The translations under genes and the position numbers were made by a program. The notes beneath the pieces were generated by a model. The model ran no database searches, was not told the origin of the DNA, and worked only from the letters and a program-made list of their open reading frames with translations. From Candidatus Levybacteria bacterium RIFCSPHIGHO2_01_FULL_37_33 (GTDB taxonomy: Bacteria; Patescibacteriota; Microgenomatia; Levybacterales; UBA12049): a DNA stretch of 40,061 nucleotides. The DNA lies in NCBI GenBank assembly GCA_001782085.1, contig MFNM01000045.1, forward strand, positions 1-40,061, read 5' to 3'. Shown in pieces: positions 1 to 40,061 of the stretch. Numbering within the stretch: the first letter of the stretch is position 1; every line of letters starts with the position of its first letter.

Positions 1-87
1 TCAATAGTTCTTAAGACTTCGGGTATTTATCCTTACCATTGCTCTGCCCATGCTGACTCAATGATGGGATTTATACTGGTAGAATAA
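1..87 (+). CDS. 3' end of a plastocyanin/cupredoxin-family protein (partial, runs in from the left edge)
   Basis: Frame 1 reads SIVLKTSGIYPYHCSAHADSMMGFILVE*, with the type-1 copper C-x2-H-x4-M ligand loop; not in the ORF track. Confidence 0.8.
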   Translation, partial: SIVLKTSGIYPYHCSAHADSMMGFILVE

Positions 88-94
88 AACAGCT

Positions 95-152
95 TGGAAA
101 AATTTAGCCTACGTGCACCAAAACAGCCTCCTGCAAGCGTTGCCATCTCCAT
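95..152 (-). pseudogene. msrA: Degenerate 5' fragment of peptide-methionine sulfoxide reductase A
   Basis: Reads MEMATLAGGCF, then after a 1-nt deletion (T)GG TGC ACG TAG GCT = W-C-T-*-A; matches the MsrA A-x-x-AGGCFWCxEA motif with a frameshift and GAG>TAG. Confidence 0.7.
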
Positions 153-160
153 ATTTCTTG

Positions 161-352
161 TTATTTCTTTGCCGCCAGTGCATATAGATGACCCAGAATA
201 CTTATTCCCAAAAGAGCAAGGCCCCAGCGAACCGGATGCGGGTTTATAATTGGTGAAGTAATTAAAATTCCTATGCCTACGCCGCCGACTACATGAACTA
301 TCGAATTATATCCTACGTGTTTTTGGAAATAGTCGGTTATTTTTTTGTACAT
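161..352 (-). CDS. Small two-TM membrane protein (63 aa)
   Basis: Strong SD AAAGGAGGTGAT (complement of 356-367); two hydrophobic segments; H-x3-GxGxG. Confidence 0.8.
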   Translation of the reverse strand: MYKKITDYFQKHVGYNSIVHVVGGVGIGILITSPIINPHPVRWGLALLGISILGHLYALAAKK

Positions 353-424
353 AAGATCACCTCCTTTAAATCTATCCTGTTTTTACTTTAATACTAATTT
401 TGATACCAAGTCAAATCTAAGGTC

Positions 425-455
425 ATCCCACCTCTAAGGTGGGATAAGGTGGGAT
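425..455. repeat. GC-rich hairpin ATCCCACCT-cta-AGGTGGGAT with tandem duplication of the right arm
   Basis: 9-bp perfect inverted repeat 425-433/437-445; AGGTGGGAT repeated at 447-455. Confidence 0.7.
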
Positions 456-542
456 AGCTTTGCATTATAATTTTTCTCCTCCTTGATTATTTTCTAAAAA
501 TATGTCTAAGATAGGGTAGATATGAAAGGAGGTGATTTATAA

Positions 543-713
543 ATGAATGCTAAAATGAAATCATGTTTTACACCACATGCAATAACGCATAGCCTTTTAG
601 GCTTGGGACTTGGGTTACTGCTTTCGGCATTAATACCATCACTTGCTAATGTTTTGCTAGGAATTATCATAATAGTCGTTGCGCTAGGATTAGATATGAT
701 GCGCAAAAGCTAG
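543..713 (+). CDS. Small two-TM membrane protein (56 aa), missed by the ORF track
   Basis: SD AAAGGAGGTGAT at 525-536; MNAKMKSCFTPHAITHSLLGLGLGLLLSALIPSLANVLLGIIIIVVALGLDMMRKS*. Confidence 0.8.
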   Translation: MNAKMKSCFTPHAITHSLLGLGLGLLLSALIPSLANVLLGIIIIVVALGLDMMRKS

Positions 714-756
714 TCGTTTTCTGCAATAGATTGTTTGAGGTGAAGTTATTAGGCTA

Positions 757-1008
757 CTATAATGAATCCAGTTTTTTCGCAAAAGCATCTTTATCCAAGC
801 CTCCGGTTGCAAAAAGCTCATTGTTTACTATTATCCCGGGGCTTGAGAAAATACTGTATTTTGTAACAAGCTCCATGCCTTTTGAGGTTGTTACATCTAT
901 TTCTTCTATTTGCATTTGAGGATATTTTGGCTTGAGTTCTTCAAAAACCTTTCGCGCTTGGGCACAATGTGTACAGCCGGGAGATGTGACAAATTGGATA
1001 GTAATCAT
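757..1008 (-). CDS. Small thioredoxin/glutaredoxin-like protein
   Basis: N-terminal CTHC (CxxC) motif, SSP cis-Pro loop, 83 aa. Confidence 0.85.
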   Translation of the reverse strand: MITIQFVTSPGCTHCAQARKVFEELKPKYPQMQIEEIDVTTSKGMELVTKYSIFSSPGIIVNNELFATGGLDKDAFAKKLDSL

Positions 1009-1038
1009 AATAGAATCTACAATTATTGTCAGGTTTAA

Positions 1039-3030
1039 TTAGTGCCCATGGTCATCCATATGTGTCTGAGGTTGAACCATTGGGTTTATTTCCTGCTCAA
1101 CTTCAACCATAAATTCTGTAGTTACGACCTTTCCTTTATGCTGGAATTGTCCATAAATTTTCCAAAGTCCCGGGAATGAAAAAGTTTCGTGTGCTTCTAT
1201 TGAAGAATCCGTTTTTTCTTTCATGCCATGCGCATGAATCATTGTTGAAAGATCAGCTGGAGCAAATACAAGGTGCATATCAGCTCCCAAATATTCATCT
1301 GTATCGAAAACTGCAATCCCGTCTTTTTTAATAGAATAGTTTAAATGTGAGTCATGGCCTGCTTTTATTTTGTCAGAATCTATGCCGAGGGTTACTTCGT
1401 ATCCATCGAAAATACGAGTGCGACTAAGATCTTTTGTTATTGCAACCAATTGTTTCCCGCCTGAAACCTCAAGCCAAACAGTATCAAATACTCCTCCCAT
1501 TCCTTTTCTTGATCCATCAATCAAAACTCTATAACGTCCTGCTTTTGAGACAGTTAAAGGAACCTCAAATTCATTGGCTTGAGTACCGACTATAAAATCT
1601 TTTGAGTCTTCAGGATGCACGTGTTTGAATTCATTAAGATCTTCGCTTACTAAAATTACATGAAGAATTCGTTCATGGTCTAACTGTAAATCTGTAATTG
1701 GCAAACCTTTCTTGTCATACAAAGAGATTTTAAGAACAAATGGTTTGCTGGCTTGAATTTCCGATTGACTTGAAAGTACGGAGTGAAAATCCGAAGTTGT
1801 AGCATTTATATTTTGAACCGTATTCATTTCTTCATCGTGACGATCTGTTGCTTTTTCCGACCAGTGAGCAGTAAACATGTGGGGCAATAAGAAACCTACA
1901 ATTGTAATTATTATTGCAAAAATCGAAACAAAAAACCAAGTCAAAAGACCAAGATATTTTCTTTCTGTTGCTTGCTGTTCTTGCGGAACTGAAACTAAAT
2001 TCTTTTCTCTTTTAACCAAGTACCAAAGCATTGGGAATACCCAGGAAATTATAAGAACTGGCGTTCCTAAAGAAATAGGCAAGCCAAATAACCAAGAAGA
2101 TCCTCCAACCGGCGCAGAATGTGTATGTCCAAACTGCTGTACCTTACTGCCCAATAAATCTGTTATTGTGCCCTCTTGCGTGATCTTCTCGCCAAGCGAG
2201 TGAATTCCCGATAGGGTCCACCAGTCGTGCCCGAACACACCCAAAGTCAACAAAAACCCACCAACAAAAAGTGTTGTCCAGGCAGTAACTTGCGTAACCT
2301 TCTCTTTATGCTTAACTAAGAAACTCGTAGCGTTGATTCCAAGAATTGCCAAGAAAGCCAGAATAAATAATGGAGTTATTCGGCCCAGCGCCTGAACTAG
2401 CATAATAACCAATCCCTGAAATGGACTTCCCGTTGCAACTATTTGAGGGATGATCACAGCGTTAAATAAAGGATTTGGGCAGCCAACTCCTACATTTCCT
2501 AGAAATAAACCAAGAAGCAAAGCTTTTAATAAATCTTTTTGTTTCAGTACAAATTGAGGAACTCCGCCTCCATAAGTTGGAGACTGAAATTTTATTAAAC
2601 CAAGTTCTCCAAGCGCAAAGAGAATAGCCAGAAATCCTGCAACTGCATATAAAATATTCTTTGCAGTTTCAACCTGATGAATTCCTAAAAGCTGACCCAA
2701 AAGCCCAATCAAAGCTCCATAAAAACTAAGGGTAATAGTAACTCCTAAGCCAAAAGCTAATGCCATTCCAATTCCTTTTTGATAAGATCTTCCCATTACC
2801 ATTGGCACAATTACAAAAGCCAAAGGCAATGTGCAGGGTAGGAAAATCATGGTGAGTCCAACCGCGTAATCAAAAACCAAAAATGAGGTTGATCCCACAT
2901 CAGAAGCCCCAAGCGTAAATATCCATTTAAGACCCGATATAAAAATTCCAATAAGGAGAATTACTAAGAGAACAAAAAATAAAGGGGGACGAGTCTTGGC
3001 TACTTCTTTAACTTCTTCTGTTTGATCCAT
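1039..3030 (-). CDS. CcdA/DsbD-like transmembrane domain fused to a His-rich soluble metal-binding domain
   Basis: FLPCTLP and GVGCPNP Cys pair in a multi-TM N-half; C-half has LHVILVSEDLNEFKHVHPE and YLGADMHLV...HAH, and ends HMDDHGH. Confidence 0.7.
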   Translation of the reverse strand: MDQTEEVKEVAKTRPPLFFVLLVILLIGIFISGLKWIFTLGASDVGSTSFLVFDYAVGLTMIFLPCTLPLAFVIVPMVMGRSYQKGIGMALAFGLGVTITLSFYGALIGLLGQLLGIHQVETAKNILYAVAGFLAILFALGELGLIKFQSPTYGGGVPQFVLKQKDLLKALLLGLFLGNVGVGCPNPLFNAVIIPQIVATGSPFQGLVIMLVQALGRITPLFILAFLAILGINATSFLVKHKEKVTQVTAWTTLFVGGFLLTLGVFGHDWWTLSGIHSLGEKITQEGTITDLLGSKVQQFGHTHSAPVGGSSWLFGLPISLGTPVLIISWVFPMLWYLVKREKNLVSVPQEQQATERKYLGLLTWFFVSIFAIIITIVGFLLPHMFTAHWSEKATDRHDEEMNTVQNINATTSDFHSVLSSQSEIQASKPFVLKISLYDKKGLPITDLQLDHERILHVILVSEDLNEFKHVHPEDSKDFIVGTQANEFEVPLTVSKAGRYRVLIDGSRKGMGGVFDTVWLEVSGGKQLVAITKDLSRTRIFDGYEVTLGIDSDKIKAGHDSHLNYSIKKDGIAVFDTDEYLGADMHLVFAPADLSTMIHAHGMKEKTDSSIEAHETFSFPGLWKIYGQFQHKGKVVTTEFMVEVEQEINPMVQPQTHMDDHGH

Positions 3031-3034
3031 ACGT

Positions 3035-3250
3035 TTAGTTTGGCTTTTGAGGAGGAGATTCTTTTTTGTTTAATATAAACTTCCAAAGTAAAAATCCCAA
3101 AATTGCAATAATAACAACTACAATAATTGCAACAACAGGATCAATTGTTGCTGGCTCTGCATGCGCTTCTTCTGTCTCGTGAGCCAAAACAATTGCTGGA
3201 TAAGTTAATGTAAACCCGGCAGTTGACAAAATCTTTGCTAACAATTTCAT
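3035..3250 (-). CDS. Small membrane-anchored protein with His/Glu N-terminal segment
   Basis: Signal-like N-terminus ending VLA-HETEEAHAE, one TM, basic tail; 4-5 nt gaps to neighbours. Confidence 0.65.
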   Translation of the reverse strand: MKLLAKILSTAGFTLTYPAIVLAHETEEAHAEPATIDPVVAIIVVVIIAILGFLLWKFILNKKESPPQKPN

Positions 3251-3255
3251 AAATT

Positions 3256-3477
3256 TTATTGCGGCATCGCCTTATATCCTAGTTGTTCTATTGCCTTAAG
3301 TATGGCATCAATATTAGTCCTTTCTTCATCAAACTCTACTTCACCTTTTTTTGCATCGTAATTGGCAGAAGCATTCAAAACTCCATCCGTACTTTGCAAA
3401 ACCATTTGTATGCCTGACGCGCAAGAATTACAATGCATTCCTTGTATGTTAAGTGTAACTTTTTTAACCTGTGCCAT
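3256..3477 (-). CDS. copZ: Copper chaperone (HMA domain)
   Basis: GMHCNSC motif, 73 aa, next to copA. Confidence 0.9.
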   Translation of the reverse strand: MAQVKKVTLNIQGMHCNSCASGIQMVLQSTDGVLNASANYDAKKGEVEFDEERTNIDAILKAIEQLGYKAMPQ

Positions 3478-3551
3478 AATTGAACGTCTCTTTAATTAGA
3501 ATAAACTCTATACTTGTTTCTTGTCAAGATAGAAACAAAATTTGTAAATTC

Positions 3552-5954
3552 TCAGGAGTCTATAAATTTTGGTTTTTTGTAGAGGCGAAGGAGAAGGGAG
3601 TTCAGAACTACAGACACAGAAGAAAATGCCATAGCAAAACCTGCTATTTCTGGACGAAGCGCTGATTGAGATAAACTCAGCCACACAGAAGAAACCTCAT
3701 GCCCAATAGCAGGAATAAGAGCTAAAATACTCCCTAAAGAAGTAACCCAGGTTGCGGGAAGTCCTGAATGTCTGGTAATTATAAGATGAAGTCCTGCGGC
3801 AATTGGGATAGCAATAACATTATAGCCAAACGCCCAAAAAAAGTTTTGCCAAATTTTAAATATTGTTTTTTGGGATAAATCTATCGCTGTCACAACATCT
3901 CGAAGATCATCACGAATAAGAATTATTTCTCCAGTTTCTATAGCCACATCTGTTCCTGATCCAACGGCAATTCCCAAATCCGATTTTGCTAAAGCTGGCG
4001 AATCATTTATTCCGTCTCCAACCATAGCAACAATTTTTCCATCTTTTTTAATTGATTCTATAATTTCTTCTTTTTTATCAGGTAAAACATTTGCATAAAC
4101 CCTATCTATTCCTAGTTGTTTACCAATTGCCTGAGCTGTTTCTTCGTTATCTCCGGTTATCATAATTATCTCTTTTTTTCTTTTCTTTAAAGCTTGTATT
4201 GCAGCTATTGCATGCTCTTTAAGAGTATCTGCCAGAGCCAAACATCCTATGACCTTTTTATCATACACAACAAAAACAACAGTCTTCGCCTCTTTTCGAA
4301 GTCTTGTTACTTCATCTTTCACCTCATCAATATTAATTCCTTCTTTCTCCATAAAAAGCTGATTGCCAACCATTATTGTCTTTTTATTGCTTTCTGCAGT
4401 TACTCCCATCCCAGAAATTGTTTTAAAATTCTCCGGCTCAACAACTTCTAACTTTTGTTCTTTCGCTTTTTTAACAACAGCCTGTGCCAAAGGATGCTCT
4501 GATCCGCGCTCCGCAATTGCTGCAAGTTTTAGCAAATCTTCATTCGTAGTTCCCTTAAGCGAAACAATATTTGTTACAGCAGGTTCTCCTTTTGTCAAAG
4601 TTCCAGTTTTATCAAATGCAACTGCTGTTATTTTATGCGCCTTTTCTAACGCCTCTCCACCTTTAATTAATATTCCGGATTCTGCTCCTTTAGTAGTTCC
4701 AACCATTGTCGCAATAGGAGTTGCCAGACCCAAAGCGCAAGGACAAGAAATAATAAGGGTCGCAACCATAAAAAGTAGAGAAGGAGTAAAGCCATCGCCC
4801 CTTACAAAATACCAATAATTAAACGAGATTAAAGAAAGAACTATTACAGTTGGAACGAATCGTTCGGAAATCCAATCTGCAACTCTTTGTAGCGGTGCTC
4901 TTGTTGCTTGAGCCTCTCTTACCATACGCACAATTTGATAAATCAAAGTCTCATTGCCTACTTTTGTTGCTTTGCAGTGCAAAAGCCCATAAGAGTTTAC
5001 TGTTCCTCCAATTACCACATCATTTACCTTTTTATTTACAGGCATTGATTCTCCCGTAACTATTTTCTCATCAAGCGCAGATTCTCCTTTTATAATTATT
5101 CCATCTGTTGGAATCTTGCTCCCAGGCTTTACAATAAATATGTCATCTTTTTTTAATTCGCTTGCCAAAACCTCTTTTTCATTGTCTTTATCAAGTAAAA
5201 TTGCCTTTTCCGGAGTTAACTGCAGCAACTTACTAACAGCATCCGATACTTTTCCCCGAGACACGGCTTCCAAATATCTACCCATGATAAGAAACGACAT
5301 TAAAGCAGCTGATGATTCCCAAAACGGATGATCAAGACCGATCCAAATAGTTTGAAGATGTCCATAAGTTGTAGCAAATAAAAAACCAATTAAACTATAA
5401 AAAAAAGCAGCACTTGTTCCCAAAACAACAAGTGTATCCATAGAGGTAGATCCAACTTTAAATGCGGTCCAAGCATTTCTATAAAAGATCCACCCTACCC
5501 AAAACTGGACTGGAATAGTCATTGCTAAATATATCCAGTTTAGATCTACAAACAAGCTTCCTACCATTATGCCATGAACGTGCTGAAGGTTTAGCATGTG
5601 TACTGCCATGTAGTAACCAATGATTGGGCTTGCGAGAAGAAAACTAACAATCGTGCGGTTTCTTAGATCTCTAATATGGGATTCTCGCTCTTTTTTAAAT
5701 TCCTCCTCAGTTTTTGATTCTTCAGAGAGAAAAGTGTAACCCAAAGATTTTCCCAAACTTAAAATTTTTTCCTCCGGGATAATACTAGGATCAAATGCAA
5801 TAGAAAGTTTCTCTGCGCCAAAACTGGCGTTTACTGATTGCACCCCTTTCTGTTTTTGAAGAATTGTATTGATTAAAACAGCACAAGAAGCACAATGCAT
5901 TCCTTGAATTCTGTATAATTTTTGTACTTGAGTAGTTTTAGTTTCTATTTGCAA
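3552..5954 (-). CDS. copA: Cu(I)-translocating P1B-type ATPase
   Basis: GMHCASC HMA, TGES, CPC, DKTGT, SEHPL, GDGIND, YN and MAFSS motifs. Confidence 0.95.
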   Translation of the reverse strand: MQIETKTTQVQKLYRIQGMHCASCAVLINTILQKQKGVQSVNASFGAEKLSIAFDPSIIPEEKILSLGKSLGYTFLSEESKTEEEFKKERESHIRDLRNRTIVSFLLASPIIGYYMAVHMLNLQHVHGIMVGSLFVDLNWIYLAMTIPVQFWVGWIFYRNAWTAFKVGSTSMDTLVVLGTSAAFFYSLIGFLFATTYGHLQTIWIGLDHPFWESSAALMSFLIMGRYLEAVSRGKVSDAVSKLLQLTPEKAILLDKDNEKEVLASELKKDDIFIVKPGSKIPTDGIIIKGESALDEKIVTGESMPVNKKVNDVVIGGTVNSYGLLHCKATKVGNETLIYQIVRMVREAQATRAPLQRVADWISERFVPTVIVLSLISFNYWYFVRGDGFTPSLLFMVATLIISCPCALGLATPIATMVGTTKGAESGILIKGGEALEKAHKITAVAFDKTGTLTKGEPAVTNIVSLKGTTNEDLLKLAAIAERGSEHPLAQAVVKKAKEQKLEVVEPENFKTISGMGVTAESNKKTIMVGNQLFMEKEGINIDEVKDEVTRLRKEAKTVVFVVYDKKVIGCLALADTLKEHAIAAIQALKKRKKEIIMITGDNEETAQAIGKQLGIDRVYANVLPDKKEEIIESIKKDGKIVAMVGDGINDSPALAKSDLGIAVGSGTDVAIETGEIILIRDDLRDVVTAIDLSQKTIFKIWQNFFWAFGYNVIAIPIAAGLHLIITRHSGLPATWVTSLGSILALIPAIGHEVSSVWLSLSQSALRPEIAGFAMAFSSVSVVLNSLLLRLYKKPKFIDS

Positions 5955-6435
5955 TTATTTCCCCCCCATCCTTAACCAATTTATTTGTTGCATTACAAGC
6001 AAAATTTTTATTCGGAACTAAAGCTGATGTATCTTTTTCCTCCCCAACAATTAACGTTCCGATTTGGTCATAATGTCCATCGCCGCATGGAACTGAGCAA
6101 TAAAAATTAAATTTCCCAGATAAAGAAGGAGTAAAGTTTATTGTAGTTGTAGTCTGCGGAAAAAGTCTTCGATTGATACCAAAAACGTCTATTGCAAAAC
6201 CATGATCGTAAGTGTCTTCGTTGTAAATACTTAAAACTATTTTAGTGCCTGCTGCAATCTTTATTATGCTTGGATCCCATTTCCAGTGGTTTTTTATAAC
6301 TCGCATGTTAATTATCGCAACTTTGCCAGTGGACTTAATTCCTCCAACACCTGAAGGACGATAATATGTCTGGTAAATAAAACCGCTTGATAATAAAGCT
6401 ATGGCAAACAGAAGCAAACCGAGATACTTATTCAT
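5938..6435 (-). CDS. Membrane-anchored cupredoxin with CuA-like motif
   Basis: N-terminal TM; H-x34-C-x3-C-x3-H-x2-Q (DHGF...YCSVPCGDGHYDQ). Confidence 0.8.
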   Translation of the reverse strand: MNKYLGLLLFAIALLSSGFIYQTYYRPSGVGGIKSTGKVAIINMRVIKNHWKWDPSIIKIAAGTKIVLSIYNEDTYDHGFAIDVFGINRRLFPQTTTTINFTPSLSGKFNFYCSVPCGDGHYDQIGTLIVGEEKDTSALVPNKNFACNATNKLVKDGGEIIANRN

Positions 6436-6856
6436 TGCCCTCTTTTTTGTGAGACAAATTATCTAGACTTAGCGGACCTGCTCCCAATAAAAACAATGCA
6501 ATTGACGCTCCTGCCAAACTTACATCTCGATATAAATCTGGATTTAAAGACATACCATACTTGGACAAAAACGAAAGAAAAAATATAGTAACCATTAAAA
6601 AACTTATTATCGCAAATATCCTTACTTTAAAACCGGTTAAGAGAGCTGCCCCTGTACAAATCTCAAGAAGCCCCAAGTAAAAATTAAGAGCTGCAGAATC
6701 TGCTAGTTCAAGATTTGTCAAAAGTTGAATTTCCGATGTAGTTTGACCTGGATGTGATAGCTTTTGTAAGCCGAACAAAATAAAAACTAAAGCCAAGCCA
6801 AAACGAAGAAACAGTGGAGCATACCTTTCGTATTTTTGGGTAGTTTCTGTGGACAT
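6428..6856 (-). CDS. DoxX-family membrane protein
   Basis: LRFGLALVFILFGLQKL, E-x3-G-x2-LLxG, and GAGPLSLD motifs. Confidence 0.85.
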   Translation of the reverse strand: MSTETTQKYERYAPLFLRFGLALVFILFGLQKLSHPGQTTSEIQLLTNLELADSAALNFYLGLLEICTGAALLTGFKVRIFAIISFLMVTIFFLSFLSKYGMSLNPDLYRDVSLAGASIALFLLGAGPLSLDNLSHKKEGNE

Positions 6857-6998
6857 AAATTATTAGCTCTATTTAGCTAATCACAAAATCATACAAGAAG
6901 TCAACCCTTCGAGACACTCTTTCTGCCAAATCAACATTTTCTTTTAAGTTTGTTGAGAAATGTTTGCGGAATAGGTAAGATAGGAAATAGTTATTGTT

Positions 6999-8192
6999 AT
7001 GACAAATATTGTTGTTTTGGGCGGAGGTTTTGCAGGAGTTGCGGCAGGACTTTCTCTTTTAAAACACATCAAAAATCAAAAGATAATTCTCATAGATAAG
7101 AACTCCTTTCATCTTTTTACCCCATCTCTTTACGAAGTTGCAACAAGTGAGGAGCCAATGAGAAATATTGCGATCCCTTTTAAGGAAATTTTTGGAGATA
7201 AAGCTGAAATCATTACAGGCGCAATAACATCAATAAATCCAAAAACACAAAGGATTAAATTAAAAGACTTAGAAATTTCTTATGATTATTTAATTTTAGC
7301 GCTTGGAAGCGAACCAGCGTACTACGATATTGCCGGGCTTTCAGAATACTCTCTGCCTCTTAAAACCATAACGGATGCGGTAAAAATAAAAGATTCAATG
7401 CATAAACTTTACGATCTAAAAGCACCGAAAAATGAGATGGTAAGTATAATCATTGGTGGAGGAGGTTTTTCGGGAACAGAGCTTGCTGCAGAGCTTTTAG
7501 AATATGTATATAAATTATCGAAAGAACATAGCTTGCCGCCAAATCTAATAAAGATTTGCATAATTGCGGGATCGGAAAAACTGTTAAAAGAACTTGACGA
7601 TCATGTATCAAATATTGCAACTACAAGACTTAAGAAGTTGGGTGCGGATTTTATTTTTGGAAGCCATATTAAGGAAGTTTTTAAAAATAAACTCACCACC
7701 GATAAAAATCAGGAATTTTCATTCGATATCCTCATTTGGACAGGGGGAGTTAAGGCAAATAGTTTACTTCAGAGTTTTGGATTGGTACTAAGCAAATCAG
7801 GACAAGTTGAGGTCAATGAGTTTCTTCAGACAAAAGAATTTCCAAATTTTTTTGCAGTTGGGGACATTGCAGAGTTTATAGATCCTGTTTCTAAAAGACC
7901 TGCACCGGGAGTTGCGCAGGTTGCTGAGGAAGAAGGAAAAATTGCAGGAGAAAATATTGCAAGACTCATTGAGAAAAAACCTTTAGTTCCTTATAAATTG
8001 AAACATTTTGGATATATAGTTCCGCTTAGAGGACGGTACGCTGTTTTTGCAACGGGCACGCTTCATATAAAAGGATTTTTTGGCTGGATAATCCAGCAGT
8101 TTATTTTTTTGCGTTATCTTTTGGGAATATTGCCTTTTTATAAAGCTTTTAGAAAATGGAATCAGTTTGAAAAAGACCTAAGACAAGAATAA
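6999..8192 (+). CDS. ndh: Type II NADH dehydrogenase (NDH-2)-like flavoprotein
   Basis: Two Rossmann motifs (VLGGGFAG, IGGGGFSGTELAAE), IWTGG, AVGD, AQVA. Confidence 0.85.
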   Translation: MTNIVVLGGGFAGVAAGLSLLKHIKNQKIILIDKNSFHLFTPSLYEVATSEEPMRNIAIPFKEIFGDKAEIITGAITSINPKTQRIKLKDLEISYDYLILALGSEPAYYDIAGLSEYSLPLKTITDAVKIKDSMHKLYDLKAPKNEMVSIIIGGGGFSGTELAAELLEYVYKLSKEHSLPPNLIKICIIAGSEKLLKELDDHVSNIATTRLKKLGADFIFGSHIKEVFKNKLTTDKNQEFSFDILIWTGGVKANSLLQSFGLVLSKSGQVEVNEFLQTKEFPNFFAVGDIAEFIDPVSKRPAPGVAQVAEEEGKIAGENIARLIEKKPLVPYKLKHFGYIVPLRGRYAVFATGTLHIKGFFGWIIQQFIFLRYLLGILPFYKAFRKWNQFEKDLRQE

Positions 8193-8194
8193 GA

Positions 8195-8223
8195 TTGACA
8201 AATAGTAAATAAAGTTTTATTTT
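8195..8223 (+). promoter_or_regulatory. Putative sigma70 promoter for sodN
   Basis: TTGACA at 8195-8200, 17-nt spacer, TATTTT at 8218-8223. Confidence 0.45.
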
Positions 8224-8231
8224 ATAGTTGC

Positions 8232-8702
8232 ATGAAAAAGATTTTTTACAAATTTCTATCAAAGATTCTTCCAACTCATACTGCCTATGCACATTGTGAT
8301 ATTCCATGCGGAATTTATGATCCAAAGCCTGCTCAGATTGCAGCTGCCACAGTTCTTAAGATGGTTGAGAAAATCGGGGAATTAGATTCTTCGGCTTCGT
8401 CTCAGAATGACACTTCGCGAGAGAATAGTCTGATCAGGATGGTATGGACCAAAGAGGAACACGCAAGAAAATGCAAGGAAGAACTTCTTATACTTTGGAC
8501 TGATTACTTCAAATCCGAACACATTTCGTCATTTCCCAACCTTCATGAGATTTTTTGGAAAGCTGCGAAACTTTGCTCCAAAAATAAGCAAAACGTAGAC
8601 CTTAAATCCGCAGAAGAGCTGGTAAAATCAGTAGATGAAATAGCAGAAATATTCAAAAAAACACAATCTGATTCAAACGCGGTTAAGACTTCAAAAAAGT
8701 GA
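8232..8702 (+). CDS. sodN: Nickel superoxide dismutase precursor
   Basis: Leader followed by Ni-hook HCDIPCGIYDP; KEEHA and LWTDYFK. Confidence 0.95.
   Translation: MKKIFYKFLSKILPTHTAYAHCDIPCGIYDPKPAQIAAATVLKMVEKIGELDSSASSQNDTSRENSLIRMVWTKEEHARKCKEELLILWTDYFKSEHISSFPNLHEIFWKAAKLCSKNKQNVDLKSAEELVKSVDEIAEIFKKTQSDSNAVKTSKK
8385..8411 (+). repeat. 27-nt in-frame element GATTCTTC-N8-CTCAGAATGAC (copy 1, in sodN)
   Basis: Same 5' and 3' blocks as 26156-26182; encodes DSSASSQND. Confidence 0.75.
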
Positions 8703-8995
8703 ATTTTAATATCTTCAACTTTCTTCCTCTTCTGAAATTTTGCATAGAAGAAAATAGTATGAGTCCGTTTCTAAAGCCGGGAGACAATGTTCTTGTATGG
8801 AAGTTTGCAAAACCCAAAATTGGGGATGTGGTTGTTTTAAAAGTTGGTGATAGAATTTATATAAAGAGAGTAAAAGAAATAAAGAATCAAGAGTTTTTTC
8901 TAATAGGAGATAATAAAAGAGAAAGTATTGATAGTCGGGAATTCGGATGGATTGATCAGAAAGATATAATTGGGAAAGTCGTTTACAAGATTTAA
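8699..8995 (+). CDS. sodX: Ni-SOD maturation protease (S26 family)
   Basis: SMSPFL Ser and IKRV Lys dyad, GDN...DSR; GTGA overlap with sodN. Confidence 0.85.
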   Translation: MNFNIFNFLPLLKFCIEENSMSPFLKPGDNVLVWKFAKPKIGDVVVLKVGDRIYIKRVKEIKNQEFFLIGDNKRESIDSREFGWIDQKDIIGKVVYKI

Positions 8996-9018
8996 GATTT
9001 ATGAATTAAGATTTAGGA

Positions 9019-9591
9019 ATGCTTGAACTGATCTTATTGTTAATAATTATATTTTTACTGTTCATTTTGTCGATGGTTTGGCCGCCGAATAGTCCTTGGG
9101 CGCCATGGTGGAGAACAAATAGAGAAACTGCGCGGGCAATTTGCGAATTGGCAGAGATTACAATGTCCGACCTTGTTTATGATCTTGGATGCGGAGATGG
9201 GACATTAATAATCACTGCCGCCAAAGAATACGGAGCAAAAGTTGTGGGAATTGAAATAGATCCTCTGCGGTTTTTAAGTTCGATGATTCGAATCATCTTC
9301 AATGGATTATCCTCAAGAGTTGCTGTAAAGAGGGAAAATTTTTTTAATACGGATTTATCAAAAGCAACAGTGGTAGTAGTGTACCTAATCCCCAAAACAC
9401 TCAATCTTCTCCTGCCAAAATTTAAGAAAGAACTCAAAAAAGGAACTAGGATCGTGAGTTATAAGTATCCACTAAAACTCAAAGTCCAAAAATCCCCACT
9501 TCGCCCCCGCTTCGCCAAGGCTTCGCCGGGCGAGCAAGGCTTCGAGGGGCAAGCAAAAGTCAAAAATAATTTATACCTTTATATTATTTAA
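9019..9591 (+). CDS. Membrane-anchored class I SAM-dependent methyltransferase
   Basis: YDLGCGDG, GIEIDP, VVYL; C-terminus extended by a nested repeat. Confidence 0.85.
   Translation: MLELILLLIIIFLLFILSMVWPPNSPWAPWWRTNRETARAICELAEITMSDLVYDLGCGDGTLIITAAKEYGAKVVGIEIDPLRFLSSMIRIIFNGLSSRVAVKRENFFNTDLSKATVVVVYLIPKTLNLLLPKFKKELKKGTRIVSYKYPLKLKVQKSPLRPRFAKASPGEQGFEGQAKVKNNLYLYII
9494..9553 (+). mobile_element. Nested pair of 30-nt GC-rich miniature elements, in-frame
   Basis: Inner 9505-9534 CCCCGCTTCGCCAAGGCTTCGCCGGGCGAG; outer 9494-9504 + 9535-9553 rejoins to CCCCACTTCGCCAAGGCTTCGAGGGGCAAG (26/30 identical). Confidence 0.8.
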
Positions 9592-10597
9592 GACGTAATA
9601 AAAACCAGCGGAGTTTATCTCCTATTTTATACAGCTCATATAAAATCGGGTTAATTACAAGATCGTAGCTGCCGATGAGCTCAACTAATTCTGCGCCGTA
9701 ACCTTGTTTGAATTTGTGAAAGCCATACCACGGGTCTTTTGGATCAGGATTCGGTCCAAGCGCTCCCCACATATCAAATTTCTTAAGTCCTAATTTTTTA
9801 CCAAATCTTATTGCCTCCCACATAATAAGATTACTCGCCATAGTTTCCCGATGTTGCTCGCTTGATGCGCCATAAGGATAATAGAGTGTATTTTTGAATG
9901 TAAACAGTATCCACGCAACAAGAACCTCAGTTTTATATTTTCCAAGAAGCAAGTGCGCCGTCAGCCGATTTGAATCATGAAGTAGGAATTTTGAATCATG
10001 GTTTTTATTCTTAATTCTTGATTCCTGATTCTTGATTCCTAATTCTTGCCACATTTTTTTATGATAAGCTTGCGTATGGGCGTAAAACCCCTGGCGTTTG
10101 GTAGTTTCATTTGTAAGTTTTAAATAAGTTTTAAATGCCTTGTCCGAATTGTCTTCTACAACTTTTACTCCATGTTTTTGGGCAACTTTTATGTTGTACC
10201 GAGTTTTTGGATGCATATTTTTCAGAAGTTCATCTTCGGATTTGGTCAAATCAAGCTGGAAAGTATATTTAGTAAAAAGAGGATGGAAAGAAGGCCGAAA
10301 GTCTAAATTTGAAATTTGAAATTTGAAATTTGAAATTTGTTGTATGTTTGGTTCAAGCTGAATGAATATACATTTATTCTCTTTACCGATTTTTTTAAGT
10401 TCTTCAATAAGTTTTTTGTCCGGCAAGTTTCCTTTTGGCAGATAACCGATTGTCCACGGAATGTGCGGAATCTTATGGATGGTCAATTGAAAATCTTTTT
10501 CCCTTACGACTTTTACTCCTGTTTTTTCGCGAAACTGTCCCCATTCAAAAGCTTGAAGAGGATGGTTAGCATATTTATTAAAATCTTTCGCGGTCAT
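9584..10597 (-). CDS. FemABX-family peptidoglycan peptidyltransferase
   Basis: HPLQAFEWG, KTRYNI, YPYGAS, FDMWG, GFHKFKQGYG. Confidence 0.9.
   Translation of the reverse strand: MTAKDFNKYANHPLQAFEWGQFREKTGVKVVREKDFQLTIHKIPHIPWTIGYLPKGNLPDKKLIEELKKIGKENKCIFIQLEPNIQQISNFKFQISNLDFRPSFHPLFTKYTFQLDLTKSEDELLKNMHPKTRYNIKVAQKHGVKVVEDNSDKAFKTYLKLTNETTKRQGFYAHTQAYHKKMWQELGIKNQESRIKNKNHDSKFLLHDSNRLTAHLLLGKYKTEVLVAWILFTFKNTLYYPYGASSEQHRETMASNLIMWEAIRFGKKLGLKKFDMWGALGPNPDPKDPWYGFHKFKQGYGAELVELIGSYDLVINPILYELYKIGDKLRWFLLRLK
9972..10045. repeat. Two oppositely oriented degenerate heptamer arrays inside the FemABX gene
   Basis: GAATCAT GAAGTAG GAATTTT GAATCAT, then TTAATTC TTGATTC CTGATTC TTGATTC CTAATTC; encodes ELGIKNQESRIKNKNHDSKFLLHDS. 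Confidence 0.75.
10305..10339. repeat. (AAATTTG)x5 perfect heptamer tandem inside the FemABX gene
   Basis: Five exact copies; encodes QISNFKFQISN. Confidence 0.9.
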
Positions 10598-12480
10598 AGA
10601 AATTCCGAAGGATCATTATTAATAATGTTTAAATTATTAGATAAGACTTTTTCCGGCAACTCCAACACAAAGCGCGAAACGATATTTGAAGTTCTTTGTC
10701 CGAAGAAAAGTCTTTTTCGCGAGTATGTTAAAAATAATCTTTCTTTAGCACGAGTCATGCCGACATAGCAAAGCCTTCTTTCTTCCTCAAGCTCATTTTT
10801 GTCCATAAGACTTCTTGAATGAGGAAAAAGGCCTTCTTCCATACCTATCATAAAAACTATTGGAAATTCCAAACCTTTTGCGCCGTGAAGAGTCATTAAA
10901 TTTACCGCGTCTTTCTTTTCCCCGTTTTTTGGATGGTCAGGCATATATTCCTGTTCAACCAATGCGACATTTTCCAGAAACTCAATAAGATCAGGGAATT
11001 CTATAGCAACCGACCTTAACTCCTTAATATTTTCAAGTCTTGCCCGGTCCTCCTCGTCCCTTTCATCATACAGAGAAAGATAAGCTGTTTTACTCAGAAC
11101 TTTATCCAGAATTTCAAGAGTCGGTATTGTTTCAACCTTTTTTTCTTTGAAATCTTGCGAAAACTCAATAAACTTACTTAACCTTCCCTTGCCCAATTTT
11201 TCTATTCTTTTGTAGGAAACAGTGTCTTTTGGGTTTGCAATAAGTCTTAAGTATGCCAAAACATCTTTTATCTCACGCCTTTCGTAAAATCTTGTTCCGC
11301 CAATTAAAACATATGGAACTCCCTGATGAAGGAAGCCCTCTTCGATTGCGCGAGACTGGGCATTAGTTCTATAAAGAACTGCAAAGTCGGAATAAGAGAG
11401 ACGGGGATCTTGAGACTTAAGCTCAAGAATCTTATTTATTATATATTCTCCCTCATCATGTTCGTTTCGTGATTCATATAAGGCAACATCTTCTCCTTTG
11501 GGATTTTCTGTCCAAAGGTCAAGTACTGGATGGGAGGTGTTTTTGGAAATAACAGAAGATGCGGCATCAAGTATTTTTTGAGTGGACCTGTAATTTTGGG
11601 AAAGAGAAAAAGTTTCAACATTTTTTCCACCAGAGGCGGATCGTCCTTTGGACGAAAAATCCTCTTTAAATTTTGAGAGATTTTGAAAGTCAGCGCCCCG
11701 CCAGGAATAAATGCTTTGGGAAAAATCTCCGACCACGCAGACATTTGGAGATTTATCAAAATCTGAGCCCGAAAGCATTTTTGTTAGAATATATTGCGCA
11801 TGGTTTGTATCCTGATATTCATCAACTAAAATATATTTGAATTTATCTTGGTATTTTTTAAGAACCTGCGGATTTTTATCGAAAAGCTCTATAGTCTTTA
11901 AAATTAGATCATCAAAGTCCAAAGCATCATTTTCCGAAAGAAGCCTTTGATAGATAGGGTATATTCGTGCTACTGTTTCCTGAAAATATCCTTTTGCATA
12001 ATTTAAATATTCAGATGCTGTTATTAATTGATTTTTTGCTTCGGATATCGTTGTTGAAATCGAAGAAGGCTTAAAGTCTTTAGTTGAGATTTCAAGAATT
12101 TTCATTGTCTCTTTTATTGCATCAATCTGATCTTGATCATCATAAATTACGAAATTTTTAGGAATGCCGATATACTGACCCTCAATTCTTAAAATCTTTG
12201 CGCAGAGAGAATGAAATGTTCCTATGGTTACCTGATGCGCATGCAAATGTTTTCCCAAAAGTCGATAAATTCGCTCACGCATTTCGTTGGCAGCTTTATT
12301 AGTAAAAGTAGTTAAAAGAATATTGTCAGGCGAAACCCCTCTATCTATTAAATAGGCTGTTTTATAAACTAAAACCCTTGTCTTTCCAGACCCTGCGCCG
12401 GCTAATATTATGCATGGACCTTCAATATATATTACTGCCTCTTTCTGTTTTTGATTGAGCAAGGATAAATCAAGTGCCAT
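10594..12480 (-). CDS. pcrA: ATP-dependent DNA helicase PcrA/UvrD
   Basis: AGAGSGKT, DEYQD, QSIYSWRGA, NYRST, EERRLCYVGMTRA. Confidence 0.95.
   Translation of the reverse strand: MALDLSLLNQKQKEAVIYIEGPCIILAGAGSGKTRVLVYKTAYLIDRGVSPDNILLTTFTNKAANEMRERIYRLLGKHLHAHQVTIGTFHSLCAKILRIEGQYIGIPKNFVIYDDQDQIDAIKETMKILEISTKDFKPSSISTTISEAKNQLITASEYLNYAKGYFQETVARIYPIYQRLLSENDALDFDDLILKTIELFDKNPQVLKKYQDKFKYILVDEYQDTNHAQYILTKMLSGSDFDKSPNVCVVGDFSQSIYSWRGADFQNLSKFKEDFSSKGRSASGGKNVETFSLSQNYRSTQKILDAASSVISKNTSHPVLDLWTENPKGEDVALYESRNEHDEGEYIINKILELKSQDPRLSYSDFAVLYRTNAQSRAIEEGFLHQGVPYVLIGGTRFYERREIKDVLAYLRLIANPKDTVSYKRIEKLGKGRLSKFIEFSQDFKEKKVETIPTLEILDKVLSKTAYLSLYDERDEEDRARLENIKELRSVAIEFPDLIEFLENVALVEQEYMPDHPKNGEKKDAVNLMTLHGAKGLEFPIVFMIGMEEGLFPHSRSLMDKNELEEERRLCYVGMTRAKERLFLTYSRKRLFFGQRTSNIVSRFVLELPEKVLSNNLNIINNDPSEFL
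11626..11655. repeat. 30-nt double-hairpin element in-frame in pcrA
   Basis: TCCACCAGAGGCGGA + TCGTCCTTTGGACGA; encodes SSKGRSASGG just before NYRST. Confidence 0.75.
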
Positions 12481-12915
12481 AATTTATTCCTTCTATAAAT
12501 TTTTTATACTTTCTCTCAAGGTATATAGTGGCATTTTTATACATGTAAGTAAATAATTTTACGGCTGCTTTGTGTCCAATTCGTACTTTATAATAAGGTG
12601 TTTTTTGATGAGCCATGCTAATATTAATTCTCCCTTGATAAAAGTTACCAGTCTCTTTTCTTAGTATTCGATATAAAAAACGAGCCATATTAAAACTCGC
12701 AGCGCCATTTCAGGAGACCATAGTTTAAAAAAGTTAGAATTAATAGAGTGCTTTTTTACTTTCTTTTGAAAGGGAAGGTGTCTTACTTTAGATTGTATTG
12801 CGGAATATGATCTTTTAAGAGTTTTCCCTATTTGATTATAGGTTAATTTACCGATCTTATTACTTAGAAGTTCAATTTCTTCTTGTTTCCATGGATGAGT
12901 GTATTGGTTAGGCAT
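12470..12915 (-). pseudogene. HTH-LAGLIDADG homing endonuclease relic with internal deletion/frameshift
   Basis: HTH-like start (W..EEIELL) and NFFKLWSPEMA, the usual lead-in to the first LAGLIDADG helix; jumps near 12703 to another frame AASFNMARFL...YMY...LERKYKKF; catalytic helices absent. Confidence 0.7.
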
Positions 12916-13054
12916 TTATTAAATATATAACCTTATAAGTTAATACTCTTGTCTTGTCCGATCCGGCACCTGCTAAAATAATCATAGGGCCATCGGTTTT
13001 GATAACTGCTTTTTGTTGATCGAAGTTTAAGTCCTTGAGAAAGTCTTTGTCCAT
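12908..13054 (-). pseudogene. pcrA: Orphan duplicate 5' head of pcrA (48 aa)
   Basis: MDKDFLKDLNFDQQKAVIKTDGPMIILAGAGSDKTRVLTYKVIYLINA*; Walker A G>D; stop overlaps the endonuclease ATG (ATGCCTAA). Confidence 0.9.
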
Positions 13055-13101
13055 ACTCTATAATAGAGAAACTCAAGTTATTGTACCATAAGACCCTTCG
13101 T

Positions 13102-13773
13102 ATGAAAAAACTTTTTATTATAGCTAACTGGAAGTCAAATAAAACCATCGAGGAGGCAGAACAGTGGTTTCATGATTTTGCCGAGAAACTAAAATCCGAT
13201 AGCTCCAATATCGAGAATAAGGAAATAATTGTTTGTCCCTCCTTTATTCTTTTTGAACATGCCCGTTATTGTTCGAATAATTTAAAACTTCCTATAAGAT
13301 TCGGCGCACAAAATATCTCGCCTTTTGATAAGGGAGCTTATACAGGAGAAGTAAACGGAGAGCAAATAAAAGAATTTGCGCAATATGTGATTATCGGACA
13401 TTCGGAAAGAAGGAAAAACTTCTCAGAAACAAATGAAATGCTCAAGCAGAAAGTTTTAATGGCAAAAAAATATAATTTAATGCCAATTTTTTGTATTCAA
13501 AATCAAGATTCACCAGTTCCTCAAGAGATTGATGTTATAGCCTATGAGCCTCCGACTGCCATTGGAACGGGTAATCCCGATACACCGGAAAATGCGCAAA
13601 GGGTGGCGAAGATTGTTAAAGAAAGAACAGGCGTTGCGAACGTTCTTTATGGGGGAAGCGTTACATCTTCTAATGTAAAAACGTTTACTAATATGCCGGA
13701 TATAGACGGACTTCTTGTCGGTGGAGCGAGTCTTGATTCCTTAGAGTTTCTTGCCATAATTAAGAATGCATAA
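13102..13773 (+). CDS. tpiA: Triosephosphate isomerase
   Basis: ANWK, GHSERR, AYEP, YGGSV, VGGASL; ATG 13102 preferred to TTG 13081. Confidence 0.95.
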   Translation: MKKLFIIANWKSNKTIEEAEQWFHDFAEKLKSDSSNIENKEIIVCPSFILFEHARYCSNNLKLPIRFGAQNISPFDKGAYTGEVNGEQIKEFAQYVIIGHSERRKNFSETNEMLKQKVLMAKKYNLMPIFCIQNQDSPVPQEIDVIAYEPPTAIGTGNPDTPENAQRVAKIVKERTGVANVLYGGSVTSSNVKTFTNMPDIDGLLVGGASLDSLEFLAIIKNA

Positions 13774-14875
13774 TAAAGAAAGATTCAAAAAAATTGCCCT
13801 AATTATTTTAAGTTTAATAATTCTTTTTTTTGTTGGAAAAGCTGTTGTTAAAATTGCAAAACTTTCGCCGTTTTTGTTTCAGCTTATTTTTAACAGAGAC
13901 ATAAATCTTAAAACAAATGACGGCCATATAAATATTCTTCTTTTGGGGATTGGCGGGAAAAATCATCAAGGTCCAAATCTTACCGATACGGTAATTTTTA
14001 CAAGCCTTTCTACGAAAGGAGATAAAGTTACTTTGGTTTCCATTCCGCGGGACTTATGGGTGCCGGATTTGGACGCAAAGATTAATACGGCATATTCAAC
14101 AGGCGAAAGCAAAAGACCGGGCGGAGGTCTTGTGCTTTCAAAAGCTGTGGTTAAAAAAATAGTTAATCAGCCGATTGATTATGTTTTAAGAATTGACTTT
14201 GACGGTTTTATTAAGGCGGTAGATTTGGTTGGCGGTCTTGAGATAAATGTTGAGAGAACTTTTGATGATTTTGAATATCCAATTGACGGGAAAGAAGAAG
14301 ATCCATGCGAACATACGGATGAAGAACTTAAAGAGTTGGCAACCTCCTCTTCTCAGCTTGAAGCCTTCCCTTGCAGATATACTCATGTACGTTTTGATAA
14401 AGGAGAGCAGAAGATGGATGGAAAAACTGCTCTTCAGTTTGTAAGATCCCGTCATGCACAAGGAGAAGAGGGTTCGGATTTTGCAAGAAGCAAGAGACAG
14501 GAGAAAGTGATTAAAGCTTTTAAAGATAAAATATTCTCTCTTGCGACACTCGCAAATCCTGCGAAAGTGATAAATCTTTACGATATATTAAAGGTAAGTA
14601 TAGATACAGATATAAAAGATGATGAGTTTGATGATTTTATAAGACTTGCCGGAAAAATGAAAACAGCGCAGACAGAAAATGCAGTATTAGATACAGGAGA
14701 CGGGGAAGCAAAACGCCCGGGTCTTTTAATAAATCCTCCCACGGGGGAAGAATATAATTTCGAATGGGTTCTTATTCCAAGAATAGGCAATGGAGATTTT
14801 TCGGAAGTTCAAAAGTATATTGATTGCGAGATTAAGATTGGTAGTTGCCCAGTTTCTACAAAGCCTCAAAGTTAA
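13766..14875 (+). CDS. LytR-CpsA-Psr (LCP) family protein
   Basis: N-terminal TM, TDT, SIPRDLW, KIN, FVRSRH, SDFARSKRQ. Confidence 0.9.
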   Translation: MHNKERFKKIALIILSLIILFFVGKAVVKIAKLSPFLFQLIFNRDINLKTNDGHINILLLGIGGKNHQGPNLTDTVIFTSLSTKGDKVTLVSIPRDLWVPDLDAKINTAYSTGESKRPGGGLVLSKAVVKKIVNQPIDYVLRIDFDGFIKAVDLVGGLEINVERTFDDFEYPIDGKEEDPCEHTDEELKELATSSSQLEAFPCRYTHVRFDKGEQKMDGKTALQFVRSRHAQGEEGSDFARSKRQEKVIKAFKDKIFSLATLANPAKVINLYDILKVSIDTDIKDDEFDDFIRLAGKMKTAQTENAVLDTGDGEAKRPGLLINPPTGEEYNFEWVLIPRIGNGDFSEVQKYIDCEIKIGSCPVSTKPQS

Positions 14876-14881
14876 ATAACA

Positions 14882-16144
14882 ATGGAAAAAATTTTAAGAG
14901 AATACAAAAAAATACCCTCACTGTTAAAACTATACCTAATACTTATTTTACTTATTCGAATATTTTTACTTACTCAACCAAGTTTTAAAATAGACATGAA
15001 TGATTGGCAAGCATGGGCGGCTAGGCTTGTTGATGTAGGCCCTCTTAAGTTTTATACATCCAATTTTTTTGCGGATTATTTACCTTTTTACTATCTTTTT
15101 CTTTGGGTTATTGCGGAAATATTTAGTTTTATTTTTGGCAAAGCTGCTATTTTTTCAACAACTTTCGAAATCTACATAAAAATTATCAGCAATATTTTTG
15201 ATATTTTGACGGCATATACAATTTTTGTCATTATAAATAAACATTCAAAGAAATGGGCTACGATAGGCAGTCTTCTTTATTTAATTAATCCGAGTATTAT
15301 CTTTAACAGTTCTGTTTGGGGACAAATAGACGCTATCCCAACTTTTCTTCTTACTTTTTCTCTATATCAGCTTGAAGAAAAAAAGAATATTGTTAGATCT
15401 CTCTCAGCTAGCGTTTTATCATTTTTAATTAAACCCTTAAATATTGCTCTTTTTCCATTAATGTTATTTAGGATAATTAAAAATTTTTCGGCTCAAAAAA
15501 TATTAAAAGCATCCGGAATATCCTTATTGATGTTTTTTATTGTCACAATACCATTTTTCCCAAATAATCCAATTTTTGGACCATTTGAACATTTATTAAA
15601 ATCTTTGAATGTTTATCCTTATACTTCTATTAACGCTTATAATTTTTGGGCACTTTTTGGATGGTGGAAACAAGACTCATTACAAGTCTTTAATCTTTCA
15701 TATCATCTATGGGGATATATTTTATTTTTCTTAATAGTTTTGACTATTTTTATTCCTTTATTCAGAAAAAAATCAAAATCATTTATAAAACTAGATTATC
15801 TTATATATACGATTTTATCATTTGCTTTCTTTTTATTTTTGACCCGCATTCATGAACGCCACTTGTTTCCGGTCTTTGCGTTACTTATTATTTCAGCGTG
15901 TATTTTTAAATCAAGAGTTCTAATAGCAAGTTACATTACGCTTGCAATTGTGAATTTTATTAATCTATTTTATTCATATTACTATCACAACGTTATTTAC
16001 AATAACCCTATGGCTCCAAAAAATATTCTCTTTGACATATCCTCAAATTATCAATTGATTTTTTCTGTACTTTCACTTATCGTCTTTAGTATTATGCTTG
16101 TAGTTTATTTTAAAAATCAACGGCTATTTATTAAAAAGAAGTAA
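14882..16144 (+). CDS. GT-C fold polytopic glycosyltransferase
   Basis: DYLP, NSSVWGQID, HERH motifs; many TMs. Confidence 0.75.
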   Translation: MEKILREYKKIPSLLKLYLILILLIRIFLLTQPSFKIDMNDWQAWAARLVDVGPLKFYTSNFFADYLPFYYLFLWVIAEIFSFIFGKAAIFSTTFEIYIKIISNIFDILTAYTIFVIINKHSKKWATIGSLLYLINPSIIFNSSVWGQIDAIPTFLLTFSLYQLEEKKNIVRSLSASVLSFLIKPLNIALFPLMLFRIIKNFSAQKILKASGISLLMFFIVTIPFFPNNPIFGPFEHLLKSLNVYPYTSINAYNFWALFGWWKQDSLQVFNLSYHLWGYILFFLIVLTIFIPLFRKKSKSFIKLDYLIYTILSFAFFLFLTRIHERHLFPVFALLIISACIFKSRVLIASYITLAIVNFINLFYSYYYHNVIYNNPMAPKNILFDISSNYQLIFSVLSLIVFSIMLVVYFKNQRLFIKKK

Positions 16145-16145
16145 T

Positions 16146-17495
16146 ATGTCTAAAGTAATCAGTGAAAAAGTAAAAAATTCAATTAAAGAAATCTTAAGCA
16201 AAAAAAGCTGGCTTCCCGAAATTATAATTTTTGCCTTTGCATTTTTCACCCGTTTTATAAGGTTAAATGTACCAAATAACTATATGTTTGATGAGGTTTA
16301 TCACGCATTTACCGCAGGGCAAATGTTCAAAGGAAATCCTGCTGCTTGGGAATGGTGGAATACTCCGCCCAAAGGTTTTGCATATGAGTGGACACACCCG
16401 CCCTTAGCCAAGGAATTTATGGCGTTTGCAATTTGGCTTTTTGGTGATAATGTCTTTGCGTGGCGATTTTTTTCAGCTCTTTTCGGTTTTGGCGTAATAG
16501 TTCTTATTTATTTAACTGCCTATAAACTTTTTAAAAACCGTTTAATTGCGTTATTTGCGGCTTTTGCTGCTTCTATGGACGGACTTCTTCTGGTTATGTC
16601 GCGTATTGCTATGAACGATATGTATTTTTTATTTTTTATTTTACTCGCTTTCTTATTTTTATTGTACAACCGAAAACTTTTGATGGGTTTGTCATTGGGG
16701 CTTTCTATCGCATCAAAATGGACCGGCCTTTTTGGATTGGGAATAATTGGGACAGTATATGTTGCTCAGCTTGTTTTAAAACTAAGAAAAAAAGATATCT
16801 CCAAAAAAATTTATATAAAAGATCTAATAGCAGCGCCTTTATTCTTTTTAATTATTCCCCTGCTTGTTTATTTAGCTGTTTATCTGCCATTTTTTACCGG
16901 AAAACATACCCCTTCGGGAAACAAACCGTCAGTTTTTAACACGGAAACTTTTATCGGCTTGCAGAAGCAAATGTATTGGTATCACACACGTCTTAAGGCA
17001 ACTCATCCATCTCAATCAATCCCGACTCAATGGGCACTTAATCTTCGTCCTGTTTGGATTTATGTTGATTATAAAGATAATAATACTATTGCCAATATTT
17101 ATAGCTTGGGCAATCCGCTCTTTATGTGGTTTGGATTAATATCGGTTATTTTTCTCCTCTTTGAATTTATTAGAAAAAGGACTTTGGGAATAGCAATAGT
17201 TCTTATTGGATATTTTGGGTTTTTTCTGCCATGGGTTGGTTCTCCCAGAATAATGTTTTATTATCATTACATGCCGGCAGTTCCGTTTTTGGCAATTGCA
17301 ACAGGTTATGTTCTTAACAAACTTTTGTCTAAAAAAGTCGGTAAAGCATTCGTAATAACTTTTCTTTCTCTATTATTAATTTTATTTGTTTATTTCTTTC
17401 CATTGTGGACGGCAATTCACATACCCCGGTGCATAAATCCTCAGGGATGCACCAGTTGGTACGATTCTTACTTTTGGTTTACCAGCTGGAAATAG
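16146..17495 (+). CDS. Protein O-mannosyltransferase-like (GT39/PMT)
   Basis: FDEVYH, HPPLAK, SRIAMND, SKWTG, YHYMPA. Confidence 0.85.
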   Translation: MSKVISEKVKNSIKEILSKKSWLPEIIIFAFAFFTRFIRLNVPNNYMFDEVYHAFTAGQMFKGNPAAWEWWNTPPKGFAYEWTHPPLAKEFMAFAIWLFGDNVFAWRFFSALFGFGVIVLIYLTAYKLFKNRLIALFAAFAASMDGLLLVMSRIAMNDMYFLFFILLAFLFLLYNRKLLMGLSLGLSIASKWTGLFGLGIIGTVYVAQLVLKLRKKDISKKIYIKDLIAAPLFFLIIPLLVYLAVYLPFFTGKHTPSGNKPSVFNTETFIGLQKQMYWYHTRLKATHPSQSIPTQWALNLRPVWIYVDYKDNNTIANIYSLGNPLFMWFGLISVIFLLFEFIRKRTLGIAIVLIGYFGFFLPWVGSPRIMFYYHYMPAVPFLAIATGYVLNKLLSKKVGKAFVITFLSLLLILFVYFFPLWTAIHIPRCINPQGCTSWYDSYFWFTSWK

Positions 17496-17500
17496 CTTCA

Positions 17501-18679
17501 TTACATTGTCCAAATATTCAAATAATTAATCATAATTACTCCCCATAGATTAACGATTATACTTAACAAAAGAAGTAGATAGGCAACCGGTTTTGGTTTT
17601 TGCCCAACGCCAAGAGCAACCAGAATAAGGATAAAGGGCATAAAATCCTGTGCGAAACGGTATCCAAATTGACTAAAACCAACAACTACCCAGAGAGAGA
17701 TAATGAAAAAAGTGGTTATGATTGCAGACCAGCAGGCGAATACTAAAAGGGATTTTTTTGCCTTAAAAATTAAAACAACTGCGGGAGAGGTAACCCAAAT
17801 TGCTATACTATAAAGCGATGGGGTGATATAAGACCAGGAATTTTGGATCTGAGGTAACCGTAAAAACATGGCATCAATATGGAGAGGAATATTTTTTAAG
17901 CTTAAAAAGCCGTTTTTAACGGACTCGCTTCTTTGTGCAGGAGGAATCATTTGATAAGGTGAAATTGGACTTAAGCTTGAAAACCTTAAAAAGTTATATA
18001 TGCTGTCTAAGCCAATAAAAACTCCAATACCTAAGAATAAATGGATTAAGTTATAGATCGCTTTTTTATTAATGGGTAAAAATTTATCCTTCATATAAAA
18101 AAGGAAAAAGGGAAGAGTAAAAATTATGGTTGATCTAGACCAAAAACTTGCTCCTAACAATAGCCCAATAAGAAACAATCTTTGTTTAGAAAATGTTTCT
18201 CTTATTGCTAAAAGGAGGAAGAAAAGAGCGACTATATGAGCTAAATACCAAGAAGATCCGACGCTGGATAAAAACCAATAATTTGTTCCGAAAGCAAAGA
18301 AAACTGTTGTCACAAATGCGGTTATGCTAGTTATTTTTATTCGTTTAAGAAGGCTATATAAAATTACGGGATTAAGACTGCCCAAAAATATTGAAAAAGC
18401 AGTTTGTGAAAATCCGGCGCCGAAAATTGCAACAAACGGAATTAATAATATTGCAGGCATAGGAGGGTATGCAACATAATATTTTCCATTAATTGGTATT
18501 AATTCATTAAGCCAAGAGGGGTTTTCCAGTAAATAAAGCCTGTGATTAATAAAGGCATCGGCAAGCCTGACAAAATAGTCATACGGAGTATTTTTAGAAG
18601 AAGTAAGAAAGTAGATTATAAAAGTAATTCCGAATATTAAAAAATACACAAAGTAGGGATGAAGTTTATTTATTTTCAT
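17501..18679 (-). CDS. Polytopic membrane protein, probable GT-C glycosyltransferase
   Basis: YYVAYPPMPA, FGTNYW, QFGYRFAQD; about 10 TMs. Confidence 0.6.
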   Translation of the reverse strand: MKINKLHPYFVYFLIFGITFIIYFLTSSKNTPYDYFVRLADAFINHRLYLLENPSWLNELIPINGKYYVAYPPMPAILLIPFVAIFGAGFSQTAFSIFLGSLNPVILYSLLKRIKITSITAFVTTVFFAFGTNYWFLSSVGSSWYLAHIVALFFLLLAIRETFSKQRLFLIGLLLGASFWSRSTIIFTLPFFLFYMKDKFLPINKKAIYNLIHLFLGIGVFIGLDSIYNFLRFSSLSPISPYQMIPPAQRSESVKNGFLSLKNIPLHIDAMFLRLPQIQNSWSYITPSLYSIAIWVTSPAVVLIFKAKKSLLVFACWSAIITTFFIISLWVVVGFSQFGYRFAQDFMPFILILVALGVGQKPKPVAYLLLLLSIIVNLWGVIMINYLNIWTM

Positions 18680-20037
18680 AAAGAAGAAGCGCCCCGAGAC
18701 AGTAGAAGTATAAAAAGTCCTACAACAGAAAGTCCTATGCCCAGTATTCCCAAAATCAGGGCCGATGAATTTCCGGGCGAAGGTATTGGTGATATTACGG
18801 GAGTAATAGTAGCAATTGGAGAAATAATAGGTTGTGTGGGAGCTACGGTTGGGATAGGTGTTGGACTTGGAGTTGGGGAAGGGGATGAAGTCGGCGTTAA
18901 AACGGGAGTAGCAGATGGTGTTGCGTTTTCACTTACCTGAGTTCCGGAAGCAAAAACAGTGAAAGATTGAGTTATCGTTCTCAAAATCCCCGATGCATCT
19001 CTTGCGACCATAGTAATAGTGTGGGCTCCAGGCGATAGCGGAGTAGTTGGTCTGAATGTCCAGTTTCCAAAAGAGTCAGTTACTACCTGAGATTTAATAT
19101 TGTCGTCTGAGTGAATTGTTATTTCAACCGTACTGTTTGGCAGAGCCGTTCCCGAAAATTTAGGCTGCGAATCAATAAATGTTTGATTGCTCTTTGGAAT
19201 ATTAATTTGCGGATTTTTCCCGGGAGTTGATTCTTGAGAAGCCAAATAAGAAAAACCGGTGGATGCAGATGAGGAGGCTGCCGGCAGACTACTCTGTGTA
19301 AAATCATAATCGCTTCCCAGAGTTATAACAGGAAGTTCTTCCGACTCAGAGCCATTAAATTTTGCATTAGAAGTTAACGAGTCTTCTCCTAAGGCGAGTA
19401 ATTTAAAAACTGTTTCATCAGAAATTGTAAAATAGGAATTAAGATCGGCATTTCTTAATGATTGTAAAGAAATAGAATAAGATCCGTCTCCTTTTGCAAG
19501 ATCGGAAAATGTCTGGGCAGTATCGGATGTGATGTATGCTGCTATTTCTGTAGGATTTTCTCCGTTTGGTAAAACAACCTTTCCTTTTATTGTTTTTTCT
19601 ATGGGCGAGGCGTCCTCAATAGGAGGAGCAGTTTTTACAACAAAAGGTTCGTCTTTCTGTAAAAATTCCTTTGATCCCGAGGTGATTGAAAAATAATAAT
19701 TTGTGGAGGTCCCCAAGTCTTTAACTGTAATATAATGAATTTTATGCTCTTTTAAAGATCCCTCTTTGTCCCTTTCATCCAGAGCTATCTGTCCCAAATT
19801 TTTATCTTTGCCGAAATTAAGCGAACCAATCACACTTGCCTGCGTCGTATAAGAAAGTGTAAAGGATGTATCCGAAATGTTAGATATTCTTACATTCTCC
19901 GGAGTTTCAGAGGGACCCGCCTTACTGGTTAGGATTGCTCCGGTTTTTACAAGGTAAGAAGTAATTCCTATCCCTATGACTATAAGAAGTATGCCTAAAA
20001 GAGTTGGAATACGTTTACTCCAGATAGTTGATCTCAT
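18676..20037 (-). CDS. Surface protein with FN3/Ig-like domains, Pro/Thr linker, N- and C-terminal TMs
   Basis: PENVRISNISDTSF...TNYYFSI; GNWTF; PTPSPTP tract. Confidence 0.75.
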   Translation of the reverse strand: MRSTIWSKRIPTLLGILLIVIGIGITSYLVKTGAILTSKAGPSETPENVRISNISDTSFTLSYTTQASVIGSLNFGKDKNLGQIALDERDKEGSLKEHKIHYITVKDLGTSTNYYFSITSGSKEFLQKDEPFVVKTAPPIEDASPIEKTIKGKVVLPNGENPTEIAAYITSDTAQTFSDLAKGDGSYSISLQSLRNADLNSYFTISDETVFKLLALGEDSLTSNAKFNGSESEELPVITLGSDYDFTQSSLPAASSSASTGFSYLASQESTPGKNPQINIPKSNQTFIDSQPKFSGTALPNSTVEITIHSDDNIKSQVVTDSFGNWTFRPTTPLSPGAHTITMVARDASGILRTITQSFTVFASGTQVSENATPSATPVLTPTSSPSPTPSPTPIPTVAPTQPIISPIATITPVISPIPSPGNSSALILGILGIGLSVVGLFILLLSRGASSL

Positions 20038-20342
20038 AGATTTTCCCCTTGATTTGCCGAACTGGTACTTGGTGTTATTGTTGAAGAAGCTTCAATTACA
20101 TTGCCGGCTGCACTTTCTGATGACTGCTTATTTTTTGTTTGAAAAACCGCTTCTATCTTTTCTCTCTCTTTTAATGAGTCTATAGTTTTAGTATCAAAGT
20201 TAGGATTAAGAGGAACTATTTTTTCTGCTACAGGCTTTGTTATTGTAGAGGACATAAGATTATGGTAAATGCTAAAACCAATCCAAGCAGTTATCAATAC
20301 AAAGGTTGAAATAGCTAAAAATAAAACATCTCTTTGTTTCAT
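20034..20342 (-). CDS. Single-TM hypothetical protein downstream of pilO
   Basis: N-terminal TM; operonic spacing. Confidence 0.65.
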   Translation of the reverse strand: MKQRDVLFLAISTFVLITAWIGFSIYHNLMSSTITKPVAEKIVPLNPNFDTKTIDSLKEREKIEAVFQTKNKQSSESAAGNVIEASSTITPSTSSANQGENL

Positions 20343-20345
20343 AAA

Positions 20346-20969
20346 TTATTCTTTAAAATATGCAGTTCCCTTAACATCGGACTGTAAAGTATTTAGCTTA
20401 GCCCCCTTGCTAAGAGAAATAGTGTCTAAAGATATAACTCTTTCCATGTCCGATAAGACGCCTATAAACTTATTTATATTATCGTAAGTTCCCTCTGCGG
20501 AAACCGAAAAAGAGAAAGAGGAATATTTTTTTTGATTTTGGGGCAGGCCTGTTACTTCAACCTCAAAAATTTGAAGTCTTGTAATTTCAATACCTGTCTT
20601 TTCTGCTACCGCCTGCGCCTGCGCCATCAGAAGCGGAACCTGAGGATTTTTTGGAACAGCGGCTAAAACAATTGGGATATCCTTTTGGACAACATTATAT
20701 TTTTCCTGAAGAGTGGAGAGATTTGCAATTTTTTCTTGAAGTTGACTATCTACAAATTTATTGTCTGACAGTTCTTTGTTGAGTTTTGCAATAGTCGATA
20801 GGGTCGGATTGATAGCAAATAATCCGAAAAAAGATAAAGCTAATAAGGAAAAAACAATGCTTGAGTATTTCTGTGTTTTTTCTTTTTTTAGATCGGGAAG
20901 AAGTGCAATATATTTATTATTCTTTATATTTTTAAATACGCCACTCAGATTATATTTTGGAAATGCCAT
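20346..20969 (-). CDS. pilO: Type IV pilus assembly protein PilO-like
   Basis: TM, coiled coil, EGTYDNINKFI...MERVI. Confidence 0.75.
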   Translation of the reverse strand: MAFPKYNLSGVFKNIKNNKYIALLPDLKKEKTQKYSSIVFSLLALSFFGLFAINPTLSTIAKLNKELSDNKFVDSQLQEKIANLSTLQEKYNVVQKDIPIVLAAVPKNPQVPLLMAQAQAVAEKTGIEITRLQIFEVEVTGLPQNQKKYSSFSFSVSAEGTYDNINKFIGVLSDMERVISLDTISLSKGAKLNTLQSDVKGTAYFKE

Positions 20970-20971
20970 AT

Positions 20972-21514
20972 CTAGTTCTCCTTAAGAGCTGCCGTAATAC
21001 TTACGCTTATCAAAGCATTCGATAATTTATTCTCTATTTTTACTATGCTTACGTTTTTAACATTAGGATAACTTTTAAGAGAATTCACAAAAGTTCTAAG
21101 GGAGGATATAAATTGAAAATTTGCGTCTATTTTTATATTATTTTCTGTTAATGTAAGATCATTAAATGTCATTCCTAAAGGAGCAAGTCCTACTATATCA
21201 TTCAAGACTTTAACATCTTTTCCCCCTGACTGGAGGAATGTCGATGCAACCGCAATTCTATCCTGTAAATTTCTATATGCTTCCTCTTTCCCTTTTAGGT
21301 AGCCTACAATCGCTTCCTCCTGCTTTATCTTTGAATGCAAATCAATCAGTTGTCTATCCAAGGTAAACCGATATAAAAAAGCCGATAACGCAATAACTTC
21401 TGTAAGAATTACTACGAGTCTTCCAATTGTTAAAGCCCAATCGACAAATTTATCAAAAATACCAGCATGTTTATCATTTAAAAGATTTATAGAAGGATGG
21501 TGGTTTTTTGGCAC
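20972..21514 (-). CDS. pilN: Type IV pilus assembly protein PilN-like
   Basis: GTG start; INLL motif, TM, coiled coil, PilN-like C-domain. Confidence 0.7.
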   Translation of the reverse strand: MPKNHHPSINLLNDKHAGIFDKFVDWALTIGRLVVILTEVIALSAFLYRFTLDRQLIDLHSKIKQEEAIVGYLKGKEEAYRNLQDRIAVASTFLQSGGKDVKVLNDIVGLAPLGMTFNDLTLTENNIKIDANFQFISSLRTFVNSLKSYPNVKNVSIVKIENKLSNALISVSITAALKEN

Positions 21515-21561
21515 ACTTTTAGTCTAGGGATTTTTAAAAGTTTTGTCAAAGAGAAATGAAG

Positions 21562-21825
21562 TTATTTTTTCTTAGTTTTTTTAGCTGCTTTCTTACTAAT
21601 TAACTTTGAAAGCTTAGACTTAATTCTTGAAGCCTTATTTTTATGAATAATATTCTTCTTTTTGGCCTTATCAACCAGTTTTATTGCATCCTTTACAGCT
21701 TTTTCTGTTTTGCTTTTTTGGGCTTTTTTAACAGAGTATTTAAAAAGATTTTCTATTTTTTTATTTTCTTGTGTTCTTACTTTATCCTTTCTCAATTTTT
21801 TCCTGGCAGATTTTGTTACTGGCAT
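21562..21825 (-). CDS. rpsT: 30S ribosomal protein S20
   Basis: KSARKKLR...DKAKKKNIIHKNKASRIKSKL. Confidence 0.95.
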   Translation of the reverse strand: MPVTKSARKKLRKDKVRTQENKKIENLFKYSVKKAQKSKTEKAVKDAIKLVDKAKKKNIIHKNKASRIKSKLSKLISKKAAKKTKKK

Positions 21826-21831
21826 AGGCAG

Positions 21832-21849
21832 ATTTTACCATGTTATACT
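21832..21849. promoter_or_regulatory. Back-to-back extended -10 promoters for rpsT (-) and murJ (+)
   Basis: Minus-strand TGgTAAAAT 6 nt before the rpsT ATG; plus-strand TGtTATACT at 21841-21849. Confidence 0.6.
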
Positions 21850-21861
21850 TTTAATTACAAT

Positions 21862-23520
21862 ATGCCTAAGAATTTCCTGCGAAAAAGTCTCAATATTTTA
21901 CTTGCCCGCCAAACAAATATCTTAAGCGCCGCTTTTATAATTATGATTACAATTGTCTTGTCGCAAGTTTTAGGACTTGTTAGGCAAAGGCTATTGGTTT
22001 CAATTTTTGGTGCATCAAACATCCTTGGAGTTTATTTTGTCTCAACTCGTCTCCCTGATTTTCTTTTCCAACTAATTATTGCGGGGGCTTTATCATCTGC
22101 TCTTATACCTGTCTTTTCCGATTATCTGGGAAAAGAAAAACAAGAAGATGCTCACAAATTAGGATCTACGCTTCTTACTCTGGGACTTATTGGCTTTACG
22201 ATTCTTGCTACTATTCTTTTTATTTTTTCACTTAATTTCTCAAAGCTTATAGCGCCGGGATTTTCACATGAACAGCTTCTTCTGATGTCAAATTTGATGA
22301 GGATAATTATAGTAGGACAGCTGTTGTTTATAATTGGCAGTTTTTTTTCAGCTGTTCTCCAATCGCACAACCATTTTTTTATACCCGGATTTGCTTTAGC
22401 TTTATATAATCTCGGAATAATAATTGGAATATTATTGCTAAATTCTGCTGTCGGAATATACTCAGCAGCTTATGGAGTAATTTTGGGTGCGTTTATCTTC
22501 GTAATAGTTCAGATACCTCTTATTAGAAATGTCAGATTTTCCCTTAAACCTTCTTTTTCCTTCAAAGATAGAGGAATCTCTCAAGTTTTAAAATTAATGT
22601 GGCCCAGAACTCTCTCAATTGCTATTTTTCAACTAGGGACACTTCTTACTGTAACTTTTGTTTCCTTTCTTCAAGATCCGGGAAGAAAATATGTAATTTT
22701 CGATCTTGCACAGACACTTGCCTTTGCCCCAGTTTCTCTTATCGGAAATGCAATCGCACAGGCGGCATTTCCTGTACTTTCAAGAGAAAAAGATAAGCTT
22801 GATGAATTTAAGGCCACTTTTATAACCAGTTTTAATCAGATGTTGTATTTGATTCTCCCAGTTTCGGTTTTATTTCTCGTTCTTAGAATCCCCTTGGTGC
22901 GTCTTATTTACGGTGCTTCCCGGTTTGATTGGCCGGCGACGGTTTTAACCGGGCGGACATTGGCTTTTTTCAGTATTTCAATTTTTGCCCAGTCACTGAT
23001 CTATTTGATCTCACGCGGATTTTATGCACTGCATGATACAAAAATGCCGCTTATTGTCGGAGCAGCAACAACTGCTCTTATGATATTTTTAAGCTGGATT
23101 TTTATTTTTATTTATCAAATGGGTATTGAAAGCATTGCTTTTTCTTTCTCAATTGCCACTATTGTCAATCTTCTCGTATCTTTTATTCTCCTTGACATAA
23201 AAGTGGGAGGTTTTAAAAGAGTAGAGTTTATTTTTTCAATCTCAAAAATATTTCTGGCAACATTTTTTACAGGATTTGCGCTTTATGTGCCCATAAAGCT
23301 TTTGGATCAGCTTGTTTTTGACACTACAAGAACAGTCAATCTATTAATGCTCACCGGAATTTCTTCTCTGGCAGGTCTTTCTCTTTACCTTTTCTTAACG
23401 TGGCTTTTTGATGTCAAAGAAGCATCGACGTTTCTTCTTATTTTTAGGAAGATAGGAAACTGGAGAGAGATACTTTCAAAAAGCGAAGAAACCCTCGACG
23501 CCACCCATATTAAGGTTTAG
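21862..23520 (+). CDS. murJ: Lipid II flippase MurJ/MviN
   Basis: LGLVRQR, RLPD, GALSSALIP, RGFYALHDTK; ATG 21862 avoids overlap with rpsT. Confidence 0.9.
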   Translation: MPKNFLRKSLNILLARQTNILSAAFIIMITIVLSQVLGLVRQRLLVSIFGASNILGVYFVSTRLPDFLFQLIIAGALSSALIPVFSDYLGKEKQEDAHKLGSTLLTLGLIGFTILATILFIFSLNFSKLIAPGFSHEQLLLMSNLMRIIIVGQLLFIIGSFFSAVLQSHNHFFIPGFALALYNLGIIIGILLLNSAVGIYSAAYGVILGAFIFVIVQIPLIRNVRFSLKPSFSFKDRGISQVLKLMWPRTLSIAIFQLGTLLTVTFVSFLQDPGRKYVIFDLAQTLAFAPVSLIGNAIAQAAFPVLSREKDKLDEFKATFITSFNQMLYLILPVSVLFLVLRIPLVRLIYGASRFDWPATVLTGRTLAFFSISIFAQSLIYLISRGFYALHDTKMPLIVGAATTALMIFLSWIFIFIYQMGIESIAFSFSIATIVNLLVSFILLDIKVGGFKRVEFIFSISKIFLATFFTGFALYVPIKLLDQLVFDTTRTVNLLMLTGISSLAGLSLYLFLTWLFDVKEASTFLLIFRKIGNWREILSKSEETLDATHIKV

Positions 23521-23558
23521 CCCTTGATTTCAGTTCTTTTTTAAATTATTATTCGCTT

Positions 23559-24683
23559 ATGGCAGGAAAAGGTAGCGAGCAGGAACCTCAAACATATGCT
23601 TCAACAGGTGTTAATTATGAAGCAATGGATCCCTTCAAAAGATTAGCACAGCTTAAAGCTCGTGAAACGTCCTCAAATCTTCGCCGTTTTGGAATGTTTG
23701 AAATAGAGGCAAGCCGTGGCGAGTCAGCTTATGTTTGGAGAGAAGGAGATTCATACAGGGCATTTGTCATAGAAGGATTGGGTACCAAAAATTTGGTAGC
23801 AGATGAAATGAGAAAAATAACAGGTAAAACATATTATGATCAGATTGCTCAAGACACCGTTGCAATGATAGTAAATGATCTAATTGTTGTAGGGGCAGAT
23901 CCCCAAGTGGTAAACGCTTATTTTGCAGTTGGAGATTCAGATTGGTTTTCCGATGAAGAAAGATCAAAAGATTTAGTTGAAGGATGGCAAAGAGCATGCA
24001 ATTTAGCCGGTGCTGTTTGGGGAGGAGGAGAAACCCCCACATTAAAGGGTATTATATCTCCCGATACTATAGACTTATCGGGTTCTGCAATAGGCCTTAT
24101 AGAACCAAAAGAAAGACTGACTTTGGGTGAAAAAATAGTTCCAGGAGATGCAATTTTATTGATTGAAAGTAGCGGAATTCATGCAAATGGTCTAACCCTT
24201 GCAAGAACGATTGCAGAAAAACTTCCAGACGGATATGCTACTGAATTATCGGATGGAATAATGTATGGAGAAGCTCTTTTAACCCCAACCCATATTTATA
24301 GAAAGCTAATAAGTTATTTATTTCATGAGAAGATAGATATTCATTATATGGTAAATATTACAGGTCATGGATGGAGAAAACTTATGAGAGCGGCTAGAGA
24401 TTTTGCCTATGTTATCAATAGGGTTCCCACGCCTCAGCCTATATTTGAATTTATCCAACAGCAATCTGGCAATGACGATTCTGAAATGTATGGCAACTTT
24501 AATATGGGAGCGGGTTTTGCAATTTTTCTTCCGCAAAAAGATGTAGATACAGCAATCGAAATAGTAAGAGATAATCACTTTATGGATACATTAAATGCCG
24601 GAGTTGTTCAGGAAGGACCAAGACAGGTGATTATTCAACCAAAAAATTTGGTATTCTCCGGAGAAACTCTCGACGTAAGATAG
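23559..24683 (+). CDS. purM: Phosphoribosylformylglycinamidine cyclo-ligase (AIR synthase)
   Basis: EGLGTK, VNDL, GGET, SSGIHANG, NITGHG, FNMGAG. Confidence 0.9.
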   Translation: MAGKGSEQEPQTYASTGVNYEAMDPFKRLAQLKARETSSNLRRFGMFEIEASRGESAYVWREGDSYRAFVIEGLGTKNLVADEMRKITGKTYYDQIAQDTVAMIVNDLIVVGADPQVVNAYFAVGDSDWFSDEERSKDLVEGWQRACNLAGAVWGGGETPTLKGIISPDTIDLSGSAIGLIEPKERLTLGEKIVPGDAILLIESSGIHANGLTLARTIAEKLPDGYATELSDGIMYGEALLTPTHIYRKLISYLFHEKIDIHYMVNITGHGWRKLMRAARDFAYVINRVPTPQPIFEFIQQQSGNDDSEMYGNFNMGAGFAIFLPQKDVDTAIEIVRDNHFMDTLNAGVVQEGPRQVIIQPKNLVFSGETLDVR

Positions 24684-24716
24684 TAAAGATTTTTTTCTTT
24701 CTGATATAATTTCTCC

Positions 24717-24840
24717 GCCAATTTTAAACCTCAAACGTTGTAGCTATTTGGAAAATAGCTAGGATAATTTAATCTAATGATCTAGATCATTAGACTTTCA
24801 GATTAAATATTAATTCATCACGTTTGCATCTAGGTTTGGT
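24717..24840 (+). ncRNA. Candidate structured RNA or leader of unknown family
   Basis: TGaTATAAT at 24702-24710; nested pairings AAACCT/AGGTTT, CAAACG/CGTTTG, TAGCTATTT/AAATAGCTA; 22-bp perfect palindrome at 24773-24794. Confidence 0.35.
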
Positions 24841-24852
24841 ATAATTCTTGCT

Positions 24853-24906
24853 ATGGATCAAAATCACATTAGGAATTTTGCGATTGTTATCCATGTTGTC
24901 TATTGA
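24853..24906 (+). pseudogene. lepA: Orphan duplicate 5' head of lepA (17 aa)
   Basis: MDQNHIRNFAIVIHVVY* vs intact MKQGNIRNFAIIAHIDH; TGgTATAAT 7 nt upstream. Confidence 0.85.
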
Positions 24907-24939
24907 CAAAACTATTATAGTTACTATAATTAGTATAGT
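24903..24939 (+). promoter_or_regulatory. TA operon promoter with palindromic operators
   Basis: TTGACA 24903-24908, 16 nt, TATAAT 24925-24930; AACTAT-t-ATAGTT (24910-24922) and ACTATA-N5-TATAGT (24923-24939). Confidence 0.7.
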
Positions 24940-25194
24940 ATGTTGAAAAATATAAGCATGCTTGATTTGAGAAAAAGACCAGGACAGGTTTTGGACGAAA
25001 CTTTCTATAAAAAGTATCGTTTTGTAGTCAATAGAAATAAGAAGGCAATGGCTGTTATTATTCCACTTGAGGATTTTAAAAGATATTTTGAAGATGAGGA
25101 TATAGAGTTATATTCAAAACAGAGAATTAAAGAATTTCTAAAGGAAGATAGACTTTCTCCTTCTCAACTTAAGCTATTAAAATCACAAAAGTGA
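24940..25194 (+). CDS. Phd/YefM-like antitoxin
   Basis: ISMLDLRKRPGQVLD...FVVNRNKKAMAVIIPLEDF; GTGA-coupled to the PIN gene. Confidence 0.8.
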   Translation: MLKNISMLDLRKRPGQVLDETFYKKYRFVVNRNKKAMAVIIPLEDFKRYFEDEDIELYSKQRIKEFLKEDRLSPSQLKLLKSQK

Positions 25195-25613
25195 TCAAAG
25201 CCTTTCTTGACGCAAATATATTGTTTGCCGCCGCGTATTCTTCAACAGGCGGTTCTTTTTATATTTTAGAACTGGCAAAAAAAGATAAAATCAAAGTTTT
25301 TACATCCAGACTCGCGGTAAAAGAAGCAGAAAAAAACTTGCGCGACAAAGCATCGGAAGAAGCGCTTGACCGATTTTATAATTTTATGAGCGAAATAGAT
25401 ATTAAATTTGTTGAAGCAAATCGTGATTTAGCAAAAAGTGAATTTTCAAGAATTACCGGGGAGAAAGATGCTCCGATTTTTGCCGCCGCATTAAAGTCAG
25501 GAGCTGTTTTTTTAATAACACTTGATAAAAAACACTTACTTAATATTAGATTCTCCAAGATAGGAAAACTACAAATTGTGTCTCCCGGAGATTTTATCGA
25601 GAAACATTTATGA
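25191..25613 (+). CDS. PIN-domain (VapC-like) toxin
   Basis: FLDANILF, E, KDAPI, LITLDKKH; stop overlaps the lepA start (ATGA). Confidence 0.85.
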   Translation: MIKAFLDANILFAAAYSSTGGSFYILELAKKDKIKVFTSRLAVKEAEKNLRDKASEEALDRFYNFMSEIDIKFVEANRDLAKSEFSRITGEKDAPIFAAALKSGAVFLITLDKKHLLNIRFSKIGKLQIVSPGDFIEKHL

Positions 25614-27406
25614 AACAAGGTAATATCAGGAATTTTGCAATTATTGCGCATATTGATCACGGCAAGTCTACTCTTGCAGACCGCATTATGGAAATATGCG
25701 GTGCCATCGGTAAGAAACATCAGGAGCAAATATTAGACAGTTTGGAACTTGAGAGAGAACATGGAATAACTATAAAACTAAAGGCAATCCGTCTTAACTA
25801 TCAACTATTAACTATCAACTATCAACTAAATTTATTAGATACTCCGGGGCATGTCGATTTTTCTTACGAAGTTTCAAGATCTCTTGCATCAGTTGAGGGG
25901 GCGATATTAGTTGTTGACGCAACACAAGGAGTTCAGGCACAGACTCTTTCTAATTTTAACTTGGCAATTGATGCCAATCTTACACTTATCCCTGTTATCA
26001 ACAAAATTGACACGCCGGCAGCGGACGTTGACAAGACGGCTAAAGAGCTTATAGATTTGGGATTCAAAGCCTCGGAAATTGTAAAAGTTTCAGCCAAAAC
26101 CGGAGAAAACGTCGAAAAATTGCTTGGGGAAATTATTAAAAAGATTCCTGCTCCAGATTCTTCATCTGCGACTCAGAATGACATATTGCGTGCTCTAATT
26201 TTTGACTCAAGCCTCGATCCCTATAAAGGAGTCATTGTGACGTGCAGACTTTTCGGCGGCTCTCTCAGAGTCGGGGATGAAATCTCTTTTTTAGCAACAA
26301 AAGCAAAAGGGCAAGTATTACAGGCAGGCTTCTTGAATCCGAAACCGCACTATATGCAGGAGATAAAAACAGGTGAGGTTGGTTTTATTGTTACAAATAT
26401 AAAAGATTTATCTCTTGTTAAAGTTGGTGATACGATAACTCATCCAAAAGAAATGGTAAAACCGCTGCCTGGATACCGGCAGGCAAGACCTGTTGTTTTT
26501 CTCTCATTTTTTCCGACGGACTCATCGGAGTTTCAAAAAATGAAAGAGGCTTTTGAGAAACTTAAATTAAACGATGCAGCCCTTGCGTATTCACCTGAAT
26601 CTTCTATTTCCCTAGGACAGGGTCTTCGTGTTGGGTTTTTGGGACTTCTTCATGCCCAGATTACCCAGGAAAGACTTGAGCGTGAATACGGCCTAGATAT
26701 TATAGTAACTTCACCTTCCGTTAATTTTATTATTGACAATAAAACTATCAACAGACCTTCCGAGTTTAATCCCAGCCCGCAATCTCAGGTTGAAGAGCCC
26801 TATGCCAAGGTTACAATTTTTGCTCCCCAAAAATACTACGGACAAATAAACGAACTGATTTATAAAAAACGGGGGAAAATTGAAAATTCTGTAAATATCG
26901 GCGTATCCCTTAAAATTGAGGCAATTATTCCGGTTCTTGAGATACTAATCGGTTTTTATGATGACTTGAAGTCCCAAACCTCAGGCTTTGCTTCCTTTGA
27001 CTTTGAAGTAATTGATTACAGGCCGGCTAAACTGGTAAAGCTGGACATTCTGGTTAATTACGAGCCGGTTGAAGGTCTTTCTCAGGTAGTTCCGATTGAA
27101 AAAGCAGAGGAATTCGGCAGGAAACTGGTGGCAAAACTAAAAGAAGAAATTCCCCGTCAAAATATTCCGATTCCGCTGCAGGCTGTTATCAATTTTGCGA
27201 AAATAAAGGGAGGATTGGGTGGAAAAATTTTGGCACGCGAAACAATCGCAGCATATCGAAAGGACGTTACAGCAAAACTGTACGGCGGAGATGTTACCCG
27301 AAAAACGAAACTTTTAGAAAAACAGAAAAAAGGTAAAAAACGAATGAAGAAATTTGGTCAAATAGAGATACCACAGGAAGCTTTTTTGGCGGTGTTAAAG
27401 ATTTAA
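25610..27406 (+). CDS. lepA: Translation elongation factor 4 (LepA)
   Basis: AHIDHGKSTLAD, DTPGHVDF, NKID, GFLGLLH, KLLEKQKKGKKRMK. Confidence 0.97.
   Translation: MKQGNIRNFAIIAHIDHGKSTLADRIMEICGAIGKKHQEQILDSLELEREHGITIKLKAIRLNYQLLTINYQLNLLDTPGHVDFSYEVSRSLASVEGAILVVDATQGVQAQTLSNFNLAIDANLTLIPVINKIDTPAADVDKTAKELIDLGFKASEIVKVSAKTGENVEKLLGEIIKKIPAPDSSSATQNDILRALIFDSSLDPYKGVIVTCRLFGGSLRVGDEISFLATKAKGQVLQAGFLNPKPHYMQEIKTGEVGFIVTNIKDLSLVKVGDTITHPKEMVKPLPGYRQARPVVFLSFFPTDSSEFQKMKEAFEKLKLNDAALAYSPESSISLGQGLRVGFLGLLHAQITQERLEREYGLDIIVTSPSVNFIIDNKTINRPSEFNPSPQSQVEEPYAKVTIFAPQKYYGQINELIYKKRGKIENSVNIGVSLKIEAIIPVLEILIGFYDDLKSQTSGFASFDFEVIDYRPAKLVKLDILVNYEPVEGLSQVVPIEKAEEFGRKLVAKLKEEIPRQNIPIPLQAVINFAKIKGGLGGKILARETIAAYRKDVTAKLYGGDVTRKTKLLEKQKKGKKRMKKFGQIEIPQEAFLAVLKI
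25794..25828. repeat. (TYAACTA)x5 heptamer tandem inside lepA
   Basis: TTAACTA TCAACTA TTAACTA TCAACTA TCAACTA; encodes LNYQLLTINYQL. Confidence 0.85.
26156..26182 (+). repeat. 27-nt in-frame element GATTCTTC-N8-CTCAGAATGAC (copy 2, in lepA)
   Basis: Encodes DSSSATQND in the G-domain/domain II linker. Confidence 0.75.
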
Positions 27407-27409
27407 AAG

Positions 27410-28579
27410 TTAAAGGATAAAAAGAAGAAAGCCTCCAATAATTGAAAGTATTATTCCAAAAGCTCCTATTCCAATTATTATATCCGAGGGACCGGACGGA
27501 GCCATAGTTGGAGTAGGTGCTGCGACTGTAGGAGTAGGTTGGGAGGCAGCGGCAACTGTAATCGCTTGCGTACAGTTTGCGGCACTGCTTACTCCGCCGC
27601 TATTATCTGTTAGAGTTGCAGTGGCTTGGAAAGCACCGGCGTTGTTATATGTATGGGAGATTTGAGCGCTTACCGTGCTTGTTCCAATACCTCCTCCCGT
27701 AGTTACATCCTGCACTGCGCCATCCCCAAAACTAAATGCGGCTTTATTAATTGTTCCATCGGAATCTGTACCCGATGCTGTGAATGTTATTGAATATGGA
27801 GCAGTACCGCTTGCCGCTCTATCAAGAGATAAGGCAGTACAATTTGGTGATTGATTAACTGGTCCTCCTCCCCCTGGTGCTGTTGTTGGTGTTGGTGCCG
27901 GAGTTAAAGTCGATGTTGGTGTTGGAGTAGGCGAAGCTTGTGGCGTCTGTGTTGGTGAGGGCGTTAATGTTGGTGTTGGAGTAGGAGTGAGAGTTCCAGC
28001 TTCTGTGATAGTTACACTTGCCGGAGTTGTTGAGGATAAAACATTGGTATTAAACTGGTCTCCCTGGCCTGTTAAAACTTGTGTTTCACTGCCAAAGGTA
28101 ATTGGGGTAGTAGTGTCTTCCGTAGAAGCAATTGCTTTTAAAGTAAGAGTACCCACTTTAGTATTGTTTTTTTGTATAAATGCGCTTGGATTTGATCCTA
28201 CTGCCAGATCTACTGTTATTTTTCCTCCTGTTGAATCAAATGTTGGAGTAGGAGATTTACTTGGATCAAATCCCGGGAAGCTGTTTGTATTTATTGCTAA
28301 GCCGTCTCCGGACTTTGTTAATTTTGTCGGATCATAAGAAATAACTAAATGAACAAAGCTTACAAAATTAGTGTTTGGGTTAATCATTATATCAAAAGTC
28401 ACATCTTGCCCAACCGCAGCTGTTGCAGAAGAGGGTTGGAAAGAAAGAGTTGTTGCCGGAGCGGCTTGGCTTTTGGTTTCCTGTTGTTTTTGAACCAGAT
28501 AAACTGTAAGGGGTATTGCTATAAGAAGAATTGCGGCAAGACCGAATAAAATTAGCTTTTTCGGGGTAAATTGTGACAT
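27410..28579 (-). CDS. Surface protein: cohesin-like domain, Pro/Thr linker, PKD-like domain, C-terminal TM
   Basis: VTFDIMI...ISYDPTKL; FSFGDG...SHTY; TPTPTP; TTGACA-17-TACGAT upstream. Confidence 0.75.
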   Translation of the reverse strand: MSQFTPKKLILFGLAAILLIAIPLTVYLVQKQQETKSQAAPATTLSFQPSSATAAVGQDVTFDIMINPNTNFVSFVHLVISYDPTKLTKSGDGLAINTNSFPGFDPSKSPTPTFDSTGGKITVDLAVGSNPSAFIQKNNTKVGTLTLKAIASTEDTTTPITFGSETQVLTGQGDQFNTNVLSSTTPASVTITEAGTLTPTPTPTLTPSPTQTPQASPTPTPTSTLTPAPTPTTAPGGGGPVNQSPNCTALSLDRAASGTAPYSITFTASGTDSDGTINKAAFSFGDGAVQDVTTGGGIGTSTVSAQISHTYNNAGAFQATATLTDNSGGVSSAANCTQAITVAAASQPTPTVAAPTPTMAPSGPSDIIIGIGAFGIILSIIGGFLLFIL

Positions 28580-28642
28580 ATAAACCTTAATTTATCGTAT
28601 AGAAGAAAAAACACTATGTCAAGCATTTTATACTATAGGTTA

Positions 28643-28698
28643 TTGACAGGAGATTTTTTTTGTTGTATAAATTAGCAGTCACTTTACTCAAGTGATAT
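28643..28698 (+). promoter_or_regulatory. groESL promoter and degenerate CIRCE element
   Basis: TTGACA-17-TATAAA; TTAGCAGTC-N9-AAGTGATAT vs consensus TTAGCACTC-N9-GAGTGCTAA. Confidence 0.6.
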
Positions 28699-28720
28699 TT
28701 TTTGGTCAAACTTAGAAGTT

Positions 28721-29023
28721 ATGGCAGTAAAAAATAACATAAAACCACTATTTGATAATGTTCTTATTAAGCCGCTTGAAGCAGAAGAAAAAACTGCAAG
28801 CGGAATTATTCTTCCGGACTCTGCAAAAGAAAAACCCCAAATTGGTGAAGTTATGGCAATAGGTCAAGGAATTGTAGATGATGGAAAAATTGTTCCCGGC
28901 TCAATGATCGTAAAAGTCGGGCAAAAAGTAATGTACAAAAAATGGGGCGGAAATGAAGTAAAAGTTGGTAACGAAGAATGGACAATCGTTGAACAAAAAG
29001 ATATACTGGCCGTCGTTGGATAA
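28721..29023 (+). CDS. groES: Co-chaperonin GroES
   Basis: KPLFDNV, KTASGIILPDSAKEKPQ. Confidence 0.97.
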   Translation: MAVKNNIKPLFDNVLIKPLEAEEKTASGIILPDSAKEKPQIGEVMAIGQGIVDDGKIVPGSMIVKVGQKVMYKKWGGNEVKVGNEEWTIVEQKDILAVVG

Positions 29024-29071
29024 TGAGTAGTTGGTTTTTGGTTCATAGACAATTTGTCTCATAACTAATAA

Positions 29072-30718
<1,647 letters not shown>

Positions 30719-30809
30719 GGAAATTTAAAATTTAGAATTCATAATTCATAATTACTTCAAAAGGGATTTTTAAAGTTATCATTCTCTTCTGCTATAATAA
30801 ATTCTGTTA

Positions 30810-31637
30810 ATGAAAAAACTTCTTTTTTACACTGCCCCCTTTTTTGGAGTATTGGCTATTTTTGCCGGTGTCGTTTTATTTTTAAATCAGAATTTAGGAA
30901 AAGGAGCTTTGCAGGTAACATCTGTTCCCAAAAGCCAAGTATATTTAAATGGTCAGTTAATCGGCGAAACTCCGCTTAGTAAACGCGATCCGAAGGATGG
31001 GATTCCTATTGGCAATTACAGGATCAGATTAGTCCCAAAAGAAGGAAATTCTAAATCCTATGATGAGCAGATCACAATTAATAAATCTACGTTAACAGTT
31101 GTTGATAGAACCTTTGGAGAAAGTGCGTCTGGCAGTGTTATAACACTAACACCTCTTTCCAATAAAAAAGAGACGGAGGTTATGGTAATTTCATTTCCGG
31201 ATAAGACAAATATTTTTTTAGACAATAATCCAGAGGGAAAAACTCCGATTCTTTTAAAGAATGTTACGGAATCGGACCACGAGTTAAAACTTGCAAAAGA
31301 AGGTTATCTGGATAAAACTTTGCGAATAAGAGCTACTTCGGGTTTTAGATTAAAGTCAGTTGTTTTTTTAAGCGTGAATCCTAATGTCGCAAGTTTTTCT
31401 GCTCAAACTTCCTTATCTGTCCCGCAAACACCTAAGGTTGCAAAAGTTACTATTCTTGATACGCCGACAGGTTTTCTTAGAGTAAGGGCAGACAGTTCTA
31501 TTGCATCTTTAGAAATTGGAAGAGTATCTCCGGGAGATAGTCTTGAATTAGTTGGCGAAAAAGAGGGATGGTTTGAAATAAAAATGACGAACGGAAAAAC
31601 AGGCTGGATCAGCTCCCAATACGCCAGAAAAGAATAG
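30810..31637 (+). CDS. Membrane-anchored PEGA-domain protein with C-terminal SH3b domain
   Basis: Two GxTP PEGA-like repeats; LRVR...GWFEI...GWISSQY. Confidence 0.8.
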   Translation: MKKLLFYTAPFFGVLAIFAGVVLFLNQNLGKGALQVTSVPKSQVYLNGQLIGETPLSKRDPKDGIPIGNYRIRLVPKEGNSKSYDEQITINKSTLTVVDRTFGESASGSVITLTPLSNKKETEVMVISFPDKTNIFLDNNPEGKTPILLKNVTESDHELKLAKEGYLDKTLRIRATSGFRLKSVVFLSVNPNVASFSAQTSLSVPQTPKVAKVTILDTPTGFLRVRADSSIASLEIGRVSPGDSLELVGEKEGWFEIKMTNGKTGWISSQYARKE

Positions 31638-31646
31638 TTCTTCGAT

Positions 31647-32315
31647 TTACCAAACTTCAGGAGATTTATCATCAGAATTAGTAACAGTAGGAATATCAAC
31701 TGGACTCGATGAACCTACTGCTTTTGGAGTAATTCTTGGGGTAATTTTATCGTCCGTTAATGTCGGTTTTTCTGGTTGAAATTTAGGATTAGGAATAAAT
31801 TTTTGTGTTTCAACATCAACATAGCCTCTAATATAATTTGGCGGTATCAAATAACGATCATTATATCCAGTATCTGGTTCTGGTAATTCTTGAAAAACAG
31901 AATTGAAATATCTGCTCCCACCCTGCTCACCTTCTTGAGGGTTGGGCATCATAACTACAACAACTGCTTTTGCATCAAGATGGGGTCAATGCGATAGTTG
32001 TTCAACTACTTGAGTTATTTGCTCTTCGTATGGTTTAGAACCATCAAATAAAGGGACTGTTGTGCTATATAAGTCTGGTTGTTTCGCTCTTAGTCCTTGT
32101 TGAAGAATTTCTTGAGCTGCCTCTACTCTAGTTCCGTGTCCTAAAGTTGAAAAAGATGGATTAAATATTTCTCTTAACTCAGATTTTAGATCAGAAGGTT
32201 TTAGTGATTCTCCTCCGCCACCAACAGCTGATTCTTCTATGCCCATTTCTTTTGGAGATAAAGGAGGGCCTTCTACATAATCTACATAATCTACTTTTAT
32301 ATCATCGTCTTGCAT
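31647..32315 (-). pseudogene. Single reading frame (ART/KptA-like motifs) interrupted by one TGA at 31986-31988
   Basis: The 109- and 101-aa ORFs are in frame, joined by LSH*PHLDAKAVVVVMMP; GHGT...ILQQGL and IPPNYI motifs. Confidence 0.6.
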
Positions 32316-32336
32316 AAATTCAGTATATCAAAAAAT

Positions 32337-33281
32337 TTACGGGGTTATGAAGTAGGTGATTCCAATAACCAGTATTATCCATATAAGAACAGTGGCTAAA
32401 AGAGGTTTGTCAGAAAATAAAACTTTCTCGGGGCTTTCTCCTTCGTGTTTTTCATATATATCCTGAATATATCTCATTAAACCGTAAACAACAGGGGCAA
32501 TTGTTATCATAAGCCACTTTCGGTAGAAAAAAGTCGGAAGAAAATCCGGAAGAATAATGTTTAAGCCCAATTGAAATCCTTTCGGATTTTCCAGAAACGT
32601 AAAAAGTGAATAAAAAACAAATGTTGATGTTACAAACATTGTTGCATAGATATCAAGCAGCCTTTCCGAATAATGAGAAAGAGATTTTCGAATACTTGCA
32701 ATATTGACATCTTTTATTTGGGAAACCAAAGTGAGCTCGGATTTTCTTTTTCCAACCGCCAAGAACAGAGAAAGAGAAATTGCCGTTAATAAAAGCCAAA
32801 CGGAAATATGGAATCCTGAGGCAAATTCACCTGCGTATACTCTTAATATATATCCGGCCGCTATTACGAGGATGTCTGCAACGGCAACAGATTTTAAAAA
32901 AAATGAGTAGAGAAATTGAAGCAATAGGTAAATTAAAGTAACTATAAAAAAAGTTAAGGTAACGTATCTTAGGCCTATATAAAGGGATACTACAACAAGA
33001 GCTATAGCAAGAATAATAGCTAAATTAATAGGAACATCATTATGAGCCAAGGGCCTAAATTTCTTGAATGGATGAAGCCTATCGCTTTTTATATCGAAAA
33101 TATCGTTTATTATATAAGTTGCAGAAGACAAACCCGAAAGAACAATAAAACCGATTAATACTTTATCCAATACGTGTAAGTTAAAAAGTTCTCCGGAAAA
33201 AGTTATCGCGGCAAATATTGCCAAATTTTTTATCCACTGCCTCGGCCGCAAAAGTCTTAATATGTTAAATGCTAGTTTCAT
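32337..33281 (-). CDS. UbiA-family decaprenyl-phosphate phosphoribosyltransferase-like protein
   Basis: RPRQWIKN, YIINDIFDIKSDRLHP, KRKSEL. Confidence 0.9.
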   Translation of the reverse strand: MKLAFNILRLLRPRQWIKNLAIFAAITFSGELFNLHVLDKVLIGFIVLSGLSSATYIINDIFDIKSDRLHPFKKFRPLAHNDVPINLAIILAIALVVVSLYIGLRYVTLTFFIVTLIYLLLQFLYSFFLKSVAVADILVIAAGYILRVYAGEFASGFHISVWLLLTAISLSLFLAVGKRKSELTLVSQIKDVNIASIRKSLSHYSERLLDIYATMFVTSTFVFYSLFTFLENPKGFQLGLNIILPDFLPTFFYRKWLMITIAPVVYGLMRYIQDIYEKHEGESPEKVLFSDKPLLATVLIWIILVIGITYFITP

Positions 33282-34302
33282 TTTTCCTTGTAAGGAAATG
33301 CAAAAACATTATTCCTCCGCCAACAATTATTATAAGCATTATTATTGCAAACAGTTTGCCCTTGCTTGTAAGAACCAAAGCAAGCGAGCCCAATATAGCA
33401 GAAAAGAGCCAATAAAACAACGCAATTGCTCTTTGGGAAAAACCAAGTGATAAAAGAAGGTGATGCAGGTGTTTTTTATCATGCCAAAAAATTGACCGGC
33501 CAGTTAGTAGACGTCTTGCAACTGTAAATATTCCATCCATCATCGGAACTCCCATAACTAAAATTGCCGTTGCCAGTTTTGCAGACGATAGAATAGAAAC
33601 TGTAGCTAAAAGAAGGTAAATTGCTGTTGAGCTATAGCCGGGGAAGATTTTTGCAGGATAGAAATTGAATATCAAAAATCCTAAAGATGCTCCGGCTATC
33701 ATAAATGAAAGCTTAGCGCTTATAAGGCTGGGTTCATCAATTATCGGAAATCTAAGACTCAACATTCCAATAACAATAGCCGATATTGCGACAATTCCGG
33801 GCATTTGCCCATCCACTCCCTTACTCCAATTTAACATGTTCATTACCCAGACGATCCAGACAATTGAAATAAGTTGTGGAAGAAATTCGATTTGATTTAA
33901 AAAAAGGATTCCTCCAAATGGGTTTGTAATAAAAGAAACGGTAATGCCTGCCGACACCACTATTAAAGCGGATAAAATATTAGTGGCAAATCTTATATAG
34001 GGAGATATATCAAATTTATCGTCAAGAAGACCAACTACTAGTGCGATAAATCCAGCAAAAAAAACCGCAATTGTGATTTCATTCGGTGGCCAAAGAAAAA
34101 TGGCACCCGCTATCACAACACCAATAAAAAGTGGAATCCCTCCTCCTCTTGGTACTGGTTTTTTATGAAGAATTGCCGGATGTTTATGTTTTTTCGGATC
34201 ATCGATAATTCCTAACTTTTTAATAAAAATAAGAAATAAGGGAGTTGCGGCAGTAACTATAATAAAAGAAACTAAAAAAGGCAAAAAAATTATTTCGTAC
34301 AT
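33265..34302 (-). CDS. MraY/WecA-family polyprenyl-phosphate sugar-1-phosphate transferase
   Basis: PRGGG, GLLDD, NWSKGVDG, NFYPAKIF, HLHH. Confidence 0.9.
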   Translation of the reverse strand: MYEIIFLPFLVSFIIVTAATPLFLIFIKKLGIIDDPKKHKHPAILHKKPVPRGGGIPLFIGVVIAGAIFLWPPNEITIAVFFAGFIALVVGLLDDKFDISPYIRFATNILSALIVVSAGITVSFITNPFGGILFLNQIEFLPQLISIVWIVWVMNMLNWSKGVDGQMPGIVAISAIVIGMLSLRFPIIDEPSLISAKLSFMIAGASLGFLIFNFYPAKIFPGYSSTAIYLLLATVSILSSAKLATAILVMGVPMMDGIFTVARRLLTGRSIFWHDKKHLHHLLLSLGFSQRAIALFYWLFSAILGSLALVLTSKGKLFAIIMLIIIVGGGIMFLHFLTRKNETSI

Positions 34303-34656
34303 TTATGTAATTAGGTTAATCGTCCTTAGGATAAAAAGAAAAGATAAAAAAGCCATAAGGACACTCGCCACGGCGAGCATACGTGAGATTATTTGTGATT
34401 TTTTATAGATAAAATAACAGATGAATATATTAGTAATCACAATAAAAATTGCAATTCCTAATGGAATAAAAATCATAATTGATGCTCCCAGTCTTTGGTC
34501 TCCCCAAGGTAATTGATTAAAAAGAGGTATATAAGGAGGAAAGGATCCAAAGCTAATTAAAATATAAACAAAGGCCAAGAAAACTGTAATAAAAGTTAAA
34601 AGAAATCCTCCGGATATTACCTTATCTTTCTTAACTTCATTAAAAAATCCGTTCAT
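34303..34656 (-). CDS. Three-TM hypothetical membrane protein
   Basis: PPYIPLFNQLPWG; operonic overlaps. Confidence 0.7.
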   Translation of the reverse strand: MNGFFNEVKKDKVISGGFLLTFITVFLAFVYILISFGSFPPYIPLFNQLPWGDQRLGASIMIFIPLGIAIFIVITNIFICYFIYKKSQIISRMLAVASVLMAFLSFLFILRTINLIT

Positions 34657-36121
34657 AAATAAGAACGTTGTCTATTTTGACGCCTTTGCCGTAGTTATAT
34701 AATGCGAAGGGAATGGGAGCTTGACCGGGCATTATGATAACAAATTTAGGCTTCTGTTTTAAGAAAGCTTCATTTGTATTATCTATGCCGTCTTTGTACC
34801 CGGTTATATGATATGCAACCGCATATCGGCCGGGAGGAAGCTTACCAGACAGTGCATAAACCTGAGCGTTATTTCCCCATATAAATATACTTTCATTTTT
34901 TGTGGTTTTAGTTTTTATGAATTGAGCAAGTTCATAATCCACGGGAGTTTTTTTATCGAAAAAACCCCGATACTGCGCTACTGTTTCTCTACCCGACATA
35001 AAGGAAAAGAAATTTTGATAATAGAAAAAAGTTTTACCATAAAACGAAAAGTTCTTGAGTATTAGGTAAAACGAAACTATAAAGATCAGAATAAGCGGAA
35101 ATCGATATTTCTTATCCCAAAACAATAGCCCTATTAAAAGAGAAAAGCTTGGAATGAGAACTAAAACGTAATGAGTATAAGGACGCCCCGAAAAAAAGGC
35201 GTTGAAAAGAGAAAAAGCAAACCAAATTAATATAAAAAGAGTTGCTCTTGAAAAAACATTTCTTTTTACAAGAAGAAATAGCAGGAATAGACAGAGAAGC
35301 AATAATTTTGAAATAAGGAGCCCTTGGGGAACTATAAATTTATTTCCATAGCCGACATAACCCACATTTTGGACAAATGTCGCCTGTAAAAAATATTTAA
35401 AAACAGAAAATCCATGAAGAAGAAAAAATAATGCAGCAATGACTATGGGAAAAAGAAATCCCAATATGAACGGCAGTAAAAAATAAAGCTGATCATAGAC
35501 AATTTTTTTAAAGCTCTGAATTTTTTTGGGTAAATTTAAAATAAAAAGAAATACAAAAAAGGCCGCAAAGTCAAAAATACCAACGATTTTAAATAAAAAT
35601 GCAATTCCCAGAAGGAAACCGGAAAGTATCAAAATATTTTTCTTCAATCTTTCTTTTGCAGTAAAGATTAGAAAACCCGATAAGATAATAGGAAGAAGCA
35701 TAAAATTTTCCGAGTTTGCAATATTCCCTTCAACAATAGGCAAGGCAAAAAGAAGTCCAAAAATTATTGTTGAGAAAATTGCAATTTTGTTTCCCTCCTT
35801 TTCCTCAAAAAGTTTTCTTGAGAGTGCGAAAAAAGCAATTAATGAAAGTACCCCAAAAACTAAGGATACAAGACGCAGGGTAAATTGGTCTGAATTAAAA
35901 AGGGAATAAAGCATATAAAGAAGGGGAGGTTTGTTGTCCCAAATGTCCATATATAAAAGCCGACCATTTCTAATAGCCATTCCTAGAACTTGGTATATTC
36001 CTTCATCTCCATACCAATTTGGTTCAAAAAGAGAGGGGAAGCGAAGCAGAAAAAAGATAAAGGATGACACCAATAAAAACCAAAAGCTTCTATTCTTTTC
36101 CACCTTTGCTAAAAATTTCAT
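34640..36121 (-). CDS. ArnT/PMT-like GT-C glycosyltransferase
   Basis: DEGIY, WDNKPP, RPYTHY; many TMs. Confidence 0.8.
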   Translation of the reverse strand: MKFLAKVEKNRSFWFLLVSSFIFFLLRFPSLFEPNWYGDEGIYQVLGMAIRNGRLLYMDIWDNKPPLLYMLYSLFNSDQFTLRLVSLVFGVLSLIAFFALSRKLFEEKEGNKIAIFSTIIFGLLFALPIVEGNIANSENFMLLPIILSGFLIFTAKERLKKNILILSGFLLGIAFLFKIVGIFDFAAFFVFLFILNLPKKIQSFKKIVYDQLYFLLPFILGFLFPIVIAALFFLLHGFSVFKYFLQATFVQNVGYVGYGNKFIVPQGLLISKLLLLCLFLLFLLVKRNVFSRATLFILIWFAFSLFNAFFSGRPYTHYVLVLIPSFSLLIGLLFWDKKYRFPLILIFIVSFYLILKNFSFYGKTFFYYQNFFSFMSGRETVAQYRGFFDKKTPVDYELAQFIKTKTTKNESIFIWGNNAQVYALSGKLPPGRYAVAYHITGYKDGIDNTNEAFLKQKPKFVIIMPGQAPIPFALYNYGKGVKIDNVLIYERIF

Positions 36122-37611
36122 ATTTTCTCTGTCACTTTATATTCTAACCTTTTTCCAAACATAAGTTGAGTATGAGAAATAAGAGCGGGTAAGGTTGAAA
36201 AGAAAAAGCCTACGATTGGAAGGAGTATGAATTCAAGCGGAAAAAGAAATTCGCGAGTTTTACTTAAAGAATGGTGTCTTGGCCGGGCCCTAAAGTCAAT
36301 AATTATAAGCATTAAAAGAGCGAAAAGACAAGAAGTTAATATCGCTCCTGCTATTCCAGGAAGTCTATATCCCAAGGTAGTTCGCGAAAACACCGGGTTT
36401 ATAAACGGAATTATATTTGCGGCAATTGTTAGTATGAACCAGTTTACAGGCCAAAGGAAATGATCGATCAAAACATTATAAAGCATGATTGTTTTCCTAA
36501 TAAAGGGTACATTGGGAACTGTAAACCACCATTTAATAAATAAGGGATCATCCGATACTCCCCATGACCATCTTCTTTCCTGATCATATTTATTTTTAAG
36601 ACTCTTAAAATATCCTTGGGAAAGAGGTGCATCCATCGATGTCTTTAAAAATATGGGCTCAACCCACGCCTCTCCTTTTAGCATATAAAAAGTCTTAAAG
36701 AAAATTCTGTAGTCTTCGGGAATTACATCCACATCCCAATAGTTTATTCTTTTCAAAAGCTTAAAAGATAGGGAATAGGTAGAGTTAGCAATTAATTTAT
36801 CGTGCTGAACAAGGACTGCTATTCTCCAGACGCTCCCAAAAAAGGCAATAATGCGTGTTGGAGCCGGAATTTTCCAGAAATTATTGTAGTTTACATTTGC
36901 CGATTGCCAGAATTTGTTATAACGCTTTTCATCGGTCAAAAAACTGTGTGTTAAATAAGAAAAGTATTGTTTATCAAAAATCGAATCGGCATCAACAGAA
37001 GAGATGGTAGCAAAATCAATATCAACCAGCCCCCCTTTTATCAATTGTCTATAAGCCTGCCGTCCGGCATATGCTTCGTTTGAAGATTTACCTTTAACTT
37101 CGCCTTCCATATCCGGATGATATGTTGCAAAAATTTGGCCAAAAGTTTCATTAAATTCTTGAATGAGTATATTTGCTTTCCGTCTTGCATCTTGCTCTCT
37201 TTTTTCCATAGCAAGAATCACGAATATTCTTTTTGTTGGAAAGGTTTGTTGTGCAATTGCATTTATTGTTGTTCGGAGTTTTTCTACGCTTTCTTTATAG
37301 TTGGGAATAATTATAATATGATTTACCTTATCAAAATCCGGAAGCTTAGATGATTTTTCCAGCCAGTTTTTGTTTTCTGCTTCTTTTATTCTACTCGAGG
37401 CAATAAATGCGGTTGTTGCAACAGAAAAAGATTTATAGAGCCAATAGACATCAAAAAATAAAATAAAGTAAGCAACAAAATACGGAATAGCCAGCGAGCC
37501 CCATAGAGGAAACAAAATTAATGTCCAGGAAAAAAACCCCGGCAAAATTTCTAAAAATCTTCTTGTTTTTATCGGATATCTCGTAAAAACTTTACTGAAA
37601 AAATTTGTCAT
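36118..37611 (-). CDS. Membrane GT2-family glycosyltransferase
   Basis: IPNYKE, DAD, PED, QERRW. Confidence 0.85.
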   Translation of the reverse strand: MTNFFSKVFTRYPIKTRRFLEILPGFFSWTLILFPLWGSLAIPYFVAYFILFFDVYWLYKSFSVATTAFIASSRIKEAENKNWLEKSSKLPDFDKVNHIIIIPNYKESVEKLRTTINAIAQQTFPTKRIFVILAMEKREQDARRKANILIQEFNETFGQIFATYHPDMEGEVKGKSSNEAYAGRQAYRQLIKGGLVDIDFATISSVDADSIFDKQYFSYLTHSFLTDEKRYNKFWQSANVNYNNFWKIPAPTRIIAFFGSVWRIAVLVQHDKLIANSTYSLSFKLLKRINYWDVDVIPEDYRIFFKTFYMLKGEAWVEPIFLKTSMDAPLSQGYFKSLKNKYDQERRWSWGVSDDPLFIKWWFTVPNVPFIRKTIMLYNVLIDHFLWPVNWFILTIAANIIPFINPVFSRTTLGYRLPGIAGAILTSCLFALLMLIIIDFRARPRHHSLSKTREFLFPLEFILLPIVGFFFSTLPALISHTQLMFGKRLEYKVTEKI

Positions 37612-38414
37612 ATGTTAAAAAGATTATGAGCGTTTTCCGTTGTCTGCTGAGCTATTTTCTCATCGGAAACACTCTTTATCTTAGCCAAAAACTGCCCAAC
37701 AATTATAACATAAGAAGGCTCGTTTCTTCTACCCCGATGGGGAACAGGCGTTAAGAAGGGACTATCGGTTTCGGCTAAAATTCTATCAATTGGAGTAGCT
37801 CTCACTAAATCAACTAAAGATGTGTCTTCTCCAGGAGCAAGGCCATCGTATGTAATATTGCCATCAAAACCTATATAGAAGCCTAAGTCCAAGACTTTTT
37901 TTAGAAAATCAATATCTCCGGACATGCAGTGGAACATTCCGGGCGGGTTCATTAGTCTAGATTTATAAGATGAGAGAATTTCTATAATATCTTTTCCAGC
38001 GTGGCGATTGTGGATTTGAAGAGGCAAGTTTAATTTAATTGACAGCTCAATTTGTTTAATAAAAACATTTTTTTGAAGTTTCGGATCAACAATCTCATTG
38101 CTTTTATATCTAAAATAGTCGATTCCTGTTTCTCCGATTGCAACGACCTTTGGTTCTCTCGCCATTTTTTCCAGTTCCTCAATCCAATTGTTTTCAAGTT
38201 TATCCGCGTGGTGGGGATGGACTCCGACAATTGCATAAAGTTCGCCAGATGGCGAATCATATTTTTCCGAAAGTTCAACTGCTTTTTGACTTGAGTCGAT
38301 TTTGGTTCCTACATTTATTATTTTTGCAACGCCCTTCTGGAAAGCTCTTTTAATTACATCATCATAGTCTTTCTCAAAAGCGTGAAAATTTAAATGGCAA
38401 TGGACATCAATCAT
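37608..38414 (-). CDS. tatD: TatD-family hydrolase
   Basis: DVHCH, GVHPH, GETGID, IHNR, ETDSP. Confidence 0.93.
   Translation of the reverse strand: MIDVHCHLNFHAFEKDYDDVIKRAFQKGVAKIINVGTKIDSSQKAVELSEKYDSPSGELYAIVGVHPHHADKLENNWIEELEKMAREPKVVAIGETGIDYFRYKSNEIVDPKLQKNVFIKQIELSIKLNLPLQIHNRHAGKDIIEILSSYKSRLMNPPGMFHCMSGDIDFLKKVLDLGFYIGFDGNITYDGLAPGEDTSLVDLVRATPIDRILAETDSPFLTPVPHRGRRNEPSYVIIVGQFLAKIKSVSDEKIAQQTTENAHNLFNI
38241..38256. repeat. Short hairpin TTCGCC-agat-GGCGAA in-frame in tatD
   Basis: Perfect 6-bp stem; encodes SPSGE in KYD-SPSGE-LYA. Confidence 0.55.
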
Positions 38415-38460
38415 AAGTCAAAATTCAAAATTCAAAAGTTAAATTCAAAAGTGAAAAACA

Positions 38461-39879
38461 TTATAGTCTCGGAAACAATGGTTTTTGGGATACTATTTTC
38501 GGTCCTTTGAATTGGTCTTCGATTTTTTGCGCAGTTTCCGGCAAAAAGGGTTCAAGAAGCGCGGCTATTTCCTGAATTTGATCAACCGAATGGGCTAAAA
38601 CAGATCTTAGTCTTTTATCAGCTGCTTTTAAAAGATCCCACGGTTTTTCATCGTTAATAAATTTATCAAGTGCTGCGATTTTTTTCCAGATAAAGGAAAG
38701 TGCGTCGTTAAAACGAAATTGAGAAATCGCATCGGAATAATCCTCAATTGAGATTAAATGACCCGAAACCCTACTCTGCGATCCCATTTGAACATAATTT
38801 GAGTTTTCGCAAAGCTTGGTAACTCGGGAAATAAGATTTCCAAGGCCATTTGCCAAATCGGCATTATAAATCTCTTCAAATTTCTCTTTTGAAAAATCAC
38901 CATCGGCAAATGGAGAAATAGACCGCAATAAATAATAACGCAAGGGGTCTGAGCCATATTTATTGATAAGTTCTATCGGATCGATTACGTTTCCTAAAGT
39001 TTTTGATATTTTTTGTCCGTTTACAGTTATATATTCATGGACAAAAATACTTTTTGGAAGGGAAAGTCCTGCAGATAAAAGGAAAGCAGGCCAATAAATC
39101 GCATGAAACCTAAGTATTCCTTTACCGATTACATGCAAATCTGCCGGCCACCAATCTAGTGCTCCGCTCCTATAAATATTTAGTGCGTCAAACCAAACAT
39201 ACATTTTTTGATCAGGATCGTTTGGAACACTTACACCCCAATTTTTTGCTCTAATGTTTGATCTTGAAATACTTATATCTTTAAGGCCTTCTTTAACAAA
39301 GGAAAGGGCCTCATTCTTTCTATTTTCCGGAACGATCTTTATTTTGTTTGATTTTAAAATTTCCTCAATTTCTTTTTGATATTTTGAAAGTTTGAAAAAA
39401 TAATTCTCTTCGCTAATCTTCTCAAGCTTTTTTCCTGGATGCTCAAAACATTCTCCATTTTCGTTCAATTCAGCCCTTTCGTAAAAAAGCTCACACCCTA
39501 CACAATAAAGTCCTGCATATTGTTTTTTGTAAATATCTCCGTTTTTATTACATAGCCCCCATAACTTTTGTGAAGAAGAATGATGTTTTGCATCACTTCC
39601 TCTTTGGAAAACATCAAACTTAACATTTAATTTTCTTGCCAAATCTTCAAACAACTTGCTATTTTTATCAACGAGCTGCCGAATCGTGATTTTTTCCTGT
39701 TCTGCGGCTTGGACATTTTTTATTGCATTTTCATCGGCTCCGCAAAGAAGAAGAACGTCATCTCCGATTTGCTTATGAAATCTCGCAATCGCATCGGACT
39801 GTACAAATTCCATTGCGTGGCCAATATGAGGTTTTGCATTTACATAAGGAATAGCATTGGTTATGTAGAATTTGTTCAT
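38461..39879 (-). CDS. metG: Methionine-tRNA ligase (short form)
   Basis: PYVN...HIGH, CVGC zinc knuckle, YVWFDAL, KISKT. Confidence 0.96.
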   Translation of the reverse strand: MNKFYITNAIPYVNAKPHIGHAMEFVQSDAIARFHKQIGDDVLLLCGADENAIKNVQAAEQEKITIRQLVDKNSKLFEDLARKLNVKFDVFQRGSDAKHHSSSQKLWGLCNKNGDIYKKQYAGLYCVGCELFYERAELNENGECFEHPGKKLEKISEENYFFKLSKYQKEIEEILKSNKIKIVPENRKNEALSFVKEGLKDISISRSNIRAKNWGVSVPNDPDQKMYVWFDALNIYRSGALDWWPADLHVIGKGILRFHAIYWPAFLLSAGLSLPKSIFVHEYITVNGQKISKTLGNVIDPIELINKYGSDPLRYYLLRSISPFADGDFSKEKFEEIYNADLANGLGNLISRVTKLCENSNYVQMGSQSRVSGHLISIEDYSDAISQFRFNDALSFIWKKIAALDKFINDEKPWDLLKAADKRLRSVLAHSVDQIQEIAALLEPFLPETAQKIEDQFKGPKIVSQKPLFPRL

Positions 39880-39974
39880 GAGGTAATTCTAACAGAGAAC
39901 CTTTTTCGTAACAATAGATTATAAAAAAACTATTACTTGCAATATGCTTATAGAAATATTATAATGATATTATT

Positions 39975-40061
39975 ATGAATAGAACAACGCTTCAGATTCC
40001 GATGAGCATAGACTTGCGAAAACAGGCAGAAAAACAAGCTCTTGAACAAGGTTTTTCTTCT
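39975..40061 (+). CDS. Partial small RHH/antitoxin-like protein (runs off the right edge)
   Basis: MNRTTLQIPMSIDLRKQAEKQALEQGFSS; TATAAT 9 nt upstream. Confidence 0.55.
   Translation, partial: MNRTTLQIPMSIDLRKQAEKQALEQGFSS

Follow-up and report, generated by a model that had tools for sequence, protein, structure and literature searches.

Nested copies of a 30-nucleotide hairpin element in a methyltransferase gene of a Candidatus Levybacteria bacterium

Two nested 30-mers gained precisely in a methyltransferase gene

The stretch of DNA analysed here (the window; 40,061 nucleotides) contains an open reading frame at 9019-9591 for a class I SAM-dependent methyltransferase, in which the PrmA and Methyltransf family models match residues 43-152. 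After the part of the protein matched by these models, residues 162-181 are encoded by a 60-nt insert that reads SPLRPRFAKASPGEQGFEGQ in frame and without a stop codon, as expected from an earlier note on this DNA that described 20 added stop-free codons. The insert consists of two copies of a 30-mer, which we call E, one of which interrupts the other in the layout CCCCACTTCGC / CCCCGCTTCGCCAAGGCTTCGCCGGGCGAG / CAAGGCTTCGAGGGGCAAG. The features of the locus are listed below.

9019..9591, + strand: gene for a class I SAM-dependent methyltransferase of 190 aa (PrmA and Methyltransf family models)
9480..9493, + strand: two degenerate heptamers, CAAAGTC CAAAAAT, directly 5' of E; part of the target, with no duplication
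9494..9504, + strand: 5' part (positions 1-11) of the outer E copy; joined to 9535-9553, it is 30/30 identical to L024, L075 and L151
9505..9534, + strand: inner E copy, complete at 30 nt, between outer positions 11 and 12 at the edge of the apical loop; reads PRFAKASPGE
9535..9553, + strand: 3' part (positions 12-30) of the outer E copy, with the CAAG tail
9554..9567, + strand: two degenerate heptamers, CAAAAGT CAAAAAT, directly 3' of E

Excision of the inner 30-mer (9505-9534) restores the outer one (9494-9504 plus 9535-9553), which matches the excised piece at 26 of 30 positions. This identity, the starting point of the earlier note, was confirmed and proved unique: a 30-base cut can be made in the 60-mer in 31 ways, and only that at 9505-9534 gave a match of at least 20/30. 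Both 30-mers are C-rich at the 5' end and G-rich at the 3' end, with two CTTCG units in between, again as described, and the 60-mer is much richer in G+C (72%) than the 200 bases on each side (35%) or the window (36%). When the nest was peeled stepwise, the outer and inner copies each matched the core at 16/16 positions and the stem at 5/6. The inner copy is identical at 30/30 positions to a copy in another gene of genome G028 (L033) and at 29/30 to a copy in the prolyl-tRNA synthetase (ProRS) gene of G001 (L061), and the outer copy is identical at 30/30 positions to copies in G040 (L024), G002 (L075), and a Levyibacteriota record (L151). Judged from its letters, the window nest is a copy of one subfamily within a copy of another.

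Orthologous genes lack E at this site. A protein search with the methyltransferase gave a match in 36 of 41 related genomes (its own included), and none of the 19 best orthologues fetched, whose C-terminal tails were compared, contained the 20-residue insert, which the window protein would join to its flanks in predicted peptides such as ...KVQKSPLRPRFAK... In the closest orthologues, 22 residues extend from a conserved KY to the stop codon, and the window tail is also 22 aa long when 20 residues are removed. Because the orthologue tails equal the window tail minus the insert, 60 bases were gained without duplication of the target, in keeping with the earlier remark that no clear target-site duplication was present. 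The G001 orthologue has a four-unit heptamer array of the same total length at this place, without E, and the G002 orthologue has another short repeat at the E site. Four degenerate heptamers are also present in the window gene, two on each side of the insert, and these matching flanks belong to the target because the empty G001 orthologue holds a four-unit array there. A target duplication of 7-13 nt, which the matching flanks had suggested, was thus rejected, as empty orthologous sites hold tandem arrays of the same length.

We also looked for this site in assembled contigs of four metagenome DNA runs. No joined form of 9494-9553, either empty or with a single copy, was present in these contigs, and the sole joint, which in one run skipped 497 nt and had a side of 29 letters, was taken as spurious. 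Summed contig depth over 9510-9533 was 20-100x that of the flanks, and many contigs matched E alone and continued into unlike sequence, often heptamer repeats.

Other repeats lie downstream in the window, all on the minus strand. A heptamer array of CAAATTT units at 10304-10348 reads NIQQISNFKFQISNL in a FemAB-like ORF (9584..10597) and is of the same class as the arrays in which E lands. In the same ORF, an AT-rich run of GAATCAR-type repeats followed by an inverted partner (9968-10033) reads KNQESRIKNKNHDSKFLLHDSN. At about 11626-11655, two adjacent 15-nt mini-hairpins, TCGTCC-AAA-GGACGA and TCCGCC-TCT-GGTGGA, read ..KGRSASGGK.. in a UvrD/PcrA-like ORF (10594..12480); their stems resemble E stems minus the apical part, and they may be collapsed E copies.

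E is a family with a covarying hairpin and recurrent classes of target

The genome (849,851 bases in 52 contigs, 37% G+C) contains 8 strong copies of the 30-mer, that of the window included, and weaker ones that bring the number to about 10 overall. Allowing up to two mismatches in a 16-base core, we found 10 matches in this genome and 0 for a reversed control pattern, a result well outside chance, so the further genomic copies that the earlier note had asked for do exist. The core is present at the same threshold in 34 of 41 relatives, with 15 matches versus 0 for the control in G001, 17 versus 0 in G011, 15 versus 0 in G028, and 23 versus 4 in G021. Several copies in this genome stand in frame within long ORFs: a Mur-ligase-like ORF (C22:14161-15711) holds two (PSFAKASKGR and SSSAKASGDK), one lies in a C-terminal tail, one lies ahead of a pilin, and the EF-G gene has a degraded in-frame copy. 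Matches to E in the relatives numbered 54, or 51 once three loci fetched twice were dropped; these 51 unique copies, which include mutual orthologues and are not independent, comprise 33 in the sense orientation in ORFs of at least 120 aa, 6 antisense copies, and 12 outside such ORFs, placing 39/51 within ORFs of this length. The dominant reading frame of the ORF copies gives xxFAKASxGx, and the intact frames suggest that in-frame copies are translated.

GC-rich blocks of other kinds occur near some copies. The Mur-ligase-like ORF contains one, ..RGPVKGFLPVDARSSLSSSDELRVAGNPSTFATPRFG.., in addition to its two E copies. A related GC-rich family, CCCGCTTCGC...GCGAGGCGAG, which adjoins or interrupts an E copy, is present in the tail at the C-terminus of an ORF of 340 aa, as 21 nt in G001 (L067, C8) and as a 42-nt block in this genome (G000 C13:16017-16114); both length differences are multiples of three.

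Copies from three genomes of the same genus were fetched and mapped onto this genome. Four filled/empty pairs (L057/C12, L061/C25, L059/C16, and L072/C37) differ by 30 nt with no duplication, and orthologous copies are shared at C14, C27, C13, and C25:7905. On their own, the filled/empty pairs would fit insertion and precise excision alike. Where tandem arrays occupy empty sites, they match in length the array that surrounds E at the filled site and differ from it identically in every unit, indicating that the arrays are ancestral and evolve in concert. Orthologous E copies are conserved as much as their flanks or more; many copies are therefore old, and constraint may account in part for the identity between copies.

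The 30 nt of E form a stem of 6 bp around an apical part that hardly varies (TTCGC-YAAR-GCTTC), followed by a CAAG-like tail of 4 nt; the ends of the element are YCC... and ...CAAG. A scan for the exact core in one genome per species, which required the 16-base core alone and left the stem free, returned at least 122 loci. Among the matches listed (127 copies, many phyla), 71 copies have a perfect 6-bp stem (positions 1-6/21-26), 39 have 5/6 pairs, and at least 49 different 5' stem arms occur. In the same 127 listed copies, 92.6% of the paired cells are complementary compared with 76.5% after shuffling, double-sided changes number 194 compared with 59, and 0/500 shuffles reached the observed value of either. 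Shifting the partner columns by 1-3 lowered pairing to 27-53%. Positions 12 and 15 also covary among the matches listed (C:G 77, U:A 44, other 5), the stem does not extend outward, and each letter of CAAG at tail positions 27-30 is shared by between about half and three quarters of the copies. Stem mismatches of the G:T type (22) equal those of the A:C type (22), and for this reason the active strand cannot be named nor RNA pairing claimed. The fold of a canonical copy that covariation supports has an energy of -5.6 kcal/mol, which is unremarkable (z -0.9), and the two window copies, with one stem mismatch each, fold weakly or differently. No Rfam family matched E in a covariance-model search of 20 loci at an E-value of 1 or less, which returned neighbouring tRNAs and one weak, chance-level sRNA outside the element. 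Inverted doublets of E are present at L084, L133, and L183.

E is not special to this genome or to its phylum, which corrects the first reading of the locus. The groups represented among the matches listed include Patescibacteria, Bacteroidota, Alphaproteobacteria, Verrucomicrobiota, Planctomycetota, Acidobacteriota, Armatimonadota, Babeliaceae, and others. Five genomes outside Patescibacteria, each reached through a locus bearing the record title given below, contain 7-31 core matches with at most one mismatch, compared with 0-2 for the control.

Bradyrhizobium, 8.3 Mb: 14 core matches
Brevifollis, 7.6 Mb: 31 core matches
Armatimonadetes, closed chromosome, 4.7 Mb: 18 core matches
Babeliaceae, closed chromosome, 1.3 Mb: 16 core matches
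Kiritimatiellia, 3.1 Mb: 7 core matches

In an even sample of 301 Patescibacteria, 133 genomes contain the core, and copy numbers rise to 43 (genome of 1.1 Mb) and 35 (genome of 0.5 Mb); some families have none (0/16 and 0/10 genomes, for example). Searches of plasmid and phage collections by blastn gave matches at chance level only, with E-values of 0.1 or worse.

Nesting recurs elsewhere. In the distant genome G094 (740 kb, two contigs), nests are present at 7 of 20 fetched loci and include four double nests, with entry after position 18, and the same triple nest at two loci, with entries after positions 18 and 14. Stepwise removal restores complete copies in these nests, and the outermost copies are those found as simple copies in that genome; three intergenic inner copies have 31 bases rather than 30. 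Across all nests, entry points within E fall after positions 11, 14, 18, and 26, all of them unpaired or at the foot of the stem, and on this basis we propose that a single-strand, structure-directed step would be involved. A second type of nest is found in G001, where a 21-base GC-rich element sits in an E copy just 5' of the CAAG tail and is missing from the orthologous E copy in this genome. Six G094 loci (L302, L304, L305, L306, L308, and L309) have direct-repeat flanks common to simple and nested copies, ACAATCTAACCAATCTTCRC 5' of E and YGACAATCTAAYCAA 3' of E, and the repeated unit in G094 seems to be a composite of roughly 70 nt.

Hairpin loops and tandem arrays are further targets. Among the ProRS loci of 30 genomes, that of G001 alone has E, which lies within the loop of a different hairpin; this genome has the hairpin without E, and other relatives have heptamer arrays or nothing in the loop. 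The ProRS loop is thus an insertion-tolerant hot spot; unrelated heptamer arrays of varied length occupy this surface loop at L250, L252, L256, and L262. Similar cases of E in the loops of other hairpins occur in an Armatimonadetes genome. The last 7 bases before E and the first 7 after it match at 5/7 or more positions in 10/50 copies, compared with 2% of random sites, and the 3' flank begins with C in 27/50 copies (19% expected) and with CAA in 12/50 (2.3% expected), as does the 3' flank of the window nest.

The ends of tRNA genes form another class of target. Among the matches listed, 14 of 127 copies border the end of a tRNA gene, at distances of -5 to +4 nt (L084, L094, L100, L102, L131, L133, L135, L137, L149, L184, L186, L191, L192, and L200, from many phyla); 3' ends account for 10 of the contacts and 5' ends for 5. 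A tRNA-tRNA spacer is occupied exactly by one copy, and three copies whose stem starts with CCA supply the CCA end of the tRNA through a 3-nt overlap. Pairs of E copies 0.2-2 kb apart bracket no recognisable gene.

Copies of E are also oriented unevenly, with 35 of 39 core matches in G094 on one strand and four alternating orientation blocks in G068 (a single contig). A strand bias linked to replichores was unsupported, as the G068 blocks resemble gene orientation and not two replichores. Antisense copies carry a Shine-Dalgarno-like AAGGAGG that would be placed in mRNA, and selection may therefore explain the bias.

Candidate mobilisers and competing explanations

The earlier note had called the mobiliser unknown and had named RAYT/Y1 and reverse transcriptase genes as candidates; the checks that it proposed supported neither as the agent, and among the RAYT/Y1, TnpB-type, DUF559, and reverse transcriptase candidates checked we found no mobiliser for E. 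Six PF01797 (Y1_Tnp, RAYT-like) genes are present in this 850-kb genome (C43:24633, C14:5905, C14:20155, C13:11911, C11:9162, and C49:711). The RAYT loci considered, 26 in number, came from four E-rich genomes and this genome; all 22 whose flanks were inspected have flanking hairpins of their own, which differ from E, and a profile scan of the 26 found one weak partial match and one full E copy, the C14 copy, about 150 nt past the RAYT's own hairpin. Y1 genes are present in 24 of 41 relatives, including all eight with at least nine core matches, and are missing from four genomes with 5-8 core matches; one genome with five Y1 genes has no E. Across the 301 Patescibacteria, the possession of three or more E copies is associated with Y1, with an odds ratio of 2.9 (48/23/97/133) that ignores kinship. 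PF01797 had no match in 11 of the 36 Patescibacteria genomes with six or more copies. The genomes without a match include one that is 99% complete in a single contig with 15 copies, as well as G094, which has recent-looking nests yet no Y1 match, and the closed 1.3-Mb Babeliaceae chromosome with 16 copies likewise has no Y1.

At least four of the six RAYT genes in this genome have small hairpins of their own on both sides, such as CCACCTGGGAGGTGG and CACCCCAAGGGTG. One type of RAYT hairpin stands in frame in ProRS, and another fills, in this genome, the site at which G002 has E (L080 versus C21).

Other protein families were also considered. The TnpB-type family (PF07282) matched in 0/5 E-rich genomes and DUF559 (PF04480) in 1/5, and neither is required for E. 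The IS91-type Y2 transposase (PF04986) matched in 0/5 E-bearing genomes, in a search whose control likewise gave no match anywhere. The single reverse transcriptase in the genome belongs to a DGR and is unrelated to E. This DGR lies at about 5800-8550 of C10. Its reverse transcriptase occupies two overlapping frames and is accompanied by an Avd-like four-helix gene and a TR/VR pair, in which the C-terminus of a target ORF matches an A/N-rich template repeat.

Taken as a whole, these observations are probably best explained by nested, non-autonomous copies of the 30-nt E, gained seamlessly through single-strand joining by a trans-acting protein. In outline, a first copy would have entered a loop-coding stretch of heptamer repeats near the 3' end of the methyltransferase gene, and a second, of another subfamily, would then have entered the apical loop of the first, each addition being precise, at 30 nt in coding DNA, and leaving the target unduplicated. 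The protein would recognise the conserved apical part of E in single-stranded DNA and would join the element into unpaired DNA, including hairpin loops (those of other E copies among them), the foot of the tRNA acceptor stem, and tandem arrays, by chemistry resembling the seamless cut-or-copy-and-paste of HUH/Y1 single-strand transposases. Both the single-strand mechanism and the dedicated enzyme are features that we infer. As E has no stop codon in most frames, it would survive in gene-dense genomes as a translated 10-residue loop. The proposal of the earlier note that such units are inserted as discrete mobile elements is supported by orthologues that lack the insert, identical twins, the other filled/empty pairs, and recurrent nesting.

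The origin of the 60-mer within the locus itself, by slippage or duplication or as an ancestral peptide segment, is scarcely tenable. The site does lie in a repeat-prone heptamer stretch, but the parts follow a nested A-A'-B'-B order and not a tandem one, which excludes a single slippage or tandem duplication, and one cut alone restores a copy; moreover, the two layers belong to two subfamilies with identical members elsewhere, and the 19/19 orthologues without the 60-mer refute an ancestral segment. A passive spread of E with no dedicated enzyme, whether by template switching during replication or by ectopic gene conversion over short patches, is unlikely but has several observations in its favour: small E-rich genomes yielded no mobiliser, E is located in fork-stalling repeats and hairpins, entire composites (arrays plus E, double and triple nests) recur as units at several G094 loci, and E copies of two different genes have F-hairpin flanks in common. 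However, one E subfamily occurs in carriers as unlike as an F-hairpin loop, another E, and heptamer arrays, so flanking homology cannot guide E; no microhomology is visible at the junctions; and the apical part is nearly invariant across phyla while the stem is free to vary, as would be expected of a protein recognition site.

We consider it quite unlikely that E belongs with ordinary REP-type elements and owes its movement to the genome's RAYT (Y1 tyrosine transposase) genes. The number of these genes, their presence in every relative with nine or more core matches, the association across Patescibacteria (kinship again ignored), and the compatibility of seamless insertion with Y1 chemistry fit such an origin, whereas the hairpins proper to each inspected RAYT locus, the single full E copy in 26 scanned loci, and the E-rich genomes and closed Babeliaceae chromosome without a Y1 match do not, and E lacks the end tag that is said to define REP superfamilies (PMC3733652). 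Very unlikely, in our assessment, is the retention of the hairpin for a local function, as a tRNA-flanking processing or terminator-like signal or as a structure that hides Shine-Dalgarno sequences, with coding copies as by-products. The tRNA-abutting copies among the matches listed, the filled tRNA-tRNA spacer, the good conservation of orthologous copies, the sense-strand bias, and the stem covariation, which implies selection for pairing, are consistent with such a function. It leaves unexplained, however, the precise gains in unrelated protein genes in all three frames and the nests; no Rfam family matched in the 20 loci, the equality of G:T and A:C mismatches gives no sign of pairing at the RNA level, and a local function does not compete with mobility but could coexist with it.

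Beyond seamless joining by a trans-acting protein, E could be a pan-bacterial, self-targeting mini-element with its own mobilisation system, in which an enzyme outside the known transposase families splices the hairpin seamlessly. This broader reading is possible but doubtful; the enzyme might then be a widespread single-strand DNA-processing protein that reads the invariant apical part of the 30-nt hairpin. If so, E would serve generally to supply the proteins of gene-dense genomes with 10-residue loops and the borders of tRNA genes with hairpins.

E and known small mobile elements

E is among the smallest units whose copy-and-insert behaviour can be demonstrated by sequence alone, and the evidence is unusually clean, with seamless gains in orthologues, identical copies in unrelated genes, and three-deep nests, as well as covariation that separates the part of E that is structure from the part that is signal. 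The element adds translated loops to housekeeping proteins, creates spurious 'hypothetical' peptides, and breaks metagenome assemblies, in which contigs terminate inside it. Very small closed genomes (about 700 kb, 15-40 copies) offer a direct way to test what moves E. Literature searches, with about 1.7 million articles and most subscription journals outside their scope, found no paper when the core sequence was sought in full text and, for CPR/Patescibacteria repeats, nothing on the E family. Very small nesting repeats and in-frame palindromic elements are already a known kind, which also corrects the first reading.

REPs are described as species-specific, extragenic elements that have a tag at one end and flank their own RAYT (PMC3733652, PMC3116915). 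Like REPs and REPINs, E is a short (20-40 nt), G+C-rich imperfect palindrome with dispersed copies and seamless presence or absence, its 6-bp covarying stem being the expected hairpin; inverted doublets also occur, and RAYT genes are present in this genome. Unlike REPs, E is mostly intragenic in Patescibacteria (39/51 unique copies in relatives, in ORFs of at least 120 aa), has an apical sequence that is constant across phyla and a stem that varies, flanks none of the RAYT loci examined, occurs in Y1-free genomes, and has ends (YCC... and ...CAAG) that differ from the tags named in PMC3733652. E thus departs from the REP-RAYT system in its lack of RAYT flanking, its independence of Y1, and its location and end sequences.

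Rickettsia palindromic elements are described as in-frame, translated sequences of about 150 bp that form ten families and are reported from Rickettsia (PMC10969869). E is likewise palindromic and in frame in unrelated protein genes, its translation being predicted from the frames, but differs from these elements in being 30 nt long, present in many phyla, and self-nesting. Classical MITEs derive from an IS and have terminal inverted repeats and a target-site duplication, whereas E shows no duplication at the filled/empty pairs or in the window, and our analysis found no parent IS for it. What sets E apart is its size, its cross-phylum signal with a free stem, its self-nesting, its habit of bordering tRNA genes, and the fact that no known transposase tracks it.

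The small dispersed repeats (SDR) of cyanobacteria, which Elhai et al. reportedly described in 2008, are said to be 21-27 nt long, with signs of mobility, nested insertions, and no known mobiliser; E would be like them in its very small size and nesting and differs in sequence and host group. Elements of the IS200/IS605 type move by 'peel and paste', a seamless single-strand transposition that leaves no duplication and uses hairpin substrates, and IS1397 is said to insert into the loops of REPs. The IS200/IS605-type elements are autonomous and carry a transposase, whereas E has 30 nt, no gene, and no requirement for PF01797 or PF07282. Together with IS1397, they provide our working analogy for E in three respects: seamless joining, hairpin substrates, and hairpin loops as targets.

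What the first reader, a model, noticed from the sequence alone, without database searches (positions are those of the whole stretch)
12340..25660. Recurrent gene-head replacement: selfish cargo sits inside the 5' end of conserved genes, followed by a recoded substitute N-terminus
Seen: two unrelated loci share one layout. An orphan 5' fragment of a core gene sits at the upstream promoter position (pcrA 12908-13054; lepA 24853-24906), then cargo (LAGLIDADG relic; Phd-PIN pair), then a diverged second head fused to the intact gene with its start overlapping the last cargo gene. Neither orphan head is in the ORF track. No integrase, transposase or terminal repeat is visible. Established: partial gene duplication by free-standing homing endonucleases is known from fungal mitochondria, and intronless homing from phages. 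Inference: this may be a general integrase-free colonisation route in this lineage that also carries non-nuclease cargo and ties core-gene expression to the cargo. Leaderless promoters fixed directly to the ATG would favour landing inside the head rather than upstream.
Basis: partly seen in the sequence, partly recalled or inferred. Interest (0 to 1): 0.88.

Follow-up and report, generated by a model that had tools for sequence, protein, structure and literature searches.

The report
Mobile cargo that replaces gene starts
In an ultra-small groundwater bacterium, two small mobile cassettes (a decayed homing-endonuclease gene and a toxin-antitoxin pair) sit inside the first codons of two housekeeping genes; each brings a replacement gene start and leaves the original start as a dead stub, mirroring a trick known from fungal mitochondria.

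Summary
The window is a whole contig of a Candidatus Levybacteria genome.

**pcrA.** A 48-codon stub (12908-13054) is the vertically inherited head. It is 94% identical to a same-genus head. The cargo is a relic of a 271-aa double-LAGLIDADG homing endonuclease that has lost residues 72-192. In 10 of 10 genomes with a close homologue, this endonuclease gene lies directly in front of pcrA. Nine of those 10 carry one distinctive pcrA head allele. That allele forms its own clade (95/93), while the gene bodies follow taxonomy. Head stubs lie upstream in 5 of 10 endonuclease-bearing loci and in 0 of 27 endonuclease-free loci.

**lepA.** A 17-codon stub, a perfect promoter, phd, PIN and a new head form a cassette. 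A distant metagenome contig carries it at 90-100% DNA identity, while the flanks are 50-78% identical.

The same genome holds further end replacements. An archaeon has the identical layout at pth2.

Best mechanism (inferred): entry by a nuclease break or one-sided recombination, then spread by homologous recombination. The closest known parallel is the fungal mitochondrial mobile ORF that carries a foreign C-terminus. This is a 5'-end, chromosomal variant of that, and it can also carry non-nuclease cargo.

The parts
10594..12480 (-). Intact pcrA (UvrD/PcrA helicase, 628 aa). From about codon 56 onward it is the vertical allele.
   Evidence: Pfam UvrD-helicase 1.8e-88. The body is 91% identical to same-genus G002 and groups with the genus at support 100. 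Sliding-window identity to G002 is about 0.9 from residue 61 on.
12316..12480 (-). Substitute (foreign) pcrA head, about codons 1-55, fused in frame to the vertical body.
   Evidence: Identity to G002 is only 0.63-0.73 over residues 1-70, against about 0.9 afterwards. Identity to endonuclease-linked G085 is 0.90 at residues 41-70. The DNA alignment shows the switch near 'AATATTCT/ACTACTTTTACT'. In the head tree it falls in the clade of 9 endonuclease-linked heads, 95/93.
12470..12706 (-). C-terminal piece of the homing-endonuclease relic. It corresponds to residues 193-269 of the intact family. Its stop overlaps the pcrA start by 11 nt.
   Evidence: 53% identity to the G027 endonuclease, E 6e-21. 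Alignment A1.
12700..12915 (-). N-terminal piece of the homing-endonuclease relic (residues 1-72, the helix-turn-helix-like part). Residues 72-192, which hold both LAGLIDADG motifs, are missing, and the frame is shifted.
   Evidence: 57% identity to the G027 endonuclease, E 1.6e-25. Alignment A1. The intact G027 protein hits Pfam LAGLIDADG_3 at 1e-11.
12908..13054 (-). Orphan pcrA head: 48 codons, the vertically inherited allele, now dead. The Walker A motif reads GSDKT instead of GSGKT.
   Evidence: Pfam UvrD-helicase 1.6e-10. 93.6% amino-acid identity to the G003 head. 128 of 144 nt identical to G002. Inside the own-genus clade, 98/85.
13055..13108 (-). Ancestral pcrA promoter region, now driving the orphan and, by inference, the relic and pcrA.
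   Evidence: TTTTCA-17-TACAAT with an upstream TG at 13108-13080, and TATTAT 5 nt before the orphan ATG. These are consensus matches only.
24840..24845 (+). TATAAT 7 nt before the orphan lepA start: the ancestral leaderless-type promoter.
   Evidence: Read directly from the sequence. Relatives have TATAAT (read as YNF/YNL) directly before their lepA start. The genome-wide peak of -10-like hexamers lies at a 6-7 nt spacer.
24853..24906 (+). Orphan lepA head: 17 codons and a stop.
   Evidence: The same stub, more decayed (ME*SDIRNSAIITHVVY*), lies upstream of phd in contig L186.
24903..24930 (+). The toxin-antitoxin cassette's own promoter, TTGACA-16-TATAAT (12 of 12). The -35 overlaps the orphan's stop. 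Palindromes follow it (candidate operator).
   Evidence: 33 of 33 nt identical in L186.
24940..25194 (+). phd/yefM-type antitoxin gene (84 aa).
   Evidence: Pfam PhdYeFM_antitox 1.5e-8, above the cut-off. 93% identical in L186.
25191..25613 (+). PIN-domain toxin gene (140 aa). Its GTG start overlaps the phd stop. Its stop overlaps the lepA ATG (ATGA).
   Evidence: Pfam PIN_3 1.2e-9, above the cut-off. 83% identical in L186. Overlaps read.
25610..27406 (+). Intact lepA (598 aa). The first ~60 nt are the cassette-linked head (MKQGN...).
   Evidence: Pfam GTP_EFTU and LepA_C. 84-92% identical to same-genus lepA. The head MKQGN here and MKQNN in L186 contrasts with MDKKN/VDQKN/MDKDN in cargo-free relatives.

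Best explanation
Each locus holds a small mobile cassette lodged inside the first 17-48 codons of a conserved P-loop gene. The cassette carries its own replacement 5' end for that gene. The gene therefore stays whole, and the resident 5' end is stranded behind the old promoter as a stub.

pcrA cassette:
- The cargo is a free-standing double-LAGLIDADG homing endonuclease gene. This family lives only in front of pcrA and travels between lineages together with one distinctive pcrA head. That pattern is homing with co-conversion of the adjoining exon.
- In this genome the right-hand crossover lies at about codon 50-58.
- The left-hand joint is illegitimate. Resident codons 46-48 (ATA AAT GCC) abut the endonuclease ATG at a 6-7-nt microhomology. 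The endonuclease's own promoter was lost in the process.
- That joint coincides with the one-codon indel that separates endonuclease-linked heads from endonuclease-free heads. I infer that this is the cleavage site.
- The endonuclease has since decayed.

lepA cassette:
- The cassette is stub 3' part + perfect promoter + phd + PIN + new head.
- It probably entered by the same one-sided (homology-facilitated illegitimate) recombination, without a nuclease of its own.
- It now spreads or is exchanged by ordinary homologous recombination. The stub and the new head serve as flanking homology to any lepA.

Shown: the anatomy, the foreign versus vertical origin of the heads, and horizontal movement of the cassettes.

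Inferred: the break site, the recombination route, and the dependence of pcrA and lepA expression on the cargo.
For: - Cargo identity: the two relic pieces match residues 1-72 and 193-269 of intact 271-aa endonucleases.
- Linkage: all 10 genomes with a homologue of at least 45% identity and readable context have it directly upstream of pcrA, with stop and start overlapping. One further partial hit (G122) lies at a contig end and gives no context.
- Head versus body trees: 9 of 10 linked heads form one clade (95/93). The orphan lies inside its own genus (98/85). In the body tree the linked genomes are scattered, with at least 4 changes forced by strongly supported branches, and G000 groups with G002.
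- Mosaic boundary and junction.
- Stubs: present in 5 of 10 linked loci against 0 of 27 unlinked loci.
- lepA cassette: G000 and L186 are 90-100% identical at DNA level from 24880 to 25450. In contrast, lepA beyond its first 60 nt is 67-78% identical, the upstream spacer about 48-52%, and the neighbouring purM-like protein 50% at amino-acid level. The 5' parts of the two stubs differ while the 3' parts are shared.
- Machinery: the genome has ComEC-type and RecA genes.
- Same layout elsewhere: an intact endonuclease at archaeal pth2, and a pyrH-like kinase in this genome whose orphan head is vertical and whose functional head is foreign-type.
- Independent contigs bridge the pcrA structure.
Against: - No cleavage, transcription or transfer was observed.
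- No close donor was sampled. The G000 substitute head is only about 70% identical at DNA level to the nearest linked heads, and the relic only 53-57% identical at protein level.
- Four other linked genomes have stubs of 12-14 codons, not 47. Either the joints differ between events or the stubs were later shortened. Five of the ten have no visible stub.
- At lepA the functional head beyond residue 5 is identical to same-genus relatives. A foreign origin of that head is therefore not shown.
- The high-identity tract with L186 ends inside PIN. This fits exchange between two cassettes that were already resident better than a first insertion.
- The lepA arrangement was found in only 2 genomes. None of the other 18 genomes with a PIN homologue, out of the 245 of the order searched (19 with a match, this genome included), has it beside lepA.
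- G172 carries a degenerate endonuclease with a head that groups with the unlinked heads.
Confidence: 0.7

Rival explanations
1. The cassettes are what is left of larger integrase-borne islands. Such islands integrate into the 5' end of a gene and carry a replacement gene end in their attachment region. The integrase and most of the island were later deleted, leaving only the addictive or selfish genes.
For: - The same genome has exactly such a case. A 33-codon orphan comM head is followed by an 8.3-kb island whose large serine recombinase gene overlaps the new comM start.
- The genome holds 3 tyrosine and 3 serine recombinase genes.
- Toxin-antitoxin pairs are typical island cargo (general knowledge).
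Against: - None of the 6 recombinase genes lies on this 40-kb contig.
- The endonuclease cassette is equally compact in all 10 genomes: endonuclease directly between stub or spacer and pcrA.
- L186 has the same compact toxin-antitoxin cassette.
- The duplicated heads are 58-72% identical, not exact attachment-site repeats.
Confidence: 0.1
2. A local partial duplication of the gene start within this lineage was followed by unrelated insertion of cargo between the copies. Both heads are vertical, and the orphan simply decayed.
For: For lepA, residues 6-35 of the functional head are identical to same-genus relatives. The two copies are 72% identical over 47 nt. That could be decay of one copy.
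Against: - At pcrA the functional head is foreign by tree and by mosaic boundary, and the orphan is the vertical one.
- The same holds at the pyrH-like kinase.
- The lepA cassette, including the 3' part of the stub, is shared at 90-100% identity with a genome whose flanks are far more diverged.
Confidence: 0.06
3. Assembly chimera: reads of two co-occurring strains or species were joined at the conserved P-loop sequence, creating a false duplicated head.
For: The genome is a 52-contig metagenome bin. Conserved P-loop DNA is shared among community members. Contigs of other organisms diverge at 25668 (loose ends).
Against: - Independently assembled contigs from 4 non-source runs span the new head, the relic and the orphan with 0 differences.
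- The joints are not at repeats.
- Comparable stubs occur in 4 other bins and in an unrelated contig.
Confidence: 0.03

Closest known systems
Mobile ORF elements (mORFs) of fungal mitochondria that carry a foreign gene C-terminus (Allomyces macrogynus atp6; Glomus sp. atp6, atp9, cox2, nad3). Source: Beaudet et al. 2013, PMC3630166, passages read. The Allomyces case is known to me only as cited there.
   Same: - An endonuclease ORF lies between a substitute gene end and the stranded native end.
- The native end groups with close relatives, and the inserted end is foreign.
- The gene stays functional as a hybrid.
- LAGLIDADG enzymes are involved.
   Different: - Here it is the 5' end, not the 3' end. 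The native piece keeps the promoter, and the substitute piece is fused to the body.
- The host is a cellular chromosome of a Patescibacteria bacterium (and of a Micrarchaeota archaeon), not an organelle.
- The endonuclease ORF overlaps its neighbours out of frame instead of being fused in frame.
- A nuclease-free toxin-antitoxin cassette shows the same layout.
Intronless homing by free-standing homing endonucleases of T4-type phages (seg and mob genes). Source: Edgell et al. 2010, PMC2988022, passages read.
   Same: - The endonuclease gene is free-standing, next to the gene it presumably cuts.
- It is inherited together with co-converted flanking sequence.
- In G000 it is a promoter-less cassette that rides on a host promoter.
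   Different: - The phage enzymes described there are GIY-YIG or HNH, sit between genes and leave no duplicated gene end.
- Here the enzyme is LAGLIDADG, in a cellular chromosome, with a duplicated and recoded gene start.
Homology-facilitated illegitimate recombination in naturally transformable bacteria. Source: abstract of PMC3240628 seen in the listing.
   Same: One homologous joint (inside the gene body) and one illegitimate joint at a microhomology. No integrase is needed. The genome has ComEC and RecA.
   Different: It is described there as a laboratory integration route, not as the origin of a heritable, spreading cassette with a substitute gene end. Whether it acted here is inferred.
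Prophages and islands that integrate into a gene and supply a replacement gene end (recalled: e14 and phage 21 in E. coli icd; not checked in any call).
   Same: A duplicated, diverged gene end flanks the inserted DNA, and the gene remains intact. The comM island of this genome fits this type.
   Different: Those need an integrase and attachment sites. Neither was found at pcrA or lepA.

Membership tests
Free-standing LAGLIDADG homing endonuclease gene | Two LAGLIDADG motifs / a LAGLIDADG-family domain in the encoded protein | tested here: not met
   The window's relic lacks residues 72-192, which hold both motifs. Pfam finds no LAGLIDADG domain in either piece. The intact homologue in G027 has both motifs and hits LAGLIDADG_3 at 1e-11. 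The window therefore holds a dead descendant, not a working member.
Free-standing LAGLIDADG homing endonuclease gene | Not inside an intron or intein | tested here: met
   No Rfam family (hence no group I or II intron) in the window. The ORF is separate and overlaps its neighbours out of frame.
Free-standing LAGLIDADG homing endonuclease gene | Patchy distribution that conflicts with host phylogeny, at one fixed genomic site | tested here: met
   LAGLIDADG-type hits in 21 of 245 genomes of the order. The close ones (7 genomes plus this one) are all at pcrA, and so are a Woesebacteria genome and a MAG labelled Saccharimonadales. They are scattered on the pcrA body tree.
Free-standing LAGLIDADG homing endonuclease gene | Co-conversion of flanking host sequence | tested here: met
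   9 of 10 linked pcrA heads form one clade, 95/93. The mosaic boundary in G000 lies at about codon 50-58.
Free-standing LAGLIDADG homing endonuclease gene | Site-specific cleavage of the endonuclease-free allele | not testable with these tools
   Needs an enzyme assay. My guess of a cut near codon 47-48 rests on the coincidence of the orphan's end with the only indel between the two head types.
Fungal-mitochondrial mORF-type gene-end replacement | Duplicated gene end flanking an endonuclease ORF, with the native copy vertical and the inserted copy foreign | tested here: met
Fungal-mitochondrial mORF-type gene-end replacement | The replaced end is the C-terminus, and the inserted piece continues the upstream reading frame | tested here: not met
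   Here the N-terminus is replaced, and the endonuclease ORF overlaps both neighbours out of frame. It works like a mirror image, but I do not file it as a member.
Type II toxin-antitoxin pair, Phd/YefM antitoxin with PIN-domain toxin | Both family domains above the curated cut-offs, antitoxin first, genes overlapping | tested here: met
   PhdYeFM_antitox scores 34.7 bits (cut-off 29.8). PIN_3 scores 39.4 bits (cut-off 27). There is a GTGA overlap at 25191-25194.
Type II toxin-antitoxin pair, Phd/YefM antitoxin with PIN-domain toxin | Toxicity and its neutralisation | not testable with these tools
Acidic residues at positions expected for a PIN active site were seen by eye only.
Integrase-mediated island with a replacement gene end | A site-specific recombinase gene within the element | tested here: not met
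   None among the ORFs between 10.6 and 27.4 kb. The genome's 3 tyrosine and 3 serine recombinase genes all lie on other contigs.
Integrase-mediated island with a replacement gene end | Exact or near-exact attachment-site repeats at both ends | tested here: not met
   The head copies are 58% (pcrA, 81 of 139 nt) and 72% (lepA, 47 nt) identical.
Homology-facilitated illegitimate recombination product | One joint in homologous sequence and the other at a short microhomology | tested here: inconclusive
   The pcrA left joint lies at ATAAATGCC versus ATAATGCC, and the right switch lies inside conserved pcrA sequence. This is consistent, but the donor sequence is unknown.

The most novel reading that the evidence does not exclude
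Gene-start hitch-hiking may be a general, integrase-free way for DNA to colonise the tiny genomes of CPR bacteria and DPANN archaea. A cassette made of a remnant of a conserved gene's head, any cargo and a recoded copy of that head can enter any genome that has the gene.

- The remnant and the recoded head are portable homology arms aimed at the most conserved DNA of the gene, such as the P-loop or G1 motif.
- Recoding keeps the two copies from recombining the cargo out again and, for nuclease cargo, gives immunity to cutting.
- Because starts are leaderless, the cassette captures the host promoter and places the host gene's translation downstream of the cargo, which makes loss costly.
- Nuclease cargo (pcrA, pth2), addiction modules (lepA) and even metabolic genes (the radical-SAM/Nudix gene at the pyrH-like kinase) would all use this one route.
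Probability: 0.35. Interest if true: 0.85.

Novelty: new variant of a known kind. Interest (0 to 1): 0.7.

Why it matters
- **How reduced genomes gain genes.** Patescibacteria and DPANN archaea have very small genomes and few classical mobile elements, yet variable gene content. How they acquire genes is poorly understood. A route that needs only DNA uptake, RecA and a duplicated piece of a conserved gene would help explain this.
- **A wider view of mobile ORFs.** The route would extend the mitochondrial mobile-ORF phenomenon to cellular chromosomes and to 5' ends.
- **Annotation and phylogeny.** The first 20-60 codons of marker genes such as pcrA, lepA or pyrH can be foreign, and short head stubs go unannotated.
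- **A testable design.** The layout (stub - cargo - recoded head) can be tested as an integrase-free insertion design in competent laboratory bacteria.

Tried and rejected
- Pfam on the two relic ORFs gave only sub-threshold Myb and DUF hits. The LAGLIDADG identity came from homologues instead.
- The first alignment (A1, including the relic pieces) could not seed a collection scan. I repeated it with the six intact proteins.
- Intron or intein reading: no Rfam family in the window, and the head is duplicated rather than split. Rejected.
- PIN homologues in 19 of 245 genomes of the order. None other than this genome's lies beside lepA.
- A related toxin-antitoxin pair (68% and 55% identity) sits between rpsG and fusA in contig L187, without any orphan head. 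I do not count it as an instance.
- The 'orphan tail' on contig C10 is the template/variable repeat pair of a diversity-generating retroelement. It has a bAvd gene and adenine-specific mismatches. Removed from the tally.
- Other high scorers in the head-versus-upstream test look like pilin or signal-peptide starts and tandem paralogues. My follow-up blast returned nothing, probably because of an option the program does not take. I did not pursue them.
- The AU test of 'linked genomes form one clade on the body tree' did not finish in time. I rely on the branch supports.
- Expression: no RNA holder was listed for the stretch.
- Laying contigs did not show a record across the lepA junction among those listed. 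The table was truncated.
- Screen of 79 LAGLIDADG loci for head duplicates at E < 0.01: 18 had a co-directional gene right behind the endonuclease, and only 1 (L116) scored. The threshold misses stubs of 12-14 codons, as the pcrA loci show.
- Papers: four searches found no description of a bacterial or archaeal 5'-end analogue.

Full report
**What the window is.** The 40,061-base window is a complete contig (C45) of an 850-kb, 52-contig genome bin. Titles of related records place it in Candidatus Levybacteria, Patescibacteria.

**Anatomy at pcrA.** The intact pcrA lies at 10594-12480 on the minus strand. A 48-codon ORF lies upstream of it at 12908-13054.
- The ORF hits Pfam UvrD-helicase at E 1.6e-10.
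- It matches residues 8-46 of the intact gene at 66.7% identity.
- Two short ORFs in different frames (12661-12915 and 12470-12688) lie between it and pcrA.
- The orphan's stop overlaps the first cargo start. The last cargo stop overlaps the pcrA start.

**Identity of the pcrA cargo.** Pfam does not recognise the two cargo ORFs. They do match the two ends of an intact protein in genome G027, which lies directly upstream of that genome's pcrA.
- The G027 protein is 271 aa, has two LAGLIDADG motifs and hits Pfam LAGLIDADG_3 at 1e-11.
- An alignment with six intact homologues shows that the window keeps residues 1-71 and about 193-271. It has lost the middle, including both catalytic motifs, and the frame is shifted.
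- It is a dead homing-endonuclease gene.

**The endonuclease always sits at pcrA.** I searched 245 genomes of the order and the species-level genome collection.
- Every homologue of at least 45% identity whose context can be read lies immediately in front of pcrA. That is 10 genomes: this one, G027, G222, G180, G085, G086, G146 and G172, plus a complete Woesebacteria genome and a MAG labelled Saccharimonadales.
- One more partial hit (G122) is cut by a contig end.
- More distant LAGLIDADG genes (37% identity or less) are not next to pcrA.

**Which head is vertical.**
- The orphan head is 93.6% identical to the head of same-genus G003 and 83-89% identical to four other close relatives. At DNA level, 128 of 144 nt match G002. 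That is the same divergence as in the gene body, 116 of 131 nt.
- The functional head is only 60-63% identical to same-genus heads over residues 1-30. Identity to G002 rises to about 0.9 from residue 61 on. Identity to endonuclease-linked G085 is 0.90 at residues 41-70 and falls to 0.56 beyond.
- All linked genomes share the same unusual head (MAxDLSxLN ... YLIDxG ... NILLTTFT), which is one residue shorter than the unlinked type.
- In a tree of the first 56 residues, 9 of 10 linked heads form one clade (95/93). The orphan sits within its own genus (98/85).
- In a tree of residues 75 to the end, the linked genomes are scattered. Strongly supported branches force at least 4 changes. G000 groups with G002, G001 and G003 at 100.
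- So the endonuclease gene and the head behind it move together between lineages, and the stub is the resident head.

**The joints at pcrA.**
- On the right, the DNA alignment switches from the linked type to near-identity with G002 at about codons 50-58.
- On the left, resident codons 46-48 (ATA AAT GCC) run straight into the endonuclease ATG.
- Other linked genomes have a conserved promoter-like stretch (gcagctttgttataatactata) before the start. This genome lacks it.
- The joint is therefore illegitimate, at a microhomology of about 6-7 nt. The cargo is now served by the old pcrA promoter.
- The orphan ends exactly where the two head types differ by their only indel. I take this as a hint to the cleavage site. 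It is inference.

**Stubs go with cargo.**
- In G085/G086, G146 and G180, the endonuclease is preceded by the first 12-14 codons of an ordinary pcrA head (MDNLILKDLNKE.., MHNDFLKELNKD.., MENNFLKDLNEEQK..). In three of these four genomes (G085, G086 and G146) the stub sits right behind the promoter that faces tpiA; in G180 the neighbouring gene is not tpiA.
- With one motif applied to all loci, a head start lies within 450 nt upstream in 5 of 10 linked loci and in 0 of 27 unlinked loci. G085 and G086 belong to one genus, so these are four independent lineages plus this one.

**Anatomy at lepA.**
- A TATAAT is followed after 7 nt by ATG and 17 codons (MDQNHIRNFAIVIHVVY, then stop).
- The stop overlaps the -35 of a perfect TTGACA-16-TATAAT promoter.
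- Next come phd (Pfam 1.5e-8) and a PIN_3 toxin gene (1.2e-9).
- The PIN stop shares ATGA with the lepA start.

**Is the lepA stub real?**
- On its own the stub match is weak. Genome-wide E is 0.012-0.045. It ranks 6th of 783 genes, with 2 of 1565 shuffled pairings scoring as high.
- Cargo-free relatives start lepA with MDKKN, VDQKN or MDKDN followed by IRNF or IKNF, directly behind TATAAT. The stub looks like that.
- The functional head starts MKQGN instead.

**The lepA cassette moves.**
- None of the other 18 genomes with a PIN homologue, among the 245 genomes of the order searched (19 with a match, this genome included), has it next to lepA.
- A metagenome scan found one contig, L186, with phd (93%), PIN (83%) and lepA (74%) in the same overlapping arrangement.
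- L186 has a more decayed stub (ME*SDIRNSAIITHVVY*) and a functional head starting MKQNN.
- DNA identity between the two loci is 90-100% from 24880 to 25450, which covers the stub's 3' part, the promoter (33 of 33), phd and two thirds of PIN.
- Elsewhere identity is much lower: 63-80% in the rest of PIN, 83-88% in the first 60 nt of lepA, 67-78% further on, and about 50% upstream. The neighbouring purM-like proteins are 50% identical.
- L186 also has purQ and purL between that gene and the stub.
- A selfish pair that is far more alike than a conserved translation factor beside it cannot be explained by vertical descent. The cassette has been exchanged horizontally.
- The tract begins inside the stub, at the codons of the conserved G1 motif, and ends inside PIN. 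This fits recombination between cassettes, or entry through the stub as a homology arm.

**Further instances.** A scan of all 832 ORFs of the genome against the genome found four more candidate end duplications. I kept three and rejected one.
- A pyrH-like amino-acid kinase. Its 38-codon orphan head matches same-genus heads (MGNNHKEKIVMS...). Its functional head resembles those of another family. The cargo is a B12/radical-SAM-Nudix fusion. I did not test that claim.
- comM. It has a 33-codon orphan head and an 8.3-kb island. The island's large serine recombinase gene overlaps the new start.
- rnhB. It has a 31-codon orphan tail (80.6% identical) behind a family-4 glycosyltransferase gene.
- The candidate on C10 is a diversity-generating retroelement and was dropped.
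- Outside this genome, a Micrarchaeota archaeon (L116) has an orphan pth2 head of 17 codons, then an intact 331-aa LAGLIDADG gene whose start overlaps the stub's end and whose stop overlaps the intact pth2 start.

**Context that bears on mechanism.**
- Leaderless-type starts are common. A -10-like hexamer ends 6 or 7 nt before the start codon in 63 + 30 of 819 starts, against about 7 at other spacings. Only 39 have a Shine-Dalgarno-like motif.
- The genome has ComEC-type and RecA genes.
- It also has 3 tyrosine and 3 serine recombinase genes, none on this contig.
- No integrase, transposase, terminal inverted repeat or intron RNA was found at either locus.

**Artefact check.** Contigs assembled independently from four runs that are not marked as possible sources cover 12286-13054 (two runs), 12239-13054 and 12682-13086 without a single difference. 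The lepA junction was not among the listed records. The L186 contig is independent evidence for that layout.

**Comparison with what is known.**
- The nearest described system is the mitochondrial mobile ORF of fungi. There an endonuclease gene carries a foreign C-terminal gene piece and leaves the native C-terminus downstream, and the native piece groups with close relatives (PMC3630166, passages read).
- Free-standing endonucleases that spread with co-converted flanks are known from T4-type phages as intronless homing (PMC2988022, passages read).
- In Patescibacteria, the one paper on homing endonucleases that my searches listed concerns rRNA gene insertions (PMC11270868, listing only).
- Four searches found no report of a 5'-end version in a bacterial or archaeal chromosome, nor of a toxin-antitoxin pair in this layout. 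The library is partial, and supplements were closed.

**Verdict.** What is new is the mirror-image (5') form in cellular chromosomes of ultra-small prokaryotes, the fixed endonuclease-pcrA partnership with its travelling head allele, and a nuclease-free cassette with the same architecture that is demonstrably exchanged between distant genomes. The mechanism is inferred, and the breadth of the phenomenon remains to be measured.

Noticed in passing
L268 (G000:C10:6000-9500): 803-1231(+), 1266-1385(-), 1695-2525(-): A diversity-generating retroelement. A bAvd-like gene (Pfam 9.6e-15) lies beside a 276-aa target gene. The target's 3' repeat differs from a downstream copy almost only where the downstream copy has adenines.
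   Followed up: partly
L269 (G000:C3:5000-16000): 818-925, 7637-9310, 9192-10751: An orphan comM head (about 33 codons) lies 8.3 kb upstream of intact comM. Between them is an island with phage- or plasmid-like genes. The island's large serine recombinase gene overlaps the new comM start by 118 nt. This is an integrase-borne version of the same head replacement.
   Followed up: partly
L266 (G000:C22:24500-29500): 1527-1641, 1649-3718, 3772-4482: An orphan head of a pyrH-like amino-acid kinase (vertical type) is followed by a B12/radical-SAM-Nudix fusion gene and then an intact kinase with a foreign-type head. The whole kinase is only 73-77% identical to same-genus copies, so most or all of it may be foreign.
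   Followed up: partly
L267 (G000:C14:33000-37000): 1090-1182, 1234-2385, 2484-3182: An orphan RNase HII tail (31 codons, 80.6% identical to the functional tail) lies behind a family-4 glycosyltransferase gene that is absent from the rnhB loci of relatives. This is a 3'-end counterpart with non-selfish cargo.
   Followed up: partly
L116: 2257-2319, 2309-3304, 3289-3639: A Micrarchaeota archaeon has an orphan peptidyl-tRNA hydrolase (pth2) head, an intact 331-aa LAGLIDADG endonuclease gene and intact pth2. The overlaps match those at pcrA in the window.
   Followed up: partly
L187: 2741-3426 and 3603-5732: A related phd-PIN pair (68% and 55% identical) sits between rpsG and fusA, 180 nt before another translational GTPase gene. 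It has no orphan head.
   Followed up: yes
L109 and L111, about 60 nt before the endonuclease start (2440-2500): In G085 and G146 the stretch between the 12-codon stub and the endonuclease promoter reads DLN..AALL in frame. It may be a second, older head remnant carried along with the cassette (nested stubs). This is speculative.
   Followed up: no
window 13035-13064 (+): The best promoter match for divergent tpiA (TTGAGA-18-TATAAT, 11 of 12) lies inside the orphan pcrA head. This could explain why the first codons of the stub are retained.
   Followed up: no
L063 / L113 (G180), pcrA about residue 114: The pcrA behind the intact endonuclease in G180 changes frame near residue 114 and lacks about 43 residues relative to the window's protein. 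It is either a frameshift or an assembly error.
   Followed up: no
whole genome G000: Start codons are mostly leaderless-type. There is a sharp peak of -10-like hexamers ending 6-7 nt before the start (93 of 819). Shine-Dalgarno-like motifs are few (39 of 819).
   Followed up: partly
L186: 3420-4658: The lepA of this contig carries an extra segment of about 33 residues after about residue 62, relative to the window's lepA.
   Followed up: no

Follow-up and report, generated by a model that had tools for sequence, protein, structure and literature searches.

Sequence comparison points to a probable scar of end-replacement homing at the start of pcrA in a Levybacteria-type bacterium

The window, that is, the whole stretch of 40,061 nucleotides that was analysed, comes from an ultra-small groundwater bacterium with a Levybacteria-type (CPR) genome. 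The sequence and its list of ORFs contain three pieces that lie head to tail on the minus strand: an orphan pcrA head, a broken nuclease gene and a full pcrA gene (Table 1). The original prediction had described these pieces in this order, joined by overlaps, and all of this is present. The orphan stop lies inside the first codons of the nuclease ORF (an 8-nt overlap), and the second ORF of the nuclease relic (12470-12688) shares its last 11 nt with the start of pcrA at 12480. The first ORF of the relic occupies 12661-12915, and beyond residue 71 (12703) it is out of register down to 12661. The nuclease relic together with the first 52 codons of the full pcrA is referred to here as the cassette; it supplies the two codons by which the orphan ORF is extended from 12914 to 12908. 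Searches with either relic ORF (ORF2 or ORF3) found no second copy of the cassette in the same genome.

The full gene matches Pfam UvrD-helicase (E 1.8e-88) and UvrD_C (E 9.9e-70), and its best NCBIfam model is PcrA, TIGR01073, with 726.7 bits against an equivalog cut-off of 911.2. The name pcrA serves here as a label for this helicase of the UvrD/PcrA family. A consensus scan placed a promoter-like site (TTTTCA-17-TACAAT, with TG before the -10) 5' of the orphan, in a region colinear with that upstream of pcrA in genomes of the same genus, and a terminator-like hairpin, also a consensus match, at 12700-12680 within the relic. All three junctions are crossed by Logan contigs from two other runs (816 and 769 bases) with 0 differences, so the arrangement is not an assembly artefact.

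Table 1. Features of the pcrA locus, with positions in the window
Feature	Position	Strand	Length or evidence
Orphan head ORF	12908-13054	minus	48 aa
Native pcrA head proper within the orphan, codons 1-47 (by comparison)	12914..13054	minus	DNA identity, tree, colinearity with genus
Broken nuclease gene, whole	12470-12915	minus	sequence
Nuclease relic, 5' part: residues 1-71, putative helix-turn-helix domain up to 'WSPEMA'	12703..12915	minus	alignment with 270-aa relatives
Predicted deletion junction and frame change in nuclease gene	12680..12702	minus	alignment with intact relatives
Nuclease relic, 3' part: residues 199-270	12470..12688	minus	phrog_4645, C-terminus identity
Putative cassette in present form: nuclease relic and imported pcrA codons 1-52	12326..12913	minus	588 nt
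Probable imported, cassette-type pcrA head: codons 1-52 of working gene	12325..12480	minus	identity, tree
Native-type pcrA body, codon 53 to stop	10594..12324	minus	identity, body tree, Pfam
Full working pcrA	10594-12480	minus	ORF list
tpiA, divergent neighbour; fixes native position of orphan head	13105..13773	plus	ORF list
Promoter-like site 5' of orphan; candidate native pcrA promoter	13080..13108	minus	consensus match

The orphan ORF matches Pfam UvrD-helicase with E 1.6e-10, scoring 41.6 bits where the cut-off is 23. An HMM built from 27 nuclease-less heads recovers it with E 1.4e-27, compared with E 0.67 for the best of the reverse-complemented and shuffled controls, so the duplication of the head is far beyond chance. 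Its DNA is 91, 88 and 87% identical to the heads of G002, G001 and G003, three nuclease-less genomes of the same genus, and its 12 best matches are all nuclease-less heads. In the head tree it falls within the clade of its genus (support 96/91), at a dS of 0.29 from G002, and the loci of G002, G001 and G003 are colinear with the window from tpiA to 12914/12913. Judged by identity, tree and gene order, the orphan is the native head of pcrA. Two changes are specific to it, P11F and G33D. The latter lies in Walker A and, as had been proposed, is confined to the orphan: the working copy and the three same-genus genomes have G where the orphan has D.

The working head shares 54% DNA identity with the orphan. 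For codons 1-52 of the working gene, nuclease-bearing loci provide all 12 best matches, and the DNA identity of this segment is 53-66% to G002 compared with 68-74% to G032; the nearest cassette head is 74% identical. In the head tree, the working head sits within a starred clade of seven cassette-linked heads, and an AU test rejects its placement with its own genus (p 0.016), which bears out the earlier proposal that the nuclease travelled with its own pcrA head. The body of the same gene is mostly 75-93% identical to that of G002 at the DNA level (30-codon windows, from column 61 on), with a dS of 0.67 and a dN of 0.058, and in the body tree the window is sister to G002 (95, starred) inside the nuclease-less clade of its genus (100, starred). 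The end and the body of the working gene give discordant trees; on this evidence, codons 1-52 are foreign and the gene is native again from codon 53. The nuclease label changes at least six times on the body tree (39 genes) and twice on the head tree (47 heads), which argues for horizontal movement of the cassette. Near-duplicates (L023, L036, L041, L052, L054, L055, L060 and L062) were left out of the trees and column counts, and L046 additionally out of the column comparison.

An environmental contig from run X5 carries the uninterrupted allele. It joins 12914 to 12325, skipping 588 nt, and in place of these has 20 different letters, which encode native codons 48-54; its breakpoints agree with the alignment to G002. 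Both the cassette allele and empty alleles are present in groundwater communities. By these comparisons, the junctions are at native codons 47-53 and not at Walker A; the orphan retains native codons 29-47, which comprise Walker A and 12 more codons. The columns conserved in 27 nuclease-less heads and changed in 16 cassette heads are codons 25, 41, 42 and 43, and a gap at codon 48 occurs in 14 of the 16 cassette heads against three of the 27 others; these columns derive from one clade of heads and are not independent. No Walker A column separated the two kinds of allele among these 27 and 16 heads.

These results bear on the original prediction that the endonuclease cuts the Walker A coding sequence and that the imported head escapes by synonymous recoding there. 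Homing endonucleases often target conserved sequence, and no stretch of the head is more conserved than Walker A. The count that had suggested recoding is also correct: along GP.IILAGAGS, nine of the ten residues identical between the orphan and the working head use different codons (11 of 15 over 17 residues). This is, however, plain saturation. In unrelated pairs of heads, synonymous codons differ at such residues in 67-72% of cases on average, and about 7% of the pairs reach 90% or more; the mean difference at Walker A is 0.67 in 351 nuclease-less pairs and 0.71 in 364 mixed pairs. Moreover, the pS of 0.84 between the orphan and the working head equals that between the working head and G002. 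If the end of the orphan marks the broken end, its native codons 29-47 are hard to reconcile with a break at Walker A, and it is codons 48-54 that the insertion replaced. With no column there to tell the alleles apart, Walker A is unlikely to be the cut site, and we regard this version of the mechanism, with escape by recoding, as improbable.

The two ORFs of the relic gave no Pfam match above the cut-off. The 5' part aligns to residues 1-71 of intact relatives of 270 aa and matches the transcriptional regulator profile phrog_323 (E 8.1e-8), and the 3' part matches positions 244-300 of the 308 positions of the endonuclease profile phrog_4645 (E 4.5e-5). The two ORFs are 47-57% identical to intact proteins, and the 3' part is 48-53% identical to the C-termini of the intact nucleases of G032 and G039. 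In the alignment with intact relatives, residues 72-198 (about 127 codons, with both LAGLIDADG motifs) are absent from the relic. The element MARFLYRILRKETG in ORF3 was considered as a decayed LAGLIDADG motif and rejected, because this ORF aligns with the C-terminal part of the protein and both motifs are deleted.

The intact proteins of G032 and G039 match Pfam LAGLIDADG_3 (PF14528) with E 9e-11 and 1e-11 (42.3 and 45.4 bits against a cut-off of 22.5), and the motifs LGFI.ADGN and RGYFDGD are invariant in all five intact proteins. A structural model of the G032 protein (mean pLDDT 74.8) consists of a three-helix bundle, which is the part that matches relic residues 1-71, followed by two alpha-beta-beta-alpha-beta-beta-alpha domains. 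When this model was compared with the PDB by Foldseek, the best 50 matches listed were all of the LAGLIDADG fold (homing endonucleases, a maturase and endonuclease-bearing inteins), with I-Tsp061I, I-LtrWI, I-AniI, I-SceI, I-OnuI and a nuclease-bearing intein at the top (E 2e-8 to 1e-6). A sequence-profile search of the PDB gave one clear match, I-Tsp061I, at a weak E of 4e-4. By their motifs and predicted fold, the intact relatives are double-motif LAGLIDADG enzymes with an N-terminal helix-turn-helix. The relic, as the alignment indicates, descends from this family and is an enzyme no longer, in agreement with the original reading of the middle ORFs as remains of a LAGLIDADG homing endonuclease. 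Paralogues that consist of the core alone lie beside tRNA genes in 19 of 24 loci; compared with them, the pcrA-linked clade has the helix-turn-helix domain as an addition.

An intron or intein at this locus was also considered and rejected. No Rfam intron family was found at E<=1 in the window between 12200 and 13200 or around the intact copy in L039, and stop codons and frame changes set the nuclease ORF apart from either pcrA piece. A match to c-di-GMP-I-UAU inside the pcrA head (26.7 bits against a gathering score of 65.9) was taken as chance.

The original prediction had called for intact homologues of the nuclease beside pcrA, and these exist: pcrA starts at the nuclease stop in all 26 loci with downstream DNA (24/24 plus 2/2). 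Among the 28 related loci scanned, 17 have the divergent tpiA upstream of the nuclease-pcrA pair. The distribution of the nuclease is patchy, with five of 401 genomes of the class carrying it. L063, which gave a helix-turn-helix-only match (E 2e-5), was excluded from all counts. With the HMM of nuclease-less heads, upstream remnants of a head were detected at E<1e-3 in nine of 23 related loci and marginally in a further six (11-14 codons, E 0.06-0.46), and none was detected in the remaining eight. The orphan ORFs of relatives are 12 to 58 aa long. Orphans end at or near 'YLI.' in the window and in L058, L049, L051, L050 and L053, whereas that of L037 runs to about codon 57, and thus the junctions are not all coincident. 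Two of the three long orphans (L037 and L058) fall on the cassette-head side of a poorly resolved fork (81/0), on long branches and not among the sampled nuclease-less heads, in a sample that lacks close nuclease-less relatives of their hosts.

The 11-nt overlap between nuclease and pcrA also occurs in G032, G039 and L040, and is kept in four of the five loci inspected. The distance from orphan stop to nuclease start is -59 to -7 nt in relatives, that is, the orphans stop 7 to 59 nt before the nuclease gene. Of the coupled chain that had been predicted, both overlaps stand in the window, while that of the orphan stop with the nuclease ATG is not conserved, and translational coupling of orphan and nuclease was rejected as a feature of the family. 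Degraded nuclease genes were found in the window, L040, L043 and L059/L060; the one in L040 has lost only an internal part.

Taken together, the comparison of these sequences makes it very probable that end-replacement homing took place here and that the region is its scar. The cassette would have consisted of a nuclease gene of the double-motif LAGLIDADG type, with an N-terminal helix-turn-helix, and, immediately after it and overlapping its stop, the first 52 or so codons of pcrA. Comparison with the related loci shows that its point of entry into the resident pcrA lay between native codons 47 and 54, that codons 1-47, together with the resident start and promoter, were displaced upstream to become the orphan, and that the cassette head was joined in frame to the resident body, which kept the helicase whole as a chimera. 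We infer that cassette-free pcrA is cut by the endonuclease near codons 40-58, in the area of 'YKVIYLI..G..P.NIL' and roughly 5 to 25 codons 3' of Walker A, and repair would then copy the cassette from the carrier. Resistance of the cassette head would come from its differences from the native head in the presumed cut region, namely changes at codons 41-43 and the loss of a single codon, codon 48. Once inserted, the nuclease gene appears to have lost about 127 codons, including both catalytic motifs, and to have changed frame, and the orphan probably gained P11F and the G-to-D change in Walker A. To judge from what is missing, the copy in the window can no longer move and is a dead scar.

One insertion with one deletion after it may be too simple a history, given that the two halves of the relic differ in their nearest relatives. 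Residues 1-71 of ORF2 are closest to L059, L053 and L058 (72, 70 and 68% identity, compared with 55-65% to 'group 1'), and ORF3 is closest to L044, L045 and L046 (61, 59 and 58%, compared with 35-43% to 'group 2'). Two successive cassettes, one like 'group 2' and then one like 'group 1', could have entered, their nuclease genes being later fused by a deletion that also removed the intermediate orphan head. This would refine and not contradict end-replacement homing. The imported head likewise matches 'group 1' loci, and stacking by repeated homing is described for the WHO elements of yeasts (PMC7282813). Nevertheless, the stretches compared have only 71 and 72 residues, greater overall conservation of the N-terminal domain makes its ranking weak, a mosaic nuclease gene made before insertion would look identical, and none of the loci examined showed two cassettes in tandem. 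We consider two cassettes a tentative possibility, somewhat doubtful on present evidence. Retention of the relic for use by the host, either as promoter, leader or ribosome-binding site for pcrA or through the 84-aa helix-turn-helix ORF as a DNA-binding regulator, seems unlikely. It would fit the survival of both ends of the nuclease gene with the middle gone, which is paralleled by the internal loss in L040, the position of the promoter-like site only 5' of the orphan, the maintenance of the 11-nt overlap and the identical structure of the locus in contigs of several runs. On the other hand, a terminator-like hairpin lies within the relic, and the variable distances and lengths of the orphans in relatives indicate that coupling is not conserved. 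No close relative carries the relic.

Partial tandem duplications occur in bacterial genomes, and the window comes from a metagenome-assembled genome in 52 contigs, so an in-place duplication of the pcrA head with a chance landing of the nuclease, or a mis-assembly of two strains, was weighed as well. Either is hardly credible: synonymous sites are saturated between the two heads, whereas body and orphan both lie near G002; in the head tree, the working head belongs with cassette heads of other families; the same architecture recurs in independent assemblies; and contigs of other runs span every junction with no difference.

End-replacement homing, in which a selfish nuclease invades an essential gene by bringing a spare gene end and uses neither intron nor intein, can be compared with several known systems. 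Phages have free-standing homing endonucleases outside introns and inteins, such as Seg and Mob of T4, whose spread is called intronless homing; nucleases of this type cut nuclease-less alleles of the neighbouring gene, and flanking markers are co-converted. The pcrA nuclease is similar in that its gene lies outside any intron or intein, beside the target gene. To our knowledge, however, the phage elements lie between genes, usually with no duplicated gene end, and are of the GIY-YIG or HNH type and not LAGLIDADG.

Closer are the WHO elements of the yeast genera Torulaspora and Lachancea (Coughlan et al. 2020, eLife, PMC7282813). A free-standing LAGLIDADG, intein-derived endonuclease gene homes there into a housekeeping gene, the element brings a replacement end, the displaced native end remains next to the element as a fragment, the two parts of the now chimeric host gene give discordant trees, and elements and fragments decay, all of which resembles the pcrA locus. 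The WHO end makes the gene resistant, as the cassette head may do here. The differences are that WHO elements act in a eukaryotic nucleus with meiosis and replace the 3' end of FBA1 (PMC7282813), whereas the pcrA cassette lies in a bacterial chromosome and replaces a 5' end including the start codon, with the nuclease upstream and overlapping the new start. Furthermore, allele-specific cleavage has been shown experimentally for WHO (PMC7282813), while the pcrA cassette is known from sequence comparison.

The mORFs of fungal mitochondria, as presented by Beaudet et al. (2013, PMC3630166), carry a foreign gene C-terminus in atp6, atp9, cox2 and nad3 of Glomus sp., and an atp6 mORF of Allomyces macrogynus is cited there. 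An ORF of the LAGLIDADG (there also GIY-YIG) type lies between the inserted foreign end and the displaced native end, as at pcrA. The native end is 91% identical to that of a close relative in Glomus atp6 and 91% here (DNA), and the duplicated ends are 63.5% identical to each other there and 54% here (PMC3630166 for Glomus). Unlike the pcrA cassette, mORFs reside in organelle genomes, replace the 3' end and are often fused in frame with the host gene (PMC3630166); the pcrA nuclease differs further by its extra N-terminal helix-turn-helix and by its association with the 5' end of a bacterial chromosomal gene. Partial replacement of a host gene by a foreign gene fragment, where a mobile element comes with a duplicated N-terminal part of that gene, has also been described for mitochondria (2020, PMC7315562; PMC8393795). 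Those elements are introns in mitochondrial genes (PMC7315562), whereas here a free-standing gene sits between stop codons with no intron RNA family. On architecture, the pcrA cassette corresponds, in a bacterium and at the 5' end of a gene, to the mORFs of fungal mitochondria and the WHO elements of yeasts. Since pcrA is protein-coding, the replacement end must keep both reading frame and start codon. In open-access full text, we found no description of end-replacement homing in a bacterial protein-coding gene, nor any LAGLIDADG gene tied to pcrA or uvrD.

The strategy is documented in fungal mitochondria (mORFs) and yeast nuclei (WHO elements), to the extent covered by the sources above. The chances seem about even that CPR bacteria harbour an active and as yet undescribed family of pcrA end-replacement elements, each with a helix-turn-helix and LAGLIDADG gene and a spare pcrA 5' end. 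Such elements would move between families, stack, overwrite the ATP-binding N-terminus at every invasion and leave orphan starts as leaders or homology arms, the latter being a role that has been proposed for remnants of WHO elements. They would form one branch of a wider radiation, with tRNA genes and perhaps topA as the targets of other branches. An active family would mean that the strategy also exists in Bacteria, at the 5' end of a gene, and would account for the chimeric and phylogenetically discordant starts that this core repair helicase has in CPR genomes. Such starts would be a trap for gene trees and for annotation. Such a family, if active, would also supply natural LAGLIDADG enzymes of the single-chain type whose predicted target lies in a conserved helicase gene. 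A conserved TGTTATAAT leader lies 5' of the intact nuclease genes.

The window carries a homing cassette of the end-replacement type, now dead, which departs from the known kind in being bacterial, at the 5' end of its host gene and in pcrA. The layout, the overlaps and the duplicated head described in the original prediction are all present: the stop of the orphan, a stranded copy of the pcrA head, lies 8 nt into the 84-codon ORF, and the last 11 nt of the 72-codon ORF are shared with the start of the helicase gene.

Features of the pcrA region in the window
Feature	Coordinates	Strand	Remarks
Promoter-like site	13108-13080	minus	Consensus-type match, upstream of the orphan
Orphan ORF, 48 codons	13054-12908	minus	Start of a UvrD/PcrA helicase; Pfam UvrD-helicase, E 1.6e-10
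Nuclease relic ORF, 84 codons	12915-12661	minus	Second ORF in the chain
Nuclease relic ORF, 72 codons, different frame	12688-12470	minus	Third ORF in the chain
Full helicase gene (pcrA), 628 codons, complete	12480-10594	minus	Pfam UvrD-helicase and UvrD_C domains

The orphan matches the NCBIfam PcrA model over residues 1-43. For the full gene, PcrA is the top NCBIfam model, but its 726.7 bits fall under the equivalog cut-off of 911.2, and pcrA is therefore only a label here. The window's genome is assembled in 52 contigs totalling 850 kb. Two other public sequencing runs gave contigs (816 and 769 bases) that span every junction with zero differences, which rules out an assembly artefact. Within the coding sequence of the pcrA head (12343-12427, minus strand), the Rfam model of the c-di-GMP-I-UAU riboswitch gives a sub-threshold match (26.7 bits against a gathering score of 65.9, E 0.0027) that is most likely due to chance.

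Comparison with pcrA heads from 40 related genomes gave the two heads different origins. Aligned with these, the orphan reads as a head native to the genus: its DNA identity is 91%, 88% and 87% to three nuclease-less congeners (G002, G001 and G003, respectively), its 12 best-matching heads all come from nuclease-less genomes, and a 47-head tree places it inside the genus clade with support of 96/91. The working head (codons 1-52 of the full gene) shares only 54% DNA identity with the orphan; its own 12 best matches (74-63%) are all nuclease-bearing loci, and the same tree puts it in a seven-member starred clade made up of cassette-linked heads. A tree forcing it into its own genus was rejected (AU p 0.016). 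From codon 53 onward, the body mostly shows 75-93% DNA identity to G002 in sliding windows, and the body tree makes it the sister of G002 (95*) inside the genus clade of nuclease-less genomes (100*). Synonymous divergence is saturated between the orphan and the working head (pS 0.84), and dS against G002 is 0.29 for the orphan and 0.67 for the body. Taken together, the discordant identities, trees and synonymous divergence make the working pcrA a chimera of a foreign head and a native body, and on these alignments and trees the orphan is the native head displaced by the foreign one. P11F and the Walker A change G33D are specific to the orphan, in agreement with the earlier view that the G-to-D change arose by decay after insertion.

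Between tpiA and 12914/12913 (the base that precedes the nuclease ATG), the window is colinear with the corresponding loci in G002, G001 and G003, intergenic region included. In a contig from another run (X5), 12914 is joined to 12325; 588 bases are skipped and 20 other letters stand instead, which on the minus strand encode I-L-G-V-D-P-T, the native codons 48-54 as in G002. This contig, with 13 differences in 125 bases, is the uninterrupted allele of a related strain; together with the colinearity, it implies that the cassette replaced native codons 48-54. Loose ends at 12918 in two further runs (X3 and X9) also continue in the native type, as read from 30 letters. At least two distinct cassette-free pcrA alleles of related strains thus occur in groundwater and soil run sets that also hold the cassette allele. 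The window cassette now spans 588 nt, against about 970 nt expected of an intact one. Before the motif TFTNK, nuclease-less G002 reads 'ILLTT' (pcrA codons 55-59) like the cassette-linked alleles, and 'ILMVT' is the reading in G001, G003 and most of the remaining nuclease-less genomes; a past conversion tract or the loss of a cassette in the G002 lineage could have left this trace.

Neither middle ORF of the window has a Pfam match at cut-off. Both match PHROG 4645 'endonuclease', one at positions 64-110 and the other at 244-300 of its 308-position profile, a spacing that suggests an internal gap. Three of 61 related genomes were positive in a search with the 72-aa ORF: the window's own and two with intact relatives (G032 and G039). 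The latter encode nucleases of 270-271 aa, each between divergent tpiA and pcrA and overlapping the pcrA start by 11 nt, and both pass Pfam LAGLIDADG_3. Two motifs are invariant across five intact proteins. The structure model of the G032 nuclease (mean pLDDT 74.8) starts with a three-helix bundle at the N terminus and continues with two alpha-beta-beta-alpha-beta-beta-alpha domains, and the PDB structures that match its fold best are the LAGLIDADG enzymes I-Tsp061I, I-LtrWI, I-AniI, I-SceI and I-OnuI, together with a nuclease-bearing intein. The relic retains residues 1-71 and 199-270, with a frame shift at the junction. It is a LAGLIDADG relic by descent, as had been proposed, but not an enzyme: it lacks about 127 residues, both motifs among them, and cannot be an active nuclease. 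Its 5' part (12703-12915) is nearest to L059, L053 and L058 (72-68%), and its 3' part (12470-12688) to L044, L045 and L046 (61-58%), with only 35-43% to the former group; on these similarities, the relic may combine two successive cassettes that became fused, or else derive from a mosaic gene. A terminator-like hairpin (12680-12700, minus strand; seven pairs and then a T run, a consensus match only) lies exactly at the deletion junction. If it works, a promoter for pcrA would be needed downstream of it.

The arrangement recurs. With intact nuclease proteins as queries, 6 loci were found in species-representative genomes and 23 in metagenome contigs; one of these loci, L063, matched through its helix-turn-helix alone and was left out. 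Wherever downstream DNA is present (24 of 24 loci), the pcrA head begins at the nuclease end or within about 15 nt of it, and pcrA likewise stands at the nuclease end in two further loci from a class-wide search. Within the class, 5 of 401 genomes carry the pcrA-linked type (G000, G032, G039, G426 and G307). For 23 loci, the 300 nt preceding the nuclease gene were scanned with an HMM built from 27 nuclease-less heads, which detected head remnants at E<1e-3 in nine and short remnants only (HMM positions 1-11 or 1-14, E 0.06-0.46) in six; no head remnant was found in the other eight. The best E among reverse-complement and shuffled controls, a set about six times larger, was 0.67. Long orphans stop at or just past 'YLI.' in the window, L058, L049, L050, L051 and L053, and that of L037 extends to about codon 57. 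Decay stages vary: the nuclease gene has an internal in-frame deletion in L040 and is broken at residue 137 in L059/L060, and in L043 (~1700-1760) a deletion fuses it (to residue 248) with pcrA at about codon 22, leaving a pcrA with no recognisable in-frame start codon. L043 may be a broken allele or a population variant. The nuclease label requires at least six changes on a body tree of 39 full-length genes and two on the head tree. Moreover, L038, L045 and the window have cassette heads from a single starred clade but bodies from three different starred clades, which indicates movement between lineages.

Intact homologues thus do lie beside pcrA in related genomes (G032, G039 and the recurrent loci), and the proposal that the nuclease travels with its own pcrA head stands, as does its LAGLIDADG descent. 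The recoding at Walker A, on which the original prediction had based both that proposal and the target, does not. Nine of ten shared residues do use different codons, but the fraction of differing codons averages 0.67 among 351 pairs of nuclease-less heads, 7.4% of which reach 0.9, and 0.71 and 0.72 in mixed and cassette pairs; between the orphan and G002 it is 1/10. Such a count is expected of two saturated lineages; the difference is plain saturation, which the original prediction had itself named as a refutation, and that argument falls. Four columns are conserved (>=75%) in 27 nuclease-less heads and carry another base in 16 cassette heads (codon 25 position 1; codons 41, 42 and 43 position 2), none of them in Walker A (codons 27-35); drawn from one clade of heads, they are not independent. 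A one-codon gap at codon 48 occurs in 14/16 cassette heads vs. 3/27 nuclease-less heads. If the orphan end marks the broken end, the cut would lie at or 3' of native codon 47 in the window, 48 in L058 and 57 in L037; the window's right-hand crossover falls between codons 52 and 60. From these positions, we lean slightly towards a target at roughly native codons 40-58, and Walker A itself seems an improbable one.

Comparison of the loci shows a nuclease-plus-head cassette inserted at codons 47-54, with the native head displaced, the helicase gene chimeric yet still open, and the nuclease gene and orphan decayed afterwards. By analogy with homing endonucleases and the WHO model (PMC7282813), cassette-free pcrA alleles would be cleaved, the break would be repaired using the carrier as template, the imported head would resist cleavage and the upstream remnant might act as a homology arm. 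Yeast WHO elements (PMC7282813) and fungal mitochondrial mORFs (PMC3630166) are the closest described systems; they replace the 3' end of a eukaryotic and an organellar gene, respectively, whereas the window cassette takes over the 5' end of a gene on a bacterial chromosome. Introns of Tremella that come with N-terminal duplications are a further parallel (PMC7315562; PMC8393795). In the open-access full text searched, no case in a bacterial protein gene and no link between LAGLIDADG and pcrA/uvrD was found.

Many loci share a conserved 22-nt leader that directly precedes the intact nuclease gene (seen in the 25 nt before the start in L035, L036, L037, L039, L042, L043, L045-L048, L056, L058, L061 and L066) and has TGTTATAAT 6 nt before the start codon. 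TGTTATAAT resembles an extended -10 box, and its placement could point to a leaderless transcript; the leader may be a promoter or the leftover of an older orphan tail ('AALL stop').

Core-only paralogues, about 26-37% identical to the nuclease and with no N-terminal domain, occur class-wide (L069-L093). tRNA genes (Cys, Leu, Asp) adjoin them in 19 of 24 loci, and none is adjacent at L076, L077, L078, L080 and L091. Another relative, of 372 aa with extra helix-turn-helix repeats at both ends (L068, G227:C55, 1294-2412, minus strand), overlaps topA, the topoisomerase I gene (start 1313), by 20 nt and is preceded by a dprA-like gene; it may represent a cassette of this kind in a second host gene.
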